This document shows positions 1 through 64,000 of a stretch of DNA of 64,000 nt, piece by piece. The translations under genes were made by a program, and so were the position numbers. Below the pieces are notes generated by a model. The model was not told the DNA's origin. It saw only the letters and a list, made by a program, of their open reading frames with translations, and made no database searches. Within the stretch, counting starts at the first letter, position 1. Each line of letters opens with the position of its first letter. The stretch is taken from contig CAJINV010000004.1 in assembly GCA_905178155.1 (NCBI GenBank), forward strand, positions 9,205,159 to 9,269,158, in the 5' to 3' direction. The DNA comes from Amoebophrya sp. A120 (lineage: Eukaryota; Protista; Dinoflagellata).

Positions 1-102
1 TCGGTGCTGTGTTGCATACTTCTACACTGATGCTCGATCGCATTTTTTAAGAAAATCTTTTAAATCAATAAAATTCAAATCGCATTTCTGTTCAACAGAA
101 CT

Positions 103-3100
103 ATGAGTCCAAAAAAAAGAATCTTCATGGTGCACCAGTCTGCGCCACAGAGGACAGTGGAGACGATGGACGCGCAAGTAGCCTATCAAATGTAAAAATG
201 TCTGGGTCTGGAAGATTCTGAGACTTGTCATGCATGTTTTGTATTGGCCATGATGTCTGTGATGCATGCCCTAGCATCACAGATTTTTTGAGGGCTTCGC
301 GATGCCTATTCCGCATGACAAATGCCCTCTCCGCGTAGCAAAAATTGCGTTTCCTTTGCTGCTCATGCAATACAGATTTTTTTGGAGTCCAAATTCAGCA
401 TCACCTCAGGGTTCCAGGGTTCCAAATTCAGCATCACAAATTGCATTCTTCCAGACCCAGACATTTTTACATTTGATATAGCCGCGAAGATGACAACTTC
501 AACTCCATCCAGCTGCAGTCCACCCTCCAGCACCTGTAACAAAGGGTCCCCGTCACAAGCAAGTGACCTACAACACGTAGGATCGGCGGGACGGGGTCGT
601 GAAGTAGAGGTGGTTTCGGTTATTTCCTCCACTTCTTCTATGGATGTGTCAGGATCGAAATCAACAAAATCGAAAAATTTGTGATGCATAAAATCGATAC
701 CAGTTGGACCCACAGTTTTCAAGTGGCGCATGACAAACTTCGGGAGCTGCAAAATCCAGTCTGGTGTCGTGCTGTTTGGGCAAAGAAGACTGCTCCTGTC
801 ATGCTGCTCTGGCAACGCGTCTTCTTCCCCTAAACAGGCTTGCAATCGATCTCATTTGCCTTCTCCCCAACACAGGCCTTCCGTGCCCTACATTTTATGC
901 ATTACAAGTTTTTCGATTTCGTCGATTTCGATCCTGACACTCCCATATCTTCCTGCCAAGTACAACCAGCTCCGCAGACCACGGATCAGGAACCAGCAGA
1001 CCAGCAGCACGAGAAGTACTACCAAGATCAAGATGGAACAAATTTTTTCCAGAAGGCTAGTAGTACAACAACGCAGCAAGCCCAAGCCGTCGAGATGTTG
1101 GCAGTCCCCACTGGAGGTGAAAGTGCTGCCACTGCAGCGCGAGGAGAAGGAGGACCTGCTACTCGTGGAGATAAGGAAGATGGCGCGTGTGCAGTCCAAG
1201 TTGTCCGAGCAGGAGTTTCTTCGTCCAACTGTTCGGGCGAAGATTTGCAAGGGCATATCTTCATGCAGGAGGATACAGCACGTCCACATGACATGAACGA
1301 GGATTCCCTGGAGTTGCAACCACACAACAAAATCAAGGGCGCGAAGAACGCGAAGGACAGCAAGACATCCTCCGCGGCCCCAACTACATTTGGCTGTCCT
1401 AGTACAACATCAGCTCTATCTACTACAACTACTACTCGTTCCTCCGCGCTGCGCCCGTCCGCCGCGCGAGTCAGCTTCGTGAGGCAGCGCCTGCAGGAGA
1501 AGCACCAGGAGCGGCTGCGGCAGGCCAAGCTGGTGCCGACATTGCAGCGGTATGTCGCGGCGTGTCTTGCGATGGTGATGGCGTTTTCCTACGGGTGCTG
1601 GTCTTTCTCCAAAAGAACGCTGAACACCGCGGTTGCAGTAGTGAAAAACTTCTGGCGCGAACGAGCGGTCTACTTGGGCTACGTCTACAAGCTGGTCTTC
1701 AACAGCTTCTACTACGTGGAGGTGCTCATCCGGTCATCTTTCTCGTGGGGGAAAAGTGCAGTTTGCGCAGCTTGGGGTTTCATTTGCTCCTTCACAGCTG
1801 ACATCGTCTTTCATCTTCTTCATACAGTACCATCGGGGGCTAGTTCTTCGTGTACTTCTGGTCCTCTGCAAGAAGAGGCACAGGCACAAAAGCCGGGAGC
1901 CGCGGCGAAAAAGCCTTCTTCAAAGATGACTACCAAGCGAAAAATGAAGGGGAAAACGAAAATGATAAACATGGGCGAACAACAAGAAGATCCGTTTTCA
2001 CCACGACAGGCCGGCGGGACAGACACGGCATCAACATCTTCAAACCACGGGCACGATGAAAATCAAGATACCCCTTGTTGCGACGGGACTGTTGTTGTTG
2101 TAACTGTGGTGTGTCCACCACCTCCCGCGAACAACGGTCTTGCAGGCTTTTGGCTTCGACTGCAGCAGGCAGTGATATTTGCAACCACCGCTGGAACAAG
2201 TCAAATTCTTCTGCGAGTAAAAGGTGCAGCGGGGCAAGCGCTGGCTTTTCTGCGCCGAATGCAACTCGTTTACTGCCAACGCTGGAAAAGTAGAGCCAGC
2301 CGGCGGGGGCAGTGGTGGCAAGTGTTTTGCGTTTGCTTATCAAACGGAAAAATCCCCCCTCCCCATATCAAAACGGAATTTCTGATGCTGGATTTGTGTA
2401 CACAAATCAGGTTTGTATTGCAGAGAAGCACTGCGGCCAGATCCCCAGGCTAGGTAGGGGCGTATGGGTCTAGTTGTTCAGCATGGCAAGCGGCTCACTT
2501 TTAGGGCCAACAGCATGACAAATCGCCTCCATAGTGCGGCGGAAGCTTCTGCCCTTGTCTTCTTGCAAGACAAATGTGATTTGTGACCTCAAATCAGCAA
2601 GACAAATTTGCGGAAACATACCTTTTCGATATGGGGAGGGGGGATTTTTACTTTTGATATTGCTTGCGGCTTGTGGAGTTTCTTGCGCTCGTCACGTACC
2701 TCTGTTACAGCTGGGTATGCATTGCAAACATGTCTGGGTCTGGAAGAGTGCATATTTGTCATGCTTGTCTGGCATGACTCTTAAATCTGTCATGCACGTT
2801 ACCCAAGAGAGCCGTTTTGCTGTCATGCAAAAACGCAGTTTGTCATGCAGAATAGGCAACACCTAGAAGCTCAAAAGCTTGTCATGCTGAGCCAGCAGTT
2901 GTGACCTTCATGATACGCCGCCCAGCAACATCACAAGTTTCCAGACCCAGACACTTTTACAATCCATACTGGGACCACTTGTACGACAACTACACCGCGA
3001 CGACGTCCATTTTCTCGTCGTCCATGTGGTACAACAACTACGCCGGGGGTCCAAGGGACGAAGGGAGAAGTACAACCACTACGGTTCTTGAGCACAGAAG

Positions 3101-4589
3101 CAACATGCTGAGTAAAAATTTACATTTTCCCAGCACGTCTCCCTCTCGCTCTCCGAGCAGCTCCTGGAGCGCCACGACGACCTCCGCGAAAGAGATGAAA
3201 ACTAGCAGTAGCACTAGAGGACTCCTGTCTACTAGTACAAAAGGGAGCGAAGAAGCCGAAGGTTTTATTACCTCCCACGGGGGCAGGGGGACGATCACGA
3301 AGACGAACAGGAACAACTACAACCGGAAACAAGCGTCGTGGCTGCAAGTCCTTCCTCATACTGGTGCAGTGGAGAGGACGACGACTGTCGAGGAGGACTG
3401 CCTGCTCGGGGGTGAGCAGCGGAAGGAGCACGAGCAGGCGGTGGAGAACGAGAACAAACGCATCAAACGCAAGGAGCTACTAGTAACCGAAATCCACCAA
3501 GAGCAACACCATCATATTAGCCATCACCAGTACCGCAGCACCACCAAGAGGATTTTTCTGTTTGCGAACGCGGAGAAGATCGCACTCGTGCAGCAAGAAA
3601 GTGGAACCGACGACGACATGGTCGTTGTTGAGCAGGTGCAAGAAGGGCTAACCGACGACGACATGGTCGTTGAGCAGGAGATGCTGGCAGGCGGGCCGGA
3701 TGGTCGTGAAAAACAACTTACTATTTCGGAAGATGAAGATGACACAGCCGTCGCAGCTGCGGAAATGTTTTTGAACACGGCGAGAACAGTATTACAGTGA
3801 AAAATGCCCCCACCCCCAAAGTTGCAAAAAATTGTGATGCGAAGTTTCCGAATGAAAACTTTTTGCCATGCATGAAAGGAGAAGTATGAATGTTTCTGAT
3901 GCACAGTCTAGCTGTGTCTCGCATCGCTTGCATGAGAAGCGCCAGTCTTGCTGGGGTCTTTTGCAATACAAATTTTTGCTATTCACGATTGGAAGCCTGT
4001 GCTGCTGATAGATGCAAGAGGGCAAATGTTTCATTTGGAAAGGTTTGCAATACAAAATGCCACCAGGTGGCATTTTTCATTGTAATAAACAGCAAACTCA
4101 AATCCAGCTGCTGCGGGGGCGCCCGCCCTGGACGAGGTGCTAGGTACCACGCCTGCGTTAGCCGGAAGAACCACCACCACGACGTCTTCGGATGTTGCAG
4201 CCAACAAGGTGCTGGCCAGCAACATGGACAAGAAGGTGCTCGTCAGGGTCAGGCAGTTCGGCGGGAAAGAGGTGTCTGGAACTACTCGTGGTCCTGGGCG
4301 ACGTGCAACAAGATTCAACCGACCTTCTGCAGTAGCTAGTACATCGACCTCCGCGGTGGATGAAGAAGCCTCACGGCGGGCAATAACAATGAGCGCGTTT
4401 CTGCAACAGCAGACGGCAAAAAAGAAACGGGTCGGCGAAAACGAAGAGAAGACGTCGCTGCAGAAACGAACCAAGGAGCAACAAGGCCGCGAAAAACAAA
4501 AGCGAAATTTGAAGGTGCGGATCACTAAGATATGCAATCATGTCTGCTTCTGGGAGAATGCGCGTGTAGTTTGTCGTGGATTTACTTAA
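103..4589 (+). CDS. Hypothetical protein (~995 aa) split by 5 TA...TA elements; hydrophobic stretches
   Basis: ATG at 103. Removing each element plus one 5-bp repeat joins ORFs 322, 840, 2901 and 4137 in one frame (VA|AKM, TS|CQVQ, CVC|LRLV, SW|DHLY, ART|ANSN). The 3' end is uncertain: a possible GT donor lies at 4515. Confidence 0.75.
184..478. mobile_element. Introner, family B
   Basis: TIR TATCAAATGTAAAAATGTCTGGGTCTGGAAG; flanking repeat TAGCC. Confidence 0.9.
639..947. mobile_element. Introner, family C
   Basis: TATGG..GTGTCAGGATCGAAATC and its inverse; repeat TCTTC. Confidence 0.9.
2338..2659. mobile_element. Introner, family D
   Basis: TATCAAA..AAAAATCCCCCCTCCCCATATC and its inverse; repeat TTGCT. 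Confidence 0.9.
2716..2968. mobile_element. Introner, family B (second interior type)
   Basis: TGTCTGGGTCTGGAA TIR; repeat CTGGG. Confidence 0.9.
3790..4087. mobile_element. Introner, family F
   Basis: TATTACAGTGAAAAATGCC / GGCATTTTTCATTGTAATA; repeat AACAG. Confidence 0.9.
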
Positions 4590-4955
4590 CTAGGTATTTT
4601 AGATACATGCACTGGAATGCGCTCAAAGCATCGCAGTTCGTTTATTTGTGAAGGCGTCTCAATGCATACCTTGACCTCCCCCTCGCATGTTGGCTAGAAA
4701 ATATGCATACCTCGCATGGGATTGGGATGAAATAACTCGCTCTACTTTATTTCCTACCCAGACGTGCCGGGCAGCTTCTTGAATTTTGGTGCTCATGCAA
4801 CAGTAGAAAAACAAATGTTCATGTTTTTGTTTGGTCTGTGTTCGACTTCGAGTCGTGAGAGTCAGTTAGCACAAGAAGTACGACGCATAATTCTATATTC
4901 CAAACGACCCAGAGGACAACATGTTTATTGCACATGCATAATCGACCAAAAAAGG

Positions 4956-7900
4956 CTGGAGTTTTTGCGGACGAGCGCACGCGTCACAGCGCAGAAGAGG
5001 ACGTCGACCGGCGAGGGTACCGGCACATCAGCAAGAAATAAACGTGTTGAACACGAACAAAAGACGTCGACCCGCGAGGGAGCAAGAAATAAACGTGTTG
5101 AACACGAACAAAAACATCTTCAGAAGCAAAAGCAGAAAGTTCATTTCGTCGACGCCTCTGCTGCTGTCGATCACCTGAACGCGCTGGTCGGGGAGCTTCA
5201 AAAGAATAATAATGCGGACGTAATGAACGAAATGATCCAGAACCTTGCCACCCACGCGGGGGAAAATGACGGCGCATTGAAGGACTATCTGGACCACATA
5301 CCGCTGGACGAGCCAAGAGGTCAGGCTCCAGGTGGCGAGCAGTTGATGCATGAGGCCTGCTATGGATTGCAAAAGTATAATCTAGCTATAATTTGAATTT
5401 CACGAAATTATTTTTAGCTCTGCTCAGCATGACAAGAAATCAAGTGGAATTTGTCATTCTGCTTTACCTTCTTGGGAACGCGAACGACATTTGTATATAT
5501 GCATGATTGCGATTAGTACGAGTGTGATACTTTTGCACTGGATACCTGCGTACTGATGGCGTTGGACGAGCAGTTCCCGGATTTGCTGATATGCCTTGCA
5601 AATATGTTTGGGTCGGGAAAGAATGGGATTTGTGATGCAAGATTTCGATCGTGGGAGATGCCAAAACCTGTATTGCACGAGCAGCAAAAAGAGAACTCAG
5701 AGTTTTGCCACCCCTAGAGGGCGCCTCTCATACCGGATAGGCATGAGCATGAAGAAAGCAAGCCTTCGTGTTCGTGATGCAAGCTGTGTTGCTAGCACAT
5801 GCAGTATGTTGGCATGGCGAGTCATGTACAATTTGCATGAAGACACCCTCTCCCCCCCGATCTTCCAGAGAACCTGAACCGAGACATACTTGCAGTTGAT
5901 TGCTGACATCGTGGGACGACAAAGACACTCCTGACAACCTAAATGACGACACTGTTTCGGTCGAACAAGAACATCTAAACCACATCTTCTACACCGAATC
6001 GGTGCCGGAGGGCAGCCCGCCCGATTACTCCGGGGAGGAGGGTGCGAACGGGATTAGATTGGACCGTTTCCGGGATGACGTGGCAAAGTACCAGGAAGCC
6101 GCCTACGGCGCAGTGGATCACGATCCAAATGATAATTTGAAGTTCAATACGGATGTGCCGGACGGGAAGCAATATATGACTCTCCCAGAGGGAGGCTATG
6201 GCTCGCTCAGGTGTTACAATGATTTCAACAGACTGTTAGTACCGGGAATATGAAAGCGGAGTAGAGTTCGATTTGTAATGCAAAAGCCAAAGTCGCTTTG
6301 GCTTTCACTTTCAAAATTTGCATGAAATTTATTTATATTTTTCTATAATCCAATTCGGATTGGAATTATTCCAATCGCGATCTATCGCAGATGTAGCTAG
6401 TATCCTCATAGAACGACGATTTCCTTCGGACGGTCCAAAGTTCAGTAAAATTATCTAGCTAAATTTGCATATGCGAAAAATAGTTGGCCGTGGAGCAGAA
6501 GCTCAATCTGTACCATTTTGGTCGTCATGTCGTAGTCGCGCAAGACAAACGTGACGAGAGGACTGTTCTTTCATTGTAAACTACAGTTCTTAGATGAAGA
6601 AATTGCAACACTTGAGCAGGTGATAGAGGCATGAAGGAGTTTCTCATGGAGGCCCGAGCGAGTATACGGCACGACCCCGGCAATGAGAATGACCTTATCT
6701 TTCCTCCGGAAAATCGAAGAGACAACCAGATCGCTCCCTTTGAACTGAATGAAGACGCGCGAAGGGCCATGCTAGCGGCCTTGATCGAACAATACCCCAA
6801 AAGGTTTGACGGGGGATTTGCAAACGACTTGGATGGACAGACTTCGCCCTTGGAGCATATCAACGACCTCAGTCACTACGTGACGTCGACGAGTCCCAAC
6901 GGGATCGATATTTTATGGGAAAATCCCCCCTTCCCATACTCAAAGCGGAAATTTGTAGTTGCTGACTCTTCGTGTAGTACACAAGTCCATTTATATTGCA
7001 TAACGGGAAACAAGGAAGGGCGCTTTGTAGTTTTCTGTAGGCGGAGATTTCTGTCGTGTCTGTTTAGGCCGGAGAGAAGGCGTCTGTGATGCCAAGCAGA
7101 TGATCATAGGCAGTGCCTCCGACGTAAACAGGGTCGTTAGGATCATCTAGTAGCTCAGATGTAGTTGTTATCCTTATCCTCGCAGCAATACAAAATGATC
7201 CGTGTATAATGCAAAAAATCATGTTACACAAATCTCTGACTCTGATTGAATATGGGGGCGAGGGTAGTGGATTTTTCATCTTCATAATCGAGAAGCTTGA
7301 ACTAAAAGCCGACGTCACCGAAGACCAAGTCCAAGATCTCCTTCGAAGATTCGACGACACAGACGGCAAGTTCCACTGGAACGACGTGGACATGGACGAA
7401 TTTCGCAAGGATTTCTACCACGCCATGCCTATTCCAGAGAAAAGTTGTACGCCCATATCAGCAAGAGGATATATAGAAAAATGATAAAATTATTCGTACA
7501 ATTGGAATAGCGGGTGTTCTTTGATAGTTATATTTTTACGGCACAAAAAACTCCGTGAAGATGCTCGCATGGTATGGGTGTGCTTTTTCATCTTTTTCTC
7601 TTTGATAATGCCCGAGCAGTACCAGAGAGACCACGGGGAATTGTTGCCCTACTACATGCGCAGCCACGAGCAAGTGGACGAAATGGAATTCTCCTCCCAA
7701 TACCTCGCCCTGCCTGCAGAACGCGAAGGCGGAAAGGAGCTGCACGACTTCATCCTGGGCACCGTATCTGAGCAGCCAGTATGGCGCTCTCAAAGAACGT
7801 TTACATGGATCGCAGCTGGTGCGTAATTTTCTGATGCAAAAAGAACTGCGCGTACGAGCAGAAGAGGGGCGGCAGCTTGTGTGTCTTGTTTCACTACGAT

Positions 7901-10900
7901 GCATAGTAACAGACGCGCAAGCTTTTATCGGCATCATTCATTGCATGATTTGGGACAGATTGTACTATCGCTATTGAGCGCCTCGGCCTCCGTATCTTCA
8001 TTATAAATATAGCTTGATGTTGTTGGTGCGGACGAGTGAATGATGTGATACTGATTAGTCGCTCATCTGCGGGGCAAGTCATAATCATATTACCATTATG
8101 ATGTTAAAGAGGTGAGCCGGCTGCCATCTTTTTCCAATGTTAAAGGGGGGAATGGAGGTGCCCCGGCTGCCATCTTTTTCCAATGTTAAAAGGGGGAATG
8201 GAGGTTCCCCGGCTGCCATCTTTTTCCAATGTTAAAAGGGGGAATGGAGGTGCTCCGGACATGGTCCGCCCACCGCGCTTTTTTCCAGTGTTAAGAGGGG
8301 GAATGGAGGTGCCCCGGCTGCCGCCTACCTTTTTCCAATGTTAAAAGGGGGAATGGAGGTGAGCCGGCCGCCATCTTTTTCCAATGTTAAAAGGGGGAAT
8401 GGAGGTGAGCCGGCTGCCATCTTTTTCCAATGTTAAAAGGGGGAATGGAGGTGAGCCGGCTGCCATCTTTTTCCAATGTTCAAAGGGGGGACGGAGGTGA
8501 CCCGTCCGCCATCTTTTTCCAATGTTAAAAGGGGGAATGGAGATGAGCCGGCTGCCATCTTTTTCCAATGTTAAAAGGGGGAATGGAGGTGAGCCGGCTG
8601 CCATCTTTTTCCAATGTTAAAAGGGGGAATGGAGGTGAGCCGGCTGCCATCTTTTTCCAATGTTCAAAGGGGGGACGGAGGTGACCCGTCCGCCATCTTT
8701 TTCCAATGTTAAAAGGGGGAATGGAGATGAGCCGGCTGCCATCTTTTTCCAATGTTAAAAGGGGGAATGGAGGCGATCCGGCTGCCATCTTTTTCCAATG
8801 TTCAAAGGGGGGACGGAGGTGACCCGTCCGCCATCTTTTCCCTCCCAATGTTAAAAAGGGGGAACGGAGGTGAGCCGGCTGCCATCTTTTTCCAATGTTA
8901 AAAGGGGGAATGGAGGCGATCCGGCTGCCGTCGCATCTTTTTCCAATGTCAAAAGGGGGAATGGAGATGCCCCGGCTGCCATCTTTTTCCAATGTTAAAA
9001 GGGGGAATGGAGGTGAGCCGGCTGCCATCAACGCCCGTCGGTTTTGTCTCCTCCTTTATATCAACGCCCGTCGGTTCTGACTCAGGTGGGGCATCCCCCT
9101 CGTCAAAGGGTTCATCCTGATCGGCCATCTTCCGAGATTTTTCGCAAAGTCCGTCGGATCCGTCTCCTTTTATATCCGCGCCCGTCGGCTTTGTCTCCTC
9201 TTTTATATCGGCGCCCTTCGGTTCCTTCCGACCCAGATGGGCCATCTCCCTCCTCAGAGGGTTCATCCTGATCGCCCGCCTTCCGGGATTTTTGACAAAG
9301 TCCGTCGGATCCTTCACGAGCCCCATTCTGCTGCCGAGATTTTTGACAAGCGCCGGCGGTGTCTCCTGCTTTATATCAACACCCGCCGGCCCGACCCATG
9401 TGGGGTGGGCCACGCCATCCCCCTCCTCAAAGTAAGGGCTCATCCTGATCGGCCACCGCGGGTCCACCATGTTCGACCACCCCAAGAGGGGGAGGGGGGG
9501 GGGAAANNNNNNNNNNNNNNNNNNNNNNNNNNNNNNNNNNNNNNNNNNNNNNNNNNNNNNNNNNNNNNNNNNNNNNNNNNNNNNNNNNNNNNNNNNNNNN
9601 NNNNNNNNNNNNNNNNNNNNNNNNNNNNNNNNNNNNNNNNNNNNNNNNNNNNNNNNNNNNNNNNNNNNNNNNNNNNNNNNNNNNNNNNNNNNNNNNNNNN
9701 NNNNNNNNNNNNNNNNNNNNNNNNNNNNNNNNNNNNNNNNNNNNNNNNNNNNNNNNNNNNNNNNNNNNNNNNNNNNNNNNNNNNNNNNNNNNNNNNNNNN
9801 NNNNNNNNNNNNNNNNNNNNNNNNNNNNNNNNNNNNNNNNNNNNNNNNNNNNNNNNNNNNNNNNNNNNNNNNNNNNNNNNNNNNNNNNNNNNNNNNNNNN
9901 NNNNNNNNNNNNNNNNNNNNNNNNNNNNNNNNNNNNNNNNNNNNNNNNNNNNNNNNNNNNNNNNNNNNNNNNNNNNNNNNTTTGGATTCCAAAAAAATCT
10001 GTATTGCATGAGCAGCAAAGGGAGTGTAATTTTTGCTACGCGGAGAGGGCATTTGTCATGCGGAATAGGCATCGCGAGGCCCTCCAAAAATCTGTGATGC
10101 TAGGGCATGCATCACTGACATCATGGCCCAGGTAAAACATGCATGACAAGTCTAAGAATCTTCCAGACCCAGACATTTTTACACTTGATATAGCGTATGA
10201 CGATCCGGACTTCACTCTCCGCACCGAAGATGGACCGAATAACCAACATCTAGCGGAACTCAAGAATCCGGACAAGCAAGAGGCGCTGCTGAGGGCATTG
10301 AAGTTACAGTTCCCTGACAACGCGGCTATACAGGACTTGCAAAACGGAGCGGGTAATCTCGGAAAGGTGGACGACCAGGCTGGGTTCGACTGGAAGGAAG
10401 TGGACGTGCATCAGCTCAAACACGACTTCAAGCATGAGTTCGCGAATGTGCTGGACAGGAACGCTGACGGGCAATTAACCTGGACCGAGATGTGCATCAC
10501 GGGCAAGCGCCACAGTGGCTTTGGAGCCGCGGCCTGCGACGACGACCAGATATCCTGGTCCGAGTGGCCGCTGTCGGACGAAAGTTGGCACCAGATGACC
10601 ACTGCATCATCGGGGACGACCGGAGGTGCATCGACTCACGCCGTCCTGACGAAGGCACAATTCGACAACCTAGAACTGGCCACCCACGACCTCGTGAACC
10701 ACGACGAGCAAGAGACCACACCCCCAGGGGAGTTGAAGATGACGGGGATCGCGAGCGAGCAGGACTGGATGAGGGATGATTATGTTGACCCAGCAGCTCA
10801 CTCGGGCAAAAATCCTGTTCCACATGAGATGCGAACGTTCCTCGACAAGATGACGGAGACAGGTCGGTCGACACACCATCGCGGCCTCAACGGCGTGGAA

Positions 10901-13900
10901 ACGAAGGCCGTGATCGCCTCGCTCGTCGAGCAGGACCCCAGCTTGGTGGACAAGTGGAACCAAGGCTCTCACCCAGTGAACGTGCTGAGAGACAGCAACC
11001 TGAGGCTGACGGACGACATGGTGAGCAAGATCGATTGGAGCAGAATCAGCTTCGATGAGACCAGCAACTTTTACGACGACGTGCAACGCGCCGAACCGCT
11101 GCCCGTCGCGGAGGAAACGGACTTGATTAATGACTTGAAGTTAATGATCGGCGGGGCTCAACAACATGGCATTTTCAATGGTGTCCAAGATACCCTGTTC
11201 ACTCCACAGACCAATTTGCGGGTGGATGGAAATGGTCGTCTCCCGGCCGACATGATTGACGAGAATCATGTGCAGGCCTGGAAGACCCTTCTGCGGAACA
11301 TTGAGAACGTCCCAGGCAACCCGACCTTTCCCGGTGACACCAACAAGGAGGAGTTGATTGCCCGCGTCGACCACTTGATAAAAGCCCACGCGCCCCTGGA
11401 CGCGAACGGGGGCGGGTACGCAAACCACTGGCTGGCCGCGTTGCTGGACGACAACCTCGGTCGCGTCTCGAAGAGCGAGCTGGAAATGCTTGGCGGGTAC
11501 CAACTGCAAAAATGTCTGGGTCTGGAAGAATGCAAACTTCTCATGCATGTTTTCCACACCCCTTGTGGTTTGGAATGCAGGACCTAGCATGACAGAGTCT
11601 GTGAGGTCTCTGCCATGCCTATCCTGCATGAGAAACTCCCTCCCAACTCGGTCGAAAGAGGACCGCTCTTGGCAGTCATGCAACACAGATTTTTGCATGA
11701 TTTGGTTTTAGCATGACAGGTTCCAATCTTCCAGACCCAGACATTTTTGCAATTCGTAGCGGGGCGGACCACACCATACGTCCCGAGGACTGGCTATGGA
11801 TCTGTCAGAGTTGAAATCGACAAAGTTGAAATAATTTGCCATGCATAAATTGCCTGGCATGAAGTGCCTCTGTTGCAGGGGTGGCAAGTGAGGCCGACTG
11901 TCAGCCTGCTTGCGGTCTGCGATAGAGCTGCTACAGTAGCATGACAAAAGGCGTCTCCCTTACCCAAACAGCATGACAAACTGGATTTCGGTTTCACCCA
12001 AATTTGTCATGCGCCACTTGGAAGCTGTGTTACAACTGGCATCCGTTTTATGCATCACAAATCATTTCAACTTTGTCGATTTCAAACCTGACGCTTCCAT
12101 ACTGGCACGGGCCGCAGAAGGTGTGGACCCAGCTCCTGGACACTATGGATACGAACGAGGACGGGATTCTGGATAAAGTTGAAATCGACGGCTATTTCGC
12201 AGCGACCCCGAGTGGCGGAAATACAAATAACGCCATCGAGATCGATACCCCGGCCCCTCCCCTGGTCTATCTGGAGGACCTCGCGGGGCCCAACGCACCA
12301 CAGAGCGGGCTGGCGCCGGCCGCGTTGCAGGGCGTGGCGTCGCCGCAGGGTACAGAGGACTGGATGAAAAGCCCCGCGGTGCCGGTGCCACTCCAGGACA
12401 TTCTGGCGAACACGCGGTCCATGAATGTGATTGAGCCGGGGGAAAAACCGCACCCGTCGTTCACGCCCTTCGAAGAGCGGGCCGCCATCCACGCGCTCGA
12501 GTACCAGCTGCACGCTGCTGCTGCAGCGTATGGGGTTTTCCAACGTTACATTCTCAGCTGTTGCATGAAATTGTAATGCAAGAGCAGCAATATGGAAAGC
12601 AAAGGGGCAAGCTTGCGAGTCTCGCATCACAAATTTGCAACAGAGTTAGATGCTGTTTAGCCCTTCGAGAATTTGTCATGCGAAGCACCTTAATCTTCTG
12701 GCGAGTTATGGGAATTTTGCATGACAAATCATGTAACAGTTGAGAATGTAACAGTTGAGAACGCCATACAGCGTCGCCGTCGCCGCTCGTCGCTGGCGTA
12801 ACTGAGGACAACAAAGCATCGCTGAGGAGAATTGACCTCGGCGACCAGTTGAACCAGGACGACATCACGAAGATCAACACCCTGTTGCACGTATCGATTG
12901 CAAATATGTCTGGGTCTGGAAGACTGCAACTTGTGATGCTGCATCTGGATTCTAAAAAAACTGTGACTTTCTTTGTTGCAATTGCATGAGCAGCAATGGG
13001 AATGTAATTCTTGCTACGCCGCTGAGAGGGCATTTGTCATGCGGATCAGGCATCAAGAAGCCCTCTAATAAAAATCTGTGATGCCAGGGCATGCATCACA
13101 GACAGTATGGCTCACGCAAAACGTGCATGACAAGTCTCAGCACCTTCCAGACCCAGACACATCTGCATTCGATAGCACGTCGACCATACCGACCAGCTGC
13201 CGCCGAAGAGCACAAGTACAATTACCGGGGAGGAGCAGACTGCGGCGCTGGAAGACATGAACGCAAAATGGACCGCTGCCCTCAATCCGACCACAGCCGG
13301 ATATGGCGTTCTCAAATGTTACATTCTCAACTGTTACATGAATTTGTAATGCAAGACTGGCAAAAGTGAAAGGAGGAGGATTGCGCCTTTTGCATTACAG
13401 ATTTGGCGCAGATTTAGATGCTGCTTAGCCCTTCGGAGATCTGTCATGCGAAACAGCTTAATTGTGGCGATCTTGCTGGTAAATTTGCATGACAAATCAT
13501 GTAACAGTTGAGAATGTAACGTTTGAGAGTCTCATACCGGATCCAACTCCTTCGCGAAAGAGTACGGGTTGCAGTGGACGTATGGGTGTGTCAGGATTGA
13601 AATCGTCAAAGTTGAAATAATTTTAGAAAGTAAAATTGGTAATGAATAAAATGCATGCCGCGACGAGGTACGTGTGTTGCAGAGCAGGAAAGTGAGGCCA
13701 ATTGTAAGCCTGTAGTTTGGGGTTAGTGTTAGAGCTCGGGCTGCTAAAGTAGCATGACAAAATCACTCTTCTTTGCCTAAACAGCATGAGAAACTGGATT
13801 TAGGGATCAACTCACCCGAAACACAATGCCATCCCGTAGTAGCACAGTCTGTTTATGTCATGCGCCACTTGGAAACTGGGTTCCAACTGGCGTCCATTTT

Positions 13901-14865
13901 ATGCATGACAAATCATTTGACCTTTGTCGCTTTCGATCCTGACAGCTCCATAGGATGGGCGCGGTGTTGGATGCGACCGCCCCCTTCGACGGCAACCCGC
14001 CCGAGGAGCCACCGCCGGCGGGCAGCATTGACTGGGAACACGGACTGAAGTATGAAGTGCAAAAGTATCGTACTCGTATAAATGCATTCCAAATTTCCTC
14101 CGCGTGAGAAATGAAATTGGTAATGCGGATATAAGAAAAAAATTTGCAATGCAAGAGTTGCATTTATACGAGTACGATACTTTTGCAGTGGATATGAAGT
14201 ACCTCGCGGGCGAGGACGGGAAGGTGGGCCGCGGCGACTGGCAGGGGAGTGATGCGGACTGGGACAAGCTGCTCGACCAGGTCGACGATGATCCTCGTGA
14301 CGGTTACATCACGAAAAAAGAAATGGAACCTGACACGGTTCCCCTCCTGGACCCGGACGATGAAGGGCACTTTATCACGGACGATCACGATAGCAACCCC
14401 GCAGAGGATTCAGATGGCCGCGGGGAATGGGAGGACGAGCATACTACAACAACAACGACGACACAGCAACCTTTTCCAATCGAGGTGGTGGCGGGTGGAG
14501 GCGGCGGAGTCGTCCTGGTGGGTGGCGGCGCACTCTGGCTCGGCGGCCGCGGCACGAAGCGGCGTAACCCGCCGGGACGAGGACCACCACGGCGGGATGA
14601 AAAACACGATGAAAGCGACGCGGAGGACGACAAAAATGATCGACCAGACCTCGTCCCGGAAGACCGACCCCCACCACAGCGTCCAGACCCGGTAGTTCCG
14701 AGCGACAGCATCACCGACGTCGATGTGTTGCAGCGGCAGATCCACGAACTGACGCAGCTGCAGGCACAGCGACCCGTCTCGACGGAAACAAATGTGGAAA
14801 TCGCTGTCGACAAGAAAAAGAAGCTATCCAGTGTAAATAAAGTAGTATTGGTATCACAGGGGTAA
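4956..14865 (+). CDS. Large acidic protein with several EF-hand-like loops and a C-terminal Gly-rich hydrophobic segment; spans the assembly gap and may be two genes
   Basis: In-frame joins after removing 11 elements. Loops include DRNADGQLTWTE, DTNEDGILDKVE and DDDPRDGYITKKE. The start and the junctions at 6250-6620 and 7780-10190 are unresolved. Confidence 0.6.
5361..5544. mobile_element. Introner, family A
   Basis: TGCAAAAGTAT / ATACTTTTGCA; repeat CCTGC. Confidence 0.85.
5590..5901. mobile_element. Introner, family B (diverged; ends GATT)
   Basis: Degenerate B TIR; repeat GCTGA; frame restored. Confidence 0.8.
6909..7286. mobile_element. Introner, D-like (diverged)
   Basis: AAAATCCCCCCTTCCCATA and a degenerate inverse; repeat ATCGA. 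Confidence 0.8.
7430..7607. mobile_element. Introner, unassigned family
   Basis: TATTCCAGAGAAAAG / CTTTTTCTCTTTGATA; repeat ATGCC; gives HAMP|EQY in frame. Confidence 0.8.
7780..7850. mobile_element. Left end of a family G introner; right end not seen before the gap
   Basis: TATGGCGCTCTCAAA resembles the start of the element at 13302. Confidence 0.55.
8100..9029. repeat. ~46-bp minisatellite, about 20 copies
   Basis: Unit GCCGGCTGCCATCTTTTTCCAATGTTAAAAGGGGGAATGGAGGTGA, with a recurring variant TTCAAAGGGGGGACGGAGGTGACCCGTCC. Confidence 0.95.
9507..9980. other. Assembly gap
   Basis: Run of N. Confidence 1.
9981..10190. mobile_element. Right part of a family B introner, truncated by the gap
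   Basis: Ends CTTCCAGACCCAGACATTTTTACACTTGATA. Confidence 0.85.
11498..11758. mobile_element. Introner, family B TIR
   Basis: TAC...GTA termini; repeat GCGGG. Confidence 0.9.
11795..12101. mobile_element. Introner, family C
   Basis: Repeat CTGGC; opposite orientation to 639-947. Confidence 0.9.
12529..12768. mobile_element. Introner, family G
   Basis: GTTACATTCTCA / TGAGAATGTAAC; repeat CAGCG. Confidence 0.9.
12892..13174. mobile_element. Introner, family B
   Basis: Repeat GCACG. Confidence 0.9.
13302..13536. mobile_element. Introner, family G
   Basis: Repeat CCGGA. Confidence 0.9.
13581..13952. mobile_element. Introner, family C
   Basis: Repeat GGACG/GGATG (1 mismatch). Confidence 0.88.
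14051..14194. mobile_element. Introner, family A
   Basis: TGCAAAAGTATCGTACTCGTATAAATGCA and its inverse; repeat TGAAG. Confidence 0.92.
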
Positions 14866-15953
14866 ATGAATCACATTACAAATGAATCACCATACGGAAA
14901 AAAAAAATTTTCCAAGTACCGCAGTGCATGGCCCGGCTCGCACGCATAAGGAAGCGCCCAATATATACAACCAAATAACCTGAGACACAGCGACGCTCCT
15001 CAGGAAGGTCGCGCCTTTCTCGATAAGGTTTGCGCTATTTGGTTGGTGGCTACGGGGGACGAACGCAATGGCCATGAGTGGACGCTGGGGCCATCGCGCC
15101 TGAATAGCTTGCAAACAACTCGGGGGAAGCATTCGCAAACCAAAATACCAAGCACAAGCCCATTGCTAAAGATAGGAAAAGCGACACCATAAAAATGAAG
15201 TGATTACACCTCCATACCGTCGGGCGTAGCGTCCCGAGGGTGTCGGATTTTCTGAAAAAAGCTCAATTTTTGCCAAAAGTTCATCTTTTTCGAAGCAAAA
15301 AAAGAGGTGTAATCACCTTGCGTTTTGTAGCTATCAATTAGCCCTATGATTCATTTGACTCCTCCCGCTTAGTATCTGCTTGAATCACCCCTGCAAAAAG
15401 CCGCGATTTTTGGCATCAAATTGATGCCCGAAGCACGTCTTTTTCGCGTCAAATCACCCTAGCAGATATCAAGTGGGTTTGGCTTTTTTTTCGTCTGAAA
15501 CAGGCTGCACATCTCAAGTGATTACACCTCCACTGTTCCACTTCTGCCACTTGGTAACAGTAGAGTAGGGCAAAAGTAAGAATGCGAATAGTGCGCCAGT
15601 AGCACCATGCGGGGTAGCATTATGCGCCACGGTATGATGCTTTGGGGCTGGTCTTGGGGTATCTTCTATGGCATCTTCTGCGCACTACATCTCGCAGCCT
15701 TCTCCTTACCAAAATGCGACGCCTGGGGCTTTTGGTCGCAGCCTTCTCAAGCATTCGCCCACTGCAATCTACCGACCAGCTGTGTCTGGCGCGGGGAAAA
15801 AAGCTGCAGGCGCTACGGCAGTTGGGGACGCTCCGAATTTTTTTTTTTTTCGACCCTATGACTCTTTTGAAAGTGATTCACTTGCTCCTTTGATAATTGG
15901 CGTCGTAAGTCATTATACTTCCTGATTTTCCTACTTCCTTGCATCAACACGGC

Positions 15954-18136
15954 ATGGCGAGTGAGTCGCTTGCCGAAGCTGTATGTGCTGGATCTATCAG
16001 CGTATACTGATTCCGTTTTGCCTATGCTTTTTTAAAAAAGTTGTCATGCGAAAATGTATAGTAGTACGGTACGGCTACGGTTACGGAAATGATACTAAAA
16101 GTACCTTGATATTTGCAATGCATAGGAACGTGCTTTGGCTGATGATGCGGTGGAGAATGACGGGTATGGCTCGGACAAAAACCGCGGAAGTAAGAAATCT
16201 AGGAGCAGGAAGTGGTCGAACAAAAAGAGAAGGAGCAGTAGAAGTGCCAGCACCTCCACGTCCGCAGCTTTTTTGCAGAAGCTGGAGGAAGCAGTAGAAA
16301 CACATGCCGAGGAGGAGGTATCGAAAGGAAAAATTCCCCCTCCCCATATCAAAACGGAATTTCTGATGCTGGATTTGTGTACACAAATCAGGTTTGTGCT
16401 GCAGAGAGGCAATGCGGCCAGATCCCCGGGCTAGGTAGGGGCGTATGAGTCTAGTTGCTCAGCATGGCAAGCGGCTCACTTTTAGGGCCAACAGCATGAC
16501 AAATCGCTTCCATAATGGGGCGGAAGCTTCTGCCCTTGTCTTCTTGCAAGACAAATGTGATCTGTGGCCTCAAATCAGCAACGCAAATTTTCGGAAGCAT
16601 ACCTTTTCGATATGGGGAGGGGGGATCTTTCTTTTTGATAGGAGCAGGAGGAGGAGGGACAGCGACAGCACGACGGCCAGAATTTTGACGAGTCGCGGAG
16701 GAGTAGTGACGTGGTTGGAAAAATTCAAATGGTACACGATGTAGTAGAAGAAGAACAGCGACAAGCGGTGGATGATCTTGTTGATCCGCATCAACAAACA
16801 AGAGAAGAGCCATCTGCTGTGGCCGTGGTCCCCCCGTCGAATACAAGAACTCTGGTCTTTTCCAATCAAGAGAAGAAAGACCAATTCGCGCACAATCCCA
16901 CGCCACGGAAATATGGAGGCACAAACATCAGGCTCTTGGAAATCGAAAAAGTTCAAGTTGAAATACTTTTGCAATGCATAAAATCGACACAAACTACACC
17001 CCACCGGTTGATGAATGCGGCCAAATTGCAATTATTTCTAAGCGGCGCATACCGATAGAAAATTAGTGAAGCATCAATACCAATGCAATTTGGCATGCTT
17101 TTTGGGGCAAAGAGGACTGCTTTTACCATGCTGCATCGCAGCTCTATGATCTCTGACCCTCAACAGGCTCGCTCTCACAGTCGGCCTCTTCGTTTGCCAT
17201 TCCTGCGAGAATGGGACACTGTGTCTGGCATGATCTCATGCATGGTTCAGCCGAACCTTGATGTGGATTTCGAGCCTGGCACCCCCATAAGAAAACTACC
17301 CGACTGCGAGGATCTTCGAGTGCAGCAGCCTTGAAGATGGGAGCTGCTACCCTAAGTAAAACCGTCCACCCCTTGATTGATTGTTTTTCTTGGTTGTTTG
17401 CACGGCTTCCACACGAGGACCACCCAGCATGACAATATAATGATCATTCGATTTATAGATATAGAAATTTTTATCTTCATCAGGTCCTGACCCCCAAGAA
17501 GAAGTCGCGGAGCCCAGAGAGTTCTTGATCGTAAGAACCGGAGAAGATGGAGCAAGTACGGAGGGTGGTGGTGAGCAGCAAAACGGGGCTGATCATGCTT
17601 CTGACCACTCCGGGCGGACCGTCGTAGCTCTTCGTGGAACAAGTAAGCGCACGGGGGTTTCTTCCCGCACCAGTGCTACCTCTGCTACCAAGACTAGTAC
17701 GACATCAACCAGCAGCACCTCCCAGGACGAGGAGAAGCAAAAAAGCATGCTTGCACGACGTTTCAGTTTCTCGACAACTTTCATCAAGAACTACACGAGC
17801 GGCGTCTTCTCGCGCCACCAGCTCCACGTCTTGCTCCTGTTGGTTCTAGTTCCGCTGCTCGGGGTCGTGCTATTGTTTGCGGTCTACTTTGGACTCGTGA
17901 AGAAAAATCGAGTTGCAGCTGGTGTTCATCCAACATCCGGGTGGTGGTGCTGGACAAAGAAGCAGAATCGCATTGTCCCCGTTAGTGGGGACGATGTTGG
18001 TACATCAACCTCACCGGAGGTCGGGGAGGACGAGGAGGTAGTTTTCTCTCGAGGCTCGTTGGGACAACTTGCAAACTCTTCGATGAGGCCGGAGGATGCA
18101 GCTGCTCGTACGGAGCAGGTGGGCGAGCTGCAATAA
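15954..18136 (+). CDS. Hypothetical single-pass membrane protein, 4 introns
   Basis: ATG at 15954. Introns are 15981-16125 (GT-AG), elements at 16319 and 16912, and 17356-17483 (GT-AG); all joins are in frame. TM segment LHVLLLLVLVPLLGVVLLFAVYFGLV. Confidence 0.7.
15981..16125 (+). other. GT-AG intron resembling a decayed family A introner
   Basis: G-TATG...TTGTCATGC...TTTGCAATGCATA-G. No flanking 5-bp repeat. GT-AG splicing is in frame. Confidence 0.65.
16319..16640. mobile_element. Introner, family D
   Basis: Same 322-bp length as 2338-2659 and closely similar; repeat GGAGG/GGAGC. Confidence 0.9.
16912..17289. mobile_element. Introner, family C (diverged)
   Basis: TATGG...CCATA; repeat GGAAA/AGAAA. 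Confidence 0.75.
17356..17483 (+). other. Canonical GT-AG intron
   Basis: GTAAAA...CATCAG; in-frame join. Confidence 0.75.
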
Positions 18137-19584
18137 ACGTCTGGAACAACAAGCTGGGATGATTGATGAAGTTGTTCCGAAAATAAACGGGGACTATTTC
18201 TTGTTCTTACCAGATTCATCAAATTGAAGGTGAATTATTGCACGCTGATACACCAATGGAAATCAATGGTTATTTGTCTTACTCGTTCACATTTTACAAC
18301 TAATCAAAGCTTAACTCGTTATCTTTACAGCCGGAATGTTGATTCTTCCCTAAAATTATGAAAATTAAAACCTGTACAAAAAAATCAATGTAATCGTAAT
18401 ACTGTATCTCTAACTTTCAAAAAGAGCACGACGTTGAAAAATAATTTTTCGAAATATGTAGATGTAACGACAAGATGCCACAAAAAACGCAGCCTTTTAT
18501 TCATTGGTTCTCTGTCTTGTGAGTGAGAGTGTTATTCTTATGAGGTCCATCGAGGAACCAATCACAATCGAAATCGTGGTTATCAGGAACAATCGACTAG
18601 GATTCTTCAAATTGCATGGAGACGAGCCCCTGCTCTATAGAAATAAGTAAACGTCCGACCGACATTGCGGTTGAGGACATCTTCTTTAGAAAGAGATGAA
18701 GAACAAAAATTAATTTGCAAGCCTTGTAATAGTTTTATCGAAATTTTCAAACTTCTCACACTCTATAGCGGTACAATCAAGATAGGAACTATCCGGCCGA
18801 ACGTGTTCCGGCCGAACGCTAAATACAATAGGAGAAATGCGACTTCCTTTTCAGTCGAGAACAGCACTTCTAATTTTGTAAAATTAACGTGCTGACTAAA
18901 GTATAAAGACATAATCATGAAACTGTACATAAAGACGCCAGAAGTAGGTCCCGCTCATGCTTTACTGTACAATACAAGAGCGAAAAAAAAACGACGTGCC
19001 ACTAGTACTTCTTGCCTGGACGTGGAGCGCGGAGACGACGTGACCACCCGGTCATCTCAGCACTTGACAAACACGAGAACCTGCTGACAAGTATAAATTT
19101 AAATGAAAATGAGCCACCAGCTGCCGTGGAGGTGCCGACGCCGAGTGCTAGCACGACCGCACGAAAACTGTTCCGCTGCTTGTCCGTTTGATGCTATTTT
19201 CCATTTCATCGCGCACTGTCGATCGCTCGTCGTCGTCTTCGTTCCACGACCCTCGGGACGAGGGAAATGGAAATCGCATCTTCGCAAAAGTAGAAAATAT
19301 CGTCATCGTCGAAGTCGTGGTATTGTAGTGTTCGTTATTTGATGTCGTCGCACAGCAAAGAGGACTTGCACGGTCGTTCTCGTTGAGATGTTCGTATCGT
19401 ATGTGGAGGTCGGATTCACTACTGCAACTGTTTATATGAACATTGGTCGCGTGGGAATTTATCTATGTAAAAAGTGAATTTGGATTTGCATTTGCGGATT
19501 TTTAGTTTGTTCGTGCTTTTTTCTTTCTCTTTTCCGCCGTTGTTGACGTCATTTCCTCCGCTTGTGAAACTCAAAAGCAAAATT

Positions 19585-20298
19585 ATGGGCGGCACCACAA
19601 GCCGCGCCGTCAATCTTTCGGCGGAATTTCATCTAAACGAGGTTGCTGCGCAGCAGGAGCACGATGCATGCCTTGGCCTGTTCGGCGGTATTAAAACGAA
19701 AAATGTAAACGAGCTAGCTACAGTCCTGGCGCCAACCTCTTCTAGAACCTCGACCACCACGACCAACTTGCTCTCAAATTTTTTTGATAAAACCTCTTTT
19801 TTCACAAGAACGACAACGACAACCACTTCATCAACCGCGCCGGGTCGTGGGGCTGCAGGGACTGCTGCTGCTGCTGCTGCGGAACGAACTACAAATAAAA
19901 AAACCTGCTTCTGCGACGGAGCGGCGCCGAATGCGTCGCTGCTGCGTCGCTACCATCTATTCATCGACACGGATCCCTGTCGCACCTGCGGAACCCAGGG
20001 TGCCGCCTACGTCCGCATCGGGGGCCGGAGCAGCGAGACGGGGTACCGACTGCTGAAGCGCGGGTTTCCCCCCGCGTCGCGGTTTGAGATGGACATCTAC
20101 GCACCGGACGTGGGTCGGGTGCAGTACCTGAAGCTGGCGTCGCACACCCGGGACGCCTGGCTGCCGCGGCGAGTGTTCTTGGAGAATCCGGAGACCGGGG
20201 GTATGCTGGAGTTCCCGGCGGGCCAGCGGGTCGGGGAGCCAAACACCCCGGAACTCACGATCTACCCAGAACTCGAGGAATCCAGGAAGGACGATTAA
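19585..20298 (+). CDS. PLAT/LH2-domain protein with possible N-myristoylation (MGGTTS)
   Basis: The stretch YHLFIDT...GTQGAAYVRIGG...SET...F...DVGRVQYLKL...DAWLPRRVFL...F fits the PLAT beta-sandwich pattern. Intronless. Confidence 0.7.
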   Translation: MGGTTSRAVNLSAEFHLNEVAAQQEHDACLGLFGGIKTKNVNELATVLAPTSSRTSTTTTNLLSNFFDKTSFFTRTTTTTTSSTAPGRGAAGTAAAAAAERTTNKKTCFCDGAAPNASLLRRYHLFIDTDPCRTCGTQGAAYVRIGGRSSETGYRLLKRGFPPASRFEMDIYAPDVGRVQYLKLASHTRDAWLPRRVFLENPETGGMLEFPAGQRVGEPNTPELTIYPELEESRKDD

Positions 20299-21114
20299 AA
20301 ATGCGGGAAACGCAGCAAAAAATGAGACTGTTGGAACCACCACTGAACGAAAGAACGAGCGACACAACGTTTACGTACAAATATGAATATCTTTTTGCAG
20401 TTCTGGAACTACCGTAGTTCCTGACCTTCTAGCGCTTCGGTTCGCTCGCTAGGCGTACGTTGCTCTTCTTGCTGGATCGATTTACATTTTTCCTTAATTT
20501 ATGTTCTCTGCCTCTGCAGCAAGAAAGTTATCGTAGATCGACTTCACAATCGTGCTGCAAATCAGAGCACGGCTTTCCAGCCGTGCTCTGATCGCGATGA
20601 GGTTCTTCGGGTGTATTGACGATTGAGGGGCCCTCGTGCGTCGTAATGATCGTGGTAAAGGAGGCAGTCGCAATCGGACCAATCGTCGATGCTGTATCGC
20701 CGCTTCAATTCGTTTATGATAGTACGGCACTACGACTACACGACCACTGACAGTGACTCAATTGTCGGTAATGTTTTTTGCACCATATCCAATACGGATT
20801 CTCACCGCGATAACAAAAGCCAAGGACGAAATAAGGCGTGAAGAACTGATTTTATCAACGGCACATGATGTAGTTAGTCTCTCTTTAGACAAGTCCTTGT
20901 GCCACCATAGTTTTTTTTTGAAGAGATACGCGAACGTTGTGGTTGTGAGATTCCGGAGGCATTTTTTGGTATACGATATTAAGAACCACCACCGTTTTCA
21001 CAGCAAAACGAATACGAAAACCTGTGCAATATTACCTTTGCATTTCATGACTTTCCATCCTACACCCTAGGCACAATATCAATTTATCTCAATTTCCATC
21101 AGAAACAAAGCACC

Positions 21115-23829
21115 ATGGACAACGTCGACGAGGTTTTTGGGTCGAATTTCGACAACTTTCTGCAGAATTCCAACAACGTCAACATTGCGCCAGTAGTGGA
21201 CAAACTACAAGGAGAAGGACAAGCTGGTATTACGAAAACATCAAGCATAAACCAAAGTAAAAATGGAACTACCAGTAGTATCTCTTCAGCTAGTCTACTC
21301 TCATCCTGCACAACAACTCGGAACTCTAACAAAGACTCCTCGACGTCCTCACCCGCCGCGGCGACCATCCGAAGGAATAAGCGCAGCCTGCTCCGCGGCC
21401 AGTCGTATGACATTGACATGTTTGCCACGCACAAGTCCCAGCAGACGCTGCTGGTCGAAAACGCGCGGCTGCGGCGGGAACTGGAGGAGAGTAAGCGGAG
21501 TTTCGCCGGCAAGGAAGCCTGCTTTTTGAACGAGATTCGCGCACTGCAAAAACTGTGCGGAGAGCGGTTCCGGGTTGTTACCGTGGTGGCTGAAGACAGC
21601 AGTCTCAATGGCCGGGATGAAGCAGGGGAACTGCAAGCAAATGGGAGCACGAGCACGAACACGAGGATCCTTGGCAAAGATATTAAAGCAGATGAGCCCA
21701 CGTCGTCTGTGCTTGCCGGGTTGGCCGCAAACGTGGTGGCGGGGCAGCTCGCGCGGACCAGTGGCCAAACTTTGACGACGAAAACGAGGCCCAGTACTAT
21801 TGACACAACCAACATGACGATGACGCCCACGCCGTTTCCTCCTGCTGTGATGACGACAGTGACACAAGAAGCTGCACATCAAAGAGCTAGCAAAACGCGC
21901 ACGACCAACACAACCTTCAGCAGCAAGAACAAAACCAACAAGCCGTTTGCGTTTTTAAAGGCGAGCGGTCAATCCTCGTTCCTGTCGTCCGGCGGTGCAG
22001 CAGCACCATTATCTGGTGCACCAACAACATCTGTGGAGCAAGACATCAAGGTGCACGATATGCAGCGTGTCTTTCTCCGGCGGTTTGACCATCCTGGGTT
22101 GATGAAGAAGACGTCGTATAAAAAAGTAGTGTCTCTTCAAACACGAACCGTGCCGCATAAGTCCGAATTGGAATTTCTGGCGTCGTCCGATAACTCGGAA
22201 ATCGAAATGATAAATGCGCAGGAGGACGAAAATCTGCAAAGGAGTATGACCAGTAACCAGTTTGAGTCTTGCGGCAGTTCCTCGTCTGCGCCGTCATCCT
22301 CTGCTTCTTCGTCGAAACAAACATCTTCCAATTCTGGTGATCACGTACAACTCTCGACGACGACGGAGCAAAGAGGTGGGCTGCAGGAGAGCAACGATCA
22401 TCTGGTAGTAGATGAAGTTCTTGCTGTGCGCGGTACAACTCGGACGAGCCAAGATCAGGATCACTATCAAGCAAAGCAAGAATTGGATGAAGTAAACGAG
22501 GAGTTGGAAGATGACACGGAGGACTGGGCCTTTCTCGAACGCCGATTCGTGCCGTTCTCAAGAACAACAAGTGGAATGAAAAGCCGGGATAGAAATGCTA
22601 CAGAGAGGACCACGACGACCGGCGGGATCGTCGTGCCAGATGCTGGTCCTGGTGCGCAAATGGTAAACCCCAAAAGCAACGCTAGAGCGACTGCTACAGC
22701 GCCAAAAAAGCCACTCGTCTTCGCCGTTTCTCCAAATAAGACGCGAGTTGTATCAAGCAGCTCGGCTCCAGCTCCTGTCGGCGGAGCGTGGTCCTCCGCA
22801 GCGCTAGTAGCCGCGACCACCACGACGGGAGAAGGTGGACAAATCCCTAGTGCAAGTGCTCAAGAAGGATCGATTATACCCAGTACGACGATAGTAATGA
22901 AAACTAACGCCAACAGAGGACAACAAGCTACCCCTGCAGCTTCAGCGGGACGTGGACCAACTCGAGCATCTTCGCTGCTAAAAACGACAATCACGAAAGG
23001 AAAATCGATTCAGAAAGCTGCTTCCGCGTTTGGGTCGTTTGCTGCAAATCGAGCTCTTGAGCGGAGAACGACAGTGCAAATCGTAGAGGAGCAGGGGCAG
23101 GAACAGCCTCCATTAAACAATACCGTCAAGAACACTGAAGAAATAGAAGATGCAGTTGGAAAATTAAGGCGGGAAAAGGTCGTCCGCGGTCGGGGTATCG
23201 TCAAGAAGTCCGCAACAGAGTCCTCGATCTACGTCCCGCATCCGGAAAGAACTTCTGTGGAACAACCGGAAGCTGAAGTAGAGCTATCATCAGCTACAGC
23301 TGCACAACTAAGGCAACGACGTCCACCTGACAAGCCGAACTACAGCACTATTAGCCGGAAAAACACAGCTACGCAAAACGCCTTGGCTCGCTTCCGCAAT
23401 TCTGTGGCGGCGGTGCGGGCCGGTGCGACCACTGGTAAAAATGCGATGCAGGAGCTTTCATCGGGCAGGCAGAAGAACCTTCAGAGGAGCGGATCTATAG
23501 CTGTGAAGAATACGGCTTCTGCAGGAGCTGCGGGAGGTGTTGCTGTTGATCTTAAGGGGACTGTTGAACAACAAACGAATGCAGTAAAAACCCCCGTAGA
23601 ACGGTCGCCGCAAAAATCTAGTTCAACACTTGCAGGAGCTGACTCGACTACATATTCAGCCACGACGACACCGGCCGGCGCGTCGCCACAGTTGAAACGT
23701 TCATTCTCTACCAACCTGCCTCGGCCACCAGTGGCAGGAACGAAAGCAAATGCGAGGATGCGGCATGTGGCCGGTAGTGTTTTGGACAAAATTCGAGAGC
23801 AGCGGCGGGAGAGTGCGAAGCTGGAGTAG
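21115..23829 (+). CDS. Intronless 904-aa Ser/Thr/Ala-rich hypothetical protein with a short coiled coil
   Basis: Long uninterrupted ORF with an ATG start and segment LLVENARLRRELEESKR. Confidence 0.75.
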   Translation: MDNVDEVFGSNFDNFLQNSNNVNIAPVVDKLQGEGQAGITKTSSINQSKNGTTSSISSASLLSSCTTTRNSNKDSSTSSPAAATIRRNKRSLLRGQSYDIDMFATHKSQQTLLVENARLRRELEESKRSFAGKEACFLNEIRALQKLCGERFRVVTVVAEDSSLNGRDEAGELQANGSTSTNTRILGKDIKADEPTSSVLAGLAANVVAGQLARTSGQTLTTKTRPSTIDTTNMTMTPTPFPPAVMTTVTQEAAHQRASKTRTTNTTFSSKNKTNKPFAFLKASGQSSFLSSGGAAAPLSGAPTTSVEQDIKVHDMQRVFLRRFDHPGLMKKTSYKKVVSLQTRTVPHKSELEFLASSDNSEIEMINAQEDENLQRSMTSNQFESCGSSSSAPSSSASSSKQTSSNSGDHVQLSTTTEQRGGLQESNDHLVVDEVLAVRGTTRTSQDQDHYQAKQELDEVNEELEDDTEDWAFLERRFVPFSRTTSGMKSRDRNATERTTTTGGIVVPDAGPGAQMVNPKSNARATATAPKKPLVFAVSPNKTRVVSSSSAPAPVGGAWSSAALVAATTTTGEGGQIPSASAQEGSIIPSTTIVMKTNANRGQQATPAASAGRGPTRASSLLKTTITKGKSIQKAASAFGSFAANRALERRTTVQIVEEQGQEQPPLNNTVKNTEEIEDAVGKLRREKVVRGRGIVKKSATESSIYVPHPERTSVEQPEAEVELSSATAAQLRQRRPPDKPNYSTISRKNTATQNALARFRNSVAAVRAGATTGKNAMQELSSGRQKNLQRSGSIAVKNTASAGAAGGVAVDLKGTVEQQTNAVKTPVERSPQKSSSTLAGADSTTYSATTTPAGASPQLKRSFSTNLPRPPVAGTKANARMRHVAGSVLDKIREQRRESAKLE

Positions 23830-24858
23830 CGCGAAGTTGCTTTCTTGCAGACTCGCCGGCAAATGAAGTTGAAGTTGAACAGGAGCTCCTGCTTGCAGTC
23901 GCAGCCCCGACATCAACTCTGCGGTACCGAACGACAAATTATCGTGGCCATGTACGAACTTTTTGCAGTAGATGATCGCGATGACGATAGATCATGCGAA
24001 TATAGAAATCGGGTGTCTCTGAACTTCAACTTGCAGTTGCTGTTGCACTTCATTGTGAACTTACTTCGGATTATTTGGGGACGCGAAACAAACGTAGGGA
24101 GGAGAGACCCTAAGCGTGTTGTTCTTTGGCAAAATTCGTAGTGGTTCCACGGCACGTTCATATCATCCACGACGAAGCAAGCTGATGTAAGTGTAACCTG
24201 TCATATGGGAAGCCAAAGTTTTAGTTTTGTGTACTGTAATAGTAGGGTTGAGTGTTGGTGTTTCAAGAGGGTTGCTCCAGCGGGAATACACGCTGAGGGA
24301 AGGTGAATCACTTGCGTTAACGCAATGAATATACGAGGAAAGACAGTCCGTCGTGTCACTTCTGAGATTGAGTGACAAGCATGTAGCATGAACTTGTTGA
24401 ACCAACACTAAATGCATCTTACGACACGACTAGCCTGCTCTGGGACCACATAAGTATTATTGAAGCAATACACAAGATGAAATGGCCCCCGGATAGAGAC
24501 TGGTGTGCTGCCGAGAGGACAACGTGGCGTGTAGTTGCCGCGCTCCGTCCCGCGAAGATACAGTTTTTTGTGGGAAGAGACAAAAACATGCAAGGCGACT
24601 TCGAGGACGAGAGAATAAGTCGGAGATCGGTAGAACTAGCATCATGAGAGCAGCAATTACAATTGGCTCCTCGTGTTGCACATCTCGCAACTCTTCTTCT
24701 TCGTCTTGGTGCTGGGTTCATCTCATCCTCTCATTGGCAACATCACTATCTGCAGATTCGTTACCATGTCTGGATCTGGGCGAGGCAATCGCAAGGGCAT
24801 GTTTGCCGCGTCGAGAAGTTCTTGTGCGCTGCGGGTCTTCTTTTCTTCCACCTATGCG

Positions 24859-27800
24859 ATGAACAAAACAACGTTGCTCCAGCACCTTCTCTTCCTCCTC
24901 GCACTGTTATTGCCCGAACATTTTTACGTCCTCGCGGATCTTCCTCTCCACTGCTTGATCCAGGATGCGGTCGGGGACTGGACCTTTTACGTTGAGGACG
25001 GCCTTTTGCCCGACGAAGAGGATTATGCATTGCAAAAGCATCGTACTCGTATAAATGCATATACTAATTTCCTCAGCATGAGAAATAAAATTTGTCATGC
25101 GGGTTTACTTCACGAAAAATAAAAAATTTGTAATGCATGACTGCAATTACTACAAAATAAGCACGATACGTTTGCACAGGATAAGGATGAGGAGAGTCTG
25201 AGTCGTTGGTTCACCTACGCCGACGAAGAAACGGAGGAGGCGGACGACGCCGCCACCTCCGTAGAAGCTGAATCAACCGACCTCCGTGATTTGAATCTGC
25301 TGTACCCCATTCCCACATGCGGCCACACCTTCCCGAACTCCGCGGCGGTTATGGCGCAGCTGGACCAGCGGAAGGTGGTTGCGGAGCGGGTGGCGTTGCT
25401 GACCACGCCGGAGGGAGAGCTGGTGGAGGTGACGGATGACAAAGCACTAATCAGGCCGGACGAGTTGATGTCACCACTAACGAGGACTGGTGGCCCAGGT
25501 GGTGGTGGTGGCCGAACTTCTAAGTCCTACTACCGCCCCCGGCGGAAAAAGAGGAAGCGCATTGCTCCCACGTGGTGGCGGGGACTGAATGCGAGTAGGG
25601 AAAACATCACTGCATTTTTGCAGGAGGGAGGTGGAGCAGGGGTCGATGATGATCTTCTACTTCCAGGCACCTCCAGCGCAGCGCTTTACTCGGCCGGTGG
25701 CCAGCAGCACAGTTCTGTTTCATCTGACAGTGATGTCGTCCGCATCCCGACTCCTCAGTACAAGCCCTACAAGGAGATTTCCGTGAAGCTCACGGACGAA
25801 GTGATGTCAGAAAACATGGGCCTGCGCGCGCTCGTGGACAACGAGGAGTATCAAATGCAAATATGCCTGGGTCTGGAAAGTGGGAACTTGTAATGCTAGC
25901 GCTACATTCATGGGAAATCTGTATTGCATAACCGACAAAAGCCGCAGCCATTTTTGTCATGCAGAAACGCAGTTTCTCATGCGCATGCGGGCTGCCTATG
26001 AGAAAATGCTCCGGAACAAAGTTGTCACGCTGGTCTGCATTCGGAAGTGTTTCCATCATGCACATTTTAGCATCACAAGTTTCCAGACCCAGACACTTTT
26101 GCACTTGATAAGGAGGCGGTGTGGACCATGGTAGCGGACGAAGGGGTGCACATCCGGTTGCAGGACAAGATATCCTGTGCAAAAGTGTCGCACTCGTAGT
26201 AATTCTTGCAGTTATGCATTACAAATCTTTTTCCTAAGGGCAATCAGCATGACAAATTCCATTTCTCATCATGCTGAGGAAATTTGTAATGCAATTCATA
26301 CTAGCACGATGCTTTTGCAATTCATACAAGGAGTTTTTCGCGCACTTCGACTTCCGCCTGGTGAACAAATACCCGGACTTCCAGGACGGCACCGTGAAAC
26401 GGTACCCGAACATGGAAAACATCGTGGGCTTCCAGGGCATTGTCAACGGCACGGGGATATGAACTGCAAAAGTATCGTACTCGTATAAATGCATTACAAA
26501 TTTTCTCAGCATGAGAAATAAAATTTTTAATGCGAATTTACCTTAAAAAGAAGATTTGTAATGCATGATTGCAATACGAGTACGATACTTTTGCACAGGA
26601 TAGGGGAGGAGACTCCCGCCGAAGGGACAAGACTACCTCTGCAAGTGCGACGTGTTGAGCGCGGGGTGGACTTCGGTCACGGAAATCGACGTCACAAAAT
26701 TGAAAAAGCCGAACAAGAACCCATTTGTGTACCGAAGACCCGCGGAGGGCGGTAGCGGCGCAGGAGGGGGCGGAGCTAGTAGTACAGAGGCAGCTGGTGG
26801 TGCAGCTGCAAACCCGGCGGAAGAGATCCAGGCAGCGCGGGAACAGGAAGAGAAACTTGACGAAGAGGATGAGGAGCAGGCCAAGTCGACGCGGTACGGC
26901 TGTTTCTGGGGCCACAAGCAGGGCAAGGACGTCTCTGAGGGCTTGGAGAAAATTTTGCCGATGAACGTCTCGTTAGCGCATTTGCAAAACGCGAAATTTA
27001 TCCACCGAAGGAAGACCAAAGTGGTGGACCAGTCGCGGGAGGTGGTGAAGAAGGGCGGGTACAGATTGTATGTGGAAAAGATCCCGAAGCAGTTCAACAA
27101 CTCTGCGCAAGCCATACCGGAGCTGACGACCCACATCGCGCAGCACGGCACGCGCGGGGTGCTCAATGCGGAGTACACCGACTGGCTCACCGCTTCGTTT
27201 CTGCAGAAGGATCATGATCATTCTAGTACAATATTGAGCAGGACGAGGGACGTCGTAAACAAGCAGCAGCCACTGCTGCACCCGATTTCGTACTACCTGG
27301 AAAAACGAGAAACGAATGAAAAAAGTAGGCAAAGGCTACGCCGAATTATAAGTAAGAAAGTCTCGAAAAAGAAGAAGAGAGCCTCTGAACAGGGAGCTGC
27401 TCGCCAAAACCTGCGGGACGGGGGCTGGAAGATGCTACCAACCGCGGAATATGCATTGCAAATATGTCTGGGTCTGGAAGGATGCAACCTGTGATGCTAC
27501 CTCTGGATTCTACATAAAATCTCTATTGCATGAACAGCAATAGTTTTTTGCCACGCGGAGCGAGCATTTCAATTTCTCATGCGGTATGGGCATCAAAAAG
27601 TCCTTGCAGAGTCTGTGATGCTACGGCATGCATCACAGACATTATGGGTCATGCAAAATCTAGATTACAAACTCCTGCATTCTTCCAGACGCAGACATAT
27701 TTGCATTGGATACGGAACTCCCCAACTCCGATGCGTTCCCGGTCAACTTCACGTGGCGGGGGCACGAATATGAGAGTGCACGACTCCCCTCCCCTCATTT

Positions 27801-30800
27801 GTCATGCAAAGTCCCAAATCTACCTTCTGCCTGTTAGCACTTTTGGCATGACAGACTCCGAAAGCCAAAACAGCACTTTGCCAGGAATTTGTCATGCAAA
27901 AGCTGCATCTTTGCCAGCGCTTGTGTTGCTGTTCATGCAACACAAATGAGGGGGAGGGGGAGTTGTGCACTCTCATAACGAAAGTCTTTCGGCCTCGCTT
28001 CCGGAAGAGCTGGACATTTTGTCTGAGGATTTCGACCAGGGCGCTTGTGGCAGCTGCTACGTGCACAGTGCGACAAACGTGATGCAGATGCGAACCAGGA
28101 TCGCGTTTCAGAGAAGGTATAAAAAAGCTGGATGCTGCACCGGCGGACAGATACGTGATTTTTTGTTCGACAGTATGCACATGGCACCACACAGACACAT
28201 CGTTTCTTTCTACGAAAATAAAAGTAAAAGCTCCTCCGAACCATCTACATCAATGTGTACATCATGATGATGATTCGTATATTAGATACAACGTGTCCTA
28301 CCCGCTGACCCTGTCCTGGCGCGCGGCGATGCGTTGCAACCCGTACAACGAGGGCTGCGGCGGCGGCTTTCCCTACCTGGTCTTCAAGCAATTCGCGGAA
28401 ACCGGGGTCCCCGCGATCGAGAAGGCGAACGCCGGCTGCGACCCGATACGGTATCAACGGATGGTTTTTGTGCGCCACTTCCCCCACATCGTGAAGGTGC
28501 CAAACGCGGCGAAAATCCTCCGCTACATGCTACAGTTCGGCGCGAAGTTGGGCGACGATGTCATCGTGAAAATCTTGCTTCTCATATGACAGTGCACAAC
28601 TCTCCCTCCTCCTCATTTGTGATGCAAAATACCCGATCCACCGCTTGCCTCTTGGCACTGTTTGCATGACAAGTTCTTGTAGCCCAAATAGCACTATGCT
28701 CCGAGTGCAAATTTGTCATGCAAAACCAGCATTGGTGTTGATGCTCATATTGCCGTTCATGCTATACAAATGGAGGGGAGGGGGAGTTGTGCGCTGTTAT
28801 ATCTCAACTGGGTGCAGTACGAGAACCAGAAATGGTGGGTGTACGGGACGTATGCTGTGCAAAAGTATAGTACTCGTAGTAATCGCAAACATGCATTACA
28901 AATCTTGCTCTTAAGGTAAATCCGCATTACAAATTTTAGCCTTCATGCTGAGGAAATTTATTTGTAATGCATTTATACGAGTGCGATACTTTCGCACAGG
29001 ATAGGACGGGCGGAAACTTGAATTTGGACGGAAAAGTGTCGGAGGCAGATACGAAAGAATTTGACGCAAAGTACAACGAGACAGCAGTGGAATTCTCCAC
29101 GAGGGCCCGGATATACATTGCAAATATGTCTGGGTCTGGAAGGTTGCAACTTGTGATGCTGTCTCTGCATTCTAAAAAAAGCTGTATTTTTGCATGACCA
29201 GCAAGAGGGGTCCAGTTTTTGCTACCTGGAGAGGGCATTTCTCATGCGGAATGAGCATCAGGAAGCCCTCTAGAGATCTGTGATGCTAGGTTATGCATTA
29301 CAGGCGTCATGGGTCATGTAAAATTAGACCAGAAAATCGGAAGAAGTACATGTTTTTTTGCGCATCCCCTTGCAACGGGGGTCGCGGGCTGAATGAGGTT
29401 GGGGGGTGCGAAGGCGCGACCGCGTTCCGGGTTGTTTTATCCCGGAAAAATTAGCCCCCGGCATTGCGGCTGCGCGGCCGGGGCCGGGGCGGGTCGGCTT
29501 GGCGTAGATAGGAAGGCGACGGCACACAGCCAACACCTCGCCACCCGCCCCCACGCTGGGCCCACGTCGGGGACACACAACAGACGCGGCGCGCATCCCG
29601 GGGCCCCAACGCGAAGCCCTTCCGGGCCCGGAAAAGCTCTTGCTTTGGCTGCGGCCTGGCGCGCCTTTTCCCTTCATTCCGGGGCCCCGGCCGGCGGGTG
29701 AACTGCAGGCCCCCCAAGAGGCGCGCGCGCCTCCCCCTTTCGGAGGGGGGGGAAAAGGGGGCCCGAATTGGCCCAATTCGCCTCCCTTTTTGAGGGGGGG
29801 TAAAATGTGCCCGATTCTGGCTCATTTTGCCCCCCCCCTGTAGTAGCGGGGGAAGGCCATTTTTTGCCCCCCCCTAAAAAAGGCGGCAGAATTGGGCCAA
29901 TTCGGCCCCCTTTTTACCCCCCCCTCCAGAAGGGGGGCCCGCGCGCCTTCCGGGCCCCCCTTCCCGGCCCCCCAATTGTGGGACGGCTGTTGTTGGGGCC
30001 GAAGCAGGCCCCACCTTAGGGGCGCGCGCCCACCCTACTGCTTCGAGGGCCGGCCCCTCCGGTACGGCGAGCAGGCCCATGCGCTTCCGGCAAAAAACAT
30101 GGCGGCGGCGCACCGGCCCGACCGGGACGGGCCCGCGGGGAGGCCGCTTGGTGGGGCGGCGTTTCTCGCTCTTGGCGGGCTTCGAGGTCGGGAGGCCGCC
30201 CCGGCTCTCTTTGGCAAGCCACAACCCCCGAGCCGCTGCATGGCGCAGCGAGGTCCTCGGGCCGGGTGTACTGTCGGGGCACCCCGCCGCCCCCGAAGCG
30301 AAACGAAAGCGGCCCGTCATGCAAGCGGGTGCGCGAAAAAGTATGTACTTCTTCCGATTTTCTGGTCTAATAAAATCAGCGCGACAGGTCTTGCATTCTT
30401 CCAGACCCAGACATATTTGCATTTCATACCGGAAAGAGATCAACGACATCGTGCAGAACATCGCCCTAGGGCCGATGCGGAACGGCGGGGTCGGCACGGC
30501 TTCGAAGGATGTCTATTACGCCGACGAAAAGCTGAGGGAGAAGCGGGCGGAGGCAGAGGCGGCGGCGGTGGAGTACAAGCAGAAAGCGGCGTCACTCTTG
30601 CAGAATTTCATAGCGCTGGGGAAAGATCGGCGGGTGTTGGGCCGGAATATTAAGGAGGATAAGAGTAGTAGGCTTGTCAGCGGTGCTCTTACACCGGCGC
30701 AACCGTTGTTGTCAGCTCCTTTGGGTGGAGTAGTAAGTGGCGTTGCCGTAGCAGCAGTAGTCGCAGATTCTCGTAAGCACGAGGAGCCTTCAGTTCTTCA

Positions 30801-33800
30801 CCAGCAGAAACCACGAGCAAACAATCCCAGTGCTAAAAGATTCACCCACACCGCTTGGGCTGAAGTGCTTCGGAAATTAGAGTCGCTGGAAGAAAAAGTC
30901 GGAACGAAGCTCGACGCTGGAACAAACAAAAATGCTGATGCGACTGCTGCTGCTGCTGCCGCTGCTGCTGCCACAACCGCCCAGGACAAATTTGCCTCGG
31001 CCGCCGAGAAGCTACACTACAAAATCGATAACCACCAAAACCTCCAAAACGACCTGCAAAAACTTTCCCTGTTTCAGGAACCGGGGTACGACGCGTGGAT
31101 GGTATGCATTGCAAAAGTATCGTACTAGTAGTAATTGCAATACAAATTAGCTCAGCATGACAAATGGAGTTTGTCATGCTGTTTTGCCTTGGGATGGAGA
31201 TTTGTAATGCATAACTGCGATTACTACGAGTGCAATACTTTTGCACAGAATAGATGGGCATGTTCAGCAACAAGTGGAAGAACGAGATTCCCCATAACCG
31301 CACAAGAGCCGTTATGGAACTGTCAGGATCGAAATCACAAAATCGATAGAATTTGTGATGCATATCATAAAATCGATACCAGTTGGAGCCTCAGTTCCCA
31401 AGTGGCGTATGACAACTTTTGGGTGCACCAAAATCCAGTCTGTCATGCTGTTTGGGCAAAGAAGCCTGCTCCTGTCATGCTACTCTGGCAGCACATCGCC
31501 TCCTCCTAACTAGGCTTGCAATCGGTCCCCTTTGCCTGCTCCCCAGCACAGGCCTTACGTGCCATACATTTTATGCATTACATTTCGATCCTGACACTCC
31601 CATAGCCCTTCTGCTGAACGTGGAGAACACCGTCCGGCAGATTCTGGCCCAGCCCGATTCCCTCAGCGGCGAAGCTTTGGGGAACAAACCGTGCGATTTG
31701 CGGCGGTGCTTTGGCATGCGGATGCCGACGAGGCGGGATTACCAGGAGATTTTTCACGAAACGTACGAGCCGTTCTTGATGCACAAACGGTCGAAGATTT
31801 TGGACCGAAGCCGGTATGGGAGAAGTTTGAAGCACTTCTTCGTGCAGAGAATCAAAGCGGAGAAAGCTGCGAAGGAAAAGAAGCATGGTGTCGATAGTAC
31901 TAGTACAACAACGAAGAAGAAAGAGAAGAAGATGGACAAAGTGCGGGACATCATTTTTCACAGGCGTGATGTAGTACATCACCAGGCTCTTGAGCAGAAA
32001 AAAGTAAAAGGCCTCCAGAACAATCGTCTGCTAGAGGAGCAAGTGGATAAGAGAAAAAGTACGGCCAAGGGCGGCGCAAAAAGGAAAAAGTCAACGACGA
32101 CTTTGAAAATGGTCATGGAGCTGGACGACGCGGAGAAAGGAGCGACAAAAAATAACAAAGAACTGCAGAAGACGAGGACCGAAGGCGCGAACAGTGACAG
32201 TGCGCTTTCCGCTGCCCATTTGAGTCAAATCTTAACCAACTTGCCGGATCATGAAGGAGCCGTTGCAGATGTAGTAGATGGTCCAAGAACGTCTGCCGAT
32301 CCCGATCTTCATGAAGAAATTCCTGCTGAAACCATAATTTCTGACCACCAGCGTCGTGCTAGCCCTGGTGATGTTCTAGGAACTTTTCTGCAACTGCAAG
32401 TGCAACAGACCGATTCTTCAGCAAGTGCAAGCGCTCGCACTGAAATAAGCGAAGGAGCCACAAGTAGAAGTCTCACCACGTTGACCCAGCCCCGGACGCC
32501 ACCCCCGCCGACATCCGAAGACGACTACAACCAAGTCCAAGCGATGCACAAACTCCTCGTTTTCGCAAAGTACTGGGGATACGTGGGCGGGTACGCGCAG
32601 GGCGCAGAGGAGGATCTGATCATGCGTCACATCTACAAGGACGGCCCGGTGACCATGTCGCTAAACCCGGACGGAGTGAAGCATTTTGGGTATTTGCACA
32701 AGATGGAAGCGCAAAGGCGGGTACTGGACGCGTCGAATCCCTTTTTGAGTAGATTGGCCGAAATGCAGGAACCGCTGCCGAGCAACGAGAAGATCGTCCA
32801 GCCGTGGTCGCTATGAATTGCAAAATTATCGTACTCGTACTACTTGCAACCTTGCATGACAAACCTACCTTTTTACAACCTGAATTAGCATTACAAATTC
32901 CACTTTTTTTTCTGATACAATTTGTAATGCAATTTTTACTAAGTAGCACGATACTTTTGCAATGCATAGTCGCAGTCCACGCACAGCATCATCTGTGTGG
33001 GGTGGGGCGTGCAGCAGAAAGTCGTGGACTACAGAGAGGTGGTAAGAGACGCAAAGAGGAAAAAGAAAAACAAACACTCGAAGGATCTATATGCGCTGCA
33101 AAAGTATCGTACTCGTATAAATGCATTGCAAATTATTTTGTTCTCAGCATGAGAAATAAAATTTGTGATGCGGATTCACCCCAAGAAAAAGATTTGCAAT
33201 GCATGATTGCAATACGAGTGCGATACTTTTGCACAGGATAATCTAGAGAATGGCGTGACGACACCAGCTCCGCCGTCAGAGCAATCGGATTTCCCCATTT
33301 TGAAAGGCGAGGAAGATGGAAAAAATAATGCAGCGGTGGATTACAGGTATGGGGAAAAGGAGATGGAATCGCTGCGGAAAGAGAAGAAGGGTCCTTCGGC
33401 GGCGTTAGAGGCGGCCCCGACCATGTTGGTGGAACAGAGTAGAAGAAGCGACGCAGAAGTTGTAGAGAGAAAAGCAAAACAAGAACAAGAAGCACGTCGG
33501 CCAATAAAGCAACATTGGCGAAGAAGTGGTCACCAGCGAGGACAGCAGCACGAGATCCGAATTTTTACCCGTGGTCGCCACGGGCAAAATGAAAATGATG
33601 CTCTGCACGACGAAGAACATGACCCCGACGAAATCCACCCTTCGCTCGCGGTTTTGCTATGCAAGAAAAAAACTGTGTAAGTGTAAATCTGTGATGCAGA
33701 AAATGCAAAACAGTTACACTTGTCATGCTCAACATGCATGATCGGCTCGCTTCCTATGTGTTTTTCCTTCCTATCTGCGCATAGCAAGTTTTTCCTGCTA

Positions 33801-36800
33801 GGGCAGACAAACTTGTGATGCTGTTTTCTCAAAAGACTTACACTAACACAGTTTTTCTCTTGGATATTTGCTGTTCCAAATGCAGAAAAGGGCGTGGAAG
33901 AGAAGTACTAGAGTCGGGCAAAATCTACTTCATCGTGAAGATCCAACAGATCCAGGATTTTCAGATGCGCAGGGTGAAGTGGAGGACGGTGCTGGTGAGC
34001 AGGCCGGAGAAGAAGAATCTAGTGCACCAGCATCCGACAGTAGGGTAGATCTAGATGGCAGCGCGGATGAAAATGATGTTGAAGATGCAGATGATTCTGA
34101 AAATGCTATGCCTTGGACGGTCGTTAGCGTACAGAAGGGTGAATTTGCACTGAATTTGTATTGCATGACTTGCATTTAAGTAAGTACTTAAAAGAGAAGT
34201 GCGCTAGGTATGGACACGAGCCCAAGCATCCCACATAGCGTGAAGGGCTGCTCGTCGCGTGGTGGCGCTTGCAGGACCGAAAGAAGTGGTCTTGCGGGGT
34301 CTCGCCGGGCTGTGTAGTGCGTATTTAGCGACCAGAGAAGGTGGATCGGGTGGCTCTTGTTCATCTGCGGGCTTACCTCAGAAGTTCCTCTCCGGAATGG
34401 TCGAAAGGCAGGGCGACGCCTGAACACAGGGGCACTAGTTCAAACACGTACGCTCTCGCGAGTTGTGGTTTGGAATTGGATATCTGGGAGTAGCCTCCGG
34501 TGGAAGGGAAGGCACGACTCGGCTACGGGCACTAGCTTGCTTGGCCTGGTGTTTTTGCCCCCGGAGCAAGTCTTTTTCGACGTGGCTCTCAGGTCAAGAA
34601 TTCCTTGGTGAATTTTGAGGCTTTTTGTTTTTGCGACACTTTTTTGAAGCCCCCAAACCCGGAGTTTCTCACGCGCTAGCGAATTTTGAAAAGGAGCCGG
34701 AGGCCAAAATTCACCGGCGCCCTTTTCAAAATTCACCCCAAAACTCACCGGGCGCCCATTTTCGACCGTGATAAGCAAACTTTAGCGCAGAAAAGTGCTC
34801 AAGGAACTCCGCAAATAGACCCTGGGAAGCGGGGCCGAGGGGAAAAGACGAGCGCCCTCTGCTGCCCTCAGCCCGTCTATATTCTGCCGAAAAGGCCGGA
34901 GAGTTCACGCGCCTGCCGGATAGACGCGCCAAAGCTCTCGGCCTGGTCCTTTCGCCCTTGCCTTCGCGCCTTCTTGCCTAATTGCATTTGCTTCGCAGCG
35001 CTTTCTTTTTGGCGTCTCTGCCCCGGCTGCTGCAGTGCTCTTATGCGAGCACAGGGAGACGAATAGACATGGCCAAAGAACGGCACCCAGGCCATGTCTA
35101 GAAGTTCTTGCCCGCCGCATAAGCCTTGACAGCTTTTGCGGTGTGCAGAACCCACTTCCCAGAAGGCCAAGAGGGACAATGTCCCGGCGGACCCACCTGC
35201 AATTTGTCATGCAAAATTCACTACAAATTCACGAACTTCTCATGCTAACGGATGTTAAAGCTCTAGTGAAAATGATGTTGAAGATGCAGATGATTCTGAA
35301 AAGAAATCCGAAGATCAAGATTTTTCCGGAGATGATAGTGAAGACTCCTTCTTTCCAGACGAAATTCTGGGTGAAGATGCGATAGTACCGAGCGAAATAG
35401 GCGACGGGGAAACAAGCACTACAGATGATGAACAAAATAAAGACGAGGATACAACTCCTGCAATCGACCTTCTAGCCAAAGAACGCAACAAATTAAAGAA
35501 CGTCGTTGGCAGCATGGCAGAGGATGAGGAAAAACAAGAAGAGCGTACAACTAAGAACGTCTACTCCCAGCACGCCGGAACCTCGTCCAAGAAGAAGATG
35601 AAGCGCAGAAAAACCACTTCTATGTCACGATCTAAAAATAAAAAACGCAAAGCAAAACGAAAATCTACTTCCGGATGGCACTACATCGACGGCGAAAATA
35701 AATCTTCGTCCAACCCCGAGGGAACCGCCAGCAGCAAAAGAAAGAAACCGAAACACAAAGAGCACTTTAAGACCGCGCGAACAGTGGAAGTCTCTGCCGT
35801 GAACCGGGCGCAGATGGGGGAAAAGGTCGAGCAGAAGAAATTCTGGGAGGTGCGCAACAGCTGGGGCCGGGAGTGGGGCGACCGCGGGTACGCGAAGCTG
35901 GAACGGGGAATCAACATGGCGTTTTCGGAGATCGAATCGGAATACGTGGTCCCCGACATGGAGAAACTGCACAAAAATTTCGTGGACAAAAACCCGGAGA
36001 TGCTGAAATACATCGAGGAGGCGAATAAGTTGCAGAACGAGCAAAGGCAAAAAGAGCTGGAGCTCGAGAAGCAGAAGGAGGAGGCCGCGAAGCAAAGCAC
36101 GTACCTACCGAACATAACCGTCCCCGTGCCGGAAATACCGGAGTTCCCACATCTCGGTTTCTCCGTTTTCAGCCAGGAGGACCATCTGGCGGGCATGCCG
36201 CTGATTGATGAAGTTGTGCGGAACGTGAATTACACGCATATCCCGGGAATCCTGCTTTCCGAAAGTCGGGTGGCAACCGCACCGACGAAGACCTCCGTTG
36301 TTGAACCCGTAGTGCAACAGTTAAATTTCTCCACGTCCACCGCCCCACCGCCACCTGCAACCACCACCACGACCACTACCACGACAACCACTATCCTGTG
36401 CAGAAGTATCTTCGTACTCGTACTTCTTGCAAATATGCATGACAAATGTTTTTCCTAAGGGAAAACAGCATTACAAATTCCACTTCCCTTCTTGCCAAAA
36501 TTTGTGATGCAATTTATACTAGTACGATGCTTTTGCAATGCATAACCACCACGAAAGAGCAACGGCAGGACACCGTGGCGATTTTGTCTGATAAGGACTG
36601 GGAGAAGCGGAAGAAAAAGCAGGTCAAAGAAGGTAATGCCAGGGTGATACAAATCCACGAGGACGAGGACTGGTACCCGAAAAAGCTCAACGGGAAAAAG
36701 AGGAAGCCCAAATACCCCGAGTACCGCTACCCCTGGTGGCATCCAAAGGTGCCGGAGAAGGAGCAGGATCCGGGGACGTTTGAAAATGGCTACAAGCCGG

Positions 36801-37582
36801 AGAAACCCCGGGAATTCGAGCCCGGGCCAAATGGTCAGAAGGAAAAGGCAAGATCATCTAGTAGTACATCAGGTGCTTCTTCATCTTCCACGAAAAATTT
36901 TTCACCTGCAGCATCAAGTGAGAAACAGGACAACAACAAACCCGCTTCAGCAGCAGCAGACAAGTACGGCAAGGACAAGCTTCCGATCTCCCGACTGACG
37001 AAGCAGGAGTACTACAAGCGCTTTGTGCCAACCGCCGTCGAAGGGTTTCCGACCTCCGAAGAAGCCACCGAGTATCCTGTGCAAAAGTATCGCACTCGTA
37101 TTGCAATCATGCATTACAAATCCTGTTCTTGAGGCAAATTAGCATTACAAATTTTATTTCTCATGCTGAGGAAATTTGAATTTGTAAAGCATATGCATTT
37201 AATATACGAGTACGATACTTTTGCAGTTCATACTGAGCCCCCGGAGCCGCAACTAGACGAAGGTGCGCCGGAGCTGATCGCAATTCGCGACGACGTGGAA
37301 AAACCGTTTCATCCGAGATTCGCACGGGCGTACCCTCAGGTAGCTGTTGCAGAAGATGAACGACCGCGGAAGGAGGAGGAGGAACGAGGACATCAAAATG
37401 AAGACGGGAAAACCTCCACGAGTGGGGCGTTTCTGCAGCAGCAAAAACTGGATCTGGAAGTAGGCCAGAAGAAGAGGACCACATCGAAACCAGCGGCTTC
37501 AAAAAGAAAACCGCATTTTGTGGGAAATAACGTCGTTGACCCACGTACGATTCTGATCCGACGGGGAAAAAGAGACGGCTGA
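24859..37582 (+). CDS. Cathepsin C / dipeptidyl aminopeptidase-like papain-family protease, greatly expanded (~2390 aa); 17 element introns plus 1 GT-AG intron
   Basis: Signal peptide; exclusion-domain motifs DLPLHC...GDWTF and WTMVADEG; FPVNFTWR; catalytic Cys in DQGACGSCY; GCGGGFPYL; YWGYVGGY; catalytic His in THSIICVGWG; catalytic Asn in WEVRNSWGREWGDRGYAKLERG. Confidence 0.9.
25024..25183. mobile_element. Introner, family A
   Basis: Repeat AGGAT. Confidence 0.9.
25849..26110. mobile_element. Introner, family B (second interior type)
   Basis: Repeat AGGAG. Confidence 0.9.
26171..26326. mobile_element. Introner, family A
   Basis: Repeat CAAGA/CAAGG. Confidence 0.88.
26458..26602. mobile_element. 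Introner, family A
   Basis: Repeat GGGGA. Confidence 0.9.
27450..27712. mobile_element. Introner, family B
   Basis: Repeat CGGAA. Confidence 0.9.
27769..27977. mobile_element. Introner, family E
   Basis: TATGAGAGTGCACGACTCCCCTCCCCTCATTTGT and its inverse; repeat ACGAA. Confidence 0.9.
28117..28285 (+). other. Canonical GT-AG intron in the cathepsin C gene
   Basis: GTATAA...ATTAG; gives FQRR|YNVSYPLTLSW. Confidence 0.75.
28585..28801. mobile_element. Introner, family E
   Basis: Repeat TCTCA. Confidence 0.9.
28851..29003. mobile_element. Introner, family A
   Basis: Repeat GGACG. Confidence 0.9.
29112..30428. mobile_element. Introner, family B, carrying a nested 1-kb transposon
   Basis: B TIRs at both ends; repeat CCGGA; gives RAR|KEIND in frame. 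Confidence 0.9.
29324..30370. mobile_element. Nested non-autonomous DNA transposon (MITE-like), GC-rich
   Basis: Perfect 28-bp TIR TTAGACCAGAAAATCGGAAGAAGTACAT; flanked by TAAAA on both sides. Confidence 0.85.
31103..31252. mobile_element. Introner, family A
   Basis: Repeat GATGG. Confidence 0.9.
31313..31604. mobile_element. Introner, family C
   Basis: Repeat GCCGT/GCCCT; deletion in the right TIR. Confidence 0.88.
32812..32968. mobile_element. Introner, family A
   Basis: Repeat GTCGC; lies just before the catalytic His codon. Confidence 0.9.
33090..33240. mobile_element. Introner, family A
   Basis: Repeat ATCTA. Confidence 0.9.
33658..33866. mobile_element. Introner, family H
   Basis: TATGCAAGAAAAAAACTGTGTAAGTGTAA / TTACACTAACACAGTTTTTCTCTTGGATA; repeat TTTGC. 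Confidence 0.88.
34107..35265. mobile_element. Diverged introner (family I) with a ~1-kb internal insert, flanked by a 36-bp exonic duplication
   Basis: ~60-bp imperfect TIR (CGTTAGC..AGAAG..GTGAATTTG..TGAATTT..TGCATGAC); no 5-bp repeat. Confidence 0.65.
36392..36544. mobile_element. Introner, family A
   Basis: Repeat ACCAC. Confidence 0.9.
37073..37232. mobile_element. Introner, family A
   Basis: Repeat CCGAG/CTGAG. Confidence 0.88.
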
Positions 37583-38731
37583 TGGAAAGGCCTTATTTCG
37601 GTAGAGGACAACACCACGTAATGTCGATTTATTACGTGTTCCAAGAAGTTTAAGATTAAGTAAAATTTTACGGTTAATACAACAAGATTTTTCCGATAGA
37701 GAATACAGAATCATCATCATGTGTATGGATACTACTCCAAAAAAAAACGGTTTCGAATTGGTATTGCAACAACGGTTTCAGTTTCAGCGCTGGTTCATTA
37801 GGATCGCGTTTTTTCAAGAACACACGCTAGGCGTTTTTTGAAAGCGGCCTGCTGAGCAAGGTAAACACGAGGGAAAGCCGATTTTTTACACACACCACAC
37901 ATAGAGACCAGCATGGGCTTGAGGAATGTCTTGTACCTAGAAAGAGAATACATATTCATCTCGACATCATCAATGAAGATTTGTTTAAAGTAAAAGTATC
38001 CTGTGCTGGGAACGAAAAGTTCGAGCATTTGCATTTTTGTCTCGGCCTTGACTAGTAGATGATGTACCCGAGCCCGAGGACAACAAAGCAGGACGAGGTG
38101 GTCACTTCTGCGTAATGTTCGAACCAAATTAAAACTCGAATCATCCTCGGCCTCGAAAACTACAAACTGTTTGCTCTCGAGACCGATGATGAAATCTGTA
38201 TCTGTATGCCGTTTTTTGTGATGAACAAAATTTTCGGTCGTGTTACCTAGTTTTTTTACCCGCTTCCGCTACCGTTCATGTTGATCATAAATCCTCACGC
38301 TTGTTTTACTCAAATCGACGACATCGGACATCAAAGAAGTACTGGAAGATCAACGAAGAAATCCAAAAATGCGGGAATGTTTTTTTCATGGGATCCAAAA
38401 ACCGATATTGAGTTGTCAATGCGAGGTATAATTGCGGTGATAGAACCATCGAGTTTACTTGGCGAAGTGGAAGATTGGTACGAACCGCATGGTCGTGTGC
38501 CGGGATTTCTTGGACGTCGAATGTGCAAAGAAACTGAATAGCTCTGGTGCAAATGCAACAGAAACAGCTGGCTTACTCTACTCGCATTCTTTTACTCCCA
38601 CTTTCATCGTGTCGAACACGAACTCAGTAACGTTGACATTGCAATTGACAAGTAAAAAAAAAATACTATTTCGCACAACTACTTCTTCTTCTAGTACCTC
38701 CATCGGTTTTCTAACTGTACTTCTTTCATGA

Positions 38732-40711
<1,980 letters not shown>

Positions 40712-41826
40712 AATGGTGGATTTATTTTCAGATTTGAAAACCACATGGTGGACGGAGGACGAGATGTTGATCATGATAGTTTTACTTGCCGCAGCCTTAT
40801 GTGTATGTATTCCTGAGAAGAAGTAGGAGGACAGTCAGAGTAGAATCATGATGAAATGCACGTAAGCTGAAGCTCGAGCAGCTGCGCCTGCTCTATTTCA
40901 AATTCAAAGATAGCGCTTCTATACCAGCTGCGGTATAATCGTCATCGTGGTCCGTATTATAAAATTTACTTTTCTTGACCCGACTAGAACCTCAACCTTT
41001 CCCGTTGGTTCTGGGTCCTCTTACAAATTGCCAATTTCAAGAGTCTTGGAAGGCTAGGATGAAAAGAACTTACACGTTGCTTTCCAACAAAAAAATTACA
41101 GCACGTGTTGCGTAAGCGTTTGGGTAGGATATTTCTTTCGAGCGAACTACGCCGCCTATCAAGTATTGTAGAACAAACACTAGTTGAAGAAGTAGAAAAC
41201 AGTATGAAGAAGCGTTTTCGAAAAGTAGAAGAACTAGACCCAAAACTACTACTCAAACCACCTACAAATATGCCAACTTTTTGAGACTGCACTGCCAATG
41301 CGTACAACCGTCCATCGAAATCGGCGGACGTCGATCAAAAACCTTTGCACTCATTTGTGAGCATCGTGCGTCCGCGATTTTTGGAGGGACGAAAAACCTT
41401 TGCAAGTTTGCACTTGCAGCAGAAAAGGGTGTATAATTTTTCTTTTTGACCATCGCAGCAGCGGCAGGAAATTTAAAACATGGACGCGGACGAGACAAAC
41501 GCGATAGTCAATTCGATAAATGTTGATGCTGATGTTCAGGTTGAAGATCTTCAAAAGAGTGACACTCCAGTATTTCATTTTTCACGAAAGTAAACTTGAA
41601 ATTTCGTCGGCCTCTACACGTTACAGGTTATCGATTATCGTACAGCTCAACACCCTCTTCGCCGTCGTAAATTCGCATGCATACAGACTCCGCGCTAGGT
41701 ACAAGAACTTAGTCGTCGAGAAATCTATGGTGGAGATCATGCGCGAATAATTCGAATCAGAATCTGCACGCCGCGTGCGTAAAAACGCAACCGCCGCCCA
41801 GCAGAGGAAGGCTGGAGAAGTTGAAG

Positions 41827-44800
41827 ATGGGTCATTTCCGGGCACCGGCATTGCTCATTCACCACAACCGACAACATATATGCAGCCTGAAAGGGACGAC
41901 GAAAACAAAATCGAAATCATGCTGCTGGATGTTTCTGCTCCTAATCGCAGCAAGAGCAGCATGGCAACCCGGAACCGGAACATCAAGAACGCAGCAGGGC
42001 GGGGGACACACTTCTACACTGGGATCATCGTTGTACACCGGCGGCAATCAACCGCGGGCACCGGCTTTCATTCCTGCTAGTCAACGAGGGCAAAGCATAG
42101 TACTGGAGCAGTCGACCTCGACGTCGGCTCCTGCTATAGGAACCGGGGGACACCCACACCCCGGAAGCGGCACGCCAGCGACCAGGACCACGGGAGCCAC
42201 TTTCACTTACCTTCCAGTCGAGCATGTGTATTCACATTCAGGGCAGGGGCAGTTCAGTGCGCCGTTTAGTGCGCCGTACGCTGGCGGGACGACTGGGTCT
42301 TCATACACGACAGGAACCGCAGCCGGAGTAGAAAGCGCGCTCGTTTCGGGGCACCAGCAGCCCCCCGTCCGTCCGGCGCCCGCCCGCCAGATCCAGATCG
42401 TCCGGCAAGTTTCTTCGACCGCTGCCGCGGGAGGGAGTTCTATTACGACGGCAGCGTTTGCTGGTGCAGCAGCGCCAAGTGGACACGCAGGGTACACCAC
42501 TTTTGTAGTTCCACCTGGCCGCTCGGAATGTAATGCCGGTGACGTAGTAGTTCCTGCAGCCCCTCGGCTTCTGACACCTCGAGGCCTGTCCTCGACAGAA
42601 ACGCGGCCACATCCAGCGGTTGCAGTCTACAGCGTCAGTGAAGATCATGCAGGAGGAGCTCCTGGCGCAACTGCAAGTAGTTCTCGTCCAGCATTCCCTA
42701 GCTCGACATTCTTGGCGCAACAATGGCCACCATTGTCTTTGTCCCCTGTAGTTGCTTCCACTGGACACGAAGTACAATCTTCGTCGACTACGCAACACGT
42801 GGAAATCGATCCGACGTTGCCGCCCTCCTCCTCGCACCATGGGCTGCAAGTTGATAGCAGTGTCCGACTAGGAGGACGAGCAGCAAAAGCCGATGCAGCT
42901 GCACGATCGGAAACTTCTACGCCATCTGCGTCTACCGGATCCTTTGTCGTGAACGATTACTTGCACACACAACAGGCTTCCCCGAAGATTAATTTCTTAA
43001 ACCTGCTCGATTCTAGTAGACGACAGGAGGAAGAGAGAGTTGTACAGGATCATGCAAACACCCACCCAGCTGCCTCCTGTCTCAACGCGGCACTTCTTTC
43101 TTTCCGAGACGGTCCCCCGGTTTGTAACTCTAACTCCTCCTGCACGTCAAAAAGAAATAAGCAGTGCGAACAACAAGCGTCCCACGTTTTCACCCATCCA
43201 CAAACCGGTCGGAAACTCTTTCTCGCCGGATCCGCGTTTGCGAAATGCGGGGCGTGGCAAAGAAACGAATGTGTAAAGTTCAACTTGGACATGAGCCAGG
43301 GCGAGTTCAGAACGCCGGCGTTGACCTATGGGGGTGTCAGGATTGAAATCGACAAAGTTGAAATAACTTGTAATGCATAAAATCGATACCAGTTGGAAGC
43401 CCAATTTCCAAGCGGTGCGTGACAAATTTTAGGAGCACCGGAATCCTATTTGTCATGCTGTTTGGGCACAGAAGACTGCTTTTGTCATGCTCCTTTAGCA
43501 GCTCTATGTCTATCCGAAACCCTAAAAAATAGGCTCACAATCTGCCTCGCCTGCCATCCCGGCAAGACAGGCACTTCATGACTTGCATTTCATGCATGAC
43601 AAATCATTTCAAATTTGTCGATTTCAAACCTGACGCTTCCATATGACCACGCGGGTGGTTATTCCGGTCTACGATAACGCAGTGGAGGTGGGTGTTTTGT
43701 TTTCCTTCCTCTTGGATGGCTTGCGCTTCGTTGACGCGGCGCTGGGCGGTGATTTTTTCGCAGAAGACGAAGTGGAAAAGCAGGAAGTTCGTGATAAAGT
43801 GTTCATTAGCCGGACGTCTGATTGTCCCCCGGGTATGCTAGATTCTTTCGCCGATAGTGGAGCTTCTCCCACGACCAGCCAATGCCGCCGACGAGAACAA
43901 GAATTATTTGCAGGAGGACCGGGATCAACTCGATCTTTCGAGAAAGAAATCTCCATTCCGCAAGCCCTCGCGAAGGAGCTGCACTGGCTGGGGCGGAGGA
44001 AGCAGGATACTCAGTATTTCGATGAGGACGAAGAAGATGATTTTGCTGACTCCGAAGCTGGTGAAGATCCGGCTCATGATAGTGCAAACAACTTCGACAT
44101 CGAAATCGGGGCAGGTGCAGCCCTCCCCGTGGTCCCCCACCCGCCGCCCGTGGAGACGCAGGGTGCACCATCTACTTCCAGAGCAGCGTCTTCAGAAGGT
44201 ATTAACAAGCCGAAACGAAATTATGGAAATACGAATACCCCGCCGGCTGTTGTAAGATACAAAAAAGGTTCTGACCTCCGGCGAAGGATTGACAAGGAAC
44301 AGGAAATTTTTGAGTTCGCCGACGAACTCGGCTCGGTTGAGAAGGACGTGAAACGAGTGATGGCGGACCGTGCGGCGCAGTTGCTTTCTGAGGAGGTCGG
44401 ACAAGTACAAGAACTACCACCGGATATACATATAATCAACCAAGGAACAATACTAGGAAGGAACGGCTCAGTTTCATCCCTGCCGAAAGAGGAGGAGCTC
44501 CGCAGACGAAAGATTGCCCTCCTCCGTCTCATCGGCCAGCGCGGCTTGGTGGCCGTAGACCCGGTCCACGGTAGGAAGCTCCCGGCCGGCCAAGGGGCGC
44601 ACGACCAGGTGACCTTGGGGTCCGCGTGGCACATCCCGCGAGGACCAGAAATTGATGTTCCGCCAAAAACAACTTCTAATGGGGCAGCTGCAGCTGCAGG
44701 CTCAACCCCATCTTCCTCTTCCGGAGAAAACAGCAACATAACCCGGTTGAAAAACCTTTTCCTCCCGCTGAAGCCAAACCTCCTGGTGAATTGCGCCGTC

Positions 44801-45400
44801 GGAAAGTCCCGCAGCGTCACCGTCGTGCTAGCGTACTTGATGGTGGTGCACGATTACTCCCTCCGGGACGCTTTTGTGTTAGTGTACAGCAAGCGGCCGC
44901 TGATGCTTCCCAATAAAGGATTTTTTCAGGGACTCCAGCTTCTGGAGCGGTGGCTTGTACGGGTCACGGGAGGTATGACTGGGAGGGGGAGCAGGCGGGA
45001 CGACAGGAGAGACGAGCGATTGATGTTGTCAGGACGAGTTCTTGGCGAAAGAACGACATCTGGGCGGATATTATGCGCATCCGCGGAAGAGGATTCCGAC
45101 CAGCAAAGTTCGGAAGATGTTGGTCATGACGATGACGACCAGCAGGCCGGCGGGTCCAAGACGCGTGAAGACGAGCACAAGGACAAGCAGTCAGAAGACG
45201 CTTTACTGGATCCTTGGATTTGGCAGCCGCCCGAAAGAGCCGCTGGTTGGTCGCCCTTGAAGAGCACCAGACCTCGTTCTCGGAATACAATTTCCATGCA
45301 GGAGTACAATGCGCTGAAAAATCGGAAGAAAGAACAGGAAAACAAAAACCGGGGCGGAGGGCATCGTGTGATTTATGATTTGGAGTGCTGTGTGTGTTGA
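41827..45400 (+). CDS. Dual-specificity protein phosphatase with long low-complexity regions; ends in CCVC
   Basis: P-loop LLVNCAVGKSRSVTVVLAYLM and RPLMLPNKGFFQGL. The element at 43327 is removed in frame. The start codon is uncertain. Confidence 0.85.
43327..43643. mobile_element. Introner, family C
   Basis: Repeat TGACC. Confidence 0.9.
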
Positions 45401-46402
45401 TAGGGCTACAAATGAATATGAATATGGATCAACCGTAGGCAGGATAAAGATTGGAAATCGAAATCCATGTAGCATGCAGCATGTGCTGCGAGCATTCGCC
45501 ACCTGCATATATGTCAATGTGCTAATACTACTACTATCCAGAGCTGTCTGCTCTATGAAAAAAATATTTTGACATTTGGGCCAATTTGGCATTGCAAGTT
45601 TTTGCCGATGCTGGTCTACAGATTTCATGAGTGACACATTTTCGTTATTTTCCCAAAGTTTGCTAAAGAATACAGTAAAAGAAAACACTAGCTGCGCGAC
45701 TGCTGGTGCAACGACGCCTTTTCGGCCTTTTGCGAAAATTGAGAATATGATGGCCTAGCGAGCTCGATCTGCTGAAAGCGAAAGCCACATTATGTTGATA
45801 ATACTGCCCTTGCAAGGAAACTTGATGTCGTCGTGTTTTCAAAATACCATGATCAAAGCACCCGGCGTAGTGAAGATCACCAAACGCAAATATACCTGCT
45901 TCTAAGCCACACAGAAAGACCAAGATCATCTGAGAAATTCGCCATACTGGTCCTGATAGGTTCCCGACGTGCAACCGATTTTCCCGGAAGATCAAAAAGA
46001 GCGATCCGGATCGAGATGATCGTTGTGCAAGGAAAAATGTGGATGCTGAGAATGATCTGGGAAAAGATAAAAAAATGGAAAAGAAGATTATGATGATCCT
46101 GGCGTCAGAACTACTTAGTACCATGGCGACCTATTCAACTATCGTTCTGATTGGATCATCATCATTCTGATTCTCCTATTTCGTATTCAGGCTCTGCTCG
46201 ACGTTGGTAGTGATAGTGTGAAATTGTGGAAGTATAAATATGCGTATTTTTTGGTTTTCCTTCTAGAAGTACCAGAAGCGAATTTAGGGACATAATTCCT
46301 TTACTTCTCTCGCAGCTCCGTTTTGAAGTAAGACGATTCTTCAAAATAAGTCGACGTCTTTTCATATTTTTGCACTAACAACTACGACCTACGAAAAATA
46401 AA

Positions 46403-47102
46403 ATGCGACCTCTATCCGAAGAAGAGCTGAAGCTCTTCCTGGAGAAGGTGTCTCGGTACATCGGAAATGGCGTCAGGCAACTAGTCGAAAGAAGTGACGA
46501 ACCACACGTTTTCCGGCTGCATAACCAACGGGTGTACTACGTGGGCGAAAGTTTGTTGAAGAAAGGTATTGGATTTTTACAGAAACTACTACTAAGTACA
46601 TCTACAGTCCGTCGTGCTTATCGTCAGTCTTGCCAATAATTTTCCATCTTTGCAAATGTCCAGCATGCTTAGTTGCATTCACAAAAGAAAATAAAAACCC
46701 AAAAACATCACTACAACAGCCGGTTGCGTCGCAAGGAAAAACCTGGCTTCTCTTGGTGTCTGTTTCGGAAAGTTTACCCACTCCGGCAAATTTCACCTGC
46801 AAATTACCTGCTTGGATTTCCTCGCCCGACTGGCGAAGTACAAAGTGTGGCTCAAGCCCGGCGGGGAGCAGCACTTCCTTTACGGCAACCACGTCGTGAA
46901 AGCGCACCTGAGAAGGATCACGGAGGACGTCCCCAGAAACGCGGGCGTGGTAATTTTCAGCGAACAGGGGGACCTGCCGATCGGGTTTGGGACCGCCGCG
47001 AAATCCACGGCGGAGTGTCGGGAAGCACCCACGGAGGCGATCGTGGTGTACCACCAGTCAGACATCGGGGAATATTTGAGGGAGGAAAGCAACTTGCTGT
47101 AA
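46403..47102 (+). CDS. NIP7: 60S ribosome biogenesis protein NIP7; GT-AG intron at 46566-46719
   Basis: MRPLSEEE...FRLHNQRVYYV / SLGVCFGKFTHSGKFHLQITCLD...KVWLKPGGEQHFLYGNHV...HQSDIGEYLREE. Confidence 0.95.
46566..46719 (+). other. Canonical GT-AG intron in NIP7
   Basis: GTATTG...CAACAG; restores the conserved NIP7 frame. Confidence 0.9.
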
Positions 47103-47866
47103 AGGGAAAGAGTCTGATGCTGGTGGTGGAAGTGAAAATCTACTACATGTCAAACGACAGAGCGATCGAAGAGAATCTTCATGGGAAATAGAACGTTCCA
47201 GGGCCGCCCGCGAAAATAAATTTGACGTGTAGATGAAGATGACCAGCTACGACCACTGACACTTTGACTTCAGTGATTGCGGTGCATGCAAAAATGACAT
47301 TCGAAATATGTATCGAAAAAGACACAACAAGAACTGTACAAGAATCGGCGATCTCAATCTCGAGATCGTCGACATCGATTTAGTTTTCGTATGGAGTGTT
47401 CGGGTTCATCGCTATTGTGTTCGTTGATCGAATTTCTTGCACGCGATCTCTTCAGATCGAAATGGTGCGTAGAAGAAAGAGTTGGAGAGATACTAGGACA
47501 GGCACTACACGATTGGATAGTACTTACTTCGAGGAGTTGGTCCCCATGAGGTAGTAGTTTCTGCCATACGCATAATTTCTATTGCATTTTGTCCCGTACG
47601 ATAAGTATAGTTTCCGCTTCATCTTCTGCTTCTCAGAAGTTTCGATTTCGTCGTTGTCGTGAGCATCGGTCTTCATCAGTTCCACCCGAGTAGAACAAGG
47701 ACTCCTTCGATATCACCACACAACAAGGAGGAAAAACAACCAAAAATGAAAACAACTTATACCTTTGTTGACTGTCTGAAATAAAGCGCATCGCGCGATA
47801 GACAGAAAAAGCTTCGACGTTTTCAGCTCGTAGAACTTTTTTCCAAAATATATTACATCCGCCAAG

Positions 47867-50800
47867 ATGGCGCCCGCACCACCGCAGACCATTCACTACG
47901 ACAACAGCGCGGATCAAGAGGAAGATGGGTCTTATTGGATCGGGCCCGAGCGAAAGCCGGATGAATCCAAATCCGATGGACCGATTGAGTGGAAGGGACC
48001 AGCGGGACAAGCGTATTTTTGTTTTTGATATGATTGGAGTTGTGGATGTGGTTGTTTCGTTTGTTGCGTTGCGTTTATCTCAGGAGGTTCTTGCGTACGT
48101 GTGTCGTGTCGCACAATTACAGAAGGGTTCTTTTGATGTCCTGAGGAAAAATCGTAATTCGCCTGAATCTTCACAAACCACCCTCACAGTTCCAGTGTCC
48201 TTGCGAGCGGCAACAACCAGCAGCAGAATTCTAGCTCGGCCTCCTTCTCCCGCCTCACTTCTCCCGGCGTACCGCCCAGCAAGTCCGGACAAGGCGGCTA
48301 CTACGTTATGTACGACGAGCCCTCGGGGAACAAAACGGTGGCGCAGCGGTTTCTCACGACGCAGAGCCAGTGGTTGCAGAAGGTTCGGTACCGGCAGGAG
48401 CTCCGGAACCTGGAAGCGGAGCATGAGAGGATGCGGGAGTGCGTCTTCGAACCGAACAAGGGCAGGGGAAAAAATAGTGCTGCAGGAGGAGGAGCTGCAT
48501 CAGGAGGTGGTGGTCAGAAGTCCTCGAACAGCAAAGGAACTACATCAGCGAACAACAATTCATCATCTTCTGCAGCGCAACATTCTACGGGCAGAAACTC
48601 CACGTCCTCAAAAGACTTGCGGAAGCAAAGCAGAGACGACTTTCTGTACAAGATGCAGATGGCGCAATTGCAGGAGATGAAGAGCATCGAGCAGGCCACC
48701 GCGAGTGCGAGGAAACGAGAGGGATACGACGCGGAGCTCGCTGCACAGGTGCAACATGATCAAGGGGTCGCTGGGGGGAATAGCGGAAATCTGATCATGG
48801 AGGTAAAATACTTGTGAGGAATTACTTCGTATAAAAGTTCAATTCCAATCTTGAAGTTGAACGTGTTAGTTAGGGAACTGCAGCACTCTCACTCTTCGTA
48901 GTTACAATGCAGATTGAAGCAAGCTGTGAGTCTGCGTGGTTCGATGCGCGAAAAAAACTAAAACCCTGCTCCGACTTTCAACAGACCAGCATTGCGTCCG
49001 GCAATTCCTACATCGAAGCGCGCAAGGCGGAAGCGGTGGCTGCAAGATTGGAACAGGAGAAGAAGGAGATGGCCGAGTGCACGTTCCGCCCCAACCTCCG
49101 GCTCAGTCAGCAGAGCTACCGCTGCTACCGGCCGTTCGCAGACAGCACGGGAGTAGAACGGGCAAGCTCTTCGTCCTCCAGTAGGTTCATGCAGAGACGG
49201 AACAACGATCTTAGTTTCAGACCCCGGAGCAGGATAGGAGGGGAACAAATGAGTTACAATGGCACTGCGGTGACGTTTGATCCCAACCGACCTGGTCACG
49301 AGAGGTTTGTTTCAACAACTTCTTCGCAGCAGGACGGGGGTCGGGGTGCTAATCCGGCGGCGCGCACGATTGACTTCGACTTGCAGAAAATTGCGAGAGA
49401 AGAAGGGTTTTACAATTTGAACAACCTGCTAGACGAAGAAGACCTGGCGCTCGCGTCCATGCAACTCTATCACCCGGATAGCACGACGATGGAAAATTTG
49501 AATTACGGCGGAGGTGGTTTGCAGAAGACAGCAATGGGGGCGGACGTTGCAGCCTACGGAGGTGCGAGAAGCCGAGGACGAATGCGCGATATTGGAACAA
49601 ATGGCGACGGGTTTATTGTTGGTGACCAGGAAGAACTGTATGCAGCAGGGGAGGAGAACTATCAGCTGCAAAACCACACCGCCACCTCGAACAGCATCAG
49701 GTCCTACCGCAATGCATCTCCACCGGAGAAGTTTTCTTTTCGCCCAAAAGTGAACGAGCTCCCGGAGGGTTTTCACGCGGCGAAAGTGTACACGGAGACC
49801 AACGTTTTCAAACGCCTGGCGGGAATCAACGAGTCGCCGCCGCCGGGAGCGGAAGATGAATTCTTTACGCCGCCACAGGTACTCTTTGAGTTTGGTGATG
49901 TAGTTCTTCAACTTCTTCGTTGTTTTGCATAGTAACCAAATTGATGTTACTCTTGGTGTTGGTCGATTTGCATGACAGAGTGAGATTCTATCTCTAAAAA
50001 AAACTTTCTATACAGGCCTTCCTGAACCGTCGCGCGCGGGAGCAACAGGAGGAGGAGTCCCGAGAGGAAAGGTTCGTCAGCGAACGAGAGAGGGCCGAAA
50101 CGTACCGACAGTTCCTGCGTCGACAGAACGAAAAACAGTATGAAAAGGAGGACCGTATGGAGGAGCTGGAAAAGAAATACTTCGGCCAGGAGCGGTTTCA
50201 GCCGAGTATAAATCCGAATTCGCGGAAGATCGCCTTGAACAACACAAAACGGAACTCTTACAATCCCCAGGTCGCCGCGGGGACGACCGGACCCAGTAGC
50301 AGCAGCAACAGCAACAGTTTTAACGGTGGCCCTCGTGGGATAAACAGTTCTTCCTTCCTGAACAACCTCGACAATAGCGACGTGCAAAAAACTTGCTACG
50401 GCGACAACAGTAACCTGGACGGGACGAAAATGTCGCTCGGTCGGTCTCTACAATTCAACGCCGTGCAAAAACGACTGGCAAGCGAACAGGGCGGTTTATT
50501 AGGTGGTCTTCCAGGCGGAGGACATGAAAATGTAAACACTTCTACTTCCAACCGCACGCTTCTTGAACGGGAAGAAAGACGGATGTTCGGAAAGGATAAC
50601 AGCCAAAACGTGTTCGCCAGTGTGTTGGAGGAGGAGGATGAGAGGAGGTTGAACCAGCGAAATAAAAACGGGATGTTGAATGCGGCAGGAGGATCTTCTT
50701 CCAACTCCCGCTCGAATTCCGCCTCCCGCACCTGGCACGACGAGCAACCGTGTCTGCGCGACCAGTACGTTTTGAAACAGATGCTATGCGTTGCAAAAGT

Positions 50801-53579
50801 ATCGTACTCGTACTAATCGCAATAATGCATGACAAATCTAGTTTCTAAACCTGAATCTGCATGAATAACAAGACCCACGCGTGGGGACAGGGTCCCCACG
50901 CTGGGGCCTTGTGCCCGCCCCTAGTGGCGCTAGTGGGGGAAGGGTGTTCGCCATCGGGGCGGACAGCGTCCGCCCCTCGCCTCACACCAGGCGCGCGCAT
51001 AGTGACTTAGTGCGCGAAACGCTAGTGGGGGAGGGGTGTTCGCCATCGGGGCGGACAGCGTCCGCCCCTCGCCTCACACCAGGCGCGCGCATAGTGACTT
51101 AGTGCGCGAAACGCTAGTGGGGCAAGGGTGTTCGCCATCGGGGCGGACAGCGTCCGCCCCTCGCCTCACACCAGGCGCGCGCATAGTGACTTAGTGCGCG
51201 AAACGCTAGTGGGGGAAGGGCCCTCACCTGTCGCGGCCACCTGTCGCGCCCACCTGTGATGGCCACCTGTCGCGGTCACCTGTCGCGGTCACCTGTCGCG
51301 GTCACCTGTCGCGGTCACCTGTCGAGGTCACCTGTCGAGGTCACCTGTCGAGGTCACCTGTCGCGGTCACCTGTCAAGGTCACCTGTCGCCGGGGGTATG
51401 CGTTACCAGAACCCGGAAGTCAAGCAATGTAAATATTAATTGCACTTTGCTTCTTGGCAAAATTTGTCATGTGAGTCATACTAGTACGATACTTTTGCAA
51501 TGCATAGATGCAGGACAAGAACAAAATACCGCCCACCGTGGACCACGCCTTTCACCCGACCATCAACGCGAAGTCGAGCAAGATCGCGAATAGAAAATCG
51601 TTGCACGAGTTGTCGTAGGAACTGTAAAAGTAACGTACTCATATAAAGTGCATTACAAATTTTGGCAAGAAGAAAAGTGGAATTTATGAATGCTGTTTTA
51701 CCTTAGGAGGGAGATTTGTCATGCATATTTGCAATTAGTACGAATGCGGTACTTTTACAGTTCATATGTCTGTGGGGGATCTGGAGCGGAAACGCGAAAA
51801 GGTGAAACAGTTGAAGGAGCTATCCTGTGCAAAAGTATCGTACTCGTATTGCAATCATGCATTACAAATTTCTTTCTCAAGTCAAATCCGCATTACAAAT
51901 TTTATTTCTCATGCTGAGAAAATTTGTAATGCATTTATACGAGTACGATACTTTTGCAGTTCATAGGAGCAGCGGGACAGCAAATATCAAACGTAAATAT
52001 GTCCTGGTCTGGAAGGATCCGAACTTGTGATGTGTGTTTCGGATCCTACAAAGATCTGTGATGCATAGCGTGCAAAAGGTGCCCACTCCTGGCCATGCTG
52101 AGAGGGCATTTCTCATGCAGAATACGCATCACCAAGGAGCTGCAGAACCTGTGATGCTAGGCCCTGCATTCCAGACGTCGGGGAGCTTGGAACAACTGCA
52201 TGACCACAAATCTCGGAATCTCCCAGACCCAAACATATTTGCATCTGATAGCAAAGAATTCGAGACGATCATCCAGACGAAGGTGGACACAGAAGCGAAA
52301 TTAAAAAAAGCGAAGCAGTACGACGCGGTGGAGCCCCGGACGCAACCGTACCGGAGCTACTACATCAACCAACTGCGGGAGAAGCATATGAAATGCAAAA
52401 GCATCGTACTAGTATAAATCGCATGACAAATCCCCTCAGCACGAAAAGTGGAATTTGTAATGCGGATTTAGGTTAAGAAGGAGATTTGTAATGCATGACT
52501 ACGATTACTACGAGTACGATACTTTTGCACAGGATAAAGCAGCAGAAAGTAGACGAAAAAAGGGAAAAGGACAAGCAGCAAAGGGAGGAAAAGGAACTGA
52601 AAGAGTGTATCCTGAGTAAAAATGACCCCACACCAGAGTCAAGATGGGAAATCCGCTAGACAAATTAGCCACCCCTGGTTGTTTCGCATGACAAGTTTAT
52701 CCTCGTAGCGTAGTCCTGTTTAGCTACTTCCGAAGCATTACAGATGTAGCGCGTCATGCTGATTCTAGCATCAGAAATTCCAAAACAGGATTAGATAGAA
52801 AATGGCTCTCTTGGGGCTTCGCATGAGAAACTTTTTTGGCATGCAGATTTGCATGACAACTCTGGGGTGGGGACATTTTTACTCAGGATAGAGTGCCGGT
52901 TCCAGCCAAAACTTGTCGCGGAAAACTACTTCAAGAAGTTGGTCAACAGCGGCGCGCACTACAACAGTAGTTCTAACTTGGGAGCAGGAGGTCCAGGTGG
53001 TGGTGGTAATTTGGGTCAACAGCAGCAACAGCCGTCGCGGAGTTTGTTTCTAAAACCACCCGCGATGCCCCCGAACGGTTCTGCAGCTGGTGCTGCCACG
53101 ATGCTGCGGTCGTCAAAAGGCTCTTCTGTCACGAACAACATCGGAACGACAGACGCTGGCTCGTCTGCGGCGGGGGAGGTGATGCAGGAGGAGCATAACC
53201 GCGACTCAAGAGAAACTACTGCACCGTTCGTTATGGGAGGTGGAGCACAAAATAGCCATGCGGAGAGTGGAGGGGCGGCGAATGTTGGTACTGGTATGTC
53301 TTTACTGCTGTGCAAGTGCAGATTTTTGCGCTTTTTGAAAATGCAAGGAGAATCATGCATGGTCTGTGCATGATAAAGACATGAAAATTCTTCAACTTCA
53401 AATCAAGTTGTACGATACGAGATGAAAACAATTTACAGGGACTAGCAGCACCGCAAATAATCGCAGAAACGGTCCTCCCCCCATCGAAGGCGTCATGGGC
53501 TAGGCAAGACACTCGGATGGACGAGCTGGTACTAGTAAGGAGAAAAATGCACAACGATGAAGAAATTTGGTCTAGATAG
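47867..53579 (+). CDS. Hypothetical coiled-coil protein with repeated ECxFxP motifs; 4 GT-AG introns and 6 element introns
   Basis: In-frame joins via introns 48013-48189, 48803-48912, 49879-50015 and six elements. Motifs ECVFEPN, ECTFRPNL, FSFRPKVN, FQPSIN, FHPTIN and ECRFQPKL. The last exon is uncertain. Confidence 0.7.
48013..48189 (+). other. Canonical GT-AG intron
   Basis: GTATTT...TCACAG; in frame. Confidence 0.7.
48803..48912 (+). other. Canonical GT-AG intron
   Basis: GTAAAA...ATGCAG; in frame. Confidence 0.75.
49879..50015 (+). other. Canonical GT-AG intron
   Basis: GTACTC...ATACAG; in frame. Confidence 0.8.
50928..51220. repeat. 92-bp tandem repeat, about 3.2 copies, hairpin-rich
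   Basis: Units start at 50928, 51020, 51112 and 51204; each full unit contains GGGGCGGAC-AGC-GTCCGCCCC. Confidence 0.95.
51225..51390. repeat. 13-bp tandem repeat CACCTGTCGCGGT, about 13 copies
   Basis: Read directly from the sequence. Confidence 0.95.
51616..51766. mobile_element. Introner, family A
   Basis: Starts TAGG; repeat TGTCG/TGTCT. Confidence 0.85.
51821..51965. mobile_element. Introner, family A
   Basis: Repeat GGAGC. Confidence 0.9.
51985..52250. mobile_element. Introner, family B
   Basis: Repeat GCAAA. Confidence 0.88.
52387..52536. mobile_element. Introner, family A
   Basis: Repeat AAGCA. Confidence 0.9.
52608..52890. mobile_element. Introner, family F
   Basis: TATCCTGAGTAAAAATGACCCCACACCAGAGT and its inverse; repeat GAGTG. 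Confidence 0.9.
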
Positions 53580-54905
53580 AAGGCATCGATGTCGCAAAAA
53601 TGAAAAGTTGAAAATCTTTTTGAAATAGCACAGATTCGTGGAGGAGCGGCATACAACGCTTGCCGCTGACAAGTCTAACCACACTGAACAAATAAAGAGA
53701 TTATCGCGAAGCTAGAAGAAGAAGTCAACAAGAATCTGGTAAACCACACTGAACTTTTTCGCATTTTTTGTCGCCATAGAAAATTAGACGCAGAATTAGT
53801 CACGGAAAAAATGGCAGCACGCCCAGCGCTGCAGTGACTGACGATTGGAAGTAAAGAGATTGCGCAAAAACTTCTGGCCCATTTTGGGGGCGTTGAGAAC
53901 AAAATCAAAATCGTAAAAAATTTGGACGAGCTGAATCTGTTGTACCTACAATGGGCTTGGTATTGTATTTCTGATAAATCCACTTGATAGTGCTGTGTCT
54001 TGGCAAGGCTGTGGCCACGCAAGTGGGAGCTTGTCCGCACTAGTAATGTATTTCCTGTTGTTCTCCAAGTCGTTGTCGTGATACCCATGCAGCTACAGAT
54101 ACAGTAACAGTGCTTGAGGTTTGTTTCGTACGTTCCTTCGCTAAAGGAGTACAAAACAATCGGTCGCTTCACACAGCAACATCGGTGTCTACTTCCGTCG
54201 TAGCTTTGGCGCTTTTTCCTCGCGTTTTCAGTGTACTTAAAAGCGCTGGACGCATCATCTGCATCAACCTGCTATGCCTACGTCGGTCTTGCGATAATAA
54301 AGATATCGTGCTCGTATCGGTATCGCGCAGTTTTCATCAGATCTACATCGTCTTGTTTCGGTACTACTCCGTACTTACGTGATGTCCTGCGGGTACAGTG
54401 TCGTGTCATCTGCTCTGTTTACAAAGGAAGCGTCCACCTCTTCGTGCAATGTCAATGTATCGTGTCTCCAACGAGAAGTCGTACAGCTAGTACCACGCTA
54501 CCTTATTTGTCGTTCTCTCTCTTCGTAATCGTCTTGATGTAGAGGCGCGCAGCAGCAGATTATGATTACTTTTGCTCAACCACAGCAAATCCCCTTATTG
54601 AGAAATTCTACTCGCCCCAAATGCTAGTCTTATGTCATCAATCCCTTTCCCTATGTAGTCTTTCGTCTTTTGAATTTGAATTGACCCAAATTTTAAGTTT
54701 TAGAAGTACCCCATAAAAACTTTTTATCCCAGGAACACAATCAGGATGCTATGCAGAGCTTCAGTACGCAGACGCGGCGCTACAATAACGATCCTGAACC
54801 GCGCGGTGGAGCACCCGGCACACCCGTCCTGTTGAAGCGTCTCATAGCTCTTGCAGACATTTTGTAACCCGGAAAAACATCAATTTCGTATTAAAAAAAA
54901 ATAAA

Positions 54906-57900
54906 ATGCAAGCCCTCCTCGCGAAAATGTCTTCATCTGCCCCACCGGGACCGGGAGGGGACCAACCTGGCAGAAGAAGTAGCTCCACCCCGACCAATGC
55001 GTCGAAGAACAAGAAAGCCCTTGCGAAAGCGAAAGTCGAGGAGGAGTTTTTTAACAAGAAGTTTTGGTGCCCCCCAGACCTCGTCAAGGGCAGCATGGGA
55101 TTCACCTTCAAGGATAGCACGATCACCAAGATCGAACCCGGGAAGTGGGCCGACAGCGCTGGGCTTAGAGTTGGGGACGAAATCGTGTTAATCGAGACCA
55201 TACCAAGTGCAAAAATGTCTGGGTCTGGAAGAATGCAACTTGTGATGCTACATTTGGATTCCAAAAAAATCTGTATTGCGTGAGTAGCAAAGGGAATGCA
55301 ATTTTTGCTACGCTGAGAAGGCATTTGTCATGCGCAATAGGCATCAAGAATCCCTCAAAAAACCTGTGATGCTAGGGCATGCATCACAGACATCATGCCT
55401 CATGAAAACCCCGCATGACAAGTCTCAGAATCTTCCAGACCAAGACATTTTTGCATTTGATAGACCACCTTCGTCGGAAAAGATCCGATCGTGGAAACGG
55501 TCACCCGCCCGTTGAGACATATGGGAGCGTCAGGTTTGAAATCGTCAAAGTTGAATATAATTTGTAATGCATAAAATGCATGACCCGAGGCACGTGCGTT
55601 GCCGAGCAGGCAAGTGAGGCCGATTGTAAGCCTGTTTGGGGTTACAGCTCGAGCTGCTAAAGTAGCATGAGAAAATCGCTCTTCTTTGCCTAAACAGCAT
55701 GACAAACAGGACTTGGGGACCACCGACATTTGTCTTGCGCCACTTGGAAACTGGGTTCCAACTGGCATCCATTTTATGCATGACAAATTATTTCAACTTT
55801 GTCGATTTCAACTCTGACACATCCATAAGACACAGCAAAATGCTCTCGAAGTCAAGTACGGGGAGTAAGTCGTCTCTGGCGATAACAGATGGTAGTCCTA
55901 GTGCTAGTAGTCCTGGGGCGGCTGTCGTCCTTCCCGATCCGATGCGCAGTAGCCGGTCGGGCATATCTTCAAACATCCCGACAGGCCGCGGGTCGACTAC
56001 TTCTTCCGACGAACAGCTGTCTTCCGGAGTGGAAACCGAGGAGGTGAAGTTCACGCAGTTTGAGTGTTTGTCCCAAACGGAGAAAATCATCCGCTTAAAG
56101 AACAAAAAAGGCGTCGGATTTGTCATTACCCGGAAAATCCACGAAACCGACTTAGAAGAAGCCGCGATCAACCTGCAGGCGGCGTTTCGCGGAAGGAAAG
56201 AAAGGTCCACTTCGGTCGCGGTGGCGAAGAAGCAACAGCTGTTCGCCAACCCCTTTCGGATCGAGCACCCACCTTTATCGGTTCCGTTCGCGCTGCACCG
56301 AAGCGTGGAGCGGAATTTGCACAAGCAGCCGCCGTTGCGATCGGTGTCCGAAACGCCGAGACAGCGGATGATGGAGTTCCGAACCACGCTGAAGAAAGTG
56401 GATGAGTTCGACAGATATAATTCGTCGGCGTCGGGTCGTGGAAATGGTAATGACTTCAGATACGGAGAAGCAGGAACACTATCAGGAGGTCCGTTCTTTT
56501 CGTCTCTTCGTGGTCCTCCTCCTCCGCAAAGAGTTGTTGTTCCTGAAGGGGAAGCAGGTGGCATGTACATGTTGGACAGCGGAGAGGATGAAGACGAGGA
56601 TGCCAGCCGGCTTACCACCCCTCCCCCTCGAGGATCGACACCAAGAGGACAGACGCCAAGAAAGTCTTTGTCTTCCTCCAAAAACTCAACAGCAGACAAT
56701 AAACCGGGGGCTGTTTCCTCAACTCTAACCTTGAACCTTCCCGCCACCAGCTATCGAACCAGCGCTGCTGTGCGGTCCAGAGGACCTGGTAGCAGCTCGC
56801 AACAGCAAGAGCCCCCGATTTTGGAAGACAAGATGCAGAACGCGTTTCTCAAATCGGACTTCTTCGGCCGCGGGCGGCCTTCCTCGATTATCCCGGGAAG
56901 CGGTGCCATTTACGACCGAGAAGATTCCGTCCGGCAAGTGGCCGCGGCGACCACCCGACACAGCCTGCTGATCGACAAAATCGGGTTCACCGCGCAGGAC
57001 AGCAGCGGAAGGACTGTGCCCGTGGTTCCGCTTGGTGGATCAGTACCGCCCGTGCAGAAGTGCAGAATTTTGCCCCTTCCGCCCAAAAGCAAGACTTCGC
57101 CGAACTTGTTTGGTGACCCGAAGAAATTTGGGCAAGCTAATAGAGGAAATAATGCAGGGGTAATAGTCGGCTTGTCAGGCGACGCCGAGGACGAAGTTGA
57201 TGTTGATATCGCAGCGCAGACTCCGGTCAATGGCGATCTTCAAACTGGCAAGATAAAAACTTTTTTCAACAATGTGAAGGAAAATTTCGCTTCGAAATTG
57301 CAGGATGTGAAGGAAAAGGTGCAGGAAAAAAGGCAAATTTCAAGAGAAAAATCCCAGGAAAGGAGGGAAATTCTGATGGAAAAGGTGGAGAAAACAAAAG
57401 AGATTGTGAAGGGGAACGTCGATCTGGTAAAGGAGAAGCTGAAAATTCCGCGCAAAGAACGGGGAAGGAAAAATAAGCATCCGAAAGAAGGACCAGTGAC
57501 AGTTGAATCGGAGGGCGAGGACAGTCCGAGCGAGCCGTCAGAGGAAGACCTGGAGGCGGTCTTACGGCAGACGGAAACGGGAGGAGATTCAGTACAACTT
57601 CCTGGTGCTGCTTCTGCAAGCACGACTGCCGCTTCACCACAGTCAGGTTCCACAGCTGCAGGTCAGAACATCAAATTACCCTCGTCGTCATCTTCGACGA
57701 CAGTAACGAGGACGACACCATCCGGCTACAACAACAATAACCCAGCTTCCTTACGACCCACTGGGTCGTCCTCGTTGCAACCGGTCGGCGGAAGGACTAC
57801 AACTGAGGCTGCAGTAGATCCGCAACAAATTCGGGGCGGCGACACGACGAGGACTACAGGTACTAGTCCCTCCATGGCCAGTACGAAAATCTCAGAGAAT

Positions 57901-60900
57901 AACCGGGGAACGAATTCCCGACGTCAGAACGCCTCTGCAGATGTTCTCTCAGTCCCTGCCCCCAACAACGACCCCCTCGGAGGCCTGGATAGCACCTACG
58001 CGAACGTGCAGGCTTTTGAAACTTCCCTGCACGCCCTGGAGGGCTTGGAAGAGCAGAAAGCCACCGCGCAGGCACTGCTGGGGTCTAAGATGATTCACGC
58101 GTTGACGGTGGCGCACCAGGGGGAAGATCTGTTTAACTTCAACAGCCTGGCAACCCGGACGCAAAAGAGCAAAAGGGAAGACGATAGCAGTGGGAGCGAG
58201 GATGAGTTTACAGAGCCAAAGAATAAGACGAAGACCGCTAAGATGGACGATTTTTTGGGCAAGGAAGGAACCGTGTTCATCGACAAACAGACAAGCCGAA
58301 TCTCCCTGAACGCGCCCCACCCGGCGCAACATCAAAATCTTCAGAGCAACAAGTCTGTGAAGCACACTTCCCGGATTATCGACACCCAGTCCCCTTCCCA
58401 AGCCAGAATCACGGGGTTGAGCTCGCGGGACACCACCGCGGCGCAAGTGCTCCCGAGTTACACGGAAAGTCTACTTCCGGCGGATATGGTGGCGGAGTGG
58501 GAGGAGAACTTCGACTACGGGTATCCGCGGATCCAAGTCCCGCAGGCGGAATCGGATGAGTGGACTTTATCCTCCATGCTGCAGATCGTGAAGCACTGCC
58601 AAACCAGGCCGGAAATGCCGTTACACCCCTTGCTCGTCGTGCGGATGCTGGAAGACATCACGGAGAGCATGGACAAAAAGTACCCCACGCCCGTGAACTA
58701 TTTACAGATCCCGCGGAACGTCGTGGATGAGGAAGTTGTTGGGGGGGATGGTATCATGAGCAGTACTAGTTACAACAATAACGATATCACCGTTGACTAC
58801 GGGGCAAAAGATAACATTAACACGCTCCCTTCGTCCACCGCGAAAGCTTTCCATCACACCCCGTCTGCCGGTACAAATGCTTCTGGTTCGTCCGGCTCCA
58901 TTTTGAACAGCATCCGGCAGAAAGCGCAACAGTCGTCGGACCAGAAACTCGCGGAGAAGGTTCGGAAAATCCGGAAGTCCCGGCTGCCCTCGGTTCTAGA
59001 TTCCGACGCCATCTCCCGTCCGGGGCGCTTAATCGTCGTCGGGGACACGCACGGGCAGTTGACGGACGTGCTGTGGATTTTTTACAAAAACGGGCTACCC
59101 TCGCCCTCCAACGCTTATTTATTCAACGGCGACATCGCGGACCGCGGATTTTACGCGACCGAGATCTTTATGCTGGTGTACGGGTTCATGCTGTTATACC
59201 CCGAAGCGGTCCACATTAACCGCGGGAACCACGAGGATTTGAACATGAATTTAGACCCGAGGTGCGGCGGCTTTTACAAGGAGGTGATCCAGAAATACGG
59301 GCCGAATTTGGGCGAAATCGTGTTCAACACCTTTCTCAAAACCTACGCGATGCTTCCTTTAGCCACCGTGTTGGAGAAGAAGATTTTTGTCGTCCACGGC
59401 GGGTTGTCGAGAGTCCGTGAAGGGAATTTCGAACTACTACGATCGGCGATCGACAACCGGTCGATCTGCATGCCGGATTCCGTCCTGCAATCCGCGGACA
59501 TGGCCTTCGTCGACGCGCTGTGGGCGGACCCGAGCGACAACCCGGGGATTTCCAAATCTTCCCGGGGGCCTTCGATGATTTACTTCGGGCCGGATGTGAC
59601 GCGGCAGTTTTTGGAGGAAAACGGGTTTAAGCAAGTGATCCGGTCGCACCAACCGCCGAAGACGAAGGACGGCGTGAACTGGCACCATATGCATTGCAAA
59701 TATGTCTGGGTCTGGAAACTTGTAATGCTAAAAGTGTAAGTGAATGATGGACGCACTGCAATACGCAGCTATGCATGACAGACTTTTTGGCTGCCATCTC
59801 TTACGTATTCCGTTTCCGCATGGCAAACTGCGTTTTTGCATGACAGGTAAAAGGGCTTTTTCGTGGCTAAGTATGCAGCACAGATTCTCGATCTCGAGTC
59901 ATGCCAGACAAGCATGACAAATCTTGCATCCTTCCAGACCCAGACATATTTGCACTTGATACACCACGACGGCAAGCTAATCACGGTGTTTTCGGCGTCC
60001 AACTATTGCGGGTGGTACGGGAATCAGGGCGCCGTGCTGATCTTCACGCCGTATCAACAATCGAGAGCAAGCGCGCTCGTCGATGCCTTTCACGCACAGT
60101 ATCAACCCCAAGCATTGTCCAGGAGCATCACGCCGATTAGTACTATCGCGAGGCCGCCAGCACCTCCTGGGCTCGTACAAGGTAGTCCACCTGGTGCTGG
60201 TACCACGACGACCAAGGTCGTTCAGCTGGGCGGCCCAAGCAAGTTAACACCGAAAATCGGAGGTCTCCAATTCCAGCCCAGTTTCGAAAATATCGGGAAG
60301 CCGTCTGTGGGGAGCAATAATTCCAAAACCTCCCAACGGTCGGCGGATAATTTTGCGCATGACCCGTATCGGAACAGCAGTGGTAGCGACATGACCGAGA
60401 ACGACAATTGGGCCATGCCGGAGATGGAGGTTGTCCGTCATTTCTCGCCCACCTTTGAAGAGCTCCGAACCGTGGACATCTGCACAAACGACCTCCGCGG
60501 CATGCTGGATCTGCCGTCGTTTTTCCAGCACAAGATGAGACAAAACTTCGCGACGACGCAACTGGAAGTCTCTGCCCAACGCAAATTTCAGTCCCAGGGG
60601 TTGGCGGAGCGGTTGGATAGGCTGGTGTACGAAGTAAAATCGCGAATCGCTCGGTTGATTGTGGAGGAAAAACATTTCCTGTACAAAACCTTCGCGGAGT
60701 TCGAGCACGCAGCGTACCTGTCGAGAAATACGACGCAAATAACTGCGGGAACTTCATCCTCTTCTGGAGTTTTCGACTCAAATTTAGTCCAGGAATACAA
60801 GGTCAGCGAGGTAGACAAGGACGATATTACTTTAACTGCGGGGGGAGAAGAACCAGAACCAATCAGTGACCGTTTCCCAACGAAAAACCCAAGCGAAAGA

Positions 60901-63672
60901 ACCATGTCGGCATCGAGAGGCGGCTCGAAGCCGCCGCTGAATAATTTCCTCGCCCCCCCTGGGTCCATCACGGTCGAGCAGTGGCAGCAGGGGCTTTCTT
61001 CCGTGATGGGCACGGATGAGGTGGCGGAGGGGATCCCCTGGGCGCAGTTGAAGCAGGTTTTGCAGGTGGAAAACCCCTTGACAAAAATGGTGGACTACCC
61101 CATCCTGTTGTCCCGGTTCCGGGTGCTGATGCGAGAGATGGAACAGAATTCGGCCGAGAAGGAAAACCCGTTTAGCTTTCAAGCAAGGCAGTCGCGGCGG
61201 ACCTCCATGCGGATAGAACAAGAGGCGGGGGAACAAGAGGAGCTGCGTGCCTCGACCTCGGGTACTAACGCGATCTCAGTGAAGGACCGCATTTCCGGGT
61301 TTCTGTTTGGAAATAATAACAAAACCACCACCAAACCGGAGGGAGAGGCACAGACAAATGCGGACGCTGCCAGCAATAAGACCACCTCCGCCGGTAACCA
61401 GGCAGATTCCCCAGCGGACCGCAAGCGGAAGCGCCGTGAAATGCTGTTACATCAGTCAAGTTTAACGACAATGAGCAAGAATAACCTGATGCCCACCTCC
61501 GTGTTGACGAGAGCAGGCAGTAAAGATATGTCACGCGGCACCTCCGCTTCCCCATCAACCTCTGAGACCGAAGATGAGCAAAACCGGCGCACCAGCCGGG
61601 TGTTTACAGCCTCCCGACACCAGAAGTTCGGGGCCGACGGCAGCGGGGCGTCTTCTGTGGGAGGTCCACCTCCGTCGGACTCCAGACTGAGCAGCAATTA
61701 CCCTCTCAACGCTATCGCTAGAAGTAGTAACCGGTTGACGAGTGTTGACAATAGAACCTCCGTCCTAGCCGTTGCAAACACGAAGGCGGAATGGCTGGAG
61801 ACAATTTTGGCAAGGATGTTTGAGCAGTTGATGCTGGCAGACATCCCCTGGATGGAATTGGTTGCTGCGTTTTCCACCGGAGCGGAGGTGAATCAGGAGA
61901 GCATGTTGGTAACATTACCAGTTTTGCAACGGGTTCTGCAGCACGCAAGCCGGAAAACGAACACGGCGCCGGTTTTGTCGGAGCAGCAGGCCGGCGCGTT
62001 AATGCGGGTATTGTTGGAAACGAAGCGGAATGTTAATACCTACACAGGAGCTGGAGGTGCTGGTGACATCAATTCTGGCGAACAGCAGGGAACAGGCGAC
62101 GAACGAGATTCTTATGTCGATAATTCGTCGAGCAAAAAATCTCCAAAACGGGCACACACGTCTGCAAACTTGATCCAGATCGGCGGCAAAGGAACTACAG
62201 GGTCGAAAGACAGCAACAATAAACCGACTTCCAAGAGCCCCTCTAAGGGTGCGAGGAGAGCCGACGAAGAGGATGACGATGATAGAAATAGTACACCCGC
62301 CGCCTATGGTCCGAAAGCGAGGAAGAAAGCAAACACCAAAGGCACGGTTATGAGCTCCCTTCCGTCGAAGGGCACGACGACCCCGACCAGGCCCGGAGGC
62401 ACGCCAAACGAAATGAGAAGGACGAAATTGCTGAACCAAGGAATTACACAGCTCACCAAACAGCCTGCCGTCGTAGTCGGCCTCCCTTTAGCCGAGTTCC
62501 TACAACGGTTAGAGCAGTGCTACACGGGCTATAACGCATCCCGGCTGCACCAACACACCGGTACGGAAAGCGACTTGCGGGCGGAGCGGGCGTTGTCTTT
62601 AAAGTTCGGAAACTCCGCGATGGCGACGCTGTTGCGGCTGGTCGGACGGGAGTTGCGGTACAGCCGGAAATCGACGTTTGACTTATTCCGGGAAGCCGAC
62701 GTGTCGAGAACGGGGTATCTGAGCAAGGAAGAATTCACCAACGCGGTGCAGAAGTTGCTAAAGTCGGCTTTGAAAGGGCAGGATCATGCGGCAACCGGTA
62801 GCTCGCGTTCCCGAGTTTCCAATGGCAGCTCGGCGTCCTCGGCGGCAGTCGGGTGGACTATGTTGCAGCAACACGGAATCACCGAGCAACTGGTGGATGA
62901 GCTTTACACCGCGGTGGATTTGGGAGGGCAGAACCGCGTGAACTACTTGGAGTTTTTGTACTGTTTCTCCACTGTCGGCGGCGGGGAGGTGATCCGGTCC
63001 AGGGGGCGGAATAAGAGCAGCCACAGACTTAGCAATAATTTTCCCTTGATAGCAAATGCAAATTCAGCTAGTAATGTCAGTACCTCCATCGGAGCAGGTG
63101 GACATAGCAGGAGTAAAGCCGTACCCGGGGGCGCAGCAGGTGGAAGTTTCTCTGCACCACTATCCACCGGGCCGTCGGGCGACGCGATAATCCCAGCACT
63201 CGGGGACCTCCACAGTACCCCGAACCGGGGCCACAGCCGAGACAGTTTTGAGGAGTCGGATCCGCTACAGGAGGCGATAGAAGATCAAATTTACAGCGTC
63301 CTGTATAGCAACAAACAGTCATTACTGCAGGTTTTCCAGTTCTTCCAGTACTCCGCTAGTAACCACGCCATAAGGAGCAACGACAAAAATGCATCAACGA
63401 GGGATAGCAATAGAGCACAAAATAGGACAACCGCGACAGTAGGAGCAGCTGCAGCACCAACCAGCCCGACGAGAATCCGCGCGATACATTTCGTCAAATC
63501 CTTGAAGGCTTTAAACCTCGCGTTGAGTCTGAATAACCCACCGTTAACCAACGAACAGATACAGAGGATAGCCGATCACTTTGAGGATAGTGCAACAAAT
63601 ACTATAGACTATCAGGTGTTTCTAGACTCATTAGTCGTCGTAGACCTGCTAACCGGAGAATTTTTTGACTAA
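54906..63672 (+). CDS. PPEF/RdgC-like Ser/Thr protein phosphatase (~2635 aa): PDZ-like N-terminus, IQ motif, PPP catalytic domain, EF hands
   Basis: PPP motifs GDTHGQ, GDIADRG, RGNHE, HGG, LWADP, IRSH and (after element removal) WHHDGKLITVFSASNYC. IQ-like AAINLQAAFRGRKER. EF loops DVSRTGYLSKEEF and DLGGQNRVNYLEF. Confidence 0.9.
55201..55462. mobile_element. Introner, family B
   Basis: Repeat GACCA; reverse orientation relative to 184-478. Confidence 0.9.
55520..55827. mobile_element. Introner, family C
   Basis: Repeat AGACA. Confidence 0.9.
59688..59961. mobile_element. Introner, family B (second interior type), inside the PPP catalytic domain
   Basis: Repeat CACCA; restores WHHDGKLITVFSASNY. 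Confidence 0.92.
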
Positions 63673-64000
63673 TAATGGCTCCAAATGAACTAGAAAATTT
63701 CTATCCCCTAATTTTTGAAGTATCTATAATCTGCTAGAGTTAGAAGAAGAGAACTCCCCCTTGTAGTTGTACGTACTTTAGCCCTAACGTATTTGAAAAA
63801 GAGAAAGTGACGCTGTGAGACCTAGAAATCAATGGACTCCGCTCGGGCAGGGTCGTTTAAGGTTTCCCGGGAAACCTTCGGTTTAGCTCGTGCCAAAGTG
63901 TGTTGCAATGCAACCGAAAACGCGGCGCGCGCATGGACTCCGCTGCTGTTTGTGTGCACAACCGCGCCGCGTCTGTGTTGGCGTCTCGTGTGCCCAAATC

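What the first reader, a model, noticed from the sequence alone, without database searches (positions are those of the whole stretch)
184..59961. Window-wide system of non-GT-AG, TA...TA hairpin introns with 5-bp direct repeats that excise seamlessly
Seen: 46 complete elements from about 10 TIR families interrupt 7 genes. 44 have the layout [5-bp repeat]-TA-TIR...TIR-TA-[5-bp repeat]; one of these ends TT. The repeat sequence is arbitrary and all three codon phases occur. Deleting the element plus one repeat copy restores the frame at all 44 junctions, including cathepsin C (WSQSTHSIICVGWG) and PPP phosphatase (WHHDGKLITVFSASNYC) motifs. Most have no GT-AG ends, yet normal GT-AG introns occur in the same genes. 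Known: repeated non-canonical introns with inverted and direct repeats were, as I recall, reported in Amoebophrya with the removal mechanism unresolved. Inference: these are MITE-like transposons with a 5-bp target duplication, removed by a second, structure-guided splicing route or by DNA excision.
Basis: partly seen in the sequence, partly recalled or inferred. Interest (0 to 1): 0.92.

Follow-up and report, generated by a model that had tools for sequence, protein, structure and literature searches.

The report
Amoebophrya hairpin introns: fixed cut position
These are the already described transposon-like introns of the marine parasite Amoebophrya A120: 46 hairpin-shaped inserts, missing to the base from RNA-type contigs where checked although they lack the usual splice signals, and two informative sites suggest they are likely cut at one fixed position relative to the hairpin, which would make their unknown removal mechanism testable.

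Summary
Observation confirmed. There are 46 TA…TA inverted-repeat elements, each flanked by a 5-bp direct repeat (39 exact, 7 with one mismatch); shuffles give none. Removing element plus one repeat restores long reading frames at 45 of 46. RNA-type contigs skip exactly element+5 nt at 3 junctions directly and 3 by length, while a DNA-type contig keeps an element whole.

The window is Amoebophrya sp. A120. The elements are the introner elements of Farhat 2021, and '5-bp TSD, TA/TA termini' is listed for one A120 family by Gozashti 2025, so the class is already known.

Added here:
(1) Both orientations of a family are removed.
(2) Insertion sites show no selection for GT-AG.
(3) Two mismatched repeats place the cut between repeat bases 4 and 5, giving N-UAU…AUA-NNNN. 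The 2021 paper left this border unknown.

Likeliest mechanism (about 0.5): a relaxed, U1-less spliceosome guided by the hairpin. Rival (0.33): a separate nuclease/ligase route. DNA excision is unlikely. The scan had no notes on this genome but noted look-alike hairpin introns in other protists.

The parts
184..478 (.). Element, family A, exact 5-bp repeat
639..947 (.). Element, family B, exact repeat
2338..2659 (.). Element, pair with 16319, exact repeat
2716..2968 (.). Element, family A, exact repeat
3790..4087 (.). Element, singleton, exact repeat
4531..4940 (.). Decayed TA…TA element, not among the 46; frame needs a cut of 411/414/417 nt, not length+5 (415)
5361..5544 (.). Element, family C, exact repeat, weak stem
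5590..5901 (.). Element, family A, ends TT, exact repeat
6197..6625 (.). Element, singleton, exact repeat
6909..7286 (.). Element, singleton, exact repeat, weak stem
7430..7607 (.). Element, singleton, exact repeat
7780..9505 (.). Probable long element starting TAT, holding a 46-bp tandem array, cut by the N gap; not among the 46
9981..10190 (.). Family A element cut by the N gap; not among the 46
11498..11758 (.). Element, family A, exact repeat
11795..12101 (.). Element, family B, exact repeat
12529..12768 (.). Element, pair with 13302, exact repeat
12892..13174 (.). Element, family A, exact repeat
13302..13536 (.). Element, pair with 12529, exact repeat
13581..13952 (.). Element, family B, repeat mismatch at base 4 (register test open: T predicted, not M)
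14051..14194 (.). Element, family C, exact repeat
14852..15895 (.). 1044-bp element, exact repeat; element+5 meets a stop two codons on; may be the 5' part of one GT-AG intron 14851-16125
16319..16640 (.). Element, repeat mismatch at base 5; reads GT-AG at register 4 (Q predicted, not E)
16912..17289 (.). Element, family B, repeat mismatch at base 1
25024..25183 (.). Element, family C; junction in published protein
25849..26110 (.). Element, family A; junction in published protein and by length in RNA-type contig
26171..26326 (.). Element, family C, repeat mismatch at base 5; published protein and an ortholog have the right-copy residue E, so the cut lies at or before base 4
26458..26602 (.). 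Element, family C; junction in published protein and by length in RNA-type contig
27450..27712 (.). Element, family A; junction in published protein
27769..27977 (.). Element, pair with 28585; junction in published protein
28117..28285 (+). Ordinary GT-AG intron in the same gene
28585..28801 (.). Element, pair with 27769; junction in published protein
28851..29003 (.). Element, family C; junction in published protein
29112..30428 (.). Family A element carrying a nested 1047-bp element; junction in published protein
29324..30370 (.). Nested TTA…TAA element with its own exact 5-bp repeat; sister family-A copies show the empty site
31103..31252 (.). Element, family C; junction in published protein
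31313..31604 (.). Element, family B, repeat mismatch at base 4; RNA-type contig piece starts at 31609 and the published protein has V, so the cut lies at or after base 4
32812..32968 (.). Element, family C, near the papain catalytic His; spanned whole by a DNA-type contig; junction in published protein
33090..33240 (.). Element, family C; junction in published protein
33658..33866 (.). Element, singleton; junction in published protein
34107..35265 (.). Long decayed element between two copies of a 36-bp exonic repeat; the published model cuts 34106-35271, one base before its TAT; not among the 46
36392..36544 (.). Element, family C; RNA-type contig skips 158 nt = 153+5
37073..37232 (.). Element, family C, repeat mismatch at base 2; RNA-type contig skips 165 nt and keeps the left base
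43327..43643 (.). Element, family B; RNA-type contig skips 322 nt = 317+5
50785..51506 (.). Family C element with about 570 bp of internal tandem-repeat insertion
51616..51766 (.). Element, family C, starts TAG, repeat mismatch at base 5 (synonymous)
51821..51965 (.). Element, family C; the only one with no in-frame stop if retained
51985..52250 (.). Element, family A, after a 14-nt exon
52387..52536 (.). Element, family C, exact repeat
52608..52890 (.). Element, singleton, exact repeat
55201..55462 (.). Element, family A, exact repeat
55520..55827 (.). Element, family B, exact repeat
59688..59961 (.). Element, family A, just after the Metallophos match in the PPP phosphatase gene
64..18136 (+). 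Host gene or genes of no Pfam family above cut-off in the five exons scanned (19 elements; possibly one gene across the N gap)
24766..37582 (+). Papain-family (cathepsin C-like) gene, CAD7947485.1, 16 elements
41713..45400 (+). Dual-specificity phosphatase gene, 1 element
47802..53373 (+). Gene of no Pfam family in the two exons scanned, 6 elements and about 3 candidate GT-AG introns
54798..63672 (+). PPP phosphatase / EF-hand gene, 3 elements

Best explanation
These are Amoebophrya A120 introner elements: likely non-autonomous DNA transposons that insert in either orientation with a 5-bp target duplication, are missing to the base from RNA-type contigs where checked, and are likely cut at a fixed register by a relaxed, hairpin-guided spliceosome. 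SHOWN: TAT…ATA ends and 5-bp repeats; both orientations in the same genes; exact removal of element+5 nt in RNA-type contigs; retention in a DNA-type contig; no need for GT or AG. INFERRED from two mismatched repeats: the cut falls between repeat bases 4 and 5, so the intron is N-UAU(G/C)…(G/C)AUA-NNNN, one base 5' and four bases 3' of the stem. INFERRED mechanism: the inverted repeat pairs from about base 8 inward and holds the two ends together. The outer three A-U pairs and the poorly paired bases 4-7 would fray and expose a 5' end with U+2 and A+3, like the host's GUA donors. The 3' cut would be set by distance from the stem, not by AG. Because both ends carry the same motif, either orientation works. 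INFERRED spread: an integrase-like DDE transposase supplied in trans. Step odds: known class 0.97; RNA-level removal 0.9; fixed register 4 about 0.75; spliceosome as catalyst about 0.5; integrase-like mobiliser about 0.45.
For: Identity: P0001 = CAD7947485.1 of A120, 100% identical to a window exon. End consensus T 91/92, A 92/92, T 88/92, then A at 11-13 in 64, 69, 86 of 92 equals the published A120 motif 'TAT, seven variable, three A' (PMC7789003 section 11). RNA: X3 records skip 158, 165 and 322 nt, and a 181-nt gap equals two predicted exons; X1 record 5 spans 32812-32968 with no gap. Register: of offsets 0-5 only offset 4 gives 0 mismatches to P0001 over residues 1-1743 and 14 junctions; the X3 piece start at 31609 agrees; ortholog P0003 also has E at the 26171 junction, so that site was probably GT-AG at register 4 before the +1 G changed; the published cut at 34106 also starts one base before TAT. 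Orientation: families split 8/7, 4/8 and 4/3; both orientations in a second assembly. No GT-AG selection: G at base 5 in 41 of 143 (background 31%), AG|G in 5 of 143. Target duplication: nested element with an empty site in sisters; 248 of 498 TA…TA pairs in the second assembly have a 5-bp repeat, against 5 with 4 bp and 3 with 6 bp. Stem: pairing 44-46 of 46 at bases 1-3, 19-29 at 4-7, 35-44 at 8-20. A kilobase nested insert does not block removal in the published model. Spliceosome nearly complete, U1 not detected (PMC7789003 section 10).
Against: The register rests on two junctions in one gene and assumes one register for all. The base-5 evidence comes from a published gene model and an ortholog, not from reads I saw; that same model mis-joins at 36392. 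The model and run X3 may derive from the same data. X3 is only guessed to be RNA. A match of register 4 to a GUA-like donor has roughly a 1-in-6 prior by chance, and several of my seven GT-AG donors were picked among alternatives. No branch point or acceptor signal was found, and the last two bases are arbitrary (15 dinucleotides), which a spliceosome is not known to tolerate (my knowledge). There is no sense-strand excess of G-U pairs and no stronger conservation of 5' than 3' ends. Intron base +5 is C more often than G in the second assembly (88 vs 46 of 143). The T depletion at repeat base 5 seen in the window (3 of 46) did not replicate (29 of 143). No transposase was found.
Confidence: 0.5

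Rival explanations
1. Same elements and register, but removed by a spliceosome-independent route: a structure-specific endonuclease cuts 1 nt 5' and 4 nt 3' of the stem and a ligase joins the exons, in the manner proposed for euglenid nonconventional introns.
For: Orientation does not matter. Terminal dinucleotides are arbitrary. Hairpins are strong (39 of 43 with z below -2). No branch point or pyrimidine-AG was recognised. Euglenid precedent has unequal 5' and 3' spacers and unknown machinery (PMC12501133 abstract and introduction; PMC11282704 passages).
Against: No such enzyme is known in Amoebophrya. The inferred register puts U at +2 and A at +3 as in GUA donors. One element reads GT-AG at that register and another probably did. 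A chordate lineage handles transposon-derived non-canonical introns with an adapted spliceosome (PMC13326754 abstract).
Confidence: 0.33
2. The junctions are reverse-transcriptase template-switch artefacts across strong hairpins between direct repeats; true mRNAs keep the elements or use other sites.
For: A hairpin flanked by direct repeats is the classic substrate for such skipping (my knowledge). All RNA evidence here is assembled contigs of unrecorded library type.
Against: Retention would put an in-frame stop at 45 of 46 sites in genes with conserved orthologs and motifs. The repeats are only 5 nt. Weak-stem elements also restore frame. Only 15 of 46 have any frame-keeping GT…AG nearby.
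Confidence: 0.07
3. The elements are excised from DNA at some life stage, like ciliate internal eliminated sequences with pointer repeats, and the cleaned DNA is transcribed.
For: TA ends and removal of one repeat copy resemble programmed DNA elimination (my knowledge). 1561 joints were not shown, so rare excised DNA is not excluded, and the life stage of X1 is unknown.
Against: All 8 listed X1 pieces are ungapped; seven run into element ends or span an element, one of them spanning 32812-32968 whole. No germline/soma split is known in this parasite (my knowledge). The elements persist and nest.
Confidence: 0.03
4. The register is not fixed: the machinery slides within the repeat and any placement gives the same mRNA.
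For: The 2021 paper describes splice sites as variable relative to the hairpin. At 39 of 46 sites placement cannot be seen. The decayed elements 4531-4940 and 34107-35265 do not follow length+5.
Against: All three informative sites tested (26171, 31313, 37073) fit offset 4. The published 'variability' is what aligners would give on ambiguous repeats (inference).
Confidence: 0.07

Closest known systems
Introner elements of Amoebophrya sp. A120 (Farhat et al. 2021, PMC7789003)
   Same: Same organism; inverted repeats starting TAT + 7 + AAA; 3-5-nt direct repeats, with a 5-bp example in the Fig. S19 legend; repeated families; RNA-supported non-canonical removal; mixed with GT-AG introns.
   Different: That paper gives repeats of variable length and an unknown, variable border. 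Here the repeat is 5 bp in all 46, both orientations are shown, and a fixed cut register is inferred.
A120 introner family 38 (Gozashti et al. 2025, PMC12130899, supplementary file 8 row 580)
   Same: Annotated '5-bp TSD, TA/TA Termini', a TIR DNA element labelled Ginger, with ORFs homologous to Copia/Gypsy elements.
   Different: One family of 5 copies at about 810 bp. Other A120 families there carry automated TSD calls of 2-6 bp or none (39 of 58 rows seen, plus 2). The window's elements are short and noncoding, and I did not match them to family numbers.
IS3EU DNA transposons (as described in PMC12730594)
   Same: TAY…RTA termini; family B here ends TATGG…CCATA like the fungal TAYGG…CCRTA.
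   Different: IS3EU makes 6-bp duplications; these make 5. No transposase was found.
Euglenid nonconventional introns (PMC12501133; PMC11282704)
   Same: No GT-AG; end-pairing stem; short 5' and longer 3' spacer outside the stem; coexist with canonical introns.
   Different: The Euglena code is 5'-N3CDG…CH'GN5-6|R; here N-TAT…ATA-N4 is inferred. Circular products are reported for Euglena and untested here.
MITE-derived non-canonical introns of Fritillaria borealis (PMC13326754; PMC11282704)
   Same: Transposon-derived introns escaping GT-AG, handled by an adapted U2 spliceosome.
   Different: Those have preferred ends (AG-AC, AG-AT) and duplicated U2AF; here the end dinucleotides are arbitrary and U1 was not detected.

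Membership tests
Amoebophrya A120 introner elements | Host is Amoebophrya A120 | tested here: met
   A window exon is 100% identical to CAD7947485.1
Amoebophrya A120 introner elements | Inverted repeat at both intron ends starting TAT, seven variable bases, then AAA | tested here: met
   T 91/92, A 92/92, T 88/92; A at 11-13 in 64, 69, 86 of 92 (11 of the 46 were found with a TA anchor)
Amoebophrya A120 introner elements | 3-5-nt direct repeat over the exon/intron border | tested here: met
   5 bp in 46 of 46; 39 exact
Amoebophrya A120 introner elements | Repeated in families | tested here: met
   Families of 15, 11 and 7 plus three pairs; median identity 64-76%, best pair 94%
Amoebophrya A120 introner elements | Removed from transcripts without GT-AG | tested here: met
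   3 junctions directly and 3 by length in RNA-type contigs; 14 in the published protein; the rest by frame only
MITE / non-autonomous TIR DNA transposon | Terminal inverted repeats | tested here: met
MITE / non-autonomous TIR DNA transposon | Direct repeat created on insertion (empty site with one copy) | tested here: inconclusive
   Shown for the nested TTA…TAA element. For TA…TA elements only protein-level continuity in an ortholog; no sister-strain DNA was available
MITE / non-autonomous TIR DNA transposon | Cognate autonomous transposase in the genome | not testable with these tools
   No genome is held; 0 of 52 ORFs from the second assembly had a transposase or integrase Pfam hit
IS3EU | TAY…RTA termini | tested here: met
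   against PMC12730594
IS3EU | 6-bp target duplication | tested here: not met
   0 of 46; 3 of 498 in the second assembly
IS3EU | IS3-like DDE transposase | not testable with these tools
   No autonomous copy was found
Ginger | Integrase-like transposase and Ginger termini | tested here: inconclusive
   No coding copy here; the 2025 paper itself says family 38 lacks Ginger termini and TSDs
U2 spliceosomal intron | GT (or GC) … AG ends | tested here: not met
   GT-AG possible at 1 of 46; AG|G at 5 of 143
U2 spliceosomal intron | Branch point and lariat intermediate | not testable with these tools
   No consensus recognised by eye; needs lariat sequencing
Euglenid nonconventional intron | N3CDG…CH'GN5-6|R signature | tested here: not met
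   The consensus here is TAT…ATA
Euglenid nonconventional intron | End-pairing stem | tested here: met
   Predicted folds, median z -6.6 for 43 of 46 folded
Euglenid nonconventional intron | Full-length circular product, no lariat | not testable with these tools
   Needs RNA chemistry
Ciliate-type internal eliminated sequence | Removed from DNA | tested here: not met
   DNA-type contigs keep the elements; rare or stage-specific excision is not excluded

The most novel reading that the evidence does not exclude
Amoebophrya A120 runs a second, spliceosome-independent splicing system with a strict geometric code: cut one base before and four bases after a TAT…ATA stem, whatever the flanking bases or the element's orientation. 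This makes any insertion of a 5-bp-duplicating, TA-ended transposon harmless and let it seed tens of thousands of introns.
Probability: 0.25. Interest if true: 0.85.

Novelty: already known. Interest (0 to 1): 0.4.

Why it matters
How Amoebophrya removes its non-canonical introns (65% of RNA-supported A120 introns, Table S4) has been open since 2021, partly because the direct repeats hide the true border. If the register inferred here holds, the '64 possible end motifs' collapse into one rule (N-UAU…AUA-NNNN). Lariat, circle and reporter experiments could then be designed to the base, and gene models corrected. It would also show how a transposon can become a perfectly neutral intron at any site and in either orientation. 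The phenomenon itself is not new.

Tried and rejected
No RNA holder was on record in the run search; X3 is a guess, supported only by its gene-wise depth and exact skips. Raw 2026 RNA runs X9 and X10 laid only 8-9 reads and are uninformative. Three word-index protein searches found nothing (length limits probably excluded the long models), so the mismatch sites 13581, 16319 and 16912 stay untested. P0002 (archaeal) is a chance repeat hit. No Rfam family in the window. No family-C end in viral contigs. No transposase among 52 ORFs, including 3 inside long TA…TA pairs; ORF-like stretches in four long window inserts look low-complexity and were not scanned. T depletion at repeat bases 4-5 (3 of 46 each, p=0.02 uncorrected) was first read as a splice-site signal and then dropped: base 5 did not replicate, and base 4 follows codon periodicity. 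The G-U versus A-C test was null. A stop-codon test on 15 oriented mismatched repeats was uninformative. All nine predominant A120 motifs in Table S4 begin NT, which fits register 4, but I do not count it, since BLAT slides ambiguous junctions toward GT/AG-like letters (recalled). IS3EU membership was rejected on repeat length. The second assembly shares no exon with the window, so it gave no empty sites.

Full report
OBSERVATION. The window is 64 kb with one 474-N gap. A scan that required only an exact 5-bp direct repeat and an end-to-end inverted repeat gave 53 hits, 35 of them TA…TA. Ten triplet shuffles gave 1-4 hits each, none TA…TA. A TA-anchored pass and inspection added 11. The 46 elements are 144-1317 bp and cover 21% of the window. 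The repeat is exact in 39 and has one mismatch in 7; no element has an exact repeat of 3, 4 or 6-9 bp. They form three families (15, 11, 7), three pairs and seven singletons, with median identity 64-76% within families. Both ends share T-A-T-(G/C), variable bases, then A-rich positions 11-14.

FRAME. Removing element+5 nt gives stop-free frames in all host genes, all on the + strand. The local test is open at 46 of 46 against 10 and 17 of 46 for the other two frames. One pass is hollow (14852: stop two codons later; 14851-16125 reads as one in-frame GT-AG intron), so 45 of 46 is the fair figure. Retention gives an in-frame stop at 45 of 46. Pfam places papain, dual-specificity phosphatase and PPP/EF-hand domains in three host genes (25 exons scanned). 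'Cathepsin C' is a recalled motif reading; Pfam says only Peptidase_C1. Only 1 of 46 can be GT-AG at a seamless placement. An ordinary GT-AG intron, 28117-28285, lies in the papain gene.

RNA AND DNA. Four of 11 listed runs were laid on 24500-44400. X3, guessed to be RNA, has contigs that skip 158 nt (153+5), 165 nt (160+5) and 322 nt (317+5) with no other letters. A 181-nt gap in another record equals the two small exons predicted between three elements. Its depth falls to near zero over the glutamate dehydrogenase gene, as RNA would. X1 behaves as DNA: even depth of about 45 on unique sequence, pieces running into element ends, and one contig spanning 32812-32968 ungapped. Most rows were not shown (1561 joints, 20678 pieces), so rare joined DNA is not excluded. 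X9 and X10 laid 8-9 reads and say nothing.

IDENTITY. An exon search returned 3 proteins. P0001 is CAD7947485.1 of Amoebophrya sp. A120 and follows my model across 14 element junctions, though it mis-joins at 36392, where the X3 contig shows the 158-nt skip. Farhat 2021 (PMC7789003; I read the abstract, sections 10, 11, 12, 16, 25, passages, supplement part 2 and table rows; figures not held) describes A120 introner elements. They have inverted repeats starting TAT, seven variable bases and three As, 3-5-nt direct repeats, 29,850 copies and RNA support; U1 was not detected, and the border position 'remains unknown'. Gozashti 2025 (PMC12130899; passages, and 41 of 58 A120 rows of supplementary file 8; files 13-14 not searched) lists family 38 as '5-bp TSD, TA/TA Termini', with integrase-related ORFs. 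The finding is therefore a rediscovery.

WHAT IS ADDED. (1) Orientation: families split 8/7, 4/8 (with the gap-cut copy) and 4/3 relative to the gene strand, and both orientations occur among junctions in P0001. (2) Register: mismatched repeats reveal which copy stays. At 37073 (base 2) and 31313 (base 4) the RNA-type contigs keep the left base. At 26171 (base 5) P0001 has the right-copy residue E, as does an ortholog, P0003. Of offsets 0-5 only offset 4 gives no mismatch over 1743 residues. The intron would be N-UAU…AUA-NNNN. Site 26171 would then have been GT-AG when new and have lost its +1 G. The published cut at the decayed element 34107 also begins one base before TAT. The model was built from transcript alignments, but I did not see reads at 26171, and four further mismatch sites are untested. 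Of 498 TA…TA pairs, 248 have a 5-bp repeat, 5 have 4 bp, 3 have 6 bp and 212 have none (probably cross-pairings and mismatched repeats). Of 292 non-overlapping elements, 143 could be oriented and 149 were dropped; the method scored 39 right, 1 wrong and 6 undecided on the window. G at base 5 is 41 of 143 (background 31%), AG at bases 3-4 is 15, and AG|G is 5: no selection for canonical sites. (4) A nested element with its own 5-bp repeat has an empty site in sister copies.

MECHANISM. Predicted folds are strong (43 of 46 folded, median z -6.6, 39 below -2, 12 shuffles each). Pairing is near complete at bases 1-3, poor at 4-7 and high at 8-20 (same pattern). I favour a relaxed spliceosome, for four reasons. 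Register 4 leaves U+2 and A+3 as in the host's GTA donors (seven candidates, several chosen among alternatives). The frayed tip would expose them. The spliceosome is nearly complete but lacks detectable U1. An adapted spliceosome does such work in Fritillaria (PMC13326754, abstract only). Against it: arbitrary last bases, no branch point recognised, no G-U excess on the sense strand (63 vs 58; 123 vs 122), no 5'/3' asymmetry, and a window T-depletion signal that failed to replicate. The two-part inverted repeat is equally explained by transposase needs (my knowledge). A nuclease-ligase route like that proposed for euglenid introns (PMC12501133, abstract and introduction; PMC11282704, passages) remains a strong rival. 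Template switching and DNA excision are unlikely. The ends resemble IS3EU (TAYGG…CCRTA, 6-bp duplication; PMC12730594 passages) but fail on repeat length; no transposase was found.

NOVELTY. The class, 5-bp repeats and TA ends are in print. I found no paper fixing the cut register or reporting orientation independence in six searches (listings only) and in passages of PMC9860276 and PMC12005148. Roy 2023 and Henriet 2019 were seen only as citations; subscription papers, figures and bioRxiv supplements were not visible and could hold it. The scan had no notes on this genome and no look-alike by sequence; four unchecked notes describe similar introns in other protists. Verdict: real, already known, with a modest but testable refinement. 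Interest 0.4.

Noticed in passing
window, interiors of most elements: An 8-base motif, T[CG]T[ACG]ATGC or its reverse complement, recurs across unrelated families at 11.6 per kb against 0.04 per kb in exons, often 41-44 nt in from the 5' end. It is a candidate shared transposase or RNA-protein site.
   Followed up: partly
window 29324-30370: The nested GC-rich element has TTA…TAA ends, like the A25-type motif in Farhat 2021, with a 5-bp repeat and an internal hairpin at about 29712-29955.
   Followed up: partly
window 14851-16125: Reads as one GT-AG intron whose donor is the element's start at register 4 and whose acceptor is a family-C-like end plus G. An element may have landed at an older intron's donor.
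   Followed up: partly
window 34069-35302: A long decayed element lies between two copies of a 36-bp exonic repeat; the published protein keeps both copies plus one Asp.
   Followed up: partly
window 36359-36544: The published model CAD7947485.1 mis-joins in the ACC run (184-nt cut, frameshift, early end). The RNA-type contig supports a 158-nt cut and a protein about 300 residues longer.
   Followed up: yes
window 8036-9075 and 50860-51420: Tandem arrays (46-bp; 92-bp and 13-bp units) sit inside elements; the first runs toward the N gap.
   Followed up: no
L001-L147: Insertion phase at register 4 is 71/36/36 (p=2e-4) but 18/9/19 in the window; a symmetric G/C-rich target preference plus codon bias could explain it.
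   Followed up: partly
L017:367-1470: A 1104-bp TA…TA element with a near-perfect inverted repeat and a 233-codon low-complexity ORF with no Pfam hit.
   Followed up: partly
window 19471-23829 and 38732-47102: Two intronless ORFs, a glutamate dehydrogenase and a NIP7 gene carry no elements; the last two have one candidate GT-AG intron each. All called genes lie on the + strand.
   Followed up: no
element bases 4-7, all families: Hypervariable even between close copies and between the two ends of one copy, while bases 1-3 and 8-20 stay paired.
   Followed up: partly

What the first reader, a model, noticed from the sequence alone, without database searches (positions are those of the whole stretch)
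184..59961. One 8-9 bp motif, (T)TGT[C/A/G]ATGC, is repeated inside otherwise unrelated families
Seen: TTGTCATGC, TTGTAATGC, TGTGATGC and their complements (GCATGACAA, GCATTACAA, GCATCACA) occur several times per element on both strands in families A-I. Examples are ~225 and ~313 (B), ~2513 (D), ~12600-12730 (G), ~27800-27900 (E), ~33690-33820 (H) and ~52680-52860 (F). By eye the motif is rare in exons, canonical introns and intergenic DNA. Inference: it is a shared cis-element read by one protein, either a transposase binding subterminal repeats or the factor that marks the elements for removal. It would unify families whose TIRs differ.
Basis: partly seen in the sequence, partly recalled or inferred. 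Interest (0 to 1): 0.8.

Follow-up and report, generated by a model that had tools for sequence, protein, structure and literature searches.

The report
Shared phased motif across diverse introners
Many dissimilar mini-transposons that interrupt this protist's genes all carry the same short DNA word, conserved and often spaced three helical turns apart, which is likely the binding site of one protein that copies them all.

Summary
The motif is real. TGT[C/G/A]ATGC (12-bp consensus AYYTSTVATGCW) has 125 copies. 113 lie in 41 elements delimited without using the motif: 9.3/kb inside, 0.23/kb outside. The elements have TAY..RTA ends, 5-bp target duplications and interrupt reading frames. They match the published Amoebophrya A120 introners.

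Families do not align once the motif is masked. Within families the motif core diverges 4-5 times less than spacers. The middle base toggles C/G/A but avoids T.

The motif has a grammar, confirmed in 320 elements from another assembly: same-strand copies sit 30-33 bp apart (14 of 32, then 10 of 28; chance 1-2). The first inward copy lies about 30, 40, 51 or 62 bp from the tip. Elements insert in both orientations, one family carries one-way arrays, facing copies do not co-vary, and worn copies lose the motif as fast as spacer.

This points to a double-stranded DNA site needed for copying, not an RNA removal mark. No transposase, binding or splicing was shown. The elements are known; I did not find the motif in print.

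The parts
184..478 (.). Family B element, TSD TAGCC; motif at 226+, 258+, 274-, 313-, 431-
639..947 (.). Family C element; motif 680+, 728-, 797+, 899-
2338..2659 (.). Family D element; one exact motif (2513-), four by weight matrix
2716..2968 (.). B-TIR element with a different interior (B2); five same-strand motifs 2757-2880
3790..4087 (.). Family F1 element; matrix sites at +41, +72, +103 (31-bp steps)
4527..4940 (.). Worn B-like element, borders uncertain, no motif left
5361..5544 (.). Worn family A element; one exact motif
5590..5901 (.). Worn B-like element in an ORF; one exact motif (5631+)
6197..6625 (.). Family I element; one exact motif (6274+)
6909..7286 (.). D-like worn element K; one motif (7085+)
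9981..10190 (.). Family B element cut by the N gap; motif 10054+, 10093+, 10141-
11498..11758 (.). Family B element (TAC..GTA ends)
11795..12101 (.). Family C element
12529..12768 (.). Family G element; motif 12572+, 12624-, 12674+, 12719-
12892..13174 (.). Family B element
13302..13536 (.). Family G element
13581..13952 (.). Family C element
14051..14194 (.). Family A element; no exact motif, four weak variants
16319..16640 (.). Family D element
16912..17289 (.). Worn C-like element, no exact motif
25024..25183 (.). Family A element
25849..26110 (.). B2 element
26171..26326 (.). Family A element (reverse orientation)
26458..26602 (.). Family A element; contigs of run X1 leave the window at both borders
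27450..27712 (.). Family B element
27769..27977 (.). Family E element; motif 27800+, 27846-, 27890+
28585..28801 (.). Family E element
28851..29003 (.). Family A element (reverse)
29112..30428 (.). Family B element carrying a nested, motif-free 1047-bp TTA..TAA element (29324-30370)
31103..31252 (.). Family A element
31313..31604 (.). Family C element with a deletion in one TIR
32812..32968 (.). Family A element inside the long ORF that ends in a papain-type protease domain
33090..33240 (.). Family A element
33658..33866 (.). Family H element; motif 33690+, 33721+ (31 bp apart), 33814+
34107..35257 (.). Worn element with about 1 kb of motif-free nested DNA; one exact motif (35205+); no 5-bp TSD
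   Evidence: sequence
36392..36544 (.). Family A element (reverse)
37073..37232 (.). Family A element (reverse)
43327..43643 (.). Family C element; motif 43451+ and 43483+ (32 bp apart)
50785..51506 (.). Family A element with nested tandem repeats
51616..51766 (.). Family A element with a changed tip (TAG)
51821..51965 (.). Family A element; motif 51859-, 51890- (31 bp apart), 51925+
51985..52250 (.). Family B element
52387..52536 (.). Family A element
52608..52890 (.). Family F2 element; nearly one-way array (52686-, 52735-, 52851- and matrix sites)
55201..55462 (.). Family B element
55520..55827 (.). Family C element
59688..59961 (.). B2 element, TSD CACCA, just after the calcineurin-like phosphoesterase domain match, inside the same ORF

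Best explanation
The motif is a conserved 12-bp word repeated in a fixed geometry inside non-coding TIR elements, and it is likely a double-stranded DNA binding site for one trans-acting protein, predicted to be the transposase or its partner, that would copy all families. Shown: elements with invariant TAT tips and 5-bp duplications at random targets; a motif core under constraint; pairs 30-33 bp apart; first site phased to the tip. Inferred: the protein binds these arrays on one helix face, brings the two ends together and positions a DDE-type cut at the TAT tip. Copies with damaged sites leave fewer descendants, while TIR interiors drift in mirror fashion into new 'families'. Removal from mRNA would rest on the terminal hairpin and TSD (published model, untested here), not on the motif.
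For: Enrichment: 113 of 125 hits in motif-blind elements; a leave-one-family-out matrix finds 11-18 sites/kb in 10 of 12 groups against 0.12/kb outside. No between-family alignment after masking except an 18-nt A/C hit and a 33-nt D/K TIR hit. In 277 copies of 12 subfamilies, substitutions are 4.5% in the core and 22.5% in spacer; the V base changes as freely as spacer (24%) but rarely to T: 13 of 114 changes from C, against 43% C>T in spacer. Same-strand spacing of 30-33 bp: 14 of 32 (null mean 1.8; 0 of 5000 even with best-window correction), and 10 of 28 in 13 groups absent from the window (null 1.3). Spacers between paired sites are near background between groups (0.29 against 0.25). First inward sites lie at 30-31, 38-41, 50-53, 62 and 75-76 bp (Rayleigh at 10.5 bp, one end per group, n=12, median p 6e-4). 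Eight of nine families insert both ways in coding DNA. 17 of 19 coding F2 copies show strong sites in one orientation only, 10 one way and 7 the other. No sense/antisense difference in site decay (42 sites, p 0.80). Facing V bases are complementary in 74 of 184 cases, about chance. Worn copies (122 against 356 intact) gain 1.4 points of core divergence and 0.5 of spacer; continued constraint is rejected at p 0.005. Precedent: Lemi1 binds Emigrant subterminal repeats cooperatively (PMC1636448, abstract only).
Against: No transposase or autonomous element was found in the window or in 141 loci, and PMC7789003 (section 16) reports none in A120. No binding data exist. Sites run through the whole element, not only near the ends. 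Spacings other than 30-33 are not clearly phased (8 of 18 near multiples of 10.5, counted by hand), and the best-fitting period for first sites is 11-11.5 bp. Family A points its outer sites the other way. The worn-copy effect is small, and assembly errors would mimic it. Two motif-free TIR elements with 5-bp TSDs occur only outside exons (J, 14 nt after a stop; one nested in an element), as a removal-mark model predicts. Seven of the 13 'new' groups share B or F2 TIRs. Motif bases are more often paired in predicted RNA folds than spacer (75% against 57%).
Confidence: 0.6

Rival explanations
1. A host dsDNA-binding factor reads the phased motif and marks the element, during transcription, for removal from the pre-mRNA. 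The motif spread because only marked elements are tolerated in exons.
For: It explains orientation independence and helical spacing equally well. All 222 confidently coding elements keep at least one strong site. The two motif-free TIR elements sit outside exons. U1 snRNA was not detected in A120 or A25 (PMC7789003 section 10).
Against: Worn copies lose core bases as fast as spacer. I, K and other worn elements with 0-1 exact sites still sit in ORFs that need their removal. Site density is the same in 22 non-coding-like and 222 coding insertions (1.66 against 1.59 per 100 nt, p 0.52).
Confidence: 0.17
2. The motif works in RNA, either as a single-strand protein site (UGUVAUGC or GCAUBACA) or as stems formed between opposite copies that help fold the intron for removal.
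For: 176 of 222 coding elements carry both orientations. Motif bases are 75% paired in minimum-energy folds against 57% for spacer (77 elements).
Against: 46 of 222 coding elements show strong sites one way only, split 25/21; F2 17 of 19 (13 of 19 at a looser cut). No strand bias in decay or in counts on the transcript (351 against 310). Facing V bases do not co-vary. A fixed 31-32-nt direct spacing has no obvious single-strand meaning.
Confidence: 0.08
3. No present function: all families descend from one ancestor with a 32-bp tandem unit, and the motif is a relic kept alike by conversion between copies.
For: All groups share TAT tips (47 of 48 ends). A and B share outer TIR variants. Spacers are slightly above shuffled identity (0.29 against 0.25). 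TIR arms show mirrored changes, so homogenisation does occur (114 same against 22 different double changes).
Against: The core is 5 times more conserved than spacer while its own middle base varies freely among three bases and avoids the fourth. Conversion would equalise V between sites and arms, and it does not.
Confidence: 0.08
4. The sites bind a host transcription or chromatin factor that keeps elements accessible or transcribed and so favours copying indirectly; the cutting enzyme reads only the TIRs.
For: It fits DNA-level phasing and selection at propagation. TIR positions 10-28 are conserved within families (about 11% substitutions), as transposase sites would be.
Against: The motif is nearly absent from intergenic DNA (0 hits in 7 stretches), which is unexpected for a host promoter factor. 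TIR cores differ wholly between families, which would need many transposases, and none is reported for A120.
Confidence: 0.07

Closest known systems
Amoebophrya A120 introner elements (Farhat et al. 2021, PMC7789003)
   Same: TAT start, variable next bases, then an A-run; terminal inverted repeats; short direct repeats (5 bp in the Fig. S19 legend); about 240 nt; many families; inside coding genes.
   Different: The sections and supplement text I read describe only terminal IR and DR motifs and argue against general transposase mobilisation. No internal motif, spacing or phasing is described there; figures were not visible to me.
MITEs with transposase-bound subterminal repeats (Emigrant/Lemi1, PMC1636448; En/Spm TnpA and Ac subterminal repeats recalled, not looked up)
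   Same: Short non-coding TIR elements with an internal repeated motif in both orientations near the ends.
   Different: There a motif belongs to one family and its known transposase. Here one motif is shared by families with unrelated TIR cores and interiors, fills the whole element, sits in exons, and no transposase is known.
IS3EU/GingerRoot DNA transposons (PMC10045372, passages)
   Same: TA..TA termini; integrase-like enzymes would fit the Ginger-like ORF reported for A120 family 38 (PMC12130899, passages).
   Different: Their TSD is usually 6 bp; here it is 5 bp. No transposase was available to compare.

Membership tests
Amoebophrya A120-type introner elements | Terminal inverted repeats starting TAT, then variable bases, then an A-run | tested here: met
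   TAT in 47 of 48 group ends; A at positions 11-15 in 35-45 of 48; positions 4-9 vary like spacer
Amoebophrya A120-type introner elements | 3-5 nt direct repeat at the borders | tested here: met
   Exact 5-bp TSD in 36 of 47 window elements, 4/5 in 7; no target preference
Amoebophrya A120-type introner elements | Interrupt coding sequence | tested here: met
   Removing the element plus one TSD gives at least 90 stop-free codons each side on + for 40 of 46; Pfam domains lie in these ORFs
Amoebophrya A120-type introner elements | Removed from mRNA as non-canonical introns | tested here: inconclusive
   Two raw RNA runs laid 0 reads and a possible RNA run barely covered exons; no further read data obtained
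MITE (non-autonomous TIR transposon) | Short, non-coding, TIR plus TSD, many dispersed copies | tested here: met
   18-29 contigs with different flanks end at single element borders in run X1
MITE (non-autonomous TIR transposon) | Cognate autonomous element or transposase | tested here: inconclusive
   None in the window or 141 loci (549 kb, overlapping); no whole genome held
Transposase-bound subterminal repeats | Repeated, conserved motif at fixed places relative to the ends | tested here: met
Transposase-bound subterminal repeats | Specific binding by the element's transposase | not testable with these tools
   Needs EMSA or pull-down
IS3EU/GingerRoot | TA..TA termini | tested here: met
   48 of 48 group ends start TA, but the finder required TAY
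IS3EU/GingerRoot | TSD usually 6 bp | tested here: not met
   5 bp in the window, where 3-8 bp was allowed
IS3EU/GingerRoot | IS3/integrase-like DDE transposase | not testable with these tools
   No candidate protein found

The most novel reading that the evidence does not exclude
One enzyme system mobilises all TAT-tipped introner families by reading a helically phased internal motif array instead of the TIR sequence. The TIRs then need only stay self-complementary and drift into hundreds of families. The same, possibly domesticated, protein also licenses their removal from transcripts in place of U1-type recognition.
Probability: 0.15. Interest if true: 0.9.

Novelty: new variant of a known kind. 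Interest (0 to 1): 0.63.

Why it matters
For these introners both the mobilising enzyme and the removal route are open questions. The describing paper found no transposase in A120, no U1 snRNA and no unifying signal among 1,954 families (PMC7789003, sections 10, 11, 16). A shared, constrained, phased 12-bp site supplies a bait and built-in controls (V to T, spacing shifted by 5 bp) for pulling out the responsible protein. It also suggests that families defined by TIR sequence are one system, and that TIR identity can be a poor guide to which enzyme moves a MITE.

Tried and rejected
No whole genome was held.

RNA evidence: no run on record as RNA holds the stretch. Raw RNA runs X9 and X10 laid 0 reads, which is no test; X3 gave too little exon cover. 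Splicing stays untested. X1 may be the window's own source and is not counted as independent.

No autonomous element: long TIR pairs in 141 loci and the window were composites or chance pairs. Two ORFs inside nested DNA had no Pfam match.

Viral contigs searched with the paired motif: 120 loci, none similar to the elements, spacings mostly 30 or 33 as in codon repeats; rejected as unrelated.

'The tip is a motif copy' (TATGCATTGCAAA resembles it) was rejected, because positions 4-9 vary like spacer. 'An internal TATGC is avoided as a false end' was rejected as the reason for the missing T, because TATGC is common beside the motif.

A G.U versus A.C test for RNA pairing of TIRs showed no bias (91:85). 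The singleton versus shared test (core/spacer 0.47 against 0.16) points the same way as but is biased by saturation, so it is not relied on. The uncleaned worn-copy test gave +2.0/+2.0 points; 48 rows (35 composite or partial, 8 length, 3 few sites, 2 with N) were dropped. Masked-interior clustering over-split family A and was replaced.

Likeness to Sox-Oct, RBFOX or ApiAP2 words is recalled only and was not tested. Three look-ups of earlier findings returned nothing.
Full report
OBSERVATION. The window holds 125 exact copies of TGT[ACG]ATGC on both strands, including every example quoted, and its core is the top 8- and 9-mer. A motif-blind search for TAY..RTA pairs with inverted ends and flanking duplications gave 69 candidate pairs, from which I picked 41 non-overlapping elements. 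They hold 113 of 125 hits in 12.2 kb, against 12 in 51.3 kb. Dropping motif-less J and adding seven worn or truncated elements by eye gives 121 in 14.1 kb and 4 in 49.4 kb; shuffles of the elements give mean 2.85, max 9. The second count is partly circular; the first is not. 34 of 47 elements have two or more exact copies, 10 one, 3 none. Flanks extend the word to AYYTSTVATGCW.

THE ELEMENTS. They are mostly 145-430 bp, with TAT tips and exact 5-bp duplications in 36 of 47 at targets with no base preference. Removing an element plus one duplication restores at least 90 stop-free codons on each side on the + strand for 40 of 46. The ORFs include phosphoesterase, papain-type protease and dual-specificity phosphatase domains. 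In DNA run X1, 18-29 contigs with unrelated flanks end at single element borders, so they are dispersed repeats; X1 may be the window's source. These features match the Amoebophrya A120 introners of PMC7789003; the organism is inferred from that match only. Removal from RNA was not shown here.

UNRELATED FAMILIES? With the motif masked, the only between-family BLAST hits are an 18-nt A/C match and a 33-nt D/K TIR match. A matrix trained without a family finds 11-18 sites per kb in 10 of 12 groups, 2-3 per kb in I and K, and 0.12 per kb outside. Remote common ancestry is not excluded, since all share the tip.

SECOND DATA SET. They hold 320 intact elements (0 in shuffled loci), 315 with at least one exact motif. 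With the window's elements they form 24 groups. The V base is C 500, G 278, A 185, T 10.

CONSTRAINT. In 277 copies of 12 subfamilies, substitutions from consensus are 4.5% in the core, 22.5% in spacer, 24% at V, 0.7% at the tips, 20% at positions 4-9 and 11% in the TIR core. Changes at V go to T in 13 of 114 cases from C, 5 of 102 from A and 5 of 116 from G, against 43%, 21% and 23% in spacer. Copies are related, so these counts are not independent events.

GRAMMAR. With one element per group, 14 of 32 same-strand neighbour spacings are 30-33 bp (null mean 1.8; 0 of 5000 placements reach it, also with the best 4-bp window). In 13 groups with no window member, 10 of 28 (null 1.3, max 7); seven of these 13 share B or F2 TIRs. 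The DNA between paired sites is near background between groups (0.29 against 0.25). First inward sites lie at 30-31, 38-41, 50-53, 62 and 75-76 bp from the tip (Rayleigh at 10.5 bp, n=12 groups, median p 6e-4; best-fit period 11-11.5). Three B-DNA turns are 31.5 bp (established knowledge). Longer spacings are not clearly phased, and family A has its outer sites reversed.

DNA OR RNA? 222 of 320 scored elements sit in confidently coding DNA, and eight of nine families occur in both orientations. On transcripts the two readings number 351 and 310, and site decay does not depend on strand (42 sites, p 0.80). 46 of 222 show strong sites one way only, split 25/21; in F2, 17 of 19. Facing V bases are complementary in 74 of 184, about the 39% I computed by hand from base frequencies. 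Against this, motif bases are 75% paired in predicted folds against 57% for spacer. TIR cores show mirrored changes (114 same, 22 different, 482 one-sided), which the motif does not.

COPYING OR REMOVAL? Copies with a worn TSD or tip (122, against 356 intact; 48 rows dropped) carry 1.4 points more core divergence (95% CI 0.4-2.3) and 0.5 more in spacer (-1.0 to 2.1). That rejects continued five-fold constraint after insertion (p 0.005) and fits neutral decay. The effect is small, and assembly error would mimic it. Site density is equal in coding and non-coding-like insertions. Worn I and K, with one exact site each, still interrupt ORFs. In favour of a removal mark, two motif-free TIR elements with 5-bp duplications lie only outside exons.

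MECHANISM. Most likely (0.6): one protein, the transposase or its partner, binds the phased array on dsDNA, joins the ends and cuts at TAT with a 5-bp stagger. Selection acts while copies are made, and the TIR cores drift in mirror fashion into families. Binding, enzyme and removal route are all inferred. No autonomous element was found. Rivals are a host DNA mark for removal (0.17), an RNA-level signal (0.08), a relic (0.08) and an indirect chromatin factor (0.07).

LITERATURE SEEN. PMC7789003: abstract, sections 10, 11, 12 and 16, supplement part 2 of 5 and search passages; figures not visible. PMC12130899: passages, 22 of 58 A120 rows of one table, and a search of 14 supplement files for three motif strings with no hit, though element sequences may not be held there. 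PMC10045372, PMC12005148, PMC9860276 and PMC11453091: passages. PMC1636448: abstract. Roy et al. 2023 is not held and could bear on novelty. Searches found no description of this motif; one search listed 15 of 519 papers, all on unrelated topics by title.

VERDICT. The elements are known. The shared, constrained, helically spaced internal site appears undescribed in what I could search, and it makes the open question of their mobilisation directly testable. New variant of a known kind; interest 0.63.

Noticed in passing
window 14852-15895: 1044-bp element J with TAT..ATA ends and a 5-bp TSD, 14 nt after a stop codon. It lacks the motif but repeats its own word (GAATCAC/AATCACC family); possibly a sister system with a different site. 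No copy in the 141 loci.
   Followed up: partly
window 29324-30370: GC-rich 1047-bp TIR element with TTA..TAA ends and TSD TAAAA, nested in a B element and motif-free. TTA tips are described for A25 introners.
   Followed up: partly
window 8109-9505: 46-bp tandem array (about 19 copies) and a 151-bp repeat next to the 474-N gap, which also cuts a B element.
   Followed up: no
window 50928-51390: 92-bp (3.2 copies) and 13-bp (12.8 copies) tandem repeats nested inside an A element that still keeps its ends and TSD.
   Followed up: no
window 34107-35257: Element without a 5-bp TSD; the frame is restored by removing it with no extra bases. It is flanked by a duplicated exon stretch of about 35 bp.
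   Followed up: partly
L112:381-489 and four similar copies: 109-bp minimal family: two TIRs and two same-strand sites 32 bp apart. A ready-made minimal probe for binding tests.
   Followed up: partly
all families, TIR positions 10-26: Left and right arms change in mirror fashion (114 same against 22 different double changes), while positions 4-9 mostly do not; no G.U over A.C bias on the transcript.
   Followed up: partly
window 38927-40710, 46403-47102, 21114-23830: Glutamate dehydrogenase and NIP7 genes carry only ordinary short introns and no elements; a 900-codon ORF has none either, while neighbouring genes carry up to 18.
   Followed up: no
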